DNA of 64,000 nucleotides, from positions 60,016,001 through 60,080,000 of the forward strand of contig OZ024745.1 of the NCBI GenBank assembly GCA_964016885.1, in the 5' to 3' direction. This stretch comes from Eledone cirrhosa (taxonomy: Eukaryota). Made by a program: the position numbers and the translations under genes. The notes beneath the pieces are model-generated. The model had not been told where the DNA came from and made no database searches. It worked only from the letters and a program-made list of their open reading frames with translations. Of this stretch, positions 1 through 64,000 are shown piece by piece (within the stretch, counting starts at the first letter, position 1; the number at the start of each line of letters is the position of its first letter).

Positions 1-1311
1 ACTTGGAGTGAGAACCTCGACGTGGAGTGAGAACCTCGACTTGGAGTGAGAACCTCGACTTGGAGTGAAAACCTCGACTTGGAGTGAGAACCTCGACTTG
101 GAGTGAAAACCTCGACTTGGTGTGAGAACCTCGACTTGGAGTGAGAACCTCGACTTGGAGTGAAAACCTCGACTTGGAGTGAAAACCTCGACTTGGAGTG
201 AAAACCTCGACTTGGAGTGAGAACCTCGACTTGGAGTGAGAACCTCGACTTGGAGTGAGAACCTCGACTTGGAGTGAGAACCTCGACTTGCAGTGAAAAC
301 CTCGACTTGGAGTGAGAACCTCGACTTGCAGTGAAAACCTCGACTTGGAGTGAGAACCTCGACTTGCAGTGAAAACCTCGACTTGGAGTGAGAACCTCGA
401 CTTGGAGTGAAAACCTCGACTTGCAGTGAAAACCTCGACTTGGAGTGAGAACCTCGACTTGGAGTGAAAACCTCGACTTGGAGTGAAAACCTCGACTTGG
501 AATGAAAACCTCGACTTGGAGTGAGAACCTCGACTTGGAGTGAGAACCTCGACTTGGAGTGAGAACCTCGACTTGGAGTGAGAACCTCGACTTGGAGTGA
601 GAACCTCGACTTGGAGTGAGAACCTCGACTTGGAGTGTAAACTGCGACTCTGAGTGAAAACCTCGACTTGGAGTGAGAACCTCGACTTGGAGTGAAAACC
701 TCGACTTGGAGTGAGAACCTCGACTTGGAGTGAAAACCTCGACTTGGAGTGAAAACCTCGACTTGGAGTGAAAACCTCGACTTGGAGTGAGAACCTCGAC
801 TTGGAGTGAAAACCTCGACTTGGAGTGAAAACCTCGACTTGGAGTGAGAACCTCGACTTGGAGTGAGAACCTCGACTTGGAGTGAGAACCTCGACTTGGA
901 GTGAGAACCTCGACTTGGAGTGTAAACTGCGACTCTGAGTGAAAACCTCGACTTGGAGTGAGAACCTCGACTTGGAGTGAAAACCTCGACTTGGAGTGAG
1001 AACCTCGACTTGGAGTCAGAACCTCGACTTGGAGTCAGAACCTCGACTTGGAGTCAGAACCTCGACTTGGAGTCAGAACCTCGACTTGGAGTGAAAACCT
1101 CGACTTGGAGTGAAAACCTCGACTTGGAGTGAGAACCTCGACTTGGAGTGAGAACCTCGACTTGGAGTGAAAACCTCGACTTGGAGTGAGAACCTCTACT
1201 TGGAGTGAAAACCTCGACTTGGAGTGTAAACTGCGACTTGGAGTGAGAACCTCGACTTGGAGTGAAAACCTCGACTTGAAGTGTAAACTGCGACTTGGAG
1301 TGTAAACTGCG

Positions 1312-1710
1312 ACTTGGAGTGTAATGTACAACTTGGAGCATAATGTACAACTTGGAGCATAATGTACGACTTGGAGCATAATGTACGACTTAGAGTGTAA
1401 TGTAGGACTTAGAGTGTAATGTAGGACTTAGAGTGTAATGTAGGACTTAGAGTGTAATGTAGGACTTAGAGTGTAATGTAGGACTAGGAGCATAATGTAG
1501 GACTAGGAGCATAATGTACGACTTGGAGTGTAATGTAGGACTTGGAGTGTAATGTAGGACTTGGAGTGTAAACTGCGAGTTGAAATATAAATTGCGACTT
1601 GGATTGTAAACCTTGACTTGCAGTGTATTGAACAACTTGGGGTGTATACTGCGGCTTGGAGTGTAAACTGCGGCTCCGAATATAAACTACGACTTGCAGT
1701 GTCATATATG
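1312..1710. repeat. Diverged-monomer cassette copy 1 (21 x 19 bp = 399 bp)
   Basis: Monomer order: TGTAATGTACA; GCATAATGTAC(A/G) x3; ACTTAGAGTGTAATGTAGG x5; ACTAGGAGCATAATG x2; ACTTGGAGTGTAATGTAGG x2; then 8 distinct monomers ending ACTTGCAGTGTCATATATG. Confidence 0.95.
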
Positions 1711-2660
1711 ACTCTGAGTGAAAACCTCGACTTGGAGTGAAAACCTCGACTTGGAGTCAGAACCTCGACTTGGAGTGAGAACCTCGACTTGGAGTGAGAA
1801 CCTCGACTTGGAGTGAAAACCTCGACTTGGAGTGAGAACCTCGACTTGGAGTGAGAACCTCGACTTGGAGTGAGAACCTCGACTTGGAGTGAAAACCTCG
1901 ACTTGGAGTGAGAACCTCGACTTGGAGTGAAAACCTCGACTTGGAGTGAAAACCTCGACTTGGAGTGAAAACCTCGACTTGGAGTGAAAACCTCGACTTG
2001 GAGTGAGAACCTCGACTTGGAGTGAAAACCTCGACTTGGTGTGAGAACCTCGACTTGGAGTGAGAACCTCGACTTGGAGTGAGAACGTCGACTTGGAGTG
2101 AGAACGTCGACTTGGAGTGAGAACCTCGACTTGGAGTGAAAACCTCGACTTGGAGTGAAAACCTCGACTTGGAGTGAGAACCTCGACTTGGAGTGAGAAC
2201 CTCGACTTGGAGTGAAAACCTCGACTTGGAGTGAGAACCTCGACTTGGAGTGAGAACCTCGACTTGGAGTGAAAACCTCGACTTGGAGTGAGAACCTCGA
2301 CTTGGAGTGAGAACCTCGACTTGGAGTGAAAACCTCGACTTGGAGTGAAAACTTCGACTTGGAGTGAGAACCTCGACTTGGAGTGAGAACCTCGACTTGG
2401 AGTGAGAACCTCGACTTGGAGTGAAAACCTCGACTTGGTGCGAGAACCTCGACTTGGAGTTAAAACCTCGACTTGGAGTGAGAACCTCGACTTTGAGTGA
2501 GAACCTCGACTTGGAGTGAAAACCTCGACTTGGAGTGAGAACCTCTACTTGGAGTGAAAACCTCGACTTGGAGTGTAAACTGCGACTTGGAGTGAGAACC
2601 TCGACTTGGAGTGAAAACCTCGACTTGGAGTGTAAACTGCGACTTGGAGTGTAAACTGCG

Positions 2661-3059
2661 ACTTGGAGTGTAATGTACAACTTGGAGCATAATGTACAAC
2701 TTGGAGCATAATGTACGACTTGGAGCATAATGTACGACTTAGAGTGTAATGTAGGACTTAGAGTGTAATGTAGGACTTAGAGTGTAATGTAGGACTTAGA
2801 GTGTAATGTAGGACTTAGAGTGTAATGTAGGACTAGGAGCATAATGTAGGACTAGGAGCATAATGTACGACTTGGAGTGTAATGTAGGACTTGGAGTGTA
2901 ATGTAGGACTTGGAGTGTAAACTGCGAGTTGAAATATAAATTGCGACTTGGATTGTAAACCTTGACTTGCAGTGTATTGAACAACTTGGGGTGTATACTG
3001 CGGCTTGGAGTGTAAACTGCGGCTCCGAATATAAACTACGACTTGCAGTGTCATATATG
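2661..3059. repeat. Cassette copy 2
   Basis: Same 21-monomer order; 1349 bp (71 monomers) after copy 1. Confidence 0.95.
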
Positions 3060-5149
3060 ACTCTGAGTGAAAACCTCGACTTGGAGTGAAAACCTCGACT
3101 TGGAGTGAGAACCTCGACTTGGAGTGAGAACCTCGACTTGGAGTGAAAACCTCGACTTGGAGTGAGAACCTCGACTTGGAGTGAAAACCTCGACTTGGAG
3201 TGAAAACCTCGACTTGGAGTGAGAACCTCGACTTGGAGTGAAAACCTCGACTTGGAGTGAAAACCTCGACTTGGAGTGAGAACCTCGACTTGGAGTGAAA
3301 ACCTCGACTTGGAGTGAGAACCTCGACTTGGAGTGAAAACCTCGACTTGGAGTGAAAACCTCGACTTGGAGTGAGAACCTCGACTTGGAGTGAGAACCTC
3401 GACTTGGAGTGAAAACCTCGACTTGGAGTGAGAACCTCGACTTGGAGTGAGAACCTCGACTTGGAGTGAGAACCTCGACTTGGAGTGAAAACCTCGACTT
3501 GGAGTGAAAACCTCGACTTGGATTGAGAACCTCGACTTGGAGTGAAAACCTCGACTTGGAGTGAGAACCTCGACTTGGAGTGAGAACCTCGACTTGGAGT
3601 GAGAACCTCGACTTGAAGTGAGAACCTCGACTTGGAGTGAGAACCTCGACTTGGAGTGAGAACCTCGACTTGGAGTGAAAACTTCGACTTGGAGTGAGAA
3701 CCTCGACTTGGAGTGAGAACCTCGACTTGGAGTGAGAACCTCGACTTGGAGTGAGAACCTCGACTTGGAGTGATAACCTCGACTTGGAGTGAGAACCTCG
3801 ACTTGGAGTGAGAACCTCGACTTGGAGTGAAAACCTCGACTTGGAGTGAGAACCTCGACTTGGAGTGAAAACCTCGACTTGGAGTGAGAACCTCGACTTG
3901 GAGTGAAAACCTCGACTTGGAGTGAGAACCTCGACTTGGAGTGAAAACCTCGACTTGGAGTGAGAACCTCAACTTGGAGTGAGAACCTCGACTTTGAGTG
4001 AAAACCTCGACTTGGAGAGAGAACCTCGACTTGGAGTGAAAACCTCGACTTTGAGTGAAAACCTCGACTTGGAGTGAGAACCTCGACTTGGAGTGAGAAC
4101 CTCGACTTGGAGTGAGAACCTCGACTTGGAGTGAGAACCTCGACTTGGAGTGAGAACCTCGACTTGGAGTGAGAACCTCGACTTGGAGTGAGAACCTCGA
4201 CTTGGAGTGAAAACCTCGACTTGGAGTGAGAACCTCGACTTGGAGTGAAAACCTCGACTTGGAGTGAGAACCTCGACTTGGAGTGAAAACCTCGACTTGG
4301 AGTGAGAACCTCGACTTGGAGTGAAAACCTCGACTTGGAGTGAAAACCTCGACTTGGAGTGAGAACCTCGAATTGGAGTGAAAACCTCGACTTGGAGTGA
4401 GAACCTCGACTTGGAGTGAGAACCTCGACTTTGAGTGAAAACCTCGACTTGGAGAGAGAACCTCGACTTGGAGAGAGAACCTCGACTTGGAGTGAAAACC
4501 TCGACTTTGAGTGAAAACCTCGACTTGGAGTGAAAACCTCGACTTGGAGTGAGAACCTCGACTTGGAGTGGAAACCTCGACTTGGAGTGGAAACCTCGAC
4601 TTGGAGTGAAAACCTCGACTTGGAGTGAGAACCTCGACTTGGAGTGATAACCTCGACTTGGAGTGAGAACCTCGACTTGGAGTGAGAACCTCGACTTGGA
4701 GTGAAAACCTCGACTTGGAGTGAAAACCTCGACTTGGAGTGAAAACCTCGACTTGGAGTGAGAACCTCGACTTGGAGTGAGAACCTCGACTTGGAGTGAC
4801 AACCTCGACTTGGAGTGAGAACCTCGACGTGGAGTGAAAACTTCGACTTGGAGTGAGAACCTCGACTTGGAGTGAGAACCTCGACTTGGAGTGAGAACCT
4901 CGACTTGGAGTGAAAACCTCGACTTGGTGCGAGAACCTCGACTTGGAGTTAAAACCTCGACTTGGAGTGAGAACCTCGACTTTGAGTGAGAACCTCGACT
5001 TGGAGTGAAAACCTCGACTTGGAGTGAGAACCTCTACTTGGAGTGAAAACCTCGACTTGGAGTGTAAACTGCGACTTGGAGTGAGAACCTCGACTTGGAG
5101 TGAAAACCTCGACTTGGAGTGTAAACTGCGACTTGGAGTGTAAACTGCG

Positions 5150-5548
5150 ACTTGGAGTGTAATGTACAACTTGGAGCATAATGTACAACTTGGAGCATAA
5201 TGTACGACTTGGAGCATAATGTACGACTTAGAGTGTAATGTAGGACTTAGAGTGTAATGTAGGACTTAGAGTGTAATGTAGGACTTAGAGTGTAATGTAG
5301 GACTTAGAGTGTAATGTAGGACTAGGAGCATAATGTAGGACTAGGAGCATAATGTACGACTTGGAGTGTAATGTAGGACTTGGAGTGTAATGTAGGACTT
5401 GGAGTGTAAACTGCGAGTTGAAATATAAATTGCGACTTGGATTGTAAACCTTGACTTGCAGTGTATTGAACAACTTGGGGTGTATACTGCGGCTTGGAGT
5501 GTAAACTGCGGCTCCGAATATAAACTACGACTTGCAGTGTCATATATG
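5150..5548. repeat. Cassette copy 3
   Basis: Same order; +2489 bp (131 monomers). Confidence 0.95.
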
Positions 5549-8500
5549 ACTCTGAGTGAAAACCTCGACTTGGAGTGAAAACCTCGACTTGGAGTGAGAA
5601 CCTCGACTTGGAGTGAGAACCTCGACTTGGAGTGAAAACCTCGACTTGGAGTGAGAACCTCGACTTGGAGTGAAAACCTCGACTTGGAGTGAAAACCTCG
5701 ACTTGGAGTGAGAACCTCGACTTGGAGTGAAAACCTCGACTTGGAGTGAGAACCTCGACTTGGAGTGAAAACCTCGACTTGGAGTGAAAACCTCGACTTG
5801 GAGTGAGAACCTCGACTTGGAGTGAGAACCTCGACTTGGAGTGAAAACCTCGACTTGGAGTGAGAACCTCGACTTGGAGTGAGAACCTCGACTTGGAGTG
5901 AGAACCTCGACTTGGAGTGAAAACCTCGACTTGGAGTGAAAACCTCGACTTGGATTGAGAACCTCGACTTGGAGTGAAAACCTCGACTTGGAGTGAGAAC
6001 CTCGACTTGGAGTGAGAACCTCGACTTGGAGTGAGAACCTCGACTTGAAGTGAGAACCTCGACTTGGAGTGAGAACCTCGACTTGGAGTGAGAACCTCGA
6101 CTTGGAGTGAAAACTTCGACTTGGAGTGAGAACCTCGACTTGGAGTGAGAACCTCGACTTGGAGTGAGAACCTCGACTTGGAGTGAGAACCTCGACTTGG
6201 AGTGATAACCTCGACTTGGAGTGAGAACCTCGACTTGGAGTGAGAACCTCGACTTGGAGTGAAAACCTCGACTTGGAGTGAGAACCTCGACTTGGAGTGA
6301 AAACCTCGACTTGGAGTGAGAACCTCGACTTGGAGTGAAAACCTCGACTTGGAGTGAGAACCTCGACTTGGAGTGAAAACCTCGACTTGGAGTGAGAACC
6401 TCGACTTGGAGTGAGAACCTCGACTTTGAGTGAAAACCTCGACTTGGAGAGAGAACCTCGACTTGGAGTGAAAACCTCGACTTTGAGTGAAAACCTCGAC
6501 TTGGAGTGAGAACCTCGACTTTGAGTGAGAACCTCGACTTGGAGTGAGAACCTCGACTTGGAGTGAGAACCTCGACTTGGAGTGAGAACCTCGACTTGGA
6601 GTGAGAACCTCGACTTGGAGTGAGAACCTCGACTTGGAGTGAGAACCTCGACTTGGAGTGGAAACCTCGACTTGGAGTGAGAACCTCGACTTGGAGTGAA
6701 AACCTCGACTTGGAGTGAGAACCTCGACTTGGAGTGAAAACCTCGACTTGGAGTGAGAACCTCGACTTGGAGTGAAAACCTCGACTTGGAGTGAGAACCT
6801 CGACTTGGAGTGAAAACCTCGACTTGGAGTGAGAACCTCGACTTGGAGTGAAAACCTCGACTTGGAGTGAGAACCTCGACTTGGAGTGAGAACCTCGACT
6901 TTGAGTGAAAACCTCGACTTGGAGAGAGAACCTCGACTTGGAGAGAGAACCTCGACTTGGAGTGAAAACCTCGACTTTGAGTGAAAACCTCGACTTGGAG
7001 TGAAAACCTCGACTTGGAGTGAGAACCTCGACTTGGAGTGGAAACCTCGACTTGGAGTGGAAACCTCGACTTGGAGTGAAAACCTCGACTTGGAGTGAGA
7101 ACCTCGACTTGGAGTGATAACCTCGACTTGGAGTGAGAACCTCGACTTGGAGTGAGAACCTCGACTTGGAGTGAAAACCTCGACTTGGAGTGAAAACCTC
7201 GACTTGGAGTGAAAACCTCGACTTGGAGTGAGAACCTCGACTTGGAGTGAGAACCTCGACTTGGAGTGACAACCTCGACTTGGAGTGGAAACCTCGACTT
7301 GGAGTGAAAACCTCGACTTGGAGTGAAAACCTCGACTTGGAATGAGAACCTCGACTTGGAGTGAGAACCTCGACTTGGAGTGAAAACCTCGACTTGGAGT
7401 GAGAACCTTGACTTGGAGTGAGAACCTCGACTTGGAGTGAAAACCTCGACTTGGAGTGAGAACCTCGACTTGGAGTGAGAACCTCGACTTGGAGTGAGAA
7501 CCTCGACGTGGAGTGAGAACCTCGACTTGGAGTGAGAACCTCGACTTGGAGTGAAAACCTCGACTTGGAGTGAGAACCTCGACTTGGAGTGAAAACCTCG
7601 ACTTGGTGTGAGAACCTCGACTTGGAGTGAGAACCTCGACTTGGAGTGAGAACCTCGACTTGGAGTGAGAACCTCGACTTGCAGTGAAAACCTCGACTTG
7701 GAGTGAGAACCTCGACTTGGAGTGAAAACCTCGACTTGCAGTGAAAACCTCGACTTGGAGTGAGAACCTCGACTTGGAGTGAAAACCTCGACTTGGAGTG
7801 AAAACCTCGACTTGGAGTGAAAACCTCGACTTGGAGTGAGAACCTCGACTTGGAGTGAGAACCTCGACTTGGAGTGAGAACCTCGACTTGGAGTGAGAAC
7901 CTCGACTTGGAGTGAGAACCTCGACTTGGAGTGTAAACTGCGACTCTGAGTGAAAACCTCGACTTGGAGTGAGAACCTCGACTTGGAGTGAAAACCTCGA
8001 CTTGGAGTGAGAACCTCGACTTGGAGTGAGAACCTCGACTTGGAGTGAAAACCTCGACTTGGAGTGAAAACCTCGACTTGGAGTGAAAACCTCGACTTGG
8101 AGTGAGAACCTCGACTTGGAGTGAAAACCTCGACTTGGAGTGAAAACCTCGACTTGGAGTGAGAACCTCGACTTGGAGTGAGAACCTCGACTTGGAGTGA
8201 GAACCTCGACTTGGAGTGAGAACCTCGACTTGGAGTGTAAACTGCGACTCTGAGTGAAAACCTCGACTTGGAGTGAGAACCTCGACTTGGAGTGAAAACC
8301 TCGACTTGGAGTGAGAACCTCGACTTGGAGTCAGAACCTCGACTTGGAGTCAGAACCTCGACTTGGAGTCAGAACCTCGACTTGGAGTCAGAACCTCGAC
8401 TTGGAGTCAGAACCTCGACTTCGAGTGAAAACCTCGACTTGGAGTGAAAACCTCGACTTGGAGTGAGAACCTCGACTTGGAGTGAGAACCTCGACTTGGA

Positions 8501-8645
8501 GTGAAAACCTCGACTTGGAGTGAGAACCTCTACTTGGAGTGAAAACCTCGACTTGGAGTGTAAACTGCGACTTGGAGTGAGAACCTCGACTTGGAGTGAA
8601 AACCTCGACTTGGAGTGTAAACTGCGACTTGGAGTGTAAACTGCG

Positions 8646-9044
8646 ACTTGGAGTGTAATGTACAACTTGGAGCATAATGTACAACTTGGAGCATAATGTA
8701 CGACTTGGAGCATAATGTACGACTTAGAGTGTAATGTAGGACTTAGAGTGTAATGTAGGACTTAGAGTGTAATGTAGGACTTAGAGTGTAATGTAGGACT
8801 TAGAGTGTAATGTAGGACTAGGAGCATAATGTAGGACTAGGAGCATAATGTACGACTTGGAGAGTAATGTAGGACTTGGAGTGTAATGTAGGACTTGGAG
8901 TGTAAACTGCGAGTTGAAATATAAATTGCGACTTGGATTGTAAACCTTGACTTGCAGTGTATTGAACAACTTGGGGTGTATACTGCGGCTTGCAGTGTAA
9001 ACTGCGGCTCCGAATATAAACTACGACTTGCAGTGTCATATATG
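8646..9044. repeat. Cassette copy 4 (GGAGAGTAAT subtype)
   Basis: +3496 bp (184 monomers); variant GGAGAGTAAT near 8861; followed by GAACACTTCAAC. Confidence 0.95.
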
Positions 9045-9956
9045 ACTCTGAGTGAACACTTCAACTTGGAGTGAAAACCTCGACTTGGAGTGAGAACCTC
9101 GACTTGGAGTGAGAACCTCGACTTGGAGTGAAAACCTCGACTTGGAGTGAGAACCTCGACTTGGAGTGAAAACCTCGACTTGGAGTGAAAACCTCGACTT
9201 GGAGTGAGAACCTCGACTTGGAGTGAGAACCTCGACTTGGAGTGAGAACCTCGACTTGGAGTGAAAACCTCGACTTGGAGTGAGAACCTCGACTTGGAGT
9301 GAGAACCTCGACTTGGAGTGAGAACCTCGACTTGGAGTGAAAACCTCGACTTGGAGTGAGAACCTCGACTTGGAGTGAAAACCTCGACTTGGAGTGAAAA
9401 CCTCGACTTGGAGTGAAAACCTCGACTTGGAGTGAAAACCTCGACTTGGAGTGAGAACCTCGACTTGGAGTGAAAACCTCGACTTGGAGTGAGAACCTCG
9501 ACTTGGAGTGAGAACCTCGACTTGGAGTGAGAACGTCGACTTGGAGTGAGAACGTCGACTTGGAGTGAGAACCTCGACTTGGAGTGAAAACCTCGACTTG
9601 GAGTGAAAACCTCGACTTGGAGTGAGAACCTCGACTTGGAGTGAGAACCTCGACTTGGAGTGAAAACCTCGACTTGGAGTGAGAACCTCGACTTGGAGTG
9701 AGAACCTCGACTTGGAGTGAAAACCTCGACTTGGAGTGAAAACTTCGACTTGGAGTGAGAACCTCGACTTTGAGTGAGAACCTCGACTTGGAGTGAAAAC
9801 CTCGACTTGGAGTGAGAACCTCTACTTGGAGTGAAAACCTCTACTTGGAGTGAAAACCTCGACTTGGAGTGTAAACTGCGACTTGGAGTGAGAACCTCGA
9901 CTTGGAGTGAAAACCTCGACTTGGAGTGTAAACTGCGACTTGGAGTGTAAACTGCG

Positions 9957-10355
9957 ACTTGGAGTGTAATGTACAACTTGGAGCATAATGTACAACTTGG
10001 AGCATAATGTACGACTTGGAGCATAATGTACGACTTAGAGTGTAATGTAGGACTTAGAGTGTAATGTAGGACTTAGAGTGTAATGTAGGACTTAGAGTGT
10101 AATGTAGGACTTAGAGTGTAATGTAGGACTAGGAGCATAATGTAGGACTAGGAGCATAATGTACGACTTGGAGTGTAATGTAGGACTTGGAGTGTAATGT
10201 AGGACTTGGAGTGTAAACTGCGAGTTGAAATATAAATTGCGACTTGGATTGTAAAGCTTGACTTGCAGTGTATTGAACAACTTGGGGTGTATACTGCGGC
10301 TTGGAGTGTAAACTGCGGCTCCGAATATAAACTACGACTTGCAGTGTCATATCTG
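9957..10355. repeat. Cassette copy 5 (CATATCTG subtype)
   Basis: +1311 bp (69 monomers); CATATCTG end; private AAAGCTTG near 10253. Confidence 0.95.
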
Positions 10356-12350
10356 ACTCTGAGTGAAAACCTCGACTTGGAGTGAAAACCTCGACTTGGA
10401 GTGAGAACCTCGACTTGGAGTGAGAACCTCGACTTGGAGTGAAAACCTCGACTTGGAGTGAGAACCTCGACTTGGAGTGAAAACCTCGACTTGGAGTGAA
10501 AACCTCGACTTGGAGTGAGAACCTCGACTTGGAGTGAGAACCTCGACTTGGAGTGAGAACCTCGACTTGGAGTGAAAACCTCGACTTGGAGTGAGAACCT
10601 CGACTTGGAGTGAGAACCTCGACTTGGAGTGAGAACCTCGACTTGGAGTGAAAACCTCGACTTGGAGTGAGAACCTCGACTTGGAGTGAGAACCTCGACT
10701 TGGAGTGAAAACCTCGACTTGGAGTGAAAACCTCGACTTGGAGTGAAAACCTCGACTTGGAGTGAGAACCTCGACTTGGAGTGAAAACCTCGACTTGGAG
10801 TGAGAACCTCGACTTGGAGTGAGAACCTCGACTTGGAGTGAGAACCTCGACTTGGAGTGAAAACCTCGACTTGGAGTGAGAACCTCGACTTGGAGTGAGA
10901 ACCTCGACTTGGAGTGAGAACGTCGACTTGGAGTGAGAACGTCGACTTGGAGTGAGAACCTCGACTTGGAGTGAAAACCTCGACTTGGAGTGAAAACCTC
11001 GACTTGGAGTGAGAACCTCGACTTGGAGTGAGAACCTCGACTTGGAGTGAAAACCTCGACTTGGAGTGAGAACCTCGACTTGGAGTGAGAACCTCGACTT
11101 GGAGTGAAAACCTCGACTTGGAGTGAGAACCTCGACTTGGAGTGAGAACCTCGACTTGGAGTGAGAACCTCGACTTGGAGTGAAAACCTCGACTTGGAGT
11201 GAAAACTTCGACTTGGAGTGAGAACCTCGACTTGGAGTGAGAACCTCGACTTGGAGTGAGAACCTCGACTTGGAGTGAAAACCTCGACTTGGTGCGAGAA
11301 CCTCGACTTGGAGTTAAAACCTCGACTTGGAGTGAGAACCTCGACTTGGAGTGAAAACCTCGACTTGGAGTGAGAACCTCGACTTGGAGTGAGAACCTCG
11401 ACTTGGAGTGGAAACCTCGACTTGGAGTGAAAACCTCGACTTGGAGTCAGAACCTCGACTTTGAGTGAAAACCTCGACTTGGGGTGAGAACCTCGACTTG
11501 GAGTGAAAACCTCGACTTGGAGTGAGAACCTCGACTTGGAGTGAAAACCTCGACTTGGAGTGAAAACCTCGACTTGGAGTGAGAACCTCGACTTGGAGTG
11601 GAAACCTCGACTTGTAGTGAAAACCTCGACTTGGAGTGAAAACCTCGACTTGGAGTGAGAACCTCGACTTGGAGTGAGAACCTCGACTTGGAGTGAGAAC
11701 CTCGACTTGGAGTGAGAACCTCGACTTGGAGTGAGAACCTCGACTTGGAGTGAAAACCTCGACTTGGAGTGAGAACCTCGACTTGGAGTGAAAACCTCGA
11801 CTTGGAGTGAAAACCTCGACTTGGAGTGAAAACCTCGACTTGGAGTGAGAACCTCGACTTGGAGTGAGAACCTCGACTTGGAGTGACAACCTCGACTTGG
11901 AGTGAAAACCTCGACTTGGAGTGAGAACCTCGACTTGGAGTGAGAACCACGACTTGGAGTGAAAACCTCGACTTGGAGTGAGAACCTCGACTTGGAGTGA
12001 AAACCTCGACTTGGAGGGAAAACCTCGACTTGGAGTGAGAACCTCGACTTGGAGTGAGAACCTCGACTTGGAGTGAGAACCTCGACTTGGAGTGAGAACC
12101 TCGACTTGGAGTGAAAACCTCGACTTGGAGTGAAAACCTCGACTTGGAGTGAAAACCTCGACTTGGAGTGAGAACCTCGACTTGGAGTGAGAACCTCGAC
12201 TTGGAGTGAAAACCTCGACTTGGAGTGAGAACCTCTACTTGGAGTGAAAACCTCGACTTGAAGTGTAAACTGCGACTTGGAGTGAGAACCTCGACTTGGA
12301 GTGAAAACCTCGACTTGGAGTGTAAACTGCGACTTGGAGTGTAAACTGCG

Positions 12351-12749
12351 ACTTGCAGTGTAATGTACAACTTGGAGCATAATGTACAACTTGGAGCATA
12401 ATGTACGACTTGGAGCATAATGTACGACTTAGAGTGTAATGTAGGACTTAGAGTGTAATGTAGGACTTAGAGTGTAATGTAGGACTTAGAGTGTAATGTA
12501 GGACTTAGAGTGTAATGTAGGACTTGGAGCATAATGTAGGACTAGGAGCATAATGTACGACTTGGAGTGTAATGTAGGACTTGGAGTGTAATGTAGGACT
12601 TGGAGTGTAAACTGCGAGTTGAAATATAAATTGCGACTTGGATTGTAAACCTTGACTTGCAGTGTATTGAACAACTTGGGGTGTATACTGCGGCTTGGAG
12701 TGTAAACTGCGGCTCCGAATATAAACTACGACTTGCAGTGTCATATATG
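12351..12749. repeat. Cassette copy 6
   Basis: +2394 bp (126 monomers); starts ACTTGCAGTGTAATGTACA; first ACTAGG replaced by ACTTGG. Confidence 0.95.
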
Positions 12750-14041
12750 ACTCTGAGTGAAAACCTCGACTTGGGGTGAAAACCTCGACTTGGAGTGAGA
12801 ACCTCGACTTGGAGTGAGAACCTCGACTTGGAGTGAAAACCTCGACTTGGAGTGAGAACCTCGACTTGGAGTGAAAACCTCGACTTGGAGTGAAAACCTC
12901 GACTTGGAGTGAGAACCTCGACTTGGAGTGAGAACCTCGACTTGGAGTGAAAACCTCGACTTGGAGTGAAAACCTCGACTTGGAGTGAAAACCTCGACTT
13001 GGAGTGAAAACCTCGACTTGGAGTGAAAACCTCGACTTGGAGTGAGAACCTCGATTTGGAGTGAGAACCTCGACTTGGAGTGAGAACCTCGACTTGGAGT
13101 GAGAACCTCGATTTGGAGTGAGAACCTCGATTTGGAGTGAGAACCTCGACTTGGAGTGAAAACCTCGACTTGGAGTGAGAACCTCGACTTGGAGTGAAAA
13201 CCTCGACTTGGAGTGAAAACCTCGACTTGGAGTGAAAACCTCGACTTGGAGTGAAAACCTCGACTTGGAGTGAAAACCTCGACTTGGAGTGAGAACCTCG
13301 ACTTGGAGTGAAAACCTCGACTTGGAGTGAGAACCTCGACTTGGAGTGAAAACCTCGACTTGGAGTGAGAACCTCGACTTGGAGTGAAAACCTCGACTTG
13401 GAGTGAGAACCTCGACTTGGAGTGAAAATCTCGACTTGGAGTGAAAACCTCGACTTGGAGTGAAAACCTCGACTTGGAGTGAGAACCTCGACTTGGAGTG
13501 AGAACCTCGATTTGGAGTGAGAACCTCGACTTGGAGTGAGAACCTCGACTTGGAGTGAGAACCTCGACTTGGAGTGAGAACCTCGACTTGGAGTGAGAAC
13601 CTCGACTTGGAGTGAAAACCTCGACTTGGAGTGAGAACCTCGACTTGGAGTGAAAACCTCGACTTGGAGTGAGAACCTCGACTTGGAGTGAAAACCTCGA
13701 CTTGGAGTGAGAACCTCGACTTGGAGTGAGAACCTCGACTTGGAGTGAAAACCTCGACTTGGAGTGAGAACCTCGACTTGGAGTGAAAACCTCGACTTGG
13801 AGTGAGAACCTCGACTTGGAGTGAGAACCTCGACTTGGAGTGAAAACCTCGACTTGGAGTGAAAACCTCGACTTGGAGTGAAAACCTCGACTTGGAGTGA
13901 GAACCTCGACTTGGAGTGAAAACCTCGACTTGGAGTGAGAACCTCGACTTGGAGTGAAAACCTCGACTTGGAGTGAGAACCTCGACTTGGAGTGAAAACC
14001 TCGACTTGGAGTGTAAACTGCGACTTGGAGTGTAAACTGCG

Positions 14042-14440
14042 ACTTGGAGTGTAATGTACAACTTGGAGCATAATGTACAACTTGGAGCATAATGTACGAC
14101 TTGGAGCATAATGTACGACTTAGAGTGTAATGTAGGACTTAGAGTGTAATGTAGGACTTAGAGTGTAATGTAGGACTTAGAGTGTAATGTAGGACTTAGA
14201 GTGTAATGTAGGACTAGGAGCATAATGTAGGACTAGGAGCATAATGTACGACTTGGAGTGTAATGTAGGACTTGGAGTGTAATGTAGGACTTGGAGTGTA
14301 AACTGCGAGTTGAAATATAAATTGCGACTTGGATTGTAAACCTTGACTTGCAGTGTATTGAACAACTTGGGGTGTATACTGCGGCTTGGAGTGTAAACTG
14401 CGGCTCCGAATATAAACTACGACTTGCAGTGTCATATATG
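14042..14440. repeat. Cassette copy 7
   Basis: +1691 bp (89 monomers). Confidence 0.95.
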
Positions 14441-17214
14441 ACTCTGAGTGAAAACCTCGACTTGGAGTGAAAACCTCGACTTGGAGTGAGAACCTCGACT
14501 TGGAGTGAGAACCTCGACTTGGAGTGAGAACCTCGACTTGGAGTGAAAACCTCGACTTGGAGTGAAAACCTCGACTTGGAGTGAAAACCTCGACTTGGAG
14601 TGAAAACCTCGACTTGGAGTGAGAACCTCGACTTGGAGTGAAAACCTCGACTTGGAGTGAAAACCTCGACTTGGAGTGAGAACCTCGACTTGGAGTGAGA
14701 ACCTCGATTTGGAGTGAAAACCTCGACTTGGAGTGAGAACCTCGACTTGGAGTGAGAACCTCGACTTGGAGTGAGAACATCGACTTGGAGTGAGAACCTC
14801 GACTTGGAGTGAGAACCTCGACTTGGAGTGAGAACCTCGACTTGGAGTGAGAACCTCGACTTGGAGTGAGAACCTCGACTTGGAGTGAGAACCTCGACTT
14901 GGAGTGAAAACCTCGACTTGGAGTGAGAACCTCGACTTGGAGTGAGAACCTCGACTTGGAGTGAGAACCTCGACTTGGAGTGAAAACTTCGACTTGGAGT
15001 GAGAACCTCGACTTGGAGTGAGAACCTCGACTTGGAGTGAGAACCTCGACTTGGAGTGGAAACCTCGACTTGGAGTGAGAACCTCGACTTGGAGTGAGAA
15101 CCTCGACTTGGAGTGAGAACCTCGACTTGGAGTGAGAACCTCGACTTGGAGTGAAAACCTCGACTTGGAGTGAGAACCTCGACTTGGAGTGAAAACCTCG
15201 ACTTGGAGTGAGAACCTCGACTTGGAGTGAAAACCTCGACTTGGAGTGAGAACCTCGACTTGGAGTGAGAACCTCGACTTTGAGTGAAAACCTCGACTTG
15301 GAGAGAGAACCTCCACTTGGAGTGAGAACCTCGACTTTGAGTGAAAACCTCGACTTGGAGTGAGAACCTCGACTTTGAGTGAAAACCTCGACTTGGAGTG
15401 AGAACCTCGACTTGGAGTGAGAACCTCGACTTGGAGTGAGAACCTCGACTTGGAGTGGAAACCTCGACTTGGAGTGAGAACCTCGACTTGGAGTGAAAAC
15501 CTCGACTTGGAGTGAGAACCTCGACTTGGAGTGAAAACCTCGACTTGGAGTGAAAACCTCGACTTGGAGTGAAAACCTCGACTTGGAGTGAGAACCTCGA
15601 CTTGGAGTGAAAACCTCGACTTGGAGTGAGAACCTCGACTTGGAGTGAAAACCTCGACTTGGAGTGAGAACCTCGACTTGGAGTGAAAACCTCGACTTGG
15701 AGTGAGAACCTCGACTTGGAGTGAGAACCTCGACTTTGTGTGAAAACCTCGACTTGGAGAGAGAACCTCGACTTGGAGTGAGAACCTCGACTTTGAGTGA
15801 AAACCTCGACTTGGAGTGAGAACCTCGACTTTGAGTGAAAACCTCGACTTGGAGTGAGAACCTCGACTTGGAGTGAAAACCTCGACTTGGAGTGAAAACC
15901 TCGACTTGGAGTGAGAACCTCGACTTGGAGTGGAAACCTCGACTTGGAGTGAGAACCTCGACTTGGAGTGAAAACCTCGACTTGGAGTGAGAACCTCGAC
16001 TTGGAGTGAGAACCTCGACTTGGAGTGAGAACCTCGACTTGGAGTGAGAACCTCGACTTGGAGTGAGAACCTCGACTTGGAGTGAGAACCTCGACTTGGA
16101 GTGAAAACCTCGACTAGGAGTGAGAACCTCGACTTGGAGTGAGAACCTCGACTTGGAGTGAGAACCTCGACTTGGAGTGAGAACCTCGACTTGGAGTGAG
16201 AACCTCGACTTGCAGTGAAAACCTCGACTTGGAGTGAGAACCTCGACTTGCAGTGAAAACCTCGACTTGGAGTGAGAACCTCGACTTGCAGTGAAAACCT
16301 CGACTTGGAGTGAGAACCTCGACTTGGAGTGAAAACCTCGACTTGCAGTGAAAACCTCGACTTGGAGTGAGAACCTCGACTTGGAGTGAAAACCTCGACT
16401 TGGAGTGAAAACCTCGACTTGGAATGAAGACCTCGACTTGGAGTGAGAACCTCGACTTGGAGTGAGAACCTCGACTTGGAGTGAGAACCTCGACTTGGAG
16501 TGAGAACCTCGACTTGGAGTGTAAACTGCGACTCTGAGTGAAAACCTCGACGTGGAGTAAGAACCTCGACTTGGAGTGAAAACCTCGACTTGGAGTGAGA
16601 ACCTCGACTTGGAGTGAGAACCTCGACTTGGAGTGAAAACCTCGACTTGGAGTGAAAACCTCGACTTGGAGTGAAAACCTCGACTTGGAGTGAGAACCTC
16701 GACTTGGAGTGAAAACCTCAACTTGGAGTGAAAACCTCGACTTGGAGTGAGAACCTCGACTTGGAGTGAGAACCTCGACTTGGAGTGAGAACCTCGACTT
16801 GGAGTGTAAACTGCGACTCTGAGTGAAAACCTCGACTTGGAGTGAGAACCTCGACTTGGAGTGAAAACCTCGACTTGGAGTGAGAACCTCGACTTGGAGT
16901 CAGAACCTCGACTTGGAGTCAGAACCTCAACTTGGAGTCAGAACCTCGACTTGGAGTCAGAACCTCGACTTGGAGTCAGAACCTCGACTTGGAGTGAAAA
17001 CCTCGACTTGGAGTGAAAACCTCGACTTGGAGTGAGAACCTCGACTTGGAGTGAGAACCTCGACTTGGAGTGAAAACCTCGACTTGGAGTGAGAACCTCT
17101 ACTTGGAGTGAAAACCTCGACTTGGAGTGTAAACTGCGACTTGGAGTGAGAACCTCGACTTGGAGTGAAAACCTCGACTTGGAGTGTAAACTGCGACTTG
17201 GAGTGTAAACTGCG

Positions 17215-17613
17215 ACTTGGAGTGTAATGTACAACTTGGAGCATAATGTACAACTTGGAGCATAATGTACGACTTGGAGCATAATGTACGACTTAGAGTG
17301 TAATGTAGGACTTAGAGTGTAATGTAGGACTTAGAGTGTAATGTAGGACTTAGAGTGTAATGTAGGACTTAGAGTGTAATGTAGGACTAGGAGCATAATG
17401 TAGGACTAGGAGCATAATGTACGACTTGGAGTGTAATGTAGGACTTGGAGTGTAATGTAGGACTTGGAGTGTAAACTGCGAGTTGAAATATAAATTGCGA
17501 CTTGGATTGTAAACCTTGACTTGCAGTGTATTGAACAACTTGGGGTGTATACTGCGGCTTGGAGTGTAAACTGCGGCTCCGAATATAAACTACGACTTGC
17601 AGTGTCATATATG
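17215..17613. repeat. Cassette copy 8
   Basis: +3173 bp (167 monomers). Confidence 0.95.
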
Positions 17614-20600
17614 ACTCTGAGTGAAAACCTCGACTTGGAGTGAAAACCTCGACTTGGAGTGAGAACCTCGACTTGGAGTGAGAACCTCGACTTGGAGTGA
17701 AAACCTCGACTTGGAGTGAGAACCTCGACTTGGAGTGAAAACCTCGACTTGGAGTGAAAACCTCGACTTGGAGTGAGAACCTCGACTTGGAGTGAAAACC
17801 TCGACTTGGAGTGAGAACCTCGACTTGGAGTGAAAACCTCGACTTGGAGTGAAAACCTCGACTTGGAGTGAGAACCTCGACTTGGAGTGAGAACCTCGAC
17901 TTGGAGTGAGAACCTCGACTTGGAGTGAGAACCTCGACTTGGAGTGAGAACCTCGACTTGGAGTGAGAACCTCGACTTGGAGTGAGAACCTCGACTTGGA
18001 GTGAGAACCTCGACTTGGAGTGAAAACCTCGACTTGGAGTGAGAACCTCGACTTGGAGTGAGAACCTCGACTTGGAGTGAGAACCTCGACTTGGAGTGAA
18101 AACTTCGACTTGGAGTGAGAACCTCGACTTGGAGTGAGAACCTCGACTTGGAGTGAAAACTTCGACTTGGAGTGAGAACCTCGACTTGGAGTGAGAACCT
18201 CGACTTGGAGTGAGAACCTCGACTTGGAGTGAGAACCTCGACTTGGAGTGAGAACCTCGACTTGGAGTGAGAACCTCGACTTGGAGTGAGAACCTCGACT
18301 TGGAGTGAAAACCTCGACTTGGAGTGAGAACCTCGACTTGGAGTGAAAACCTCGACTTGGAGTGAGAACCTCGACTTGGAGTGAAAACCTCGACTTGGAG
18401 TGAGAACCTCGACTTGGAGTGAGAACCTCGACTTGGAGTGAGAACCTCGACTTGGAGTGAGAACCTCGACTTTGAGTGAAAACCTCGACTTGGAGAGAGA
18501 ACCTCCACTTGGAGTGAGAACCTCGACTTTGAATGAAAACCTCGACTTGGAGTGAGAACCTCGACTTTGAGTGAAAACCTCGACTTGGAGTGAGAACCTC
18601 GACTTGGAGTGAGAACCTCGACTTGGAGTGAGAACCTCGACTTGGAGTGGAAACCTCGACTTGGAGTGAGAACCTCGACTTGGAGTGAAAACCTCGACTT
18701 GGAGTGAGAACCTCGACTTGGAGTGAAAACCTCGACTTGGAGTGAAAACCTCGACTTGGAGTGAAAACCTCGACTTGGAGTGAGAACCTCGACTTGGAGT
18801 GAAAACCTCGACTTGGAGTGAGAACCTCGACTTGGAGTGAAAACCTCGACTTGGAGTGAGAACCTCGACTTGGAGTGAAAACCTCGACTTGGAGTGAGAA
18901 CCTCGACTTGGAGTGAGAACCTCGACTTTGAGTGAAAACCTCGACTTGGAGAGAGAACCTCGACTTGGAGTGAGAACCTCGACTTTGAGTGAAAACCTCG
19001 ACTTGGAGTGAGAACCTCGACTTTGAGTGAAAACCTCGACTTGGAGTGAGAACCTCGACTTGGAGTGAAAACCTCGACTTGGAGTGAAAACCTCGACTTG
19101 GAGTGAGAACCTCGACTTGGAGTGGAAACCTCGACTTGGAGTGAGAACCTCGACTTGGAGTGAAAACCTCGACTTGGAGTGAGAACCTCGACTTGGAGTG
19201 AGAACCTCGACTTGGAGTGAGAACCTCGACTTGGAGTGAGAACCTCGACTTGGAGTGAGAACCTCGACTTGGAGTGATAACCTCGACTTGGAGTGAGAAC
19301 CTCGACTTGGAGTGAGAACCACGACTTGGAGTGAAAACCTCGACTTGGAGTGAAAACCTCGACTTGGAGTGAAAACCTCGACTTGGAGTGAAAACCTCGA
19401 CTTGGAGTGAGAACCTCGACTTGGAGTGACAACCTCGACTTGGAGTGAAAACCTCGACTTGGAGTGAAAACCTCGACTTGGAGTGAAAACCTCGACTTGG
19501 AGTGAGAACCTCGACTTGGAGTGAGAACCTCGACTTGGAGTGAAAACCTCGACTTGGAGTGAGAACCTCGACTTGGAGTGAGAACCTCGACTTGGAGGGA
19601 AAACCTCGACTTGGAGTGAGAACCTCGACTTGGAGTGAGAACCTCGACTTGGAGTGAGAACCTCGACGTGGAGTGAGAACCTCGACTTGGAGTGAGAACC
19701 TCGACTTGGAGTGAAAACCTCGACTTGGAGTGAGAACCTCGACTTGGAGTGAAAACCTCGACTTGGAGTGAGAACCTCGACTTGGAGTGAGAACCTCGAC
19801 TTGGAGTGAAAACCTCGACTTGGAGTGAAAACCTCGACTTGGAGTGAAAACCTCGACTTGGAGTGAAAACCTCGACTAGGAGTGAGAACCTCGACTTGGA
19901 GTGAGAACCTCGACTTGGAGTGAGAACCTCGACTTGGAGTGAGAACCTCGACTTGGAGTGAGAACCTCGACTTGGAGTGAGAACCTCGACTTGCAGTGAA
20001 AACCTCGACTTGGAGTGAGAACCTCGACTTGCAGTGAAAACCTCGACTTGGAGTGAGAACCTCGACTTGCAGTGAAAACCTCGACTTGGAGTGAGAACCT
20101 CGACTTGGAGTGAAAACCTCGACTTGCAGTGAAAACCTCGACTTGGAGTGAGAACCTCGACTTGGAGTGAAAACCTCGACTTGGAGTGAAAACCTCGACT
20201 TGGAATGAAGACCTCGACTTGGAGTGAGAACCTCGACTTGGAGTGAGAACCTCGACTTGGAGTGAGAACCTCGACTTGGAGTGAGAACCTCGACTTGGAG
20301 TGAGAACCTCGACTTGGAGTGTAAACTGCGACTCTGAGTGAAAACCTCGACGTGGAGTGAGAACCTCGACTTGGAGTGAAAACCTCGACTTGGAGTGAGA
20401 ACCTCGACTTGGAGTGAGAACCTCGACTTGGAGTGAGAACCTCGACTTGGAGTGTAAACTGCGACTCTGAGTGAAAACCTCGACTTGGAGTGAGAACCTC
20501 GACTTGGAGTGAAAACCTCGACTTGGAGTGAGAACCTCGACTTGGAGTCAGAACCTCGACTTGGAGTCAGAACCTCGACTTGGAGTCAGAACCTCGACTT

Positions 20601-20938
20601 GGAGTCAGAACCTCGACTTGGAGTCAGAACCTCGACTTGGAGTGAAAACCTCGACTTGGAGTGAAAACCTCGACTTGGAGTGAGAACCTCGACTTGGAGT
20701 CAGAACCTCGACTTGGAGTGAAAACCTCGACTTGGAGTGAAAACCTCGACTTGGAGTGAGAACCTCGACTTGGAGTGAGAACCTCGACTTGGAGTGAAAA
20801 CCTCGACTTGGAGTGAGAACCTCTACTTGGAGTGAAAACCTCGACTTGGAGTGTAAACTGCGACTTGGAGTGAGAACCTCGACTTGGAGTGAAAACCTCG
20901 ACTTGGAGTGTAAACTGCGACTTGGAGTGTAAACTGCG

Positions 20939-21337
20939 ACTTGGAGTGTAATGTACAACTTGGAGCATAATGTACAACTTGGAGCATAATGTACGACTTG
21001 GAGCATAATGTACGACTTAGAGTGTAATGTAGGACTTAGAGTGTAATGTAGGACTTAGAGTGTAATGTAGGACTTAGAGTGTAATGTAGGACTTAGAGTG
21101 TAATGTAGGACTAGGAGCATAATGTAGGACTAGGAGCATAATGTACGACTTGGAGTGTAATGTAGGACTTGGAGTGTAATGTAGGACTTGGAGTGTAAAC
21201 TGCGAGTTGAAATATAAATTGCGACTTGGATTGTAAACCTTGACTTGCAGTGTATTGAACAACTTGGGGTGTATACTGCGGCTTGGAGTGTAAACTGCGG
21301 CTCCGAATATAAACTACGACTTGCAGTGTCATATATG
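20939..21337. repeat. Cassette copy 9
   Basis: +3724 bp (196 monomers). Confidence 0.95.
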
Positions 21338-22705
21338 ACTCTGAGTGAAAACCTCGACTTGGAGTGAAAACCTCGACTTGGAGTGAGAACCTCGACTTGG
21401 AGTGAGAACCTCGACTTGGAGTGAAAACCTCGACTTGGAGTGAGAACCTCGACTTGGAGTGAAAACCTCGACTTGGAGTGAAAACCTCGACTTGGAGTGA
21501 GAACCTCGACTTGGAGTGAAAATCTCGACTTGGAGTGAGAACCTCGACTTGGAGTGAAAACCTCGACTTGGAGTGAAAACCTCGACTTGGAGTGAGAACC
21601 TCGACTTGGAGTGAGAACCTCGATTTGGAGTGAAAACCTCGACTTGGAGTGAGAACCTCGACTTGCAGTGAAAACCTCGACTTGGAGTGAGAACCTCGAC
21701 TTGCAGTGAAAACCTCGACTTAGAGTGAGAACCTCGACTTGGAGTGAAAACCTCGACTTGCAGTGAAAACCTCGACTTGGAGTGAGAACCTCGACTTGGA
21801 GTGAAAACCTCGACTTGGAGTGAAAACCTCGACTTGGAATGAAGACCTCGACTTGGAGTGAGAACCTCGACTTGGAGTGAGAACCTCGACTTGGAGTGAG
21901 AACCTCGACTTGGAGTGAGAACCTCGACTTGGAGTGTAAACTGCGACTCTGAGTGAAAACCTCGACGTGGAGTGAGAACCTCGACTTGGAGTGAAAACCT
22001 CGACTTGGAGTGAGAACCTCGACTTGGAGTGAGAACCTCGACTTGGAGTGAAAACCTCGACTTGGAGTGAAAACCTCGACTTGGAGTGAAAACCTCGACT
22101 TGGAGTGAGAACCTCGACTTGGAGTGAAAACCTCGACTTGGAGTGAAAACCTCGACTTGGAGTGAGAACCTCGACTTGGAGTGAGAACCTCGACTTGGAG
22201 TGAGAACCTCGACTTGGAGTGTAAACTGCGACTCTGAGTGAAAACCTCGACTTGGAGTGAGAACCTCGACTTGGAGTGAAAACCTCGACTTGGAGTGAGA
22301 ACCTCGACTTGGAGTCAGAACCTCGACTTGGAGTCAGAACCTCGACTTGGAGTCAGAACCTCGACTTGGAGTCAGAACCTCGACTTGGAGTCAGAACCTC
22401 GACTTGGAGTGAAAACCTCGACTTGGAGTGAAAACCTCGACTTGGAGTGAGAACCTCGACTTGGAGTCAGAACCTCGACTTGGAGTGAAAACCTCGACTT
22501 GGAGTGAAAACCTCGACTTGGAGTGAGAACCTCGACTTGGAGTGAGAACCTCGACTTGGAGTGAAAACCTCGACTTGGAGTGAGAACCTCTACTTGGAGT
22601 GAAAACCTCGACTTGGAGTGTAAACTGCGACTTGGAGTGAGAACCTCGACTTGGAGTGAAAACCTCGACTTGGAGTGTAAACTGCGACTTGGAGTGTAAA
22701 CTGCG

Positions 22706-23104
22706 ACTTGGAGTGTAATGTACAACTTGGAGCATAATGTACAACTTGGAGCATAATGTACGACTTGGAGCATAATGTACGACTTAGAGTGTAATGTAGG
22801 ACTTAGAGTGTAATGTAGGACTTAGAGTGTAATGTAGGACTTAGAGTGTAATGTAGGACTTAGAGTGTAATGTAGGACTAGGAGCATAATGTAGGACTAG
22901 GAGCATAATGTACGACTTGGAGTGTAATGTAGGACTTGGAGTGTAATGTAGGACTTGGAGTGTAAACTGCGAGTTGAAATATAAATTGCGACTTGGATTG
23001 TAAACCTTGACTTGCAGTGTATTGAACAACTTGGGGTGTATACTGCGGCTTGGAGTGTAAACTGCGGCTCCGAATATAAACTACGACTTGCAGTGTCATA
23101 TATG
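22706..23104. repeat. Cassette copy 10
   Basis: +1767 bp (93 monomers). Confidence 0.95.
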
Positions 23105-25365
23105 ACTCTGAGTGAAAACCTCGACTTGGAGTGAAAACCTCGACTTGGAGTGAGAACCTCGACTTGGAGTGAGAACCTCGACTTGGAGTGAGAACCTCGA
23201 CTTGGAGTGAAAACCTCGACTTGGAGTGAAAACCTCGACTTGGAGTGAGAACCTCGACTTGGAGTGAAAATCTCGACTTGGAGTGAGAACCTCGACTTGG
23301 AGTGAAAACCTCGACTTGGAGTGAAAACCTCGACTTGGAGTGAGAACCTCGACTTGGAGTGAGAACCTCGATTTGGAGTGAAAACCTCGACTTGGAGTGA
23401 GAACCTCGACTTGGAGTGAGAACCTCGACTTGGAGTGAGAACCTCGACTTGGAGTGAAAACCTCGACTTGGATTGAGAACCTCGACTTGGAGTAAAAACC
23501 TCGACTTGGAGTGAGAACCTCGACTTGGAGTGAGAACCTCGACTTGGAGTGAGAACCTCGACTTGAAGTGAGAACCTCGACTTGGAGTGAGAACCTCGAC
23601 TTGGAGTGAAAACCTCGACTTGGAGTGAAAACTTCGACTTGGAGTGAGAACCTCGACTTGGAGTGAGAACCTCGACTTGGAGTGAGAACCTCGACTTGGA
23701 GTGAGAACCTCGACTTGGAGTGATAACCTCGACTTGGAGTGAGAACCTCGACTTGGAGTGAGAACCTCGACTTGGAGTGAAAACCTCGACTTGGAGTGAG
23801 AACCTCGACTTGGAGTGAAAACCTCGACTTGGAGTGAGAACCTCGACTTGGAGTGAAAACCTCGACTTGGAGTGAGAACCTCGACTTGGAGTGAAAACCT
23901 CGACTTGGAGTGAGAACCTCGACTTGGAGTGAGAACCTCGACTTTGAGTGAAAACCTCGACTTGGAGAGAGAACCTCGACTTGGAGTGAAAACCTCGACT
24001 TTGAGTGAAAACCTCGACTTGGAGTGAGAACCTCGACTTTGAGTGAGAACCTCGACTTGGAGTGAGAACCTCGACTTGGAGTGAGAACCTCGACTTGGAG
24101 TGAGAACCTCGACTTGGAGTGAGAACCTCGACTTGGAGTGAGAACCTCGACTTGGAGTGAGAACCTCGACTTGGAGTGAGAACCTCGACTTGGAGTGAAA
24201 ACCTCGACTTGGAGTGAGAACCTCGACTTGGAGTGAAAACCTCGACTTGGAGTGAGAACCTCGACTTGGAGTGAAAACCTCGACTTGGAGTGAGAACCTC
24301 GACTTGGAGTGAAAACCTCGACTTGGAGTGAGAACCTCGACTTGGAGTGAAAACCTCGACTTGGAGTGAGAACCTCGACTTGGAGTGAAAACCTCGACTT
24401 GGAGTGAGAACCTCGACTTGGAGTGAGAACCTCGACTTTGAGTGAAAACCTCGACTTGGAGAGAGAACCTCGACTTGGAGTGAGAACCTCGACTTGGAGT
24501 GAGAACCTCGACTTTGAGTGAAAACCTCGACTTGGAGAGAGAACCTCGACTTGGAGAGAGAACCTCGACTTGGAGTGAAAACCTCGACTTGGAGTGGAAA
24601 CCTCGACTTGGAGTGAAAACCTCGACTTGGAGTGAGAACCTCGACTTGGAGTGAGAACCTCGACTTGGAGTGAGAACCTCGACTTGGAGTGAAAACCTCG
24701 ACTTGGAGTGAAAACCTCGACTTGGAGTGAAAACCTCGACTTGGAGTGAGAACCTCGACTTGGAGTGAGAACCTCGACTTGGAGTGACAACCTCGACTTG
24801 GAGTGGAAACCTCGACTTGGAGTGAAAACCTCGACTTGGAGTGAATACCTCGACTTGGAATGAGAACCTCGACTTGGAGTGAGAACCTCGACTTGGAGTG
24901 AAAACCTCGACTTGGAGTGAGAACCTTGACTTGGAGTGAGAACCTCGACTTGGAGTGAAAACCTCGACTTGGAGTGAGAACCTCGACTTGGAGTGAGAAC
25001 CTCGACTTGGAGTGAGAACCTCGACGTGGAGTGAGAACCTCGACTTGGAGTGAGAACCTCGACTTGGAGTGAAAACCTCGACTTGGAGTGAGAACCTCGA
25101 CTTGGAGTGAAAACCTCGACTTGGTGTGAGAACCTCGACTTGGAGTGAGAACCTCGACTTGGAGTGAAAACCTCGACTTGGAGTGAAAACCTCGACTTGG
25201 AGTGAAAACCTCGACTTGGAGTGAAAACCTCGACTTGGAGTGAGAACCTCTACTTGGAGTGAAAACCTCGACTTGGAGTGTAAACTGCGACTTGGAGTGA
25301 GAACCTCGACTTGGAGTGAAAACCTCGACTTGGAGTGTAAACTGCGACTTGGAGTGTAAACTGCG

Positions 25366-25764
25366 ACTTGGAGTGTAATGTACAACTTGGAGCATAATGT
25401 ACAACTTGGAGCATAATGTACGACTTGGAGCATAATGTACGACTTAGAGTGTAATGTAGGACTTAGAGTGTAATGTAGGACTTTGAGTGTAATGTAGGAC
25501 TTAGAGTGTAATGTAGGACTTAGAGTGTAATGTAGGACTAGGAGCATAATGTAGGACTAGGAGCATAATGTACGACTTGGAGTGTAATGTAGGACTTGGA
25601 GTGTAATGTAGGACTTGGAGTGTAAACTGCGAGTTGAAATATAAATTGCGACTTGGATTGTAAACCTTGACTTGCAGTGTATTGAACAACTTGGGGTGTA
25701 TACTGCGGCTTGGAGTGTAAACTGCGGCTCCGAATATAAACTACGACTTGCAGTGTCATATATG
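25366..25764. repeat. Cassette copy 11
   Basis: +2660 bp (140 monomers); one TTAGAG changed to TTTGAG near 25482. Confidence 0.95.
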
Positions 25765-28120
25765 ACTCTGAGTGAAAACCTCGACTTGGAGTGAAAACCT
25801 CGACTTGGAGTGAGAACCTCGACTTGGAGTGAGAACCTCGACTTGGAGTGAGAACCTCGACTTGGAGTGAAAACCTCGACTTGGAGTGAAAACCTCGACT
25901 TGGAGTGAGAACCTCGACTTGGAGTGAAAATCTCGACTTGGAGTGAGAACCTCGACTTGGAGTGAAAACCTCGACTTGGAGTGAAAACCTCGACTTGGAG
26001 TGAGAACCTCGACTTGGAGTGAGAACCTCGATTTGGAGTGAAAACCTCGACTTGGAGTGAGAACCTCGACTTGGAGTGAGAACCTCGACTTGGAGTGAGA
26101 ACCTCGACTTGGAGTGAAAACCTCGACTTGGATTGAGAACCTCGACTTGGAGTAAAAACCTCGACTTGGAGTGAGAACCTCGACTTGGAGTGAGAACCTC
26201 GACTTGGAGTGAGAACCTCGACTTGAAGTGAGAACCTCGACTTGGAGTGAGAACCTCGACTTGGAGTGAAAACCTCGACTTGGAGTGAAAACTTCGACTT
26301 GGAGTGAGAACCTCGACTTGGAGTGAGAACCTCGACTTGGAGTGAGAACCTCGACTTGGAGTGAGAACCTCGACTTGGAGTGATAACCTCGACTTGGAGT
26401 GAGAACCTCGACTTGGAGTGAGAACCTCGACTTGGAGTGAAAACCTCGACTTGGAGTGAGAACCTCGACTTGGAGTGAGAACCTCGACTTGGAGTGAAAA
26501 CCTCGACTTGGAGTGAAAACCTCGACTTGGAGTGAGAACCTCGACTTGGAGTGAAAACCTCGACTTGGAGTGAGAACCTCGACTTGGAGTGAAAACCTCG
26601 ACTTGGCGTGAGAACCTCGACTTGGAGTGAGAACCTCGACTTTGAGTGAAAACCTCGACTTGGAGAGAGAACCTCGACTTGGAGTGAAAACCTCGACTTT
26701 GAGTGAAAACCTCGACTTGGAGTGAGAACCTCGACTTTGAGTGAGAACCTCGACTTGGAGTGAGAACCTCGACTTGGAGTGAGAACCTCGACTTGGAGTG
26801 AGAACCTCGACTTGGAGTGAGAACCTCGACTTGGAGTGAGAACCTCGACTTGGAGTGAGAACCTCGACTTGGAGTGAGAACCTCGACTTGGAGTGAAAAC
26901 CTCGACTTGGAGTGAGAACCTCGACTTGGAGTGAAAACCTCGACTTGGAGTGAGAACCTCGACTTGGAGTGAAAACCTCGACTTGGAGTGAGAACCTCGA
27001 CTTGGAGTGAAAACCTCGACTTGGAGTGAGAACCTCGACTTGGAGTGAAAACCTCGACTTGGAGTGAGAACCTCGACTTGGAGTGAAAACCTCGACTTGG
27101 AGTGAGAACCTCGACTTGGAGTGAGAACCTCGACTTTGAGTGAAAACCTCGACTTGGAGAGAGAACCTCGACTTGGAGAGAGAACCTCGACTTGGAGTGA
27201 AAACCTCGACTTTGAGTGAAAACCTCGACTTGGAGTGAAAACCTCGACTTGGAGTGAGAACCTCGACTTGGAGTGGAAACCTCGACTTGGAGTGGAAACC
27301 TCGACTTGGAGTGAAAACCTCGACTTGGAGTGAGAACCTCGACTTGGAGTGAGAACCTCGACTTGGAGTGAGAACCTCGACTTGGAGTGAGAACCTCGAC
27401 TTGGAGTGAGAACCTCGACTTGGAGTGAAAACCTCGACTTGGAGTGAAAACCTCGACTTGGAGTGAAAACCTCGACTTGGAGTGAGAACCTCGACTTGGA
27501 GTGAGAACCTCGACTTGGAGTGACAACCTCGACTTGGAGTGGAAACCTCGACTTGGAGTGAAAACCTCGACTTGGAGTGAATACCTCGACTTGGAATGAG
27601 AACCTCGACTTGGAGTGAGAACCTCGACTTGGAGTGAAAACCTCGACTTGGAGTGAGAACCTTGACTTGGAGTGAGAACCTCGACTTGGAGTGAAAACCT
27701 CGACTTGGAGTGAGAACCTCGACTTGGAGTGAGAACCTCGACTTGGAGTGAGAACCTCGACGTGGAGTGAGAACCTCGACTTGGAGTGAGAACCTCGACT
27801 TGGAGTGAAAACCTCGACTTGGAGTGAGAACCTCGACTTGGAGTGAAAACCTCGACTTGGTGTGAGAACCTCGACTTGGAGTGAGAACCTCGACTTGGAG
27901 TGAAAACCTCGACTTGGAGTGAAAACCTCGACTTGGAGTGAAAACCTCGACTTGGAGTGAGAACCTCGACTTGGAGTGAAAACCTCGACTTGGAGTGAGA
28001 ACCTCTACTTGGAGTGAAAACCTCGACTTGGAGTGTAAACTGCGACTTGGAGTGAGTACCTCGACTTGGAGTGAAAACCTCGACTTGGAGTGTAAACTGC
28101 GACTTGGAGTGTAAACTGCG

Positions 28121-28519
28121 ACTTGGAGTGTAATGTACAACTTGGAGCATAATGTACAACTTGGAGCATAATGTACGACTTGGAGCATAATGTACGACTT
28201 AGAGTGTAATGTAGGACTTAGAGTGTAATGTAGGACTTAGAGTGTAATGTAGGACTTAGAGTGTAATGTAGGACTTAGAGTGTAATGTAGGACTAGGAGC
28301 ATAATGTAGGACTAGGAGCATAATGTACGACTTGGAGTGTAATGTAGGACTTGGAGTGTAATGTAGGACTTGGAGTGTAAACTGCGAGTTGAAATATAAA
28401 TTGCGACTTGGATTGTAAACCTTGACTTGCAGTGTATTGAACAACTTGGGGTGTATACTGCGGCTTGGAGTGTAAACTGCGGCTCCGAATATAAACTACG
28501 ACTTGCAGTGTCATATATG
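28121..28519. repeat. Cassette copy 12
   Basis: +2755 bp (145 monomers). Confidence 0.95.
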
Positions 28520-29906
28520 ACTCTGAGTGAAAACCTCGACTTGGAGTGAAAACCTCGACTTGGAGTGAGAACCTCGACTTGGAGTGAGAACCTCGACTTG
28601 GAGTGAAAACCTCGACTTGGAGTGAGAACCTCGACTTGGAGTGAAAACCTCGACTTGGAGTGAAAACCTCGACTTGGAGTGAGAACCTCGACTTGGAGTG
28701 AAAATCTCGACTTGGAGTGAGAACCTCGACTTGGAGTGAAAACCTCGACTTGGAGTGAAAACCTCGACTTGGAGTGAGAACCTCGACTTGGAGTGAGAAC
28801 CTCGATTTGGAGTGAAAACCTCGACTTGGAGTGAGAACCTCGACTTGCAGTGAAAACCTCGACTTGGAGTGAGAACCTCGACTTGCAGTGAAAACCTCGA
28901 CTTGGAGTGAGAACCTCGACTTGGAGTGAAAACCTCGACTTGCAGTGAAAACCTCGACTTGGAGTGAGAACCTCGACTTGGAGTGAAAACCTCGACTTGG
29001 AGTGAAAACCTCGACTTGGAATGAAGACCTCGACTTGGAGTGAGAACCTCGACTTGGAGTGAGAACCTCGACTTGGAGTGAGAACCTCGACTTGGAGTGA
29101 GAACCTCGACTTGGAGTGAGAACCTCGACTTGGAGTGTAAACTGCGACTCTGAGTGAAAACCTCGACGTGGAGTGAGAACCTCGACTTGGAGTGAAAACC
29201 TCGACTTGGAGTGAGAACCTCGACTTGGAGTGAGAACCTCGACTTGGAGTGAAAACCTCGACTTGGAGTGAAAACCTCGACTTGGAGTGAAAACCTCGAC
29301 TTGGAGTGAGAACCTCGACTTGGAGTGAAAACCTCGACTTGGAGTGAAAACCTCGACTTGGAGTGAGAACCTCGACTTGGAGTGAGAACCTCGACTTGGA
29401 GTGAGAACCTCGACTTGGAGTGTAAACTGCGACTCTGAGTGAAAACCTCGACTTGGAGTGAGAACCTCGACTTGGAGTGAAAACCTCGACTTGGAGTGAG
29501 AACCTCGACTTGGAGTCAGAACCTCGACTTGGAGTCAGAACCTCGACTTGGAGTCAGAACCTCGACTTGGAGTCAGAACCTCGACTTGGAGTCAGAACCT
29601 CGACTTGGAGTGAAAACCTCGACTTGGAGTGAAAACCTCGACTTGGAGTGAGAACCTCGACTTGGAGTCAGAACCTCGACTTGGAGTGAAAACCTCGACT
29701 TGGAGTGAAAACCTCGACTTGGAGTGAGAACCTCGACTTGGAGTGAGAACCTCGACTTGGAGTGAAAACCTCGACTTGGAGTGAGAACCTCTACTTGGAG
29801 TGAAAACCTCGACTTGGAGTGTAAACTGCGACTTGGAGTGAGAACCTCGACTTGGAGTGAAAACCTCGACTTGGAGTGTAAACTGCGACTTGGAGTGTAA
29901 ACTGCG

Positions 29907-30305
29907 ACTTGGAGTGTAATGTACAACTTGGAGCATAATGTACAACTTGGAGCATAATGTACGACTTGGAGCATAATGTACGACTTAGAGTGTAATGTAG
30001 GACTTAGAGTGTAATGTAGGACTTAGAGTGTAATGTAGGACTTAGAGTGTAATGTAGGACTTAGAGTGTAATGTAGGACTAGGAGCATAATGTAGGACTA
30101 GGAGCATAATGTACGACTTGGAGTGTAATGTAGGACTTGGAGTGTAATGTAGGACTTGGAGTGTAAACTGCGAGTTGAAATATAAATTGCGACTTGGATT
30201 GTAAACCTTGACTTGCAGTGTATTGAACAACTTGGGGTGTATACTGCGGCTTGGAGTGTAAACTGCGGCTCCGAATATAAACTACGACTTGCAGTGTCAT
30301 ATATG
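29907..30305. repeat. Cassette copy 13
   Basis: +1786 bp (94 monomers). Confidence 0.95.
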
Positions 30306-32756
30306 ACTCTGAGTGAAAACCTCGACTTGGAGTGAAAACCTCGACTTGGAGTGAGAACCTCGACTTGGAGTGAGAACCTCGACTTGGAGTGAAAACCTCG
30401 ACTTGGAGTGAGAACCTCGACTTGGAGTGAAAACCTCGACTTGGAGTGAAAACCTCGACTTGGAGTGAGAACCTCGACTTGGAGTGAAAATCTCGACTTG
30501 GAGTGAGAACCTCGACTTGGAGTGAAAACCTCGACTTGGAGTGAAAACCTCGACTTGGAGTGAGAACCTCGACTTGGAGTGAGAACCTCGATTTGGAGTG
30601 AAAACCTCGACTTGGAGTGAGAACCTCGACTTGGAGTGAGAACCTCGACTTGGAGTGAGAACCTCGACTTGGAGTGAAAACCTCGACTTGGATTGAGAAC
30701 CTCGACTTGGAGTAAAAACCTCGACTTGGAGTGAGAACCTCGACTTGGAGTGAGAACCTCGACTTGGAGTGAGAACCTCGACTTGAAGTGAGAACCTCGA
30801 CTTGGAGTGAGAACCTCGACTTGGAGTGAAAACCTCGACTTGGAGTGAAAACTTCGACTTGGAGTGAGAACCTCGACTTGGAGTGAGAACCTCGACTTGG
30901 AGTGAGAACCTCGACTTGGAGTGAGAACCTCGACTTGGAGTGATAACCTCGACTTGGAGTGAGAACCTCGACTTGGAGTGAGAACCTCGACTTGGAGTGA
31001 AAACCTCGACTTGGAGTGAGAACCTCGACTTGGAGTGAAAACCTCGACTTGGAGTGAGAACCTCGACTTGGAGCGAAAACCTCGACTTGGAGTGAGAACC
31101 TCGACTTGGAGTGAAAACCTCGACTTGGAGTGAGAACCTCGACTTGGAGTGAGAACCTCGACTTTGAGTGAAAACCTCGACTTGGAGAGAGAACCTCGAC
31201 TTGGAGTGAAAACCTCGACTTTGAGTGAAAACCTCGACTTGGAGTGAGAACCTCGACTTTGAGTGAGAACCTCGACTTGGAGTGAGAACCTCGACTTGGA
31301 GTGAGAACCTCGACTTGGAGTGAGAACCTCGACTTGGAGTGAGAACCTCGACTTGGAGTGAGAACCTCGACTTGGAGTGAGAACCTCGACTTGGAGTGAG
31401 AACCTCGACTTGGAGTGAAAACCTCGACTTGGAGTGAGAACCTCGACTTGGAGTGAAAACCTCGACTTGGAGTGAGAACCTCGACTTGGAGTGAAAACCT
31501 CGACTTGGAGTGAGAACCTCGACTTGGAGTGAAAACCTCGACTTGGAGTGAGAACCTCGACTTGGAGTGAAAACCTCGACTTGGAGTGAGAACCTCGACT
31601 TGCAGTGAAAACCTCGACTTGGAGTGAGAACCTCGACTTGCAGTGAAAACCTCGACTTGGAGTGAGAACCTCGACTTGGAGTGAAAACCTCGACTTGCAG
31701 TGAAAACCTCGACTTGGAGTGAGAACCTCGACTTGGAGTGAAAACCTCGACTTGGAGTGAAAACCTCGACTTGGAATGAAAACCTCGACTTGGAGTGAGA
31801 ACCTCGACTTGGAGTGAGAACCTCGACTTGGAGTGAGAACCTCGACTTGGAGTGAGAACCTCGACTTGGAGTGAGAACCTCGACTTGGAGTGTAAACTGC
31901 GACTCTGAGTGAAAACCTCGACTTGGAGTGAGAACCTCGACTTGGAGTGAAAACCTCGACTTGGAGTGAGAACCTCGACTTGGAGTGAGAACCTCGACTT
32001 GGAGTGAAAACCTCGACTTGGAGTGAAAACCTCGACTTGGAGTGAAAACCTCGACTTGGAGTGAGAACCTCGACTTGGAGTGAAAACCTCGACTTGGAGT
32101 GAAAACCTCGACTTGGAGTGTAAACTGCGACTCTGAGTGAAAACCTCGACTTGGAGTGAGAACCTCGACTTGGAGTGAAAACCTCGACTTGGAGTGAGAA
32201 CCTCGACTTGGAGTGAGAACCTCGACTTGGAGTGAAAACCTCGACTTGGAGTGAAAACCTCGACTTGGAGTGAGAACCTCGACTTGGAGTGAGAACCTCG
32301 ACTTGGAGTGAGAACCTCGACTTGGAGTGAGAACCTCGACTTGGAGTGTAAACTGCGACTCTGAGTGAAAACCTCGACTTGGAGTGAGAACCTCGACTTG
32401 GAGTGAAAACCTCGACTTGGAGTGAGAACCTCGACTTGGAGTCAGAACCTCGACTTGGAGTCAGAACCTCGACTTGGAGTCAGAACCTCGACTTGGAGTC
32501 AGAACCTCGACTTGGAGTCAGAACCTCGACTTGGAGTCAGAACCTCGACTTGGAGTGAAAACCTCGACTTGGAGTGAAAACCTCGACTTGGAGTGAGAAC
32601 CTCGACTTGGAGTGAAAACCTCGACTTGGAGTGAGAACCTCTACTTGGAGTGAAAACCTCGACTTGGAGTGTAAACTGCGACTTGGAGTGAGAACCTCGA
32701 CTTGGAGTGAAAACCTCGACTTGGAGTGTAAACTGCGACTTGGAGTGTAAACTGCG

Positions 32757-33155
32757 ACTTGGAGTGTAATGTACAACTTGGAGCATAATGTACAACTTGG
32801 AGCATAATGTACGACTTGGAGCATAATGTACGACTTAGAGTGTAATGTAGGACTTAGAGTGTAATGTAGGACTTAGAGTGTAATGTAGGACTTAGAGTGT
32901 AATGTAGGACTTAGAGTGTAATGTAGGACTAGGAGCATAATGTAGGACTAGGAGCATAATGTACGACTTGGAGTGTAATGTAGGACTTGGAGTGTAATGT
33001 AGGACTTGGAGTGTAAACTGCGAGTTGAAATATAAATTGCGACTTGGATTGTAAACCTTGACTTGCAGTGTATTGAACAACTTGGGGTGTATACTGCGGC
33101 TTGGAGTGTAAACTGCGGCTCCGAATATAAACTACGACTTGCAGTGTCATATATG
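32757..33155. repeat. Cassette copy 14
   Basis: +2850 bp (150 monomers). Confidence 0.95.
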
Positions 33156-34105
33156 ACTCTGAGTGAAAACCTCGACTTGGAGTGAAAACCTCGACTTGGA
33201 GTCAGAACCTCGACTTGGAGTGAGAACCTCGACTTGGAGTGAGAACCTCGACTTGGAGTGAAAACCTCGACTTGGAGTGAGAACCTCGACTTGGAGTGAG
33301 AACCTCGACTTGGAGTGAGAACCTCGACTTGGAGTGAAAACCTCGACTTGGAGTGAGAACCTCGACTTGGAGTGAAAACCTCGACTTGGAGTGAAAACCT
33401 CGACTTGGAGTGAAAACCTCGACTTGGAGTGAAAACCTCGACTTGGAGTGAGAACCTCGACTTGGAGTGAAAACCTCGACTTGGTGTGAGAACCTCGACT
33501 TGGAGTGAGAACCTCGACTTGGAGTGAGAACGTCGAATTGGAGTGAGAACGTCGACTTGGAGTGAGAACCTCGACTTGGAGTGAAAACCTCGACTTGGAG
33601 TGAAAACCTCGACTTGGAGTGAGAACCTCGACTTGGAGTGAGAACCTCGACTTGGAGTGAAAACCTCGACTTGGAGTGAGAACCTCGACTTGGAGTGAGA
33701 ACCTCGACTTGGAGTGAAAACCTCGACTTGGAGTGAGAACCTCGACTTGGAGTGAGAACCTCGACTTGGAGTGAAAACCTCGACTTGGAGTGAAAACTTC
33801 GACTTGGAGTGAGAACCTCGACTTGGAGTGAGAACCTCGACTTGGAGTGAGAACCTCGACTTGGAGTGAAAACCTCGACTTGGTGCGAGAACCTCGACTT
33901 GGAGTTAAAACCTCGACTTGGAGTGAGAACCTCGACTTTGAGTGAGAACCTCGACTTGGAGTGAAAACCTCGACTTGGAGTGAGAACCTCTACTTGGAGT
34001 GAAAACCTCGACTTGGAGTGTAAACTGCGACTTGGAGTGAGAACCTCGACTTGGAGTGAAAACCTCGACTTGGAGTGTAAACTGCGACTTGGAGTGTAAA
34101 CTGCG

Positions 34106-34504
34106 ACTTGGAGTGTAATGTACAACTTGGAGCATAATGTACAACTTGGAGCATAATGTACGACTTGGAGCATAATGTACGACTTAGAGTGTAATGTAGG
34201 ACTTAGAGTGTAATGTAGGACTTAGAGTGTAATGTAGGACTTAGAGTGTAATGTAGGACTTAGAGTGTAATGTAGGACTAGGAGCATAATGTAGGACTAG
34301 GAGCATAATGTACGACTTGGAGTGTAATGTAGGACTTGGAGTGTAATGTAGGACTTGGAGTGTAAACTGCGAGTTGAAATATAAATTGCGACTTGGATTG
34401 TAAACCTTGACTTGCAGTGTATTGAACAACTTGGGGTGTATACTGCGGCTTGGAGTGTAAACTGCGGCTCCGAATATAAACTACGACTTGCAGTGTCATA
34501 TATG
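34106..34504. repeat. Cassette copy 15
   Basis: +1349 bp (71 monomers), the same spacing as copy 1 to copy 2. Confidence 0.95.
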
Positions 34505-37500
34505 ACTCTGAGTGAAAACCTCGACTTGGAGTGAAAACCTCGACTTGGAGTGAGAACCTCGACTTGGAGTGAGAACCTCGACTTGGAGTGAAAACCTCGA
34601 CTTGGAGTGAGAACCTCGACTTGGAGTGAAAACCTCGACTTGGAGTGAAAACCTCGACTTGGAGTGAGAACCTCGACTTGGAGTGAAAACCTCGACTTGG
34701 AGTGAAAACCTCGACTTGGAGTGAGAACCTCGACTTGGAGTGAAAACCTCGACTTGGAGTGAGAACCTCGACTTGGAGTGAAAACCTCGACTTGGAGTGA
34801 AAACCTCGACTTGGAGTGAGAACCTCGACTTGGAGTGAGAACCTCGACTTGGAGTGAAAACCTCGACTTGGAGTGAGAACCTCGACTTGGAGTGAGAACC
34901 TCGACTTGGAGTGAGAACCTCGACTTGGAGTGAAAACCTCGACTTGGAGTGAAAACCTCGACTTGGATTGAGAACCTCGACTTGGAGTGAAAACCTCGAC
35001 TTGGAGTGAGAACCTCGACTTGGAGTGAGAACCTCGACTTGGAGTGAGAACCTCGACTTGAAGTGAGAACCTCGACTTGGAGTGAGAACCTCGACTTGGA
35101 GTGAGAACCTCGACTTGGAGTGAAAACTTCGACTTGGAGTGAGAACCTCGACTTGGAGTGAGAACCTCGACTTGGAGTGAGAACCTCGACTTGGAGTGAG
35201 AACCTCGACTTGGAGTGATAACCTCGACTTGGAGTGAGAACCTCGACTTGGAGTGAGAACCTCGACTTGGAGTGAAAACCTCGACTTGGAGTGAGAACCT
35301 CGACTTGGAGTGAAAACCTCGACTTGGAGTGAGAACCTCGACTTGGAGTGAAAACCTCGACTTGGAGTGAGAACCTCGACTTGGAGTGAAAACCTCGACT
35401 TGGAGTGAGAACCTCAACTTGGAGTGAGAACCTCGACTTTGAGTGAAAACCTCGACTTGGAGAGAGAACCTCGACTTGGAGTGAAAACCTCGACTTTGAG
35501 TGAAAACCTCGACTTGGAGTGAGAACCTCGACTTTGAGTGAGAACCTCGACTTGGAGTGAGAACCTCGACTTGGAGTGAGAACCTCGACTTGGAGTGAGA
35601 ACCTCGACTTGGAGTGAGAACCTCGACTTGGAGTGAGAACCTCGACTTGGAGTGAGAACCTCGACTTGGAGTGAAAACTTCGACTTGGAGTGAGAACCTC
35701 GACTTGGAGTGAGAACCTCGACTTGGAGTGAGAACCTCGACTTGGAGTGAGAACCTCGACTTGGAGTGATAACCTCGACTTGGAGTGAGAACCTCGACTT
35801 GGAGTGAGAACCTCGACTTGGAGTGAAAACCTCGACTTGGAGTGATAACCTCGACTTGGAGTGAGAACCTCGACTTGGAGTGAGAACCTCGACTTGGAGT
35901 GAAAACCTCGACTTGGAGTGAGAACCTCGACTTGGAGTGAAAACCTCGACTTGGAGTGAGAACCTCGACTTGGAGTGAAAACTTCGACTTGGAGTGAGAA
36001 CCTCGACTTGGAGTGAGAACCTCGACTTGGAGTGAGAACCTCGACTTGGAGTGAGAACCTCGACTTGGAGTGATAACCTCGACTTGGAGTGAGAACCTCG
36101 ACTTGGAGTGAGAACCTCGACTTGGAGTGAGAACCTCGACTTGGAGTGATAACCTCGACTTGGAGTGAGAACCTCGACTTGGAGTGAGAACCTCGACTTG
36201 GAGTGAAAACCTCGACTTGGAGTGAGAACCTCGACTTGGAGTGAAAACCTCGACTTGGAGTGAGAACCTCGACTTGGAGTGAAAACCTCGACTTGGAGTG
36301 AGAACCTCGACTTGGAGTGAAAACCTCGACTTGGAGTGAGAACCTCGACTTGGAGTGAGAACCTCGACTTTGAGTGAAAACCTCGACTTGGAGAGAGAAC
36401 CTCGACTTGGAGTGAAAACCTCGACTTTGAGTGAAAACCTCGACTTGGAGTGAGAACCTCGACTTGGAGTGAGAACCTCGACTTGGAGTGAGAACCTCGA
36501 CTTGGAGTGAGAACCTCGACTTGGAGTGAGAACCTCGACTTGGAGTGAGAACCTCGACTTGGAGTGAGAACCTCGACTTGGAGTGAGAACCTCGACTTGG
36601 AGTGAGAACCTCGACTTGGAGTGAAAACCTCGACTTGGAGTGAGAACCTCGACTTGGAGTGAAAACCTCGACTTGGAGTGAGAACCTCGACTTGGAGTGA
36701 AAACCTCGACTTGGAGTGAGAACCTCGACTTGGAGTGAAAACCTCGACTTGGAGTGAGAACCTCGACTTGGAGTGAAAACCTCGACTTGGAGTGAGAACC
36801 TCGACTTGGAGTGAGAACCTCGACTTTGAGTGAAAACCTCGACTTGGAGAGAGAACCTCGACTTGGAGAGAGAACCTCGACTTGGAGTGAAAACCTCGAC
36901 TTTGAGTGAAAACCTCGACTTGGAGTGAAAACCTCGACTTGGAGTGAGAACCTCGACTTGGAGTGGAAACCTCGACTTGGAGTGGAAACCTCGACTTGGA
37001 GTGAAAACCTCGACTTGGAGTGAGAACCTCGACTTGGAGTGATAACCTCGACTTGGAGTGAGAACCTCGACTTGGAGTGAGAACCTCGACTTGGAGTGAA
37101 AACCTCGACTTGGAGTGAAAACCTCGACTTGGAGTGAAAACCTCGACTTGGAGTGAGAACCTCGACTTGGAGTGAGAACCTCGACTTGGAGTGACAACCT
37201 CGACTTGGAGTGGAAACCTCGACTTGGAGTGAAAACCTCGACTTGGAGTGAAAACCTCGACTTGGAATGAGAACCTCGACTTGGAGTGAGAACCTCGACT
37301 TGGAGTGAAAACCTCGACTTGGAGTGAGAACCTTGACTTGGAGTGAGAACCTCGACTTGGAGTGAAAACCTCGACTTGGAGTGAGAACCTCGACTTGGCG
37401 TGAGAACCTCGACTTGGAGTGAGAACCTCGACGTGGAGTGAGAACCTCGACTTGGAGTGAGAACCTCGACTTGGAGTGAAAACCTCGACTTGGAGTGAGA

Positions 37501-38798
37501 ACCTCGACTTGGAGTGAAAACCTCGACTTGGTGTGAGAACCTCGACTTGGAGTGAGAACCTCGACTTGGAGTGAAAACCTCGACTTGGAGTGAAAACCTC
37601 GACTTGGAGTGAAAACCTCGACTTGGAGTGAAAACCTCGACTTGGAGTGAGAACCTCGACTTGCAGTGAAAACCTCGACTTGGAGTGAGAACCTCGACTT
37701 GGAGTGAGAACCTCGATTTGCAGTGAAAACCTCGACTTGGAGTGAGAACCTCGACTTGCAGTGAAAACCTCGACTTGGAGTGAGAACCTCGACTTGCAGT
37801 GAAAACCTCGACTTGGATTGAGAACCTCGACTTGCAGTGAAAACCTCGACTTGGAGTGAGAACCTCGACTTGGAGTGAAAACCTCGACTTGCAGTGAAAA
37901 CCTCGACTTGGAGTGAGAACCTCGACTTGGAGTGAAAACCTCGACTTGGAGTGAAAACCTCGACTTGGAATGAAAACCTCGACTTGGAGTGAGAACCTCG
38001 ACTTGGAGTGAGAACCTCGACTTGGAGTGAGAACCTCGACTTGGAGTGAGAACCTCGACTTGGAGTCAGAACCTCGACTTGGAGTGAGAACCTCGACTTG
38101 GAGTGTAAACTGCGACTCTGAGTGAAAACCTCGACTTGGAGTGAGAACCTCGACTTGAAGTGAAAACCTCGACTTGGAGTGAGAACCTCGACTTGGAGTG
38201 AGAACCTCGACTTGGAGTGAAAACCTCGACTTGGAGTGAAAACCTCGACTTGGAGTGAAAACCTCGACTTGGAGTGAGAACCTCGACTTGGAGTGAAAAC
38301 CTCGACTTGGAGTGAAAACCTCGACTTGGAGTGAGAACCTCGACTTGGAGTGAGAACCTCGACTTGGAGTGAGAACCTCGACTTGGAGTGAGAACCTCGA
38401 CTTGGAGTGTAAACTGCGACTCTGAGTGAAAACCTCGACTTGGAGTGAGAACCTCGACTTGGAGTGAAAACCTCGACTTGGAGTGAGAACCTCGACTTGG
38501 AGTCAGAACCTCGACTTGGAGTCAGAACCTCGACTTGGAGTCAGAACCTCGACTTGGAGTCAGAACCTCGACTTCGAGTGAAAACCTCGACTTGGAGTGA
38601 AAACCTCGACTTGGAGTGAGAACCTCGACTTGGAGTGAGAACCTCGACTTGGAGTGAAAACCTCGACTTGGAGTGAGAACCTCTACTTGGAGTGAAAACC
38701 TCGACTTGGAGTGTAAACTGCGACTTGGAGTGAGAACCTCGACTTGGAGTGAAAACCTCGACTTGGAGTGTAAACTGCGACTTGGAGTGTAAACTGCG

Positions 38799-39159
38799 AC
38801 TTGGAGTGTAATGTACAACTTGGAGCATAATGTACAACTTGGAGCATAATGTACGACTTGGAGCATAATGTACGACTTAGAGTGTAATGTAGGACTTAGA
38901 GTGTAATGTAGGACTTAGAGTGTAATGTAGGACTAGGAGCATAATGTAGGACTAGGAGCATAATGTACGACTTGGAGAGTAATGTAGGACTTGGAGTGTA
39001 ATGTAGGACTTGGAGTGTAAACTGCGAGTTGAAATATAAATTGCGACTTGGATTGTAAACCTTGACTTGCAGTGTATTGAACAACTTGGGGTGTATACTG
39101 CGGCTTGGAGTGTAAACTGCGGCTCCGAATATAAACTACGACTTGCAGTGTCATATATG
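38799..39159. repeat. Cassette copy 16 (19 monomers; GGAGAGTAAT subtype)
   Basis: +4655 bp (245 monomers, measured at the right end); only 3 TTAGAG monomers. Confidence 0.95.
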
Positions 39160-40071
39160 ACTCTGAGTGAACACTTCAACTTGGAGTGAAAACCTCGACT
39201 TGGAGTGAGAACCTCGACTTGGAGTGAGAACCTCGACTTGGAGTGAAAACCTCGACTTGGAGTGAGAACCTCGACTTGGAGTGAAAACCTCGACTTGGAG
39301 TGAAAACCTCGACTTGGAGTGAGAACCTCGACTTGGAGTGAGAACCTCGACTTGGAGTGAGAACCTCGACTTGGAGTGAAAACCTCGACTTGGAGTGAGA
39401 ACCTCGACTTGGAGTGAGAACCTCGACTTGGAGTGAGAACCTCGACTTGGAGTGAAAACCTCGACTTGGAGTGAGAACCTCGACTTGGAGTGAAAACCTC
39501 GACTTGGAGTGAAAACCTCGACTTGGAGTGAAAACCTCGACTTGGAGTGAAAACCTCGACTTGGAGTGAGAACCTCGACTTGGAGTGAAAACCTCGACTT
39601 GGAGTGAGAACCTCGACTTGGAGTGAGAACCTCGACTTGGAGTGAGAACGTCGACTTGGAGTGAGAACGTCGACTTGGAGTGAGAACCTCGACTTGGAGT
39701 GAAAACCTCGACTTGGAGTGAAAACCTCGACTTGGAGTGAGAACCTCGACTTGGAGTGAGAACCTCGACTTGGAGTGAAAACCTCGACTTGGAGTGAGAA
39801 CCTCGACTTGGAGTGAGAACCTCGACTTGGAGTGAAAACCTCGACTTGGAGTGAAAACTTCGACTTGGAGTGAGAACCTCGACTTTGAGTGAGAACCTCG
39901 ACTTGGAGTGAAAACCTCGACTTGGAGTGAGAACCTCTACTTGGAGTGAAAACCTCTACTTGGAGTGAAAACCTCGACTTGGAGTGTAAACTGCGACTTG
40001 GAGTGAGAACCTCGACTTGGAGTGAAAACCTCGACTTGGAGTGTAAACTGCGACTTGGAGTGTAAACTGCG

Positions 40072-40470
40072 ACTTGGAGTGTAATGTACAACTTGGAGCA
40101 TAATGTACAACTTGGAGCATAATGTACGACTTGGAGCATAATGTACGACTTAGAGTGTAATGTAGGACTTAGAGTGTAATGTAGGACTTAGAGTGTAATG
40201 TAGGACTTAGAGTGTAATGTAGGACTTAGAGTGTAATGTAGGACTAGGAGCATAATGTAGGACTAGGAGCATAATGTACGACTTGGAGTGTAATGTAGGA
40301 CTTGGAGTGTAATGTAGGACTTGGAGTGTAAACTGCGAGTTGAAATATAAATTGCGACTTGGATTGTAAACCTTGACTTGCAGTGTATTGAACAACTTGG
40401 GGTGTATACTGCGGCTTGGAGTGTAAACTGCGGCTCCGAATATAAACTACGACTTGCAGTGTCATATCTG
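40072..40470. repeat. Cassette copy 17 (CATATCTG subtype)
   Basis: +1311 bp (69 monomers, right end). Confidence 0.95.
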
Positions 40471-41458
40471 ACTCTGAGTGAAAACCTCGACTTGGAGTGA
40501 AAATCTCGACTTGGAGTGAGAACCTCGACTTGGAGTGAGAACCTCGACTTGGAGTGAAAACCTCGACTTGGAGTGAGAACCTCGACTTGGAGTGAAAACC
40601 TCGACTTGGAGTGAAAACCTCGACTTGGAGTGAAAACCTCGACTTGGAGTGAGAACCTCGACTTGGAGTGAAAACCTCGACTTGGAGTGAGAACCTCGAC
40701 TTGGAGTGAGAACCTCGACTTGGAGTGAGAACCTCGACTTGGAGTGAAAACCTCGACTTGGAGTGAGAACCTCGACTTGGAGTGAGAACCTCGACTTGGA
40801 GTGAGAACGTCGACTTGGAGTGAGAACGTCGACTTGGAGTGAGAACCTCGACTTGGAGTGAAAACCTCGACTTGGAGTGAAAACCTCGACTTGGAGTGAG
40901 AACCTCGACTTGGAGTGAGAACCTCGACTTGGAGTGAAAACCTCGACTTGGAGTGAAAACCTCGACTTGGAGTGAGAACCTCGACTTGGAGTGAGAACCT
41001 CGACTTGGAGTGAGAACCTCGACTTGGAGTGAGAACCTCGACTTGGAGTGTAAACTGCGACTCTGAGTGAAAACCTCGACTTGGAGTGAGAACCTCGACT
41101 TGGAGTGAAAACCTCGACTTGGAGTGAGAACCTCGACTTGGAGTCAGAACCTCGACTTGGAGTCAGAACCTCGACTTGGAGTCAGAACCTCGACTTGGAG
41201 TCAGAACCTCGACTTGGAGTCAGAACCTCGACTTGGAGTGAAAACCTCGACTTGGAGTGAAAACCTCGACTTGGAGTGAGAACCTCGACTTGGAGTGAGA
41301 ACCTCGACTTGGAGTGAAAACCTCGACTTGGAGTGAGAACCTCTACTTGGAGTGAAAACCTCGACTTGGAGTGTAAACTGCGACTTGGAGTGAGAACCTC
41401 GACTTGGAGTGAAAACCTCGACTTGGAGTGTAAACTGCGACTTGGAGTGTAAACTGCG

Positions 41459-41857
41459 ACTTGGAGTGTAATGTACAACTTGGAGCATAATGTACAACTT
41501 GGAGCATAATGTACGACTTGGAGCATAATGTACGACTTAGAGTGTAATGTAGGACTTAGAGTGTAATGTAGGACTTAGAGTGTAATGTAGGACTTAGAGT
41601 GTAATGTAGGACTTAGAGTGTAATGTAGGACTAGGAGCATAATGTAGGACTAGGAGCATAATGTACGACTTGGAGTGTAATGTAGGACTTGGAGTGTAAT
41701 GTAGGACTTGGAGTGTAAACTGCGAGTTGAAATATAAATTGCGACTTGGATTGTAAACCTTGACTTGCAGTGTATTGAACAACTTGGGGTGTATACTGCG
41801 GCTTGGAGTGTAAACTGCGGCTCCGAATATAAACTACGACTTGCAGTGTCATATATG
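41459..41857. repeat. Cassette copy 18
   Basis: +1387 bp (73 monomers). Confidence 0.95.
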
Positions 41858-42712
41858 ACTCTGAGTGAAAACCTCGACTTGGAGTGAAAACCTCGACTTG
41901 GAGTGAGAACCTCGACTTGGAGTGAGAACCTCGACTTGGAGTGAGAACCTCGACTTGGAGTGAGAACCTCGACTTGGAGTGAAAACCTCGACTTGGAGTG
42001 AAAACCTCGACTTGGAGTGAAAACCTCGACTTGGAGTGAAAACCTCGACTTGGAGTGAGAACCTCGACTTGGAGTGAAAACCTCGACTTGGTGTGAGAAC
42101 CTCGACTTGGAGTGAGAACCTCGACTTGGAGTGAGAACGTCGACTTGGAGTGAGAACGTCGACTTGGAGTGAGAACCTCGACTTGGAGTGAAAACCTCGA
42201 CTTGGAGTGAAAACCTCGACTTGGAGTGAGAACCTCGACTTGGAGTGAGAACCTCGACTTGGAGTGAAAACCTCGACTTGGAGTGAGAACCTCGACTTGG
42301 AGTGAGAACCTCGACTTGGAGTGAAAACCTCGACTTGGAGTGAGAACCTCGACTTGGAGTGAGAACCTCGACTTGGAGTGAAAACCTCGACTTGGAGTGA
42401 AAACTTCGACTTGGAGTGAGAACCTCGACTTGGAGTGAGAACCTCGACTTGGAGTGAGAACCTCGACTTGGAGTGAAAACCTCGACTTGGTGCGAGAACC
42501 TCGACTTGGAGTTAAAACCTCGACTTGGAGTGAGAACCTCGACTTTGAGTGAGAACCTCGACTTGGAGTGAAAACCTCGACTTGGAGTGAGAACCTCTAC
42601 TTGGAGTGAAAACCTCGACTTGGAGTGTAAACTGCGACTTGGAGTGAGAACCTCGACTTGGAGTGAAAACCTCGACTTGGAGTGTAAACTGCGACTTGGA
42701 GTGTAAACTGCG

Positions 42713-43111
42713 ACTTGCAGTGTAATGTACAACTTGGAGCATAATGTACAACTTGGAGCATAATGTACGACTTGGAGCATAATGTACGACTTAGAGTGTA
42801 ATGTAGGACTTAGAGTGTAATGTAGGACTTAGAGTGTAATGTAGGACTTAGAGTGTAATGTAGGACTTAGAGTGTAATGTAGGACTAGGAGCATAATGTA
42901 GGACTAGGAGCATAATGTACGACTTGGAGTGTAATGTAGGACTTGGAGTGTAATGTAGGACTTGGAGTGTAAACTGCGAGTTGAAATATAAATTGCGACT
43001 TGGATTGTAAACCTTGACTTGCAGTGTATTGAACAACTTGGGGTGTATACTGCGGCTTGGAGTGTAAACTGCGGCTCCGAATATAAACTACGACTTGCAG
43101 TGTCATATATG
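42713..43111. repeat. Cassette copy 19
   Basis: +1254 bp (66 monomers); starts ACTTGCAGTGTAATGTACA. Confidence 0.95.
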
Positions 43112-46100
43112 ACTCTGAGTGAAAACCTCGACTTGGAGTGAAAACCTCGACTTGGAGTGAGAACCTCGACTTGGAGTGAGAACCTCGACTTGGAGTGAAA
43201 ACCTCGACTTGGAGTGAGAACCTCGACTTGGAGTGAAAACCTCGACTTGGAGTGAAAACCTCGACTTGGAGTGAGAACCTCGACTTGGAGTGAAAACCTC
43301 GACTTGGAGTGAGAACCTCGACTTGGAGTGAAAACCTCGACTTGGAGTGAAAACCTCGACTTGGAGTGAGAACCTCGACTTGGAGTGAGAACCTCGACTT
43401 GGAGTGAAAACCTCGACTTGGAGTGAGAACCTCGACTTGGAGTGAGAACCTCGACTTGGAGTGAGAACCTCGACTTGGAGTGAAAACCTCGACTTGGAGT
43501 GAAAACCTCGACTTGGATTGAGAACCTCGACTTGGAGTGAAAACCTCGACTTGGAGTGAGAACCTCGACTTGGAGTGAGAACCTCGACTTGGAGTGAGAA
43601 CCTCGACTTGAAGTGAGAACCTCGACTTGGAGTGAGAACCTCGACTTGGAGTGAAAACCTCGACTTGGAGTGAAAACTTCGACTTGGAGTGAGAACCTCG
43701 ACTTGGAGTGAGAACCTCGACTTGGAGTGAGAACCTCGACTTGGAGTGATAACCTCGACTTGGAGTGAGAACCTCGACTTGGAGTGAGAACCTCGACTTG
43801 GAGTGAAAACCTCGACTTGGAGTGAGAACCTCGACTTGGAGTGAAAACCTCGACTTGGAGTGAGAACCTCGACTTGGAGTGAAAACCTCGACTTGGAGTG
43901 AGAACCTCGACTTGGAGTGAAAACCTCGACTTGGAGTGAGAACCTCGACTTGGAGTGAGAACCTCGACTTTGAGTGAAAACCTCGACTTGGAGAGAGAAC
44001 CTCGACTTGGAGTGAAAACCTCGACTTTGAGTGAAAACCTCGACTTGGAGTGAGAACCTCGACTTTGAGTGAGAACCTCGACTTGGAGTGAGAACCTCGA
44101 CTTGGAGTGAGAACCTCGACTTGGAGTGAGAACCTCGACTTGGAGTGAGAACCTCGACTTGGAGTGAGAACCTCGACTTGGAGTGAGAACCTCGACTTGG
44201 AGTGAGAACCTCGACTTGGAGTGAAAACCTCGACTTGGAGTGAGAACCTCGACTTGGAGTGAAAACCTCGACTTGGAGTGAGAACCTCGACTTGGAGTGA
44301 AAACCTCGACTTGGAGTGAGAACCTCGACTTGCAGTGAAAACCTCGACTTGGAGTGAGAACCTCGACTTGGAGTGAAAACCTCGACTTGGAGTGAGAACC
44401 TCGACTTGGAGTGAAAACCTCGATTTGGAGTGAGAACCTCGACTTGGAGTGAGAACCTCGACTTTGAGTGAAAACCTCGACTTGGAGAGAGAACCTCGAC
44501 TTGGAGAGAGAACCTCGACTTGGAGTGAAAACCTCGACTTTGAGTGAAAACCTCGACTTGGAGTGAAAACCTCGACTTGGAGTGAGAACCTCGACTTGGA
44601 GTGGAAACCTCGACTTGGAGTGGAAACCTCGACTTGGAGTGAAAACCTCGACTTGGAGTGAGAACCTCGACTTGGAGTGATAACCTCGACTTGGAGTGAG
44701 AACCTCGACTTGGAGTGAGAACCTCGACTTGGAGTGAAAACCTCGACTTGGAGTGAAAACCTCGACTTGGAGTGAAAACCTCGACTTGGAGTGAGAACCT
44801 CGACTTGGAGTGAGAACCTCGACTTGGAGTGACAACCTCGACTTGGAGTGGAAACCTCGACTTGGAGTGAAAACCTCGACTTGGAGTGAAAACCTCGACT
44901 TGGAATGAGAACCTCGACTTGGAGTGAGAACCTCGACTTGGAGTGAAAACCTCGACTTGGAGTGAGAACCTTGACTTGGAGTGAGAACCTCGACTTGGAG
45001 TGAAAACCTCGACTTGGAGTGAGAACCTCGACTTGGAGTGAGAACCTCGACTTGGAGTGAGAACCTCGACGTGGAGTGAGAACCTCGACTTGGAGTGAGA
45101 ACCTCGACTTGAAGTGAAAACCTCGACTTGGAGTGAGAACCTCGACTTGGAGTGAAAACCTCGACTTGGTGTGAGAACCTCGACTTGGAGTGAGAACCTC
45201 GACTTGGAGTGAAAACCTCGACTTGGAGTGAAAACCTCGACTTGGAGTGAAAACCTCGACTTGGAGTGAAAACCTCGACTTGGAGTGAGAACCTCGACTT
45301 GCAGTGAAAACCTCGACTTGGAGTGAGAACCTCGACTTGGAGTGAGAACCTCGATTTGCAGTGAAAACCTCGACTTGGAGTGAGAACCTCGACTTGCAGT
45401 GAAAACCTCGACTTGGAGTGAGAACCTCGACTTGCAGTGAAAACCTCGACTTGGATTGAGAACCTCGACTTGCAGTGAAAACCTCGACTTGGAGTGAGAA
45501 CCTCGACTTGGAGTGAAAACCTCGACTTGCAGTGAAAACCTCGACTTGGAGTGAGAACCTCGACTTGGAGTGAAAACCTCGACTTGGAGTGAAAACCTCG
45601 ACTTGGAATGAAAACCTCGACTTGGAGTGAGAACCTCGACTTGGAGTGAGAACCTCGACTTGGAGTGAGAACCTCGACTTGGAGTGAGAACCTCGACTTG
45701 GAGTGAGAACCTCGACTTGGAGTGAGAACCTCGACTTGGAGTGAAAACTGCGACTCTGAGTGAAAACCTCGACTTGGAGTGAGAACCTCGACTTGGAGTG
45801 AAAACCTCGACTTGGAGTGAGAACCTCGACTTGGAGTGAGAACCTCGACTTGGAGTGAAAACCTCGACTTGGAGTGAAAACCTCGACTTGGAGTGAAAAC
45901 CTCGACTTGGAGTGAGAACCTCGACTTGGAGTGAAAACCTCGACTTGGAGTGAAAACCTCGACTTGGAGTGAGAACCTCGACTTGGAGTGAGAACCTCGA
46001 CTTGGAGTGAGAACCTCGACTTGGAGTGAGAACCTCGACTTGGAGTGTAAACTGCGACTCTGAGTGAAAACCTCGACTTGGAGTGAGAACCTCGACTTGG

Positions 46101-46455
46101 AGTGAAAACCTCGACTTGGAGTGAGAACCTCGACTTGGAGTCAGAACCTCGACTTGGAGTCAGAACCTCGACTTGGAGTCAGAACCTCGACTTGGAGTCA
46201 GAACCTCGACTTGGAGTCAGAACCTCGACTTCGAGTGAAAACCTCGACTTGGAGTGAAAACCTCGACTTGGAGTGAGAACCTCGACTTGGAGTGAGAACC
46301 TCGACTTGGAGTGAAAACCTCGACTTGGAGTGAGAACCTCTACTTGGAGTGAAAACCTCGACTTGGAGTGTAAACTGCGACTTGGAGTGAGAACCTCGAC
46401 TTGGAGTGAAAACCTCGACTTGGAGTGTAAACTGCGACTTGGAGTGTAAACTGCG

Positions 46456-46816
46456 ACTTGGAGTGTAATGTACAACTTGGAGCATAATGTACAACTTGGA
46501 GCATAATGTACGACTTGGAGCATAATGTACGACTTAGAGTGTAATGTAGGACTTAGAGTGTAATGTAGGACTTAGAGTGTAATGTAGGACTAGGAGCATA
46601 ATGTAGGACTAGGAGCATAATGTACGACTTGGAGAGTAATGTAGGACTTGGAGTGTAATGTAGGACTTGGAGTGTAAACTGCGAGTTGAAATATAAATTG
46701 CGACTTGGATTGTAAACCTTGACTTGCAGTGTATTGAACAACTTGGGGTGTATACTGCGGCTTGGAGTGTAAACTGCGGCTCCGAATATAAACTACGACT
46801 TGCAGTGTCATATATG
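46456..46816. repeat. Cassette copy 20 (19 monomers; GGAGAGTAAT subtype)
   Basis: +3705 bp (195 monomers, right end); only 3 TTAGAG monomers. Confidence 0.95.
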
Positions 46817-47709
46817 ACTCTGAGTGAACACTTCAACTTGGAGTGAAAACCTCGACTTGGAGTGAGAACCTCGACTTGGAGTGAGAACCTCGACTTGGAG
46901 TGAAAACCTCGACTTGGAGTGAGAACCTCGACTTGGAGTGAAAACCTCGACTTGGAGTGAAAACCTCGACTTGGAGTGAGAACCTCGACTTGGAGTGAGA
47001 ACCTCGACTTGGAGTGAGAACCTCGACTTGGAGTGAAAACCTCGACTTGGAGTGAGAACCTCGACTTGGAGTGAGAACCTCGACTTGGAGTGAGAACCTC
47101 GACTTGGAGTGAAAACCTCGACTTGGAGTGAGAACCTCGACTTGGAGTGAAAACCTCGACTTGGAGTGAAAACCTCGACTTGGAGTGAAAACCTCGACTT
47201 GGAGTGAGAACCTCGACTTGGAGTGAAAACCTCGACTTGGAGTGAGAACCTCGACTTGGAGTGAGAACCTCGACTTGGAGTGAGAACGTCGACTTGGAGT
47301 GAGAACGTCGACTTGGAGTGAGAACCTCGACTTGGAGTGAAAACCTCGACTTGGAGTGAAAACCTCGACTTGGAGTGAGAACCTCGACTTGGAGTGAGAA
47401 CCTCGACTTGGAGTGAAAACCTCGACTTGGAGTGAGAACCTCGACTTGGAGTGAGAACCTCGACTTGGAGTGAAAACCTCGACTTGGAGTGAAAACTTCG
47501 ACTTGGAGTGAGAACCTCGACTTTGAGTGAGAACCTCGACTTGGAGTGAAAACCTCGACTTGGAGTGAGAACCTCTACTTGGAGTGAAAACCTCTACTTG
47601 GAGTGAAAACCTCGACTTGGAGTATAAACTGCGACTTGGAGTGAGAACCTCGACTTGGAGTGAAAACCTCGACTTGGAGTGTAAACTGCGACTTGGAGTG
47701 TAAACTGCG

Positions 47710-48108
47710 ACTTGGAGTGTAATGTACAACTTGGAGCATAATGTACAACTTGGAGCATAATGTACGACTTGGAGCATAATGTACGACTTAGAGTGTAATG
47801 TAGGACTTAGAGTGTAATGTAGGACTTAGAGTGTAATGTAGGACTTAGAGTGTAATGTAGGACTTAGAGTGTAATGTAGGACTAGGAGCATAATGTAGGA
47901 CTAGGAGCATAATGTACGACTTGGAGTGTAATGTAGGACTTGGAGTGTAATGTAGGACTTGGAGTGTAAACTGCGAGTTGAAATATAAATTGCGACTTGG
48001 ATTGTAAACCTTGACTTGCAGTGTATTGAACAACTTGGGGTGTATACTGCGGCTTGGAGTGTAAACTGCGGCTCCGAATATAAACTACGACTTGCAGTGT
48101 CATATCTG
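47710..48108. repeat. Cassette copy 21 (CATATCTG subtype)
   Basis: +1292 bp (68 monomers, right end). Confidence 0.95.
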
Positions 48109-50217
48109 ACTCTGAGTGAAAACCTCGACTTGGAGTGAAAACCTCGACTTGGAGTGAGAACCTCGACTTGGAGTGAGAACCTCGACTTGGAGTGAAAACC
48201 TCGACTTGGAGTGAGAACCTCGACTTGGAGTGAAAACCTCGACTTGGAGTGAAAACCTCGACTTGGAGTGAGAACCTCGACTTGGAGTGAGAACCTCGAC
48301 TTGGAGTGAGAACCTCGACTTGGAGTGAAAACCTCGACTTGGAGTGAGAACCTCGACTTGGAGTGAGAACCTCGACTTGGAGTGAAAACCTCGACTTGGA
48401 GTGAGAACCTCGACTTGGAGTGAGAACCTCGACTTGGAGTGAGAACCTCGACTTGGAGTGAAAACCTCGACTTGGAGTGAGAACCTCGACTTGGAGTGAG
48501 AACCTCGACTTGGAGTGAAAACCTCGACTTGGAGTGAAAACCTCGACTTGGAGTGAAAACCTCGACTTGGAGTGAGAACCTCGACTTGGAGTGAAAACCT
48601 CGACTTGGAGTGAGAACCTCGACTTGGAGTGAGAACCTCGACTTGGAGTGAGAACCTCGACTTGGAGTGAGAACGTCGACTTGGAGTGAGAACCTCGACT
48701 TGGAGTGAGAACCTCGACTTGGAGTGAGAACGTCGACTTGGAGTGAGAACGTCGACTTGGAGTGAGAACCTCGACTTGGAGTGAAAACCTCGACTTGGAG
48801 TGAAAACCTCGACTTGGAGTGAGAACCTCGACTTGGAGTGAGAACCTCGACTTGGAGTGAAAACCTCGACTTGGAGTGAGAACCTCGACTTGGAGTGAAA
48901 ACCTCGACTTGGAGTGAAAACCTCGACTTGGAGTGAGAACCTCGACTTGGAGTGAGAACCTCGACTTGGAGTGAGAACCTCGACTTGGAGTGAAAACCTC
49001 GACTTGGAGTGAAAACTTCGACTTGGAGTGAGAACCTCGACTTGGAGTGAGAACCTCGACTTGGAGTGAGAACCTCGACTTGGAGTGAAAACCTCGACTT
49101 GGTGCGAGAACCTCGACTTGGAGTTAAAACCTCGACTTGGAGTGAGAACCTCGACTTGGAGTGAAAACCTCGACTTGGAGTGAGAACCTCGACTTGGTGT
49201 GAGAACCTGGACTTGGAGTGGAAACCTCGACTTGGAGTGAAAACCTCGACTTGGAGTCAGAACCTCGACTTTGAGTGAAAACCTCGACTTGGGGTGAGAA
49301 CCTCGACTTGGAGTGAAAACCTCGACTTGGAGTGAGAACCTCGACTTGGAGTGAAAACCTCGACTTGGAGTGAAAACCTCGACTTGGAGTGAGAACCTCG
49401 ACTTGGAGTGGAAACCTCGACTTGTAGTGAAAACCTCGACTTGGAGTGAAAACCTCGACTTGGAGTGAAAACCTCGACTTTGAGTGAGAACCTCGACTTG
49501 GAGTGAGAACCTCGACTTGGAGTGAAAACCTCGACTTGGAGTGAGAACCTCGACTTGGAGTGAGAACCTCGACTTGGAGTGAGAACCTCGACTTGGAGTG
49601 AGAACCTCGACTTGGAGTGAAAACCTCGACTTGGAGTGAGAACCTCGACTTGGAGTGAAAACCTCGACTTGGAGTGAAAACCTCGACTTGGAGTGAAAAC
49701 CTCGACTTGCAGTGAGAACCTCGACTTGGAGTGAGAACCTCGACTTGGAGTGACAACCTCGACTTGGAGTGAAAACCTCGACTTGGAGTGAGAACCTCGA
49801 CTTGGAGTGAGAACCACGACTTGGAGTGAAAACCTCGACTTGGAGTGAGAACCTCGACTTGGAGTGAAAACCTCGACTTGGAGGGAAAACCTCGACTTGG
49901 AGTGAGAACCTCGACTTGGAGTGAGAACCTCGACTTGGAGTGAGAACCTCGACTTGGAGTGAGAACCTCGACTTGGAGTGAAAACCTCGACTTGGAGTGA
50001 AAACCTCGACTTGGAGTGAAAACCTCGACTTGGAGTGAGAACCTCGACTTGGAGTGAGAACCTCGACTTGGAGTGAAAACCTCGACTTGGAGTGAGAACC
50101 TCTACTTGGAGTGAAAACCTCGACTTGAAGTGTAAACTGCGACTTGGAGTGAGAACCTCGACTTGGAGTGAAAACCTCGACTTGGAGTGTAAACTGCGAC
50201 TTGGAGTGTAAACTGCG

Positions 50218-50597
50218 ACTTGCAGTGTAATGTACAACTTGGAGCATAATGTACAACTTGGAGCATAATGTACGACTTAGAGTGTAATGTAGGACTTAGA
50301 GTGTAATGTAGGACTTAGAGTGTAATGTAGGACTTAGAGTGTAATGTAGGACTTAGAGTGTAATGTAGGACTTGGAGCATAATGTAGGACTAGGAGCATA
50401 ATGTACGACTTGGAGTGTAATGTAGGACTTGGAGTGTAATGTAGGACTTGGAGTGTAAACTGCGAGTTGAAATATAAATTGCGACTTGGATTGTAAACCT
50501 TGACTTGCAGTGTATTGAACAACTTGGGGTGTATACTGCGGCTTGGAGTGTAAACTGCGGCTCCGAATATAAACTACGACTTGCAGTGTCATATATG
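50218..50597. repeat. Cassette copy 22 (20 monomers)
   Basis: +2489 bp (131 monomers, right end); lacks one GCATAATGTACG monomer; shares the copy 6 variants. Confidence 0.95.
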
Positions 50598-52573
50598 ACT
50601 CTGAGTGAAAACCTCGACTTGGGGTGAAAACCTCGACTTGGAGTGAGAACCTCGACTTGGAGTGAGAACCTCGACTTGGAGTGAAAACCTCGACTTGGAG
50701 TGAGAACCTCGACTTGGAGTGAAAACCTCGACTTGGAGTGAAAACCTCGACTTGGAGTGAGAACCTCGACTTGGAGTGAGAACCTCGACTTGGAGTGAAA
50801 ACCTCGACTTGGAGTGAAAACCTCGACTTGGAGTGAATACCTCGACTTGGAGTGAAAACCTCGACTTGGAGTGAAAACCTCGACTTGGAGTGAGAACCTC
50901 GATTTGGAGTGAGAACCTCGACTTGGAGTGAGAACCTCGACTTGGAGTGAGAACCTCGATTTGGAGTGAGAACCTCGATTTGGAGTGAGAACCTCGATTT
51001 GGAGTGAGAACCTCGATTTGGAGTGAGAACCTCGATTTGGAGTGAGAACCTCGACTTGGAGTGAAAACCTCGACTTGGAGTGAAAACCTCGACTTGGAGT
51101 GAGAACCTCGACTTGGAGTGAGAACCTCGACATGGAGTGAAAACCTCGACTTGGAGTGAGAACCTCGACTTGGAGTGAAAACCTCGACTTTGAGTGAAAA
51201 CCTCGACTTGGAGTGAAAACCTCGACTTGGAGTGAGAACCTCGACTTGGAGTGAGAACCTCGACTTGGAGTGAAAACCTCGACTTGGAGTGAGAACCTCG
51301 ACTTGGAGTGAAAACCTCGACTTGGAGTGAGAACCTCGACTTGGAGTGAGAACCTCGACTTGGAGTGAAAACCTCGACTTGGAGTGAGAACCTCGACTTG
51401 GAGTGAAAACCTCGACTTGGAGTGAGAACCTCGACTTGGAGTGAAAACCTCGACTTGGAGTGAGAACCTCGACTTGGAGTGAAAACCTCGACTTGGAGTG
51501 AAAACCTCGACTTGGAGTGAAAACCTCGACTTGGAGTGAGAACCTCGACTTGGAGTGAGAACCTCGACTTGGAGTGAGAACCTCGATTTGGAGTGAGAAC
51601 CTCGACTTGGAGTGAGAACCTCGACTTGGAGTGAGAACCTCGACTTGGAGTGAGAACCTCGACTTGGAGTGAGAACCTCGACTTGGAGTGAGAACCTCGA
51701 CTTGGAGTGAGAACCTCGACTTGGAGTGAAAACCTCGACTTGGAGTGAGAACCTCGACTTGGAGTGAAAACCTCGACTTGGAGTGAGAACCTCGACTTGG
51801 AGTGAAAACCTCGACTTGGAGTGAGAACCTCGACTTGGAGTGAGAACCTCGACTTGGAGTGAAAACCTCGACTTGGAGTGAGAACCTCGACTTGGAGTGA
51901 AAACCTCGACTTGGAGTGAGAACCTCGACTTGGAGTGAGAACCTCGACTTGGAGTGAAAACCTCGACTTGGAGTGAAAACCTCGACTTGGAGTGAAAACC
52001 TCGACTTGGAGTGAGAACCTCGACTTGGAGTGAAAACCTCGACTTGGAGTGAGAACCTCGACTTGGAGTGAAAACCTCGACTTGGAGTGAGAACCTCGAC
52101 TTGGAGTGAAAACCTCGACTTGGAGTGAGAACCTCGACTTGGAGTGAAAACCTCGACTTGGAGTGAGAACCTCGACTTGGAGTGAAAACCTCGACTTGGA
52201 GTGAGAACCTCGACTTGGAGTGAGAACCTCGACTTGGAATGAAAACCTCGACTTGGAGTGAAAACCTCGACTTGGAGTGAAAACCTCGACTTGGAGTGAG
52301 AACCTCGACTTGGAGTGTAAACCTCGACTTGGAGTGTAAACCTCGACTTGGAGTGTAAACCTCGACTTGGAGTGTAAACCTCGACTTGGAGTGTAAACCT
52401 CGACTTGGAGTGAGAACCTCGACTTGGAGTGAAAACCTCGACTTGGAGTGAGAACCTCTACTTGGAGTGAAAACCTCGACTTGGAGTGTAAACTGCGACT
52501 TGGAGTGAGAACCTCGACTTGGAGTGAAAACCTCGACTTGGAGTGTAAACTGCGACTTGGAGTGTAAACTGCG

Positions 52574-52972
52574 ACTTGGAGTGTAATGTACAACTTGGAG
52601 CATAATGTACAACTTGGAGCATAATGTACGACTTGGAGCATAATGTACGACTTAGAGTGTAATGTAGGACTTAGAGTGTAATGTAGGACTTAGAGTGTAA
52701 TGTAGGACTTAGAGTGTAATGTAGGACTTAGAGTGTAATGTAGGACTAGGAGCATAATGTAGGACTAGGAGCATAATGTACGACTTGGAGTGTAATGTAG
52801 GACTTGGAGTGTAATGTAGGACTTGGAGTGTAAACTGCGAGTTGAAATATAAATTGCGACTTGGATTGTAAACCTTGACTTGCAGTGTATTGAACAACTT
52901 GGGGTGTATACTGCGGCTTGGAGTGTAAACTGCGGCTCCGAATATAAACTACGACTTGCAGTGTCATATATG
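52574..52972. repeat. Cassette copy 23
   Basis: +2375 bp (125 monomers, right end). Confidence 0.95.
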
Positions 52973-55518
52973 ACTCTGAGTGAAAACCTCGACTTGGAGT
53001 GAAAACCTCGACTTGGAGTGAGAACCTCGACTTGGAGTGAGAACCTCGACTTGGAGTGAAAACCTCGACTTGGAGTGAGAACCTCGACTTGGAGTGAAAA
53101 CCTCGACTTGGAGTGAGAACCTCGACTTGGAGTGAAAACCTCAACTTGGAGTGAGAACCTCGACTTGGAGTGAAAACCTCGACTTGGAGTGAAAACCTCG
53201 ACTTGGAGTGAGAACCTCGACTTGGAGTGAGAACCTCGATTTGGAGTGAAAACCTCGACTTGGAGTGAGAACCTCGACTTGGAGTGAGAACCTCGACTTG
53301 GAGTGAGAACATCGACTTGGAGTGAGAACCTCGACTTGGAGTGAGAACCTCGACTTGGAGTGAGAACCTCGACTTGGAGTGAGAACCTCGACTTGGAGTG
53401 AAAACCTCGACTTGGAGTGAGAACCTCGACTTGGAGTGAAAACCTCGACTTGGAGTGAGAACCTCGACTTGGAGTGAAAACCTCGACTTGGAGTGAGAAC
53501 CTCGACTTGGAGTGAGAACCTCGACTTTGAGTGAAAACCTCGACTTGGAGAGAGAACCTCGACTTGGAGTGAGAACCTCGACTTTGAGTGAAAACCTCGA
53601 CTTGGAGTGAGAACCTCGACTTTGAGTGAAAACCTCGACTTGGAGTGAGAACCTCGACTTGGAGTGAGAACCTCGACTTGGAGTGAGAACCTCGACTTGG
53701 AGTGGAAACCTCGACTTGGAGTGAGAACCTCGACTTGGAGTGAAAACCTCGACTTGGAGTGAGAACCTCGACTTGGAGTGAAAACCTCGACTTGGAGTGA
53801 AAACCTCGACTTGGAGTGAAAACCTCGACTTGGAGTGAGAACCTCGACTTGGAGTGAAAACCTCGACTTGGAGTGAGAACCTCGACTTGGAGTGAAAACC
53901 TCGACTTGGAGTGAGAACCTCGACTTGGAGTGAAAACCTCGACTTGGAGTGAGAACCTCGACTTGGAGTGAGAACCTCGACTTTGTGTGAAAACCTCGAC
54001 TTGGAGAGAGAACCTCGACTTGGAGTGAGAACCTCGACTTTGAGTGAAAACCTCGACTTGGAGTGAGAACCTCGACTTTGAGTGAAAACCTCGACTTGGA
54101 GTGAGAACCTCGACTTGGAGTGAAAACCTCGACTTGGAGTGAAAACCTCGACTTGGAGTGAGAACCTCGACTTGGAGTGGAAACCTCGACTTGGAGTGGA
54201 AACCTCGACTTGGAGTGAAAACCTCGACTTGGAGTGAGAACCTCGACTTGGAGTGAGAACCTCGACTTGGAGTGAGAACCTCGACTTGGAGTGAGAACCT
54301 CGACTTGGAGTGAGAACCTCGACTTGGAGTGAGAACCTCGACTAGGAGTGAGAACCTCGACTTGGAGTGAAAACCTCGACTAGGAGTGAGAACCTCGACT
54401 TGGAGTGAGAACCTCGACTTGGAGTGAGAACCTCGACTTGGAGTGAGAACCTCGACTTGGAGTGAGAACCTCGACTTGGAGTGAGAACCTCGACTTGCAG
54501 TGAAAACCTCGACTTGGAGTGAGAACCTCGACTTGCAGTGAAAACCTCGACTTGGAGTGAGAACCTCGACTTGCAGTGAAAACCTCGACTTGGAGTGAGA
54601 ACCTCGACTTGGAGTGAAAACCTCGACTTGCAGTGAAAACCTCGACTTGGAGTGAGAACCTCGACTTGGAGTGAAAACCTCGACTTGGAGTGAAAACCTC
54701 GACTTGGAATGAAGACCTCGACTTGGAATGAGAACCTCGACTTGGAGTGAGAACCTCGACTTGGAGTGAGAACCTCGACTTGGAGTGAGAACCTCGACTT
54801 GGAGTGAGAACCTCGACTTGGAGTGTAAACTGCGACTCTGAGTGAAAACCTCGACGTGGAGTAAGAACCTCGACTTGGAGTGAAAACCTCGACTTGGAGT
54901 GAGAACCTCGACTTGGAGTGAGAACCTCGACTTGGAGTGAAAACCTCGACTTGGAGTGAAAACCTCGACTTGGAGTGAAAACCTCGACTTGGAGTGAGAA
55001 CCTCGACTTGGAGTGAAAACCTCGACTTGGAGTGAAAACCTCGACTTGGAGTGAGAACCTCGACTTGGAGTGAGAACCTCGACTTGGAGTGAGAACCTCG
55101 ACTTGGAGTGTAAACTGCGACTCTGAGTGAAAACCTCGACTTGGAGTGAGAACCTCGACTTGGAGTGAAAACCTCGACTTGGAGTGAGAACCTCGACTTG
55201 GAGTCAGAACCTCGACTTGGAGTCAGAACCTCAACTTGGAGTCAGAACCTCGACTTGGAGTCAGAACCTCGACTTGGAGTCAGAACCTCGACTTGGAGTG
55301 AAAACCTCGACTTGGAGTGAAAACCTCGACTTGGAGTGAGAACCTCGACTTGGAGTGAGAACCTCGACTTGGAGTGAAAACCTCGACTTGGAGTGAGAAC
55401 CTCTACTTGGAGTGAAAACCTCGACTTGGAGTGTAAACTGCGACTTGGAGTGAGAACCTCGACTTGGAGTGAAAACCTCGACTTGGAGTGTAAACTGCGA
55501 CTTGGAGTGTAAACTGCG

Positions 55519-55917
55519 ACTTGGAGTGTAATGTACAACTTGGAGCATAATGTACAACTTGGAGCATAATGTACGACTTGGAGCATAATGTACGACTTAG
55601 AGTGTAATGTAGGACTTAGAGTGTAATGTAGGACTTAGAGTGTAATGTAGGACTTAGAGTGTAATGTAGGACTTAGAGTGTAATGTAGGACTAGGAGCAT
55701 AATGTAGGACTAGGAGCATAATGTACGACTTGGAGTGTAATGTAGGACTTGGAGTGTAATGTAGGACTTGGAGTGTAAACTGCGAGTTGAAATATAAATT
55801 GCGACTTGGATTGTAAACCTTGACTTGCAGTGTATTGAACAACTTGGGGTGTATACTGCGGCTTGGAGTGTAAACTGCGGCTCCGAATATAAACTACGAC
55901 TTGCAGTGTCATATATG
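55519..55917. repeat. Cassette copy 24
   Basis: +2945 bp (155 monomers). Confidence 0.95.
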
Positions 55918-58900
55918 ACTCTGAGTGAAAACCTCGACTTGGAGTGAAAACCTCGACTTGGAGTGAGAACCTCGACTTGGAGTGAGAACCTCGACTTGGA
56001 GTGAAAACCTCGACTTGGAGTGAGAACCTCGACTTGGAGTGAAAACCTCGACTTGGAGTGAAAACCTCGACTTGGAGTGAGAACCTCGACTTGGAGTGAA
56101 AACCTCGACTTGGAGTGAGAACCTCGACTTGGAGTGAAAACCTCGACTTGGAGTGAAAACCTCGACTTGGAGTGAGAACCTCGACTTGGAGTGAGAACCT
56201 CGACTTGGAGTGAGAACCTCGACTTGGAGTGAGAACCTCGACTTGGAGTGAGAACCTCGACTTGGAGTGAGAACCTCGACTTGGAGTGAGAACCTCGACT
56301 TGGAGTGAGAACCTCGACTTGGAGTGAGAACCTCGACTTGGAGTGAGAACCTCGACTTGGAGTGAAAACCTCGACTTGGAGTGAGAACCTCGACTTGGAG
56401 TGAGAACCTCGACTTGGAGTGAGAACCTCGACTTGGAGTGAAAACTTCGACTTGGAGTGAGAACCTCGACTTGGAGTGAGAACCTCGACTTGGAGTGAGA
56501 ACCTCGACTTGGAGTGGAAACCTCGACTTGGAGTGAGAACCTCGACTTGGAGTGAGAACCTCGACTTGGAGTGAGAACCTCGACTTGGAGTGAGAACCTC
56601 GACTTGGAGTGAGAACCTCGACTTGGAGTGAAAACCTCGACTTGGAGTGAGAACCTCGACTTGGAGTGAAAACCTCGACTTGGAGTGAGAACCTCGACTT
56701 GGAGTGAAAACCTCGACTTGGAGTGAGAACCTCGACTTGGAGTGAGAACCTCGACTTGGAGTGAGAACCTCGACTTGGAGTGAGAACCTCGACTTTGAGT
56801 GAAAACCTCGACTTGGAGAGAGAACCTCCACTTGGAGTGAGAACCTCGACTTTGAATGAAAACCTCGACTTGGAGTGAGAACCTCGACTTTGAGTGAAAA
56901 CCTCGACTTGGAGTGAGAACCTCGACTTGGAGTGAGAACCTCGACTTGGAGTGAGAACCTCGACTTGGAGTGGAAACCTCGACTTGGAGTGAGAACCTCG
57001 ACTTGGAGTGAAAACCTCGACTTGGAGTGAGAACCTCGACTTGGAGTGAAAACCTCGACTTGGAGTGAGAACCTCGACTTGGAGTGAAAACCTCGACTTG
57101 GAGTGAGAACCTCGACTTGGAGTGAAAACCTCGACTTGGAGTGAGAACCTCGACTTGGAGTGAAAACCTCGACTTGGAGTGAGAACCTCGACTTGGAGTG
57201 AAAACCTCGACTTGGAGTGAGAACCTCGACTTGGAGTGAAAACCTCGACTTGGAGTGAGAACCTCGACTTGGAGTGAGAACCTCGACTTTGAGTGAAAAC
57301 CTCGACTTGGAGAGAGAACCTCGACTTGGAGTGAGAACCTCGACTTTGAGTGAAAACCTCGACTTGGAGTGAGAACCTCGACTTTGAGTGAAAACCTCGA
57401 CTTGGAGTGAGAACCTCGACTTGGAGTGAAAACCTCGACTTGGAGTGAAAACCTCGACTTGGAGTGAGAACCTCGACTTGGAGTGGAAACCTCGACTTGG
57501 AGTGAGAACCTCGACTTGGAGTGAAAACCTCGACTTGGAGTGAGAACCTCGACTTGGAGTGAGAACCTCGACTTGGAGTGAGAACCTCGACTTGGAGTGA
57601 GAACCTCGACTTGGAGTGAGAACCTCGACTTGGAGTGATAACCTCGACTTGGAGTGAGAACCTCGACTTGGAGTGAGAACCACGACTTGGAGTGAAAACC
57701 TCGACTTGGAGTGAAAACCTCGACTTGGAGTGAAAACCTCGACTTGGAGTGAAAACCTCGACTTGGAGTGAGAACCTCGACTTGGAGTGACAACCTCGAC
57801 TTGGAGTGAAAACCTCGACTTGGAGTGAAAACCTCGACTTGGAGTGAAAACCTCGACTTGGAGTGAGAACCTCGACTTGGAGTGAGAACCTCGACTTGGA
57901 GTGAAAACCTCGACTTGGAGTGAGAACCTCGACTTGGAGTGAGAACCTCGACTTGGAGTGAAAACCTCGATTGGAGTGAGAACCTCGACTTGGAGTGAGA
58001 ACCTCGACTTGGAGTGAGAACCTCGACGTGGAGTGAGAACCTCGACTTGGAGTGAGAACCTCGACTTGGAGTGAAAACCTCGACTTGGAGTGAGAACCTC
58101 GACTTGGAGTGAAAACCTCGACTTGGAGTGAAAACCTCGACTTGGAGTGAGAACCTCGACTTGGAGTGAGAACCTCGACTTGGAGTGAGAACCTCGACTT
58201 GGAGTGTAAACTGCGACTCTGAGTGAAAACCTCGACTTGGAGTGAGAACCTCGACTTGGAGTGAAAACCTCGACTTGGAGTGAGAACCTCGACTTGGAGT
58301 CAGAACCTCGACTTGGAGTCAGAACCTCGACTTGGAGTCAGAACCTCGACTTGGAGTCAGAACCTCGACTTGGAGTCAGAACCTCGACTTGGAGTGAAAA
58401 CCTCGACTTGGAGTGAAAACCTCGACTTGGAGTGAGAACCTCGACTTGGAGTCAGAACCTCGACTTGGAGTGAAAACCTCGACTTGGAGTGAAAACCTCG
58501 ACTTGGAGTGAGAACCTCGACTTGGAGTGAGAACCTCGACTTGGAGTGAAAACCTCGACTTGGAGTGAGAACCTCTACTTGGAGTGAGAACCTCGACTTG
58601 GAGTGAGAACCTCGACTTGGAGTGAGAACCTCGACTTGGAGTGAGAACCTCGACTTGGAGTGTAAACTGCGACTCTGAGTGAAAACCTCGACTTGGAGTG
58701 AGAACCTCGACTTGGAGTGAAAACCTCGACTTGGAGTGAGAACCTCGACTTGGAGTCAGAACCTCGACTTGGAGTCAGAACCTCGACTTGGAGTCAGAAC
58801 CTCGACTTGGAGTGAAAACCTCGACTTGGAGTGAAAACCTCGACTTGGAGTGAAAACCTCGACTTGGAGTGAAAACCTCGACTAGGAGTGAGAACCTCGA

Positions 58901-60590
58901 CTTGGAGTGAGAACCTCGACTTGGAGTGAGAACCTCGACTTGGAGTGAGAACCTCGACTTGGAGTGAGAACCTCGACTTGGAGTGAGAACCTCGACTTGC
59001 AGTGAAAACCTCGACTTGGAGTGAGAACCTCGACTTGGAGTGAGAACCTCGACTTGGAGTGAGAACCTCGACTTGGAGTGAGAACCTCGACTTGGAGTGT
59101 AAACTGCAACTCTGAGTGAAAACCTCGACGTGGAGTGAGAACCTCCACTTGGAGTGAGAACCTCGACTTGGAGTGAAAACCTCGACTTGGAGTGAGAACC
59201 TCGACTTGGAGTGAGAACCTCGACTTGGAGTGAGAACCTCGACGTGTAGTGAGAACCTCGACTTGGAGTGAGAACCTCGACTTGGAGTGAGAACCTCGAC
59301 TTGGAGTGAAAACCTCGACTTGGAGTGAAAACCTCGACTTGGAGTGAAAACCTCGACTTGGAGTGAAAACCTCGACTAGGAGTGAGAACCTCGACTTGGA
59401 GTGAGAACCTCGACTTGGAGTGAGAACCTCGACTTGGAGTGAGAACCTCGACTTGGAGTGAGAACCTCGACTTGGAGTGAGAACCTCGACTTGCATTGAA
59501 AACCTCGACTTGGAGTGAGAACCTCGACTTGCAGTGAAAACCTCGACTTGGAGTGAGAACCTCGACTTGCAGTGAAAACCTCGACTTGGAGTGAGAACCT
59601 CGACTTGGAGTGAAAACCTCGACTTGCAGTGAAAACCTCGACTTGGAGTGAGAACCTCGACTTGGAGTGAAAACCTCGACTTGGAGTGAAAACCTCGACT
59701 TGGAATGAAGACCTCGACTTGGAGTGAGAACCTCGACTTGGAGTGAGAACCTCGACTTGGAGTGAGAACCTCGACTTGGAGTGAGAACCTCGACTTGGAG
59801 TGAGAACCTCGACTTGGAGTGTAAACTGCGACTCTGAGTGAAAACCTCGACGTGGAGTGAGAACCTCGACTTGGAGTGAAAACCTCGACTTGGAGTGAGA
59901 ACCTCGACTTGGAGTGAGAACCTCGACTTGGAGTGAAAACCTCGACTTGGAGTGAAAACCTCGACTTGGAGTGAAAACCTCGACTTGGAGTGAGAACCTC
60001 GACTTGGAGTGAAAACCTCGACTTGGAGTGAAAACCTCGACTTGGAGTGAGAACCTCGACTTGGAGTGAGAACCTCGACTTGGAGTGAGAACCTCGACTT
60101 GGAGTGTAAACTGCGACTCTGAGTGAAAACCTCGACTTGGAGTGAGAACCTCGACTTGGAGTGAAAACCTCGACTTGGAGTGAGAACCTCGACTTGGAGT
60201 CAGAACCTCGACTTGGAGTCAGAACCTCGACTTGGAGTCAGAACCTCGACTTGGAGTCAGAACCTCGACTTGGAGTCAGAACCTCGACTTGGAGTGAAAA
60301 CCTCGACTTGGAGTGAAAACCTCGACTTGGAGTGAGAACCTCGACTTGGAGTCAGAACCTCGACTTGGAGTGAAAACCTCGACTTGGAGTGAAAACCTCG
60401 ACTTGGAGTGAGAACCTCGACTTGGAGTGAGAACCTCGACTTGGAGTGAAAACCTCGACTTGGAGTGAGAACCTCTACTTGGAGTGAAAACCTCGACTTG
60501 GAGTGTAAACTGCGACTTGGAGTGAGAACCTCGACTTGGAGTGAAAACCTCGACTTGGAGTGTAAACTGCGACTTGGAGTGTAAACTGCG

Positions 60591-60989
60591 ACTTGGAGTG
60601 TAATGTACAACTTGGAGCATAATGTACAACTTGGAGCATAATGTACGACTTGGAGCATAATGTACGACTTAGAGTGTAATGTAGGACTTAGAGTGTAATG
60701 TAGGACTTAGAGTGTAATGTAGGACTTAGAGTGTAATGTAGGACTTAGAGTGTAATGTAGGACTAGGAGCATAATGTAGGACTAGGAGCATAATGTACGA
60801 CTTGGAGTGTAATGTAGGACTTGGAGTGTAATGTAGGACTTGGAGTGTAAACTGCGAGTTGAAATATAAATTGCGACTTGGATTGTAAACCTTGACTTGC
60901 AGTGTATTGAACAACTTGGGGTGTATACTGCGGCTTGGAGTGTAAACTGCGGCTCCGAATATAAACTACGACTTGCAGTGTCATATATG
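60591..60989. repeat. Cassette copy 25
   Basis: +5072 bp (267 monomers minus 1 bp). Confidence 0.95.
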
Positions 60990-62794
60990 ACTCTGAGTGA
61001 AAACCTCGACTTGGAGTGAAAACCTCGACTTGGAGTGAGAACCTCGACTTGGAGTGAGAACCTCGACTTGGAGTGAAAACCTCGACTTGGAGTGAGAACC
61101 TCGACTTGGAGTGAAAACCTCGACTTGGAGTGAAAACCTCGACTTGGAGTGAGAACCTCGACTTGGAGTGAAAACCTCGACTTGGAGTGAAAACCTCGAC
61201 TTGGAGTGAAAACCTCGACTTGGAGTGAGAACCTCGACTTGGAGTGAGAACCTCGACTTGGAGTGACAACCTCGACTTGGAGTGGAAACCTCGACTTGGA
61301 GTGAAAACCTCGACTTGGAGTGAATACCTCGACTTGGAATGAGAACCTCGACTTGGAGTGAGAACCTCGACTTGGAGTGAAAACCTCGACTTGGAGTGAG
61401 AACCTTGACTTGGAGTGAGAACCTCGACTTGGAGTGAAAACCTCGACTTGGAGTGAGAACCTCGACTTGGAGTGAGAACCTCGACTTGGAGTGAGAACCT
61501 CGACGTGGAGTGAGAACCTCGACTTGGAGTGAGAACCTCGACTTGGAGTGAAAACCTCGACTTGGAGTGAGAACCTCGACTTGGAGTGAAAACCTCGACT
61601 TGGTGTGAGAACCTCGACTTGGAGTGAGAACCTCGACTTGGAGTGAAAACCTCGACTTGGAGTGAAAACCTCGACTTGGAGTGAAAACCTCGACTTGGAG
61701 TGAGAACCTCGACTTGGAGTGAGAACCTCGACTTGGAGTGAGAACCTCGACTTGGAGTGAGAACCTCGACTTGCAGTGAAAACCTCGACTTGGAGTGAGA
61801 ACCTCGACTTGCAGTGAAAACCTCGACTTGGAGTGAGAACCTCGACTTGCAGTGAAAACCTCGACTTGGAGTGAGAACCTCGACTTGGAGTGAAAACCTC
61901 GACTTGCAGTGAAAACCTCGACTTGGAGTGAGAACCTCGACTTGGAGTGAAAACCTCGACTTGGAGTGAAAACCTCGACTTGGAATGAAAACCTCGACTT
62001 GGAGTGAGAACCTCGACTTGGAGTGAGAACCTCGACTTGGAGTGAGAACCTCGACTTGGAGTGAGAACCTCGACTTGGAGTGAGAACCTCGACTTGGAGT
62101 GAGAACCTCGACTTGGAGTGTAAACTGCGACTCTGAGTGAAAACCTCGACTTGGAGTGAGAACCTCGACTTGGAGTGAAAACCTCGACTTGGAGTGAGAA
62201 CCTCGACTTGGAGTGAAAACCTCGACTTGGAGTGAAAACCTCGACTTGGAGTGAAAACCTCGACTTGGAGTGAGAACCTCGACTTGGAGTGAAAACCTCG
62301 ACTTGGAGTGAAAACCTCGACTTGGAGTGAGAACCTCGACTTGGAGTGAGAACCTCGACTTGGAGTGAGAACCTCGACTTGGAGTGAGAACCTCGACTTG
62401 GAGTGTAAACTGCGACTCTGAGTGAAAACCTCGACTTGGAGTGAGAACCTCGACTTGGAGTGAAAACCTCGACTTGGAGTGAGAACCTCGACTTGGAGTC
62501 AGAACCTCGACTTGGAGTCAGAACCTCGACTTGGAGTCAGAACCTCGACTTGGAGTCAGAACCTCGACTTGGAGTCAGAACCTCGACTTGGAGTGAAAAC
62601 CTCGACTTGGAGTGAGAACCTCGACTTGGAGTGAGAACCTCGACTTGGAGTGAAAACCTCGACTTGGAGTGAGAACCTCTACTTGGAGTGAAAACCTCGA
62701 CTTGGAGTGTAAACTGCGACTTGGAGTGAGAACCTCGACTTGGAGTGAAAACCTCGACTTGAAGTGTAAACTGCGACTTGGAGTGTAAACTGCG

Positions 62795-63193
62795 ACTTGG
62801 AGTGTAATGTACAACTTGGAGCATAATGTACAACTTGGAGCATAATGTACGACTTGGAGCATAATGTACGACTTAGAGTGTAATGTAGGACTTAGAGTGT
62901 AATGTAGGACTTAGAGTGTAATGTAGGACTTAGAGTGTAATGTAGGACTTAGAGTGTAATGTAGGACTAGGAGCATAATGTAGGACTAGGAGCATAATGT
63001 ACGACTTGGAGTGTAATGTAGGACTTGGAGTGTAATGTAGGACTTGGAGTGTAAACTGCGAGTTGAAATATAAATTGCGACTTGGATTGTAAACCTTGAC
63101 TTGCAGTGTATTGAACAACTTGGGGTGTATACTGCGGCTTGGAGTGTAAACTGCGGCTCCGAATATAAACTACGACTTGCAGTGTCATATATG
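62795..63193. repeat. Cassette copy 26
   Basis: +2204 bp (116 monomers). Confidence 0.95.
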
Positions 63194-64000
63194 ACTCTGA
63201 GTGAAAACCTCGACTTGGAGTGAAAACCTCGACTTGGAGTCAGAACCTCGACTTGGAGTGAGAACCTCGACTTGGAGTGAGAACCTCGACTTGGAGTGAA
63301 AACCTCGACTTGGAGTGAGAACCTCGACTTGGAGTGAGAACCTCGACTTGGAGTGAGAACCTCGACTTGGAGTGAAAACCTCGACTTGGAGTGAGAACCT
63401 CGACTTGGAGTGAAAACCTCGACTTGGAGTGAAAACCTCGACTTGGAGTGAAAACCTCGACTTGGAGTGAAAACCTCGACTTGGAGTGAGAACCTCGACT
63501 TGGAGTGAAAACCTCGACTTGGTGTGAGAACCTCGACTTGGAGTGAGAACCTCGACTTGGAGTGAGAACGTCGACTTGGAGTGAGAACGTCGACTTGGAG
63601 TGAGAACCTCGACTTGGAGTGAAAACCTCGACTTGGAGTGAAAACCTCGACTTGGAGTGAGAACCTCGACTTGGAGTGAGAACCTCGACTTGGAGTGAAA
63701 ACCTCGACTTGGAGTGAGAACCTCGACTTGGAGTGAGAACCTCGACTTGGAGTGAAAACCTCGACTTGGAGTGAGAACCTCGACTTGGAGTGAGAACCTC
63801 GACTTGGAGTGAAAACCTCGACTTGGAGTGAAAACTTCGACTTGGAGTGAGAACCTCGACTTGGAGTGAGAACCTCGACTTGGAGTGAGAACCTCGACTT
63901 GGAGTGAAAACCTCGACTTGGTGCGAGAACCTCGACTTGGAGTTAAAACCTCGACTTGGAGTGAGAACCTCGACTTTGAGTGAGAACCTCGACTTGGAGT
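62795..64000. repeat. Start of super-repeat unit 4 (cassette plus block A)
   Basis: Matches 1312-2517 at offset 61,483 (TCAG, GGTGTG, AACGTCG x2, AAACTTCG, GGTGCG, AGTTAA, CTTTGAG in the same order). Confidence 0.85.

What the first reader, a model, noticed from the sequence alone, without database searches (positions are those of the whole stretch)
628..62433. About 29 'empty-site' junctions: the cassette's left and right flanks fused with the cassette precisely missing
Seen: full cassettes are preceded by ACTTGGAGTGTAAACTGCG and followed by ACTCTGAGTGAAAACCTCG (ACTCTGAGTGAACACTTCA after copies 4, 16, 20). These two rare monomers also occur directly joined (GTAAACTGCG|ACTCTGAGTG) at about 628, 913, 7924, 8228, 16512, 16797, 20312, 20445, 21927, 22212, 29128, 29413, 31883, 32111, 32339, 38096, 38400, 41041, 45734 (variant), 46038, 54816, 55101, 58197, 58653, 59090 (variant), 59812, 60097, 62111 and 62396. 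I saw ACTCTG only in these two contexts. Inference: this looks like filled versus empty sites. It may be the scar of an in-register deletion of the cassette, or the pre-insertion site. One ancestral event amplified with the array is the simplest explanation; recurrent excision as a 399-bp circle is the more exciting one.
Basis: partly seen in the sequence, partly recalled or inferred. Interest (0 to 1): 0.7.

Follow-up and report, generated by a model that had tools for sequence, protein, structure and literature searches.

The report
Old deletion scar in satellite DNA
The 29 'empty sites' are real, but they are copies of one tiny leftover of an older repeat layer, likely made by one or two old deletions and multiplied as the satellite array grew, not signs of a cassette that keeps jumping out.

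Summary
Observation confirmed: all 29 junctions lie where stated, and all 55 ACTCTG are either these (29) or cassette ends (26). The filled/empty reading mostly fails. The window lies in a 1.02-Mb 19-bp satellite array whose two edges are an older layer built on the 'left flank' monomer T. That layer holds the cassette's ancestor (240 of 247 bases identical), already followed by ACTCTGAGTG. So the cassette is native relic satellite, and both 'flanks' belong to the relic. The junction is a 14-bp old-type patch, shorter than one monomer. Empty and filled sites have different neighbours on both sides (window: 0 of 29 share either flank with the 26 filled). The predicted circle junction has 0 matches in the assembly. 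Real cassette losses break in the g/a flanks instead. A cassette-free array on C1 holds 110 more exact junctions. Best reading: one or two old in-register deletions in the old/new transition zone, then amplification within higher-order repeats. This is ordinary layered satellite evolution. Raw-read tests for somatic circles or polymorphism were not run.

The parts
1..64000 (+). 19-bp satellite (young g/a monomers), part of a ~1.02-Mb array at G000:C5:59,287,9xx-60,308,1xx
638..651 (+). The diagnostic 14-bp old-type patch of the first junction: 5 substitutions against an a-a dimer
628..665 (+). T|X junction 1
913..950 (+). T|X junction 2
7924..7961 (+). T|X junction 3
8228..8265 (+). T|X junction 4
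16512..16549 (+). T|X junction 5
16797..16834 (+). T|X junction 6
20312..20349 (+). T|X junction 7
20445..20482 (+). T|X junction 8
21927..21964 (+). T|X junction 9
22212..22249 (+). T|X junction 10
29128..29165 (+). T|X junction 11
29413..29450 (+). T|X junction 12
31883..31920 (+). T|X junction 13
32111..32148 (+). T|X junction 14
32339..32376 (+). T|X junction 15
38096..38133 (+). T|X junction 16
38400..38437 (+). T|X junction 17
41041..41078 (+). T|X junction 18
45734..45771 (+). T|X junction 19 (one-base variant of T)
46038..46075 (+). T|X junction 20
54816..54853 (+). T|X junction 21
55101..55138 (+). T|X junction 22
58197..58234 (+). T|X junction 23
58653..58690 (+). T|X junction 24; just upstream (58558) a cassette was lost by a deletion with breakpoints in the g/a flanks
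59090..59127 (+). T|X junction 25 (one-base variant of T)
59812..59849 (+). T|X junction 26
60097..60134 (+). T|X junction 27
62111..62148 (+). T|X junction 28
62396..62433 (+). T|X junction 29
1312..1710 (+). Cassette 1, 21 old-layer monomers (the relic runs on over the T monomers before it and 10 bases after it)
2661..3059 (+). Cassette 2
5150..5548 (+). Cassette 3
8646..9044 (+). Cassette 4 (followed by Y)
9957..10355 (+). Cassette 5
12351..12749 (+). Cassette 6
14042..14440 (+). Cassette 7
17215..17613 (+). Cassette 8
20939..21337 (+). Cassette 9
22706..23104 (+). Cassette 10
25366..25764 (+). Cassette 11
28121..28519 (+). Cassette 12
29907..30305 (+). Cassette 13
32757..33155 (+). Cassette 14
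34106..34504 (+). Cassette 15
38799..39159 (+). Cassette 16 (19 monomers; followed by Y)
40072..40470 (+). Cassette 17
41459..41857 (+). Cassette 18
42713..43111 (+). Cassette 19
46456..46816 (+). Cassette 20 (19 monomers; followed by Y)
47710..48108 (+). Cassette 21
50218..50597 (+). Cassette 22 (20 monomers)
52574..52972 (+). Cassette 23
55519..55917 (+). Cassette 24
60591..60989 (+). Cassette 25
62795..63193 (+). Cassette 26

Best explanation
The 'empty site' is a 14-bp patch of old-layer satellite sequence, likely made by one or two old in-register deletions of a relic block and then copied passively inside higher-order repeats. Shown: the array has old T-type layers at both ends; these hold the cassette's ancestor with ACTCTGAGTG attached; X is an old left half joined to a young right half; empty and filled sites have separate flanks. 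Inferred: in the zone where old and young monomers interleave, mispaired repair (unequal exchange, single-strand annealing or break-induced replication) joined a T-type monomer to X through a 4-5-bp shared word. The patch is shorter than a monomer, so later exchanges rarely split T from X. It was duplicated within the repeat unit, expanded with the young layer, and carried without a cassette to an array on C1.
For: Layer profile: old-type monomers dominate 59.288-59.310 Mb and 60.257-60.308 Mb; T|X is absent from the pure old layers. Cassette against edge block: 240 of 247 bases over 13 monomers; the left 10 bases of X equal the old monomer's 10 of 10. Every true O-type monomer is followed by ACTCTG (252 of 258 O-like hits; the other 6 are H variants). 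Flanks in the window: downstream a-type in 0 of 29 empty and 26 of 26 filled; TT upstream in 0 of 29 and 26 of 26. In the 516-kb interior the same counts are 7 of 246 against 175 of 187, and 1 of 246 against 163 of 187. Direction: 28 of 28 T|X in the left block carry a rare downstream monomer found after just one filled cassette, 5.7 kb away. Three left-truncated cassettes (two T|NOX, one TT|KLMNOX) lie in the same zone. On C1 the patch duplicates as a single 19-bp unit (T-W-X, 38 W copies). In-register indels are the measured norm in satellite arrays (10.1101/2025.06.02.657473, passages).
Against: The deletion itself is not observed, and the shared word at the joint is only 4 bp (5 bp from the older N' form), so the exact breakpoints and deleted length (399, 133 or 38 bp) are not determined. 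Interior T|X carry a plain g downstream, not the left block's marker, so one origin or two cannot be decided. Old left-edge V-V tandems (6 copies) are one substitution from the T|X joint and offer another route. One haploid assembly only; 730 kb of the 1,020-kb array was fetched.
Confidence: 0.85

Rival explanations
1. The cassette is excised precisely and recurrently as a 399-bp circle, leaving T|X.
For: T and X do bracket the cassette, and joining them gives T|X. Tandem repeats are generally prone to form circles (PMC3225859, abstract). One interior site has the filled upstream flank joined to a T|X-type joint (60,251,767).
Against: No 3+3 or 2+2 flank haplotype is shared in the window. The single shared 3+3 haplotype in the interior carries an X variant found only at empty sites (6 after T, 0 after O), so it is a T-T crossover into an existing empty site. 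O|A junction: 0 in the genome and 0 in fetched DNA. T|Y: 0 of 11. Of 175 upstream-marker sites, 15 lacked a called cassette: 2 are segmentation failures and about 2 are chance marker mutations (my reading); the rest, about 7 lineages, do not give T|X with filled flanks. Only 4 bp are shared at the required joint.
Confidence: 0.03
2. T|X is the pre-insertion site and the cassette is an inserted element.
For: An array with T|X and no cassette exists on C1 (110 exact junctions, 0 cassette motifs).
Against: The cassette is made of in-register 19-bp monomers and matches the old edge layer at 240 of 247 bases. There ACTCTGAG follows O'- or V-type monomers, never a T-type end (0 of 24 left, 0 of 35 right). 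C1 has only young-type monomers plus the patch.
Confidence: 0.02
3. T|X never held a cassette: it comes from an old V-V or W-V tandem by a point change and exchange with a young monomer.
For: Six old left-edge joints differ from T|X by one base; W monomers exist in the right edge (2) and on C10 (5).
Against: T|X uses the same chimeric X as filled cassettes, and the left block shares a rare downstream marker with a filled cassette.
Confidence: 0.08
4. Assembly artefact (collapsed or mis-joined satellite).
For: Near-identical blocks repeat at offsets of about 61.5-62.1 kb; the C1 array starts beside a 200-N gap.
Against: The junction has stable private flanks and lineage-specific variants over hundreds of copies on two contigs. 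Copy numbers could be off, but the junction's existence is unlikely to be.
Confidence: 0.02

Closest known systems
Layered expansion of satellite arrays with higher-order repeats (human alpha satellite; PMC11034957, passages)
   Same: A young homogeneous layer in the middle, older divergent layers at both ends, nested higher-order units, large block duplications.
   Different: The monomer is 19 bp; pieces of the old layer are kept inside the young higher-order unit; centromere function is not tested here.
Periodicity-preserving indels in Arabidopsis CEN178 arrays (10.1101/2025.06.02.657473, passages)
   Same: Deletions and duplications remove or add whole units, and so look 'precise' without any site-specific enzyme.
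   Different: Those were measured in mutation-accumulation lines; here the event is inferred from one assembly.
Extrachromosomal circles of satellite repeats (PMC3225859, abstract)
   Same: Any tandem array, this one included, may shed circles made of whole units.
   Different: No evidence here of a circle with fixed cassette ends; circles would be expected to join in the near-identical g/a monomers.
Filled and empty sites of mobile or integrative elements (recalled)
   Same: Superficially, two flanks seen both apart and fused.
   Different: No foreign DNA, and the 'flanks' are part of the relic; flank haplotypes of the two states do not match.

Membership tests
Layered satellite array with higher-order repeats | Head-to-tail monomers kept in register | tested here: met
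   One 19-bp array over the window, 3368 units, one indel called
Layered satellite array with higher-order repeats | Ordered multi-monomer units repeated | tested here: met
   Recurring order: cassette, long g/a tract, T|X, T|X, cassette; blocks duplicated at about 62 kb
Layered satellite array with higher-order repeats | Older divergent layers at both ends | tested here: met
Layered satellite array with higher-order repeats | Centromeric chromatin on the young layer | not testable with these tools
   No chromatin data
Excising or inserting element with filled and empty sites | Empty and filled sites share both flanks | tested here: not met
Excising or inserting element with filled and empty sites | Element is distinct from the target DNA, with its own ends | tested here: not met
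   Cassette is native old-layer satellite and continues into both 'flanks'
Excising or inserting element with filled and empty sites | End-to-end (circle or tandem) junction exists | tested here: not met
   0 matches in the assembly; this tests integrated copies only
Excising or inserting element with filled and empty sites | Free circles, or filled/empty polymorphism in reads | not testable with these tools
   Holders are short-read contigs and even the most distinct part of the cassette is a tandem repeat

The most novel reading that the evidence does not exclude
In some tissue or lineage the relic cassette is cut out at its exact ends as a 399-bp circle, regenerating T|X, at a rate too low to leave a trace in this assembly: a site-specific excision unit hidden in a satellite.
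Probability: 0.03. Interest if true: 0.75.

Novelty: new member of a known kind. Interest (0 to 1): 0.2.

Why it matters
As it stands it is a tidy worked example: the whole history of one satellite variant can be read from one array (old edge layer, transition zone, young higher-order repeat, second chromosome). It is also a caution that 'precise' filled and empty junctions in satellites follow from in-register repair and from where the monomer boundary is drawn. The monomer sequences were not found in one full-text search (five 19-mers, 0 papers). Only real, repeated excision would matter to specialists, and the assembly argues against it.

Tried and rejected
Genome search for the O-to-monomer circle or tandem junction: 0 matches. 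Six apparent O-like monomers followed by ACTTGG were checked and are H variants inside cassettes. Fisher tests on flanks gave very small p values, but copies are not independent, so I rely on the counts. Comparing rare monomers did not assign the C1 array to one C5 block. Earlier-findings look-ups returned nothing. Paper search for the monomers: 0. In one search non-ASCII symbols printed as '?', so that view was redone. The 290 kb of the array not fetched holds no exact T|X and no cassette motif by subtraction: genome counts 358, 209 and 239 equal the counts in fetched DNA (against 19, 41).

Full report
Labels are mine: g and a are the two common young monomers, T is the 'left flank' monomer, A to O are the cassette monomers, X and Y are the 'right flank' monomers, and V and W are old-type monomers that begin with ACTCTGAGTG.

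Observation. The window is one 19-bp tandem array of 3368 units, mostly g (1290) and a (848). ACTCTG occurs 55 times, all on +. 29 follow a T-type monomer, at exactly the 29 listed starts; 26 follow a cassette. The cassette is 21 monomers in 23 of 26 copies. T itself is common: 125 exact copies, including one within the cassette.

Flanks. If T|X were left by excision in place, empty sites would keep the neighbours of filled ones. They do not. In the window all 26 filled sites read gaTT upstream and a-type downstream; the 29 empty sites have a single T (27 after ggg) and g-type downstream. No 3+3 or 2+2 flank haplotype is shared. In the cassette-bearing interior (59.74-60.256 Mb; 246 empty, or 247 by the looser rule; 187 filled), 7 of 246 empties have an a downstream. 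All 7 carry an X variant whose right half is g-like, which I read as loss of one monomer from X-g. One of 246 has TT upstream; it carries an X variant seen only at empty sites (6 after T, 0 after O), so it is a crossover between T monomers into an existing empty site. Two 2+2 haplotypes are shared in the interior, one being that site. Y follows 11 cassettes and 0 T.

The array. The window is G000:C5:60,016,001-60,080,000. The array runs from about 59,287,900 to 60,308,150; 730 kb of 1,020 kb was fetched. Both ends are an older layer whose consensus is T, with almost no g or a on the left and a minority on the right. This layer has its own higher-order repeat (about 1.65 kb at the left end), which contains the cassette's ancestor: 240 of 247 bases are identical over 13 monomers, and it is followed by V, whose left 10 bases equal those of X. 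So X is old left half plus young right half, and T is simply the old consensus. Both 'flanks' belong to the relic. O-type monomers are always followed by ACTCTG. T|X is absent from the old layers: 0 of 24 and 0 of 35 ACTCT starts (five non-satellite hits beyond the array dropped).

What the junction is. Against an a-a dimer, T|X differs at 5 bases within 14 bp. That is less than one monomer and only straddles the boundary as drawn. It behaves as one unit: on C1 it has duplicated in tandem to T-W-X (38 W copies).

Origin. The first T|X appears at 59,315,887, in the zone where old and young monomers interleave, next to three left-truncated cassettes. All 28 T|X of the block 59.316-59.369 Mb are followed by a rare monomer that follows exactly one filled cassette (59,310,219). 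This points to filled-to-empty deletion. Interior T|X are followed by plain g, as are filled cassettes near both ends of the array, so there may be a second origin or a later exchange. The word shared at the joint is 4 bp from A, 2 bp from the internal T and 5 bp from the old N'; the deleted length cannot be fixed. A route from old V-V tandems by one substitution remains possible.

No sign of circles. The O-to-monomer junction has 0 matches in the genome and in fetched DNA. Cassettes are lost repeatedly, but with breakpoints elsewhere: 15 of 175 upstream-marker sites lack a called cassette; 2 are segmentation failures, about 2 chance mutations, and the rest are about 7 lineages by my reading, none giving T|X with filled flanks. 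One such loss is in the window at 58558. These tests see only the assembly.

Spread. The genome holds 358 exact T|X: 27 in the left C5 block, 221 in the C5 interior and 110 in a 68.5-kb array on C1 that has no cassette motif. Cassette motifs (209 and 239) are all on C5 or in a 1.5-kb old-type mini-array on C10. Exact blocks of the window recur about 61.5-62.1 kb away on both sides, so many of the 29 sites are recent copies; with 2 monomers each side they fall into 6 haplotypes, one holding 20.

Comparison. Layered expansion pushes older repeats to the periphery, and out-of-register repair adds or deletes whole repeats (PMC11034957, passages). In Arabidopsis lines the large centromeric indels removed or added complete units (10.1101/2025.06.02.657473, passages). 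Satellites generally shed circles (PMC3225859, abstract). Other papers were seen as search listings only; no supplements were read. The monomers were not found in one full-text search. The finding fits these known processes and fails the tested features of a filled/empty mobile element.

Verdict. Real pattern, ordinary cause: an old scar amplified in a layered satellite. Interest 0.2.

Noticed in passing
G000:C10:9,943,864-9,945,410 (L086:3864-5410): A 1.5-kb mini-array of old-type monomers with cassette fragments, between AT-rich tracts. It starts exactly at an O'-like end joined to W, so it is either a fragment seeded from the old layer or near the satellite's birthplace.
   Followed up: partly
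G000:C1:279,407,812-279,476,326 (L040-L044, L062-L064): A 68.5-kb young-type array rich in T|X with no cassette, between two other satellites; a 200-N gap lies on its left. It suggests transfer of a segment between chromosomes.
   Followed up: partly
G000:C5:59.369-59.747 Mb (L083, L088, L032-L035, L089, L084, L036; sampled): About 380 kb of nearly pure g/a monomers without T|X or cassette, between the left T|X block and the cassette-bearing layer: a separate expansion layer.
   Followed up: partly
window against flanks, offsets about -61.5 kb and +62.1 kb: Large near-identical block duplications (a super-repeat) around the window.
   Followed up: partly
G000:C5:59,287,900-59,303,500 (L026-L028): The old edge layer has out-of-register units of 10, 14 and 15 bp inside its higher-order repeat, whereas the young layer is almost free of indels.
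   Followed up: no
G000:C1 just after 279,476,326 (L044): The neighbouring AT-rich satellite of about 19 bp changes orientation within a few hundred bases (an inversion joint).
   Followed up: no
window:1293-1729, run X3: A run labelled as a second coded organism (B) holds 0.72 of the cassette's sampled words; the cassette may be shared with a relative.
   Followed up: no

What the first reader, a model, noticed from the sequence alone, without database searches (positions are those of the whole stretch)
1312..63193. Variable-length higher-order repeat: an invariant 399-bp cassette of diverged monomers punctuates a homogeneous 19-bp satellite 26 times
Seen: the cassette is built from the same 19-bp frame but with strongly diverged, AT-richer monomers (e.g. 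AGTTGAAATATAAATTGCG, 5/19 GC, against 9-10/19 in the core). It is almost identical in all 26 copies, differing only by a few SNVs and by loss of 1-2 monomers in three copies. The cassette-to-cassette period varies fourfold: 71, 131, 184, 69, 126, 89, 167, 196, 93, 140, 145, 94, 150, 71, 245, 69, 73, 66, 195, 68, 131, 125, 155, 267 and 116 monomers. Known: classical HORs such as primate alpha-satellite have a largely fixed monomer count. Inference: this constant-anchor plus elastic-spacer design could be a functional landmark (protein binding, centromeric chromatin or transcription unit). Alternatively, diverged monomers may simply resist the slippage that resizes homogeneous tracts.
Basis: partly seen in the sequence, partly recalled or inferred. 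Interest (0 to 1): 0.75.

Follow-up and report, generated by a model that had tools for sequence, protein, structure and literature searches.

The report
Fossil repeat block riding young satellite
The 399-base cassette is real and nearly matches a block in the older-looking repeat unit at both ends of this one-million-base satellite array; it was likely carried along as a passenger while the near-identical repeats around it were duplicated and deleted, so the variable spacing likely needs no function.

Summary
Observation confirmed exactly: 26 cassettes, all 25 spacings, TaqI and BstZ17I sites. The window lies in a 1.02-Mb array of 19-bp monomers on one 135-Mb chromosome of a likely octopod. 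Both array ends carry a heterogeneous higher-order repeat holding the cassette with each monomer single. Inward, these monomers stutter and the core monomer appears by four single-base steps. 424 kb of the array has no cassette; a two-monomer doublet that looks like its deletion scar is as common as the cassette. Spacings are inherited: a ~62-kb tandem duplication repeats the ladder, 22 of 25 spacings within 2 monomers. In 51 paralogous unit pairs, substitutions per kb are 0.81 (spacer), 0.49 (stuttered cassette half) and 0.90 (unique half); indels per 100 monomers 0.90, 0.93 and 0. Only monomers unlike their neighbours escape indels. A toy model of homology-dependent duplication and deletion without selection gives the same pattern. 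This is an undescribed member of a known kind (layered satellite with nested, variant HORs). A centromere role is untested and not favoured.

The parts
1..64000 (+). 19-bp satellite, part of a ~1.02-Mb array (G000:C5 about 59,287,900-60,308,200); the window lies in the cassette-bearing domain
1312..1558 (+). Cassette 1, stuttered half: 13 monomers that are local expansions of about five monomers present singly at the array edges; elastic (main run mostly 3-6 copies, one of 16)
1559..1710 (+). Cassette 1, unique half: 8 mutually diverged monomers (mean 6.7 of 19 mismatches to the next); 0 indels in 560 aligned monomers
1711..1729 (+). Junction monomer after the cassette: 5' half as in the edge unit, 3' half as in the core (likely hybrid)
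1160..1311 (+). Mostly constant 8 monomers upstream of the cassette
628..665 (+). Example of the two-monomer doublet (old-type monomer + junction monomer), likely scar of a whole-cassette deletion; 247 on C5, 71 on C1
1..33155 (+). Half of the window whose paralogue lies 61.5-62.1 kb downstream
33156..64000 (+). Half of the window whose paralogue lies 61.5-62.9 kb upstream
57951..57968 (+). Only 18-bp monomer in the window; also present in the upstream paralogue (both periods 266.95 monomers)
2661..3059 (+). Cassette 2
5150..5548 (+). Cassette 3
8646..9044 (+). Cassette 4 (2 SNVs)
9957..10355 (+). Cassette 5 (2 SNVs)
12351..12749 (+). Cassette 6 (2 SNVs)
14042..14440 (+). Cassette 7
17215..17613 (+). 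Cassette 8
20939..21337 (+). Cassette 9
22706..23104 (+). Cassette 10
25366..25764 (+). Cassette 11 (1 SNV)
28121..28519 (+). Cassette 12
29907..30305 (+). Cassette 13
32757..33155 (+). Cassette 14
34106..34504 (+). Cassette 15
38799..39159 (+). Cassette 16 (19 monomers; two lost from the identical run)
40072..40470 (+). Cassette 17 (1 SNV)
41459..41857 (+). Cassette 18
42713..43111 (+). Cassette 19 (1 SNV)
46456..46816 (+). Cassette 20 (19 monomers)
47710..48108 (+). Cassette 21 (1 SNV)
50218..50597 (+). Cassette 22 (20 monomers)
52574..52972 (+). Cassette 23
55519..55917 (+). Cassette 24
60591..60989 (+). Cassette 25
62795..63193 (+). Cassette 26

Best explanation
The cassette is a near-exact match to a block of the heterogeneous higher-order repeat found at both ends of this 1-Mb array, and it is likely an old relic that was joined once to a run of the young core monomer and then multiplied as a passenger by in-register, likely homology-directed duplications and deletions. 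Shown: the layered map, the single-copy edge version, the stuttering, the cassette-free domains, the ~62-kb duplication and the substitution and indel rates. Inferred: that the edges are older; that the junction monomer is a recombinant; that the doublet is a deletion scar; that breakpoints need near-identical neighbours. Under that rule any core monomer can pair with any other (about 1 mismatch in 19), so spacers and the stuttered half change length, while the unique half (about 7 mismatches in 19) can pair only with another cassette in register, which leaves it unchanged, or be deleted whole.
For: Edge units on both sides hold the cassette with single monomers; the collapsed window cassette differs from the left-edge block at 5 of 228 bp. 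The 13th monomer differs from its edge counterpart at 3 sites, all in the 3' half and all to the core state. Core monomers link to the old type by four single-base steps, and the intermediates peak in the inner left edge and left transition layer. No cassette in 22,327 monomers (424 kb) of C5 or in the 68.5-kb C1 block. 247 doublets against 244 cassettes on C5; 11 of 29 sites of one subtype keep the cassette's upstream flank. 22 of 25 window spacings recur within 2 monomers ~62 kb away. 51 unit pairs: substitutions per kb 0.81/0.49/0.90 and indels per 100 monomers 0.90/0.93/0 for spacer/stuttered/unique; 70 pairs: 0 of 560 unique against 135 of 7,676 spacer monomers, p = 1e-4. Rare, probably new, variants: 10 in 20 kb of cassette, 26 in 104 kb of spacer. 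Toy model with a homology rule and no selection: unique half 100% intact, spacing CV 0.63 as observed; without the rule 55-92% intact. In-register indels and homology-directed repair are reported for Arabidopsis arrays (abstract).
Against: Within the ~62-kb duplication alone the cassettes carry 2 substitutions in 10.2 kb against 31-36 in 52.3 kb of spacer, where proportion would give 6-7; in the 38 closest pairs the deficit is p = 0.10 and the indel contrast is not significant (p = 0.63). Pairs from one block duplication are not fully independent, and units were anchored on the unique half, so losses that remove the anchor are not counted there. Periods under 50 monomers are rarer than the model's mean (5 of 189 against about 7%, per-run range 0-20% at the matching setting). 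The cassette is kept about every 2.7 kb over 509 kb. There is no outgroup to root the edge-to-centre order. The model's event sizes and thresholds were chosen by me.
Confidence: 0.8

Rival explanations
1. The cassette is a functional landmark (protein-binding, nucleosome-phasing or hypomethylated island) kept at intervals by selection or drive, possibly in a chromosome-specific centromere.
For: AT-richer and CpG-poorer than the core. Kept in 190 copies over 509 kb, the domain with the largest recent duplication. The array is interstitial (44% along C5) and mirror-layered like centromeric arrays. Slight substitution deficit in the youngest pairs.
Against: No significant substitution deficit at any of three thresholds. 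Absent from 424 kb of the same array and from the C1 block. The family is almost confined to one chromosome. 6 of 40 spot samples along C5 were wall-to-wall tandem arrays of six different units, one a 20-bp satellite shared with C1 at 65.15 Mb, so large arrays are common here. [quoted passage not shown]
Confidence: 0.12
2. The spacing ladder or the ~62-kb duplication is partly an assembly product (mis-joined reads, or two haplotypes placed in tandem).
For: A 200-N gap lies inside the array at C5:59,798,089 and the C1 block starts at another. No long reads were available; short-read contigs cannot span spacers.
Against: The two copies differ by about 38 substitutions and 27 indels yet agree over kilobases, single-base oddities such as the 18-bp monomer recur in both, and a public run holds 141 bp of the cassette exactly at depth 971 (it may be the assembly's own source). 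If the copies were alleles, the rate comparison would still hold.
Confidence: 0.06
3. The array encodes or transcribes something (repetitive protein or structured RNA), with the cassette as a domain or signal.
For: The core is free of stop codons on the minus strand, giving open stretches up to 1,420 codons.
Against: The cassette has 2-4 stops in each minus-strand frame and spacings fall in all classes modulo 3 (12, 8, 5); plus-strand frames are at most 56 codons; 0 Rfam matches at E up to 1 in window 1,000-6,000.
Confidence: 0.02

Closest known systems
Local-nested HORs of human alpha satellite (HiCAT, PMC10053651; passages read)
   Same: HOR units whose length varies because a sub-block is tandemly amplified, e.g. 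CEN15 1-2-3-4-5-(6-7-8-9)xn-10-11; here both the stuttered half and the spacer do this.
   Different: Monomer is 19 bp, not ~171; the variable part is 85% of the unit and also varies by long internal deletions, so periods span 24-837 monomers; no canonical length exists.
Layered expansion of alpha-satellite arrays, with structural-variant HORs and hybrid monomers (10.1101/2021.07.12.452052, passages; PMC4496801, passages; PMC12321929, passages)
   Same: More divergent repeat on both flanks, homogeneous interior, hybrid monomers at rearrangement points, macro-repeats, recent amplification of older material.
   Different: Polarity is reversed: the flanks are the complex HOR and the interior tends to a near-monomeric repeat. 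No link to a kinetochore is shown, and the layers are only partly symmetric (cassette-free core on the left only).
Homogenised blocks of Arabidopsis centromeric satellite (10.1101/2025.06.02.657473; abstract and outline only)
   Same: Whole-unit kilobase indels, local conversion, and simulations that give block structure from mutation alone.
   Different: Shown there by mutation-accumulation lines in known centromeres; here inferred from paralogues in one assembly.
Interruptions that stabilise microsatellites (PMC4102424; search listing and start of abstract only)
   Same: Variant units lower the rate of length change.
   Different: Scale: 1-4 bp units and up to 10 copies there, a 152-bp block in a megabase array here.

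Membership tests
Satellite with local-nested / variant higher-order repeats | Monomers within the unit more diverged than copies of the unit | tested here: met
   Unique half: 6.7 of 19 mismatches between neighbours, 123 of 190 copies identical. The spacer part meets this only weakly (1.1 mismatches).
Satellite with local-nested / variant higher-order repeats | Unit length varies by tandem amplification or in-register loss of sub-blocks | tested here: met
   53,184 of 53,706 C5 monomers are 19 bp.
Classical fixed-length HOR | One dominant unit length | tested here: not met
   189 periods, median 127, CV 0.63, range 24-837.
Layered-expansion array | Related divergent layers on both flanks of a homogeneous core | tested here: met
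   Both ends share the single-copy cassette and its alleles; core monomers are 0% of the left edge, about 12% of the right edge and 65-77% inside.
Layered-expansion array | Age gradient dated independently (inserted elements, outgroup species) | tested here: inconclusive
   No inserted elements to date; a 1.5-kb orphan on C10 and a contig from another organism label carry edge or transition alleles but give no root.
Centromeric satellite | CENP-A occupancy and kinetochore site | not testable with these tools
   No chromatin data.
Centromeric satellite | One array per chromosome across the karyotype (genome-wide family) | tested here: not met
   All 17,287 core 29-mers lie in the C5 array (15,877) and one C1 block (1,410); cassette probes add only C10. 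A chromosome-specific centromere is not excluded by this.
Sequence-constrained functional element | Fewer substitutions than neighbouring homologous DNA | tested here: not met
   p = 0.10, 0.58, 0.12 at three thresholds; power is modest (3-23 cassette substitutions).
Known structured RNA | Rfam match | tested here: not met
   0 matches at E up to 1 in window 1,000-6,000.

The most novel reading that the evidence does not exclude
The array is the chromosome-specific centromere of C5 in a cephalopod, and the AT-rich, CpG-poor relic cassette has been recruited as a periodic CENP-A-loading or hypomethylated landmark, which is why the cassette-bearing domain is expanding by 60-kb blocks while the cassette-free core is left behind.
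Probability: 0.08. Interest if true: 0.75.

Novelty: new member of a known kind. Interest (0 to 1): 0.3.

Why it matters
As read here it is ordinary satellite evolution, but an unusually legible case: one array keeps the old unit, the step-by-step origin of the new monomer, the junction that made the new unit, the likely scar of its loss and a recent 62-kb duplication. It gives an internal control showing that a constant block with variable spacing follows from local homology alone, so such patterns are not evidence of function. It would matter much more if CENP-A mapped here: my searches returned no paper describing cephalopod centromeric DNA.

Tried and rejected
Coding repeat: rejected. Known RNA: none. 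Mobile cassette inserted at many sites: rejected; it is in the 19-bp frame, always on one strand, and exact probes find it only in this array and a C10 orphan; the one C1 reverse hit is a chance 17-mer in non-satellite DNA. Random elastic spacers: rejected. Expression: no RNA holder listed, which says nothing either way. Cross-species conservation: inconclusive. Run X3 (organism B) holds 171 bp of the window cassette with 1 difference, an allele seen in 5 copies of the array; X6 (organism D) holds 124 bp with left-transition alleles joined to unrelated sequence; X5 laid nothing on the window block, and X5 and X7 gave only short pieces on the edge block. Flanking ORFs look like decayed transposons by eye (recalled, not scanned); no host gene was identified. 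The Atlas look-up of a flanking ORF gave no result. Papers: 9 searches listed nothing on this family or on cephalopod centromeric satellites; genome-paper supplements and repeat libraries were not seen and could hold it. Earlier notes: none near this place or by sequence. Of the 17-mer probe, 24 forward and 4 reverse matches lie outside the C5 and C1 arrays; the C10 orphan holds some, the reverse ones were not located.
Full report
Observation. The window is one 19-bp array. This is far beyond chance. The cassette has two halves: 13 monomers in short runs of identical or near-identical units, and 8 monomers unlike each other. All three monomer losses in the window are in the first half.

Setting. 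The window is C5:60,016,001-60,080,000 of a 3.0-Gb assembly; C5 is 134.7 Mb. The genome has molluscan haemocyanin domains, 39 matches, with three clusters of seven on C1; seven units as the octopod type, and the octopus-like SINE in the flanks, are recalled, and earlier unchecked notes also call the genome octopod. I fetched the whole array: about 59,287,900-60,308,200, 53,706 monomers, one 200-N gap at 59,798,089. Exact probes show near confinement: 172 of 172 cassette-marker matches are in it; 17,287 core 29-mers split 15,877 here and 1,410 in a 68.5-kb block on C1 that starts at a gap and abuts another satellite; 238 of 240 matches of a second cassette probe are here, and a 1.5-kb orphan on C10 shows two such sites.

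Layers. Counting anchors gives 244 cassette homologues: 6 in the left edge, 19 in a left transition layer, 0 in the next 424 kb (22,327 monomers), 190 in 59.748-60.257 Mb and 29 in the right edge. At both edges the array is a heterogeneous higher-order repeat of roughly 1-2 kb in which the cassette occurs with each monomer single and with shared alleles. Collapsing the window cassette's runs gives a block differing from the left-edge block at 5 of 228 bp. In the transition layers the same monomers stutter to varied lengths. The core monomers are absent from the left edge, about 12% of the right edge and 65-77% of the interior, and they connect to the old monomer type by four single-base steps whose intermediates peak in the inner left edge (11%) and the left transition (5%). 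The monomer that follows the cassette has the edge unit's 5' half and differs from it at three 3' sites, all to the core state: likely the junction that created the cassette-plus-core unit. That the edges are older is inferred from their symmetry, heterogeneity and the C10 orphan; no outgroup roots it.

The cassette can be lost. The junction monomer occurs 445 times on C5, 247 times directly after an old-type monomer with no cassette between; C1 has 71 such doublets and no cassette. At 11 of 29 sites of one subtype, in the cassette-free core, the doublet is preceded by the same monomer string that precedes intact cassettes. I read these as scars of whole-cassette deletion that were then amplified (inferred). 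Partial losses exist too: two truncated unique halves among 190, two orphan tails in the left transition, and fragmented blocks in the C10 orphan.

Spacers are inherited. The list of periods repeats with a lag of 25 cassettes. Aligning 26 unit pairs in monomer space shows a tandem duplication with offset 61.5-62.9 kb; 22 of the window's 25 spacings recur within 2 monomers, three differ by 11, 33 and 59. Spacers are deletion and duplication derivatives of one ordered string of landmark variants. The window covers almost exactly one period, which is why the ladder looked irregular.

Constraint test. Of 189 units, 186 were used (3 dropped for an N or more than 420 monomers) and paired greedily into 70 disjoint pairs. 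For the 51 pairs scoring 0.8 or more, substitutions per kb were 0.81 in spacer (0.99 with the two-state core site), 0.49 in the stuttered half and 0.90 in the unique half (cassette against spacer p = 0.58). Indels per 100 monomers were 0.90 (49 of 5,453), 0.93 (6 of 645) and 0 (0 of 408; p = 0.048); for all 70 pairs 135 of 7,676, 11 of 874 and 0 of 560 (p = 1e-4). Mean mismatches to the next monomer are 1.1, 1.4 and 6.7. So length stability tracks local dissimilarity, not cassette membership, and sequence is not detectably conserved. Against this: in the 62-kb duplication alone cassettes show 2 substitutions where proportion gives 6-7, and in the 38 closest pairs p = 0.10 for substitutions and 0.63 for indels; many spacer differences involve common variants and may be conversions, while rare variants are not fewer in cassettes (10 in 20 kb against 26 in 104 kb). 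Pairs from one block are not independent.

Sufficiency. A toy model (60 copies of one real 140-monomer unit; random duplications and deletions accepted only if two monomers at both breakpoints differ by at most 3 bases; no selection) leaves the unique half intact in all runs, erodes the stuttered half (80% canonical; observed 125 of 190) and reaches the observed spacing CV of 0.63, with quantiles 43/77/119/171/320 against 59/88/127/177/270 observed (12 and 40 runs per setting). Without the homology rule 55-92% of unique halves stay intact. Short periods are rarer in the data (5 of 189 under 50) than the model mean (about 7%) but within its range. The parameters are mine; the model shows sufficiency only.

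Rivals. Coding and RNA readings fail. Assembly error cannot be excluded without long reads, but a public run holds the cassette exactly at high depth. A centromere role is possible: the array is interstitial and layered. But the family is not genome-wide, 6 of 40 two-kb samples along C5 were other wall-to-wall arrays, including a 20-bp satellite shared with C1's satellite cluster, and no such shared satellite was found in about 87 kb left and 46 kb right of this array. Runs under other organism labels carry cassette pieces, but what those labels mean is unknown.

Known kinds. Length-variable nested HORs (PMC10053651, passages), layered expansion, structural-variant HORs and hybrid monomers (10.1101/2021.07.12.452052, PMC4496801, PMC12321929, passages) and whole-unit homology-directed indels (10.1101/2025.06.02.657473, abstract) cover the features seen; PMC13011684 (abstract) reports no HOR class tied to centromere function in maize. 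Nine searches found no description of this family; supplements and repeat libraries were not seen.

Verdict. Real; an undescribed, extreme but explicable member of a known kind; neutral passenger 0.80, functional landmark 0.12, assembly effect 0.06, coding or RNA 0.02. Interest 0.3.

Noticed in passing
L038:1-3300 and L100 (C1 near 279.37-279.39 Mb): A 16-bp satellite whose consensus aligns with the transition-type 19-bp monomer (shared blocks either side of a 4-base gap); p = 0.001 against 2,000 shuffles for the best of six monomers tried. The two families may share an ancestor.
   Followed up: partly
C1:279,407,803-279,476,350 (L039-L120): 68.5-kb cassette-free block of the same core monomers, all 3,608 monomers 19 bp, starting at a 200-N gap and joined without gap to a 20-bp satellite; its informative monomer words match only the cassette domain of C5. 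A seeded copy or a misplaced contig.
   Followed up: partly
L140:3853-5410 (C10:9,943,853-9,945,410): 1.5-kb orphan of old- and transition-type monomers with fragmented cassettes, set between long (TA)n tracts.
   Followed up: partly
L002:5086 (C5:59,310,086): One cassette with the derived marker allele sits in the left transition layer, 438 kb from the next one; it may mark a layer split by growth of the cassette-free core.
   Followed up: partly
L029:2560-2900: Just left of the array there is a GC-richer patch with a small inverted repeat and a CCGGAAGT motif, recalled as typical of ETS-bound promoters; no gene was looked for.
   Followed up: no
L143, L148, L162, L170, L173, L182: Six of 40 spot samples along C5 are full-length tandem arrays with units of 37, 61, 20, 48, 53 and 42 bp.
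   Followed up: no
L091-L092 region (C5 about 60,322,000-60,326,500): Two adjacent perfect 310-bp tandem arrays of 8 and 6 copies, 100% matches.
   Followed up: no
L099 (C1:279,700,001-279,705,000): 196-bp satellite, which earlier notes name as the stronger general centromere candidate.
   Followed up: no
Run X6, contig of 242 bases laid on L029:4348-4471: Cassette fragment with left-transition alleles joined to 118 bases of unrelated sequence; no such junction was found among this genome's 13 copies of that allele, all inside the array.
   Followed up: partly
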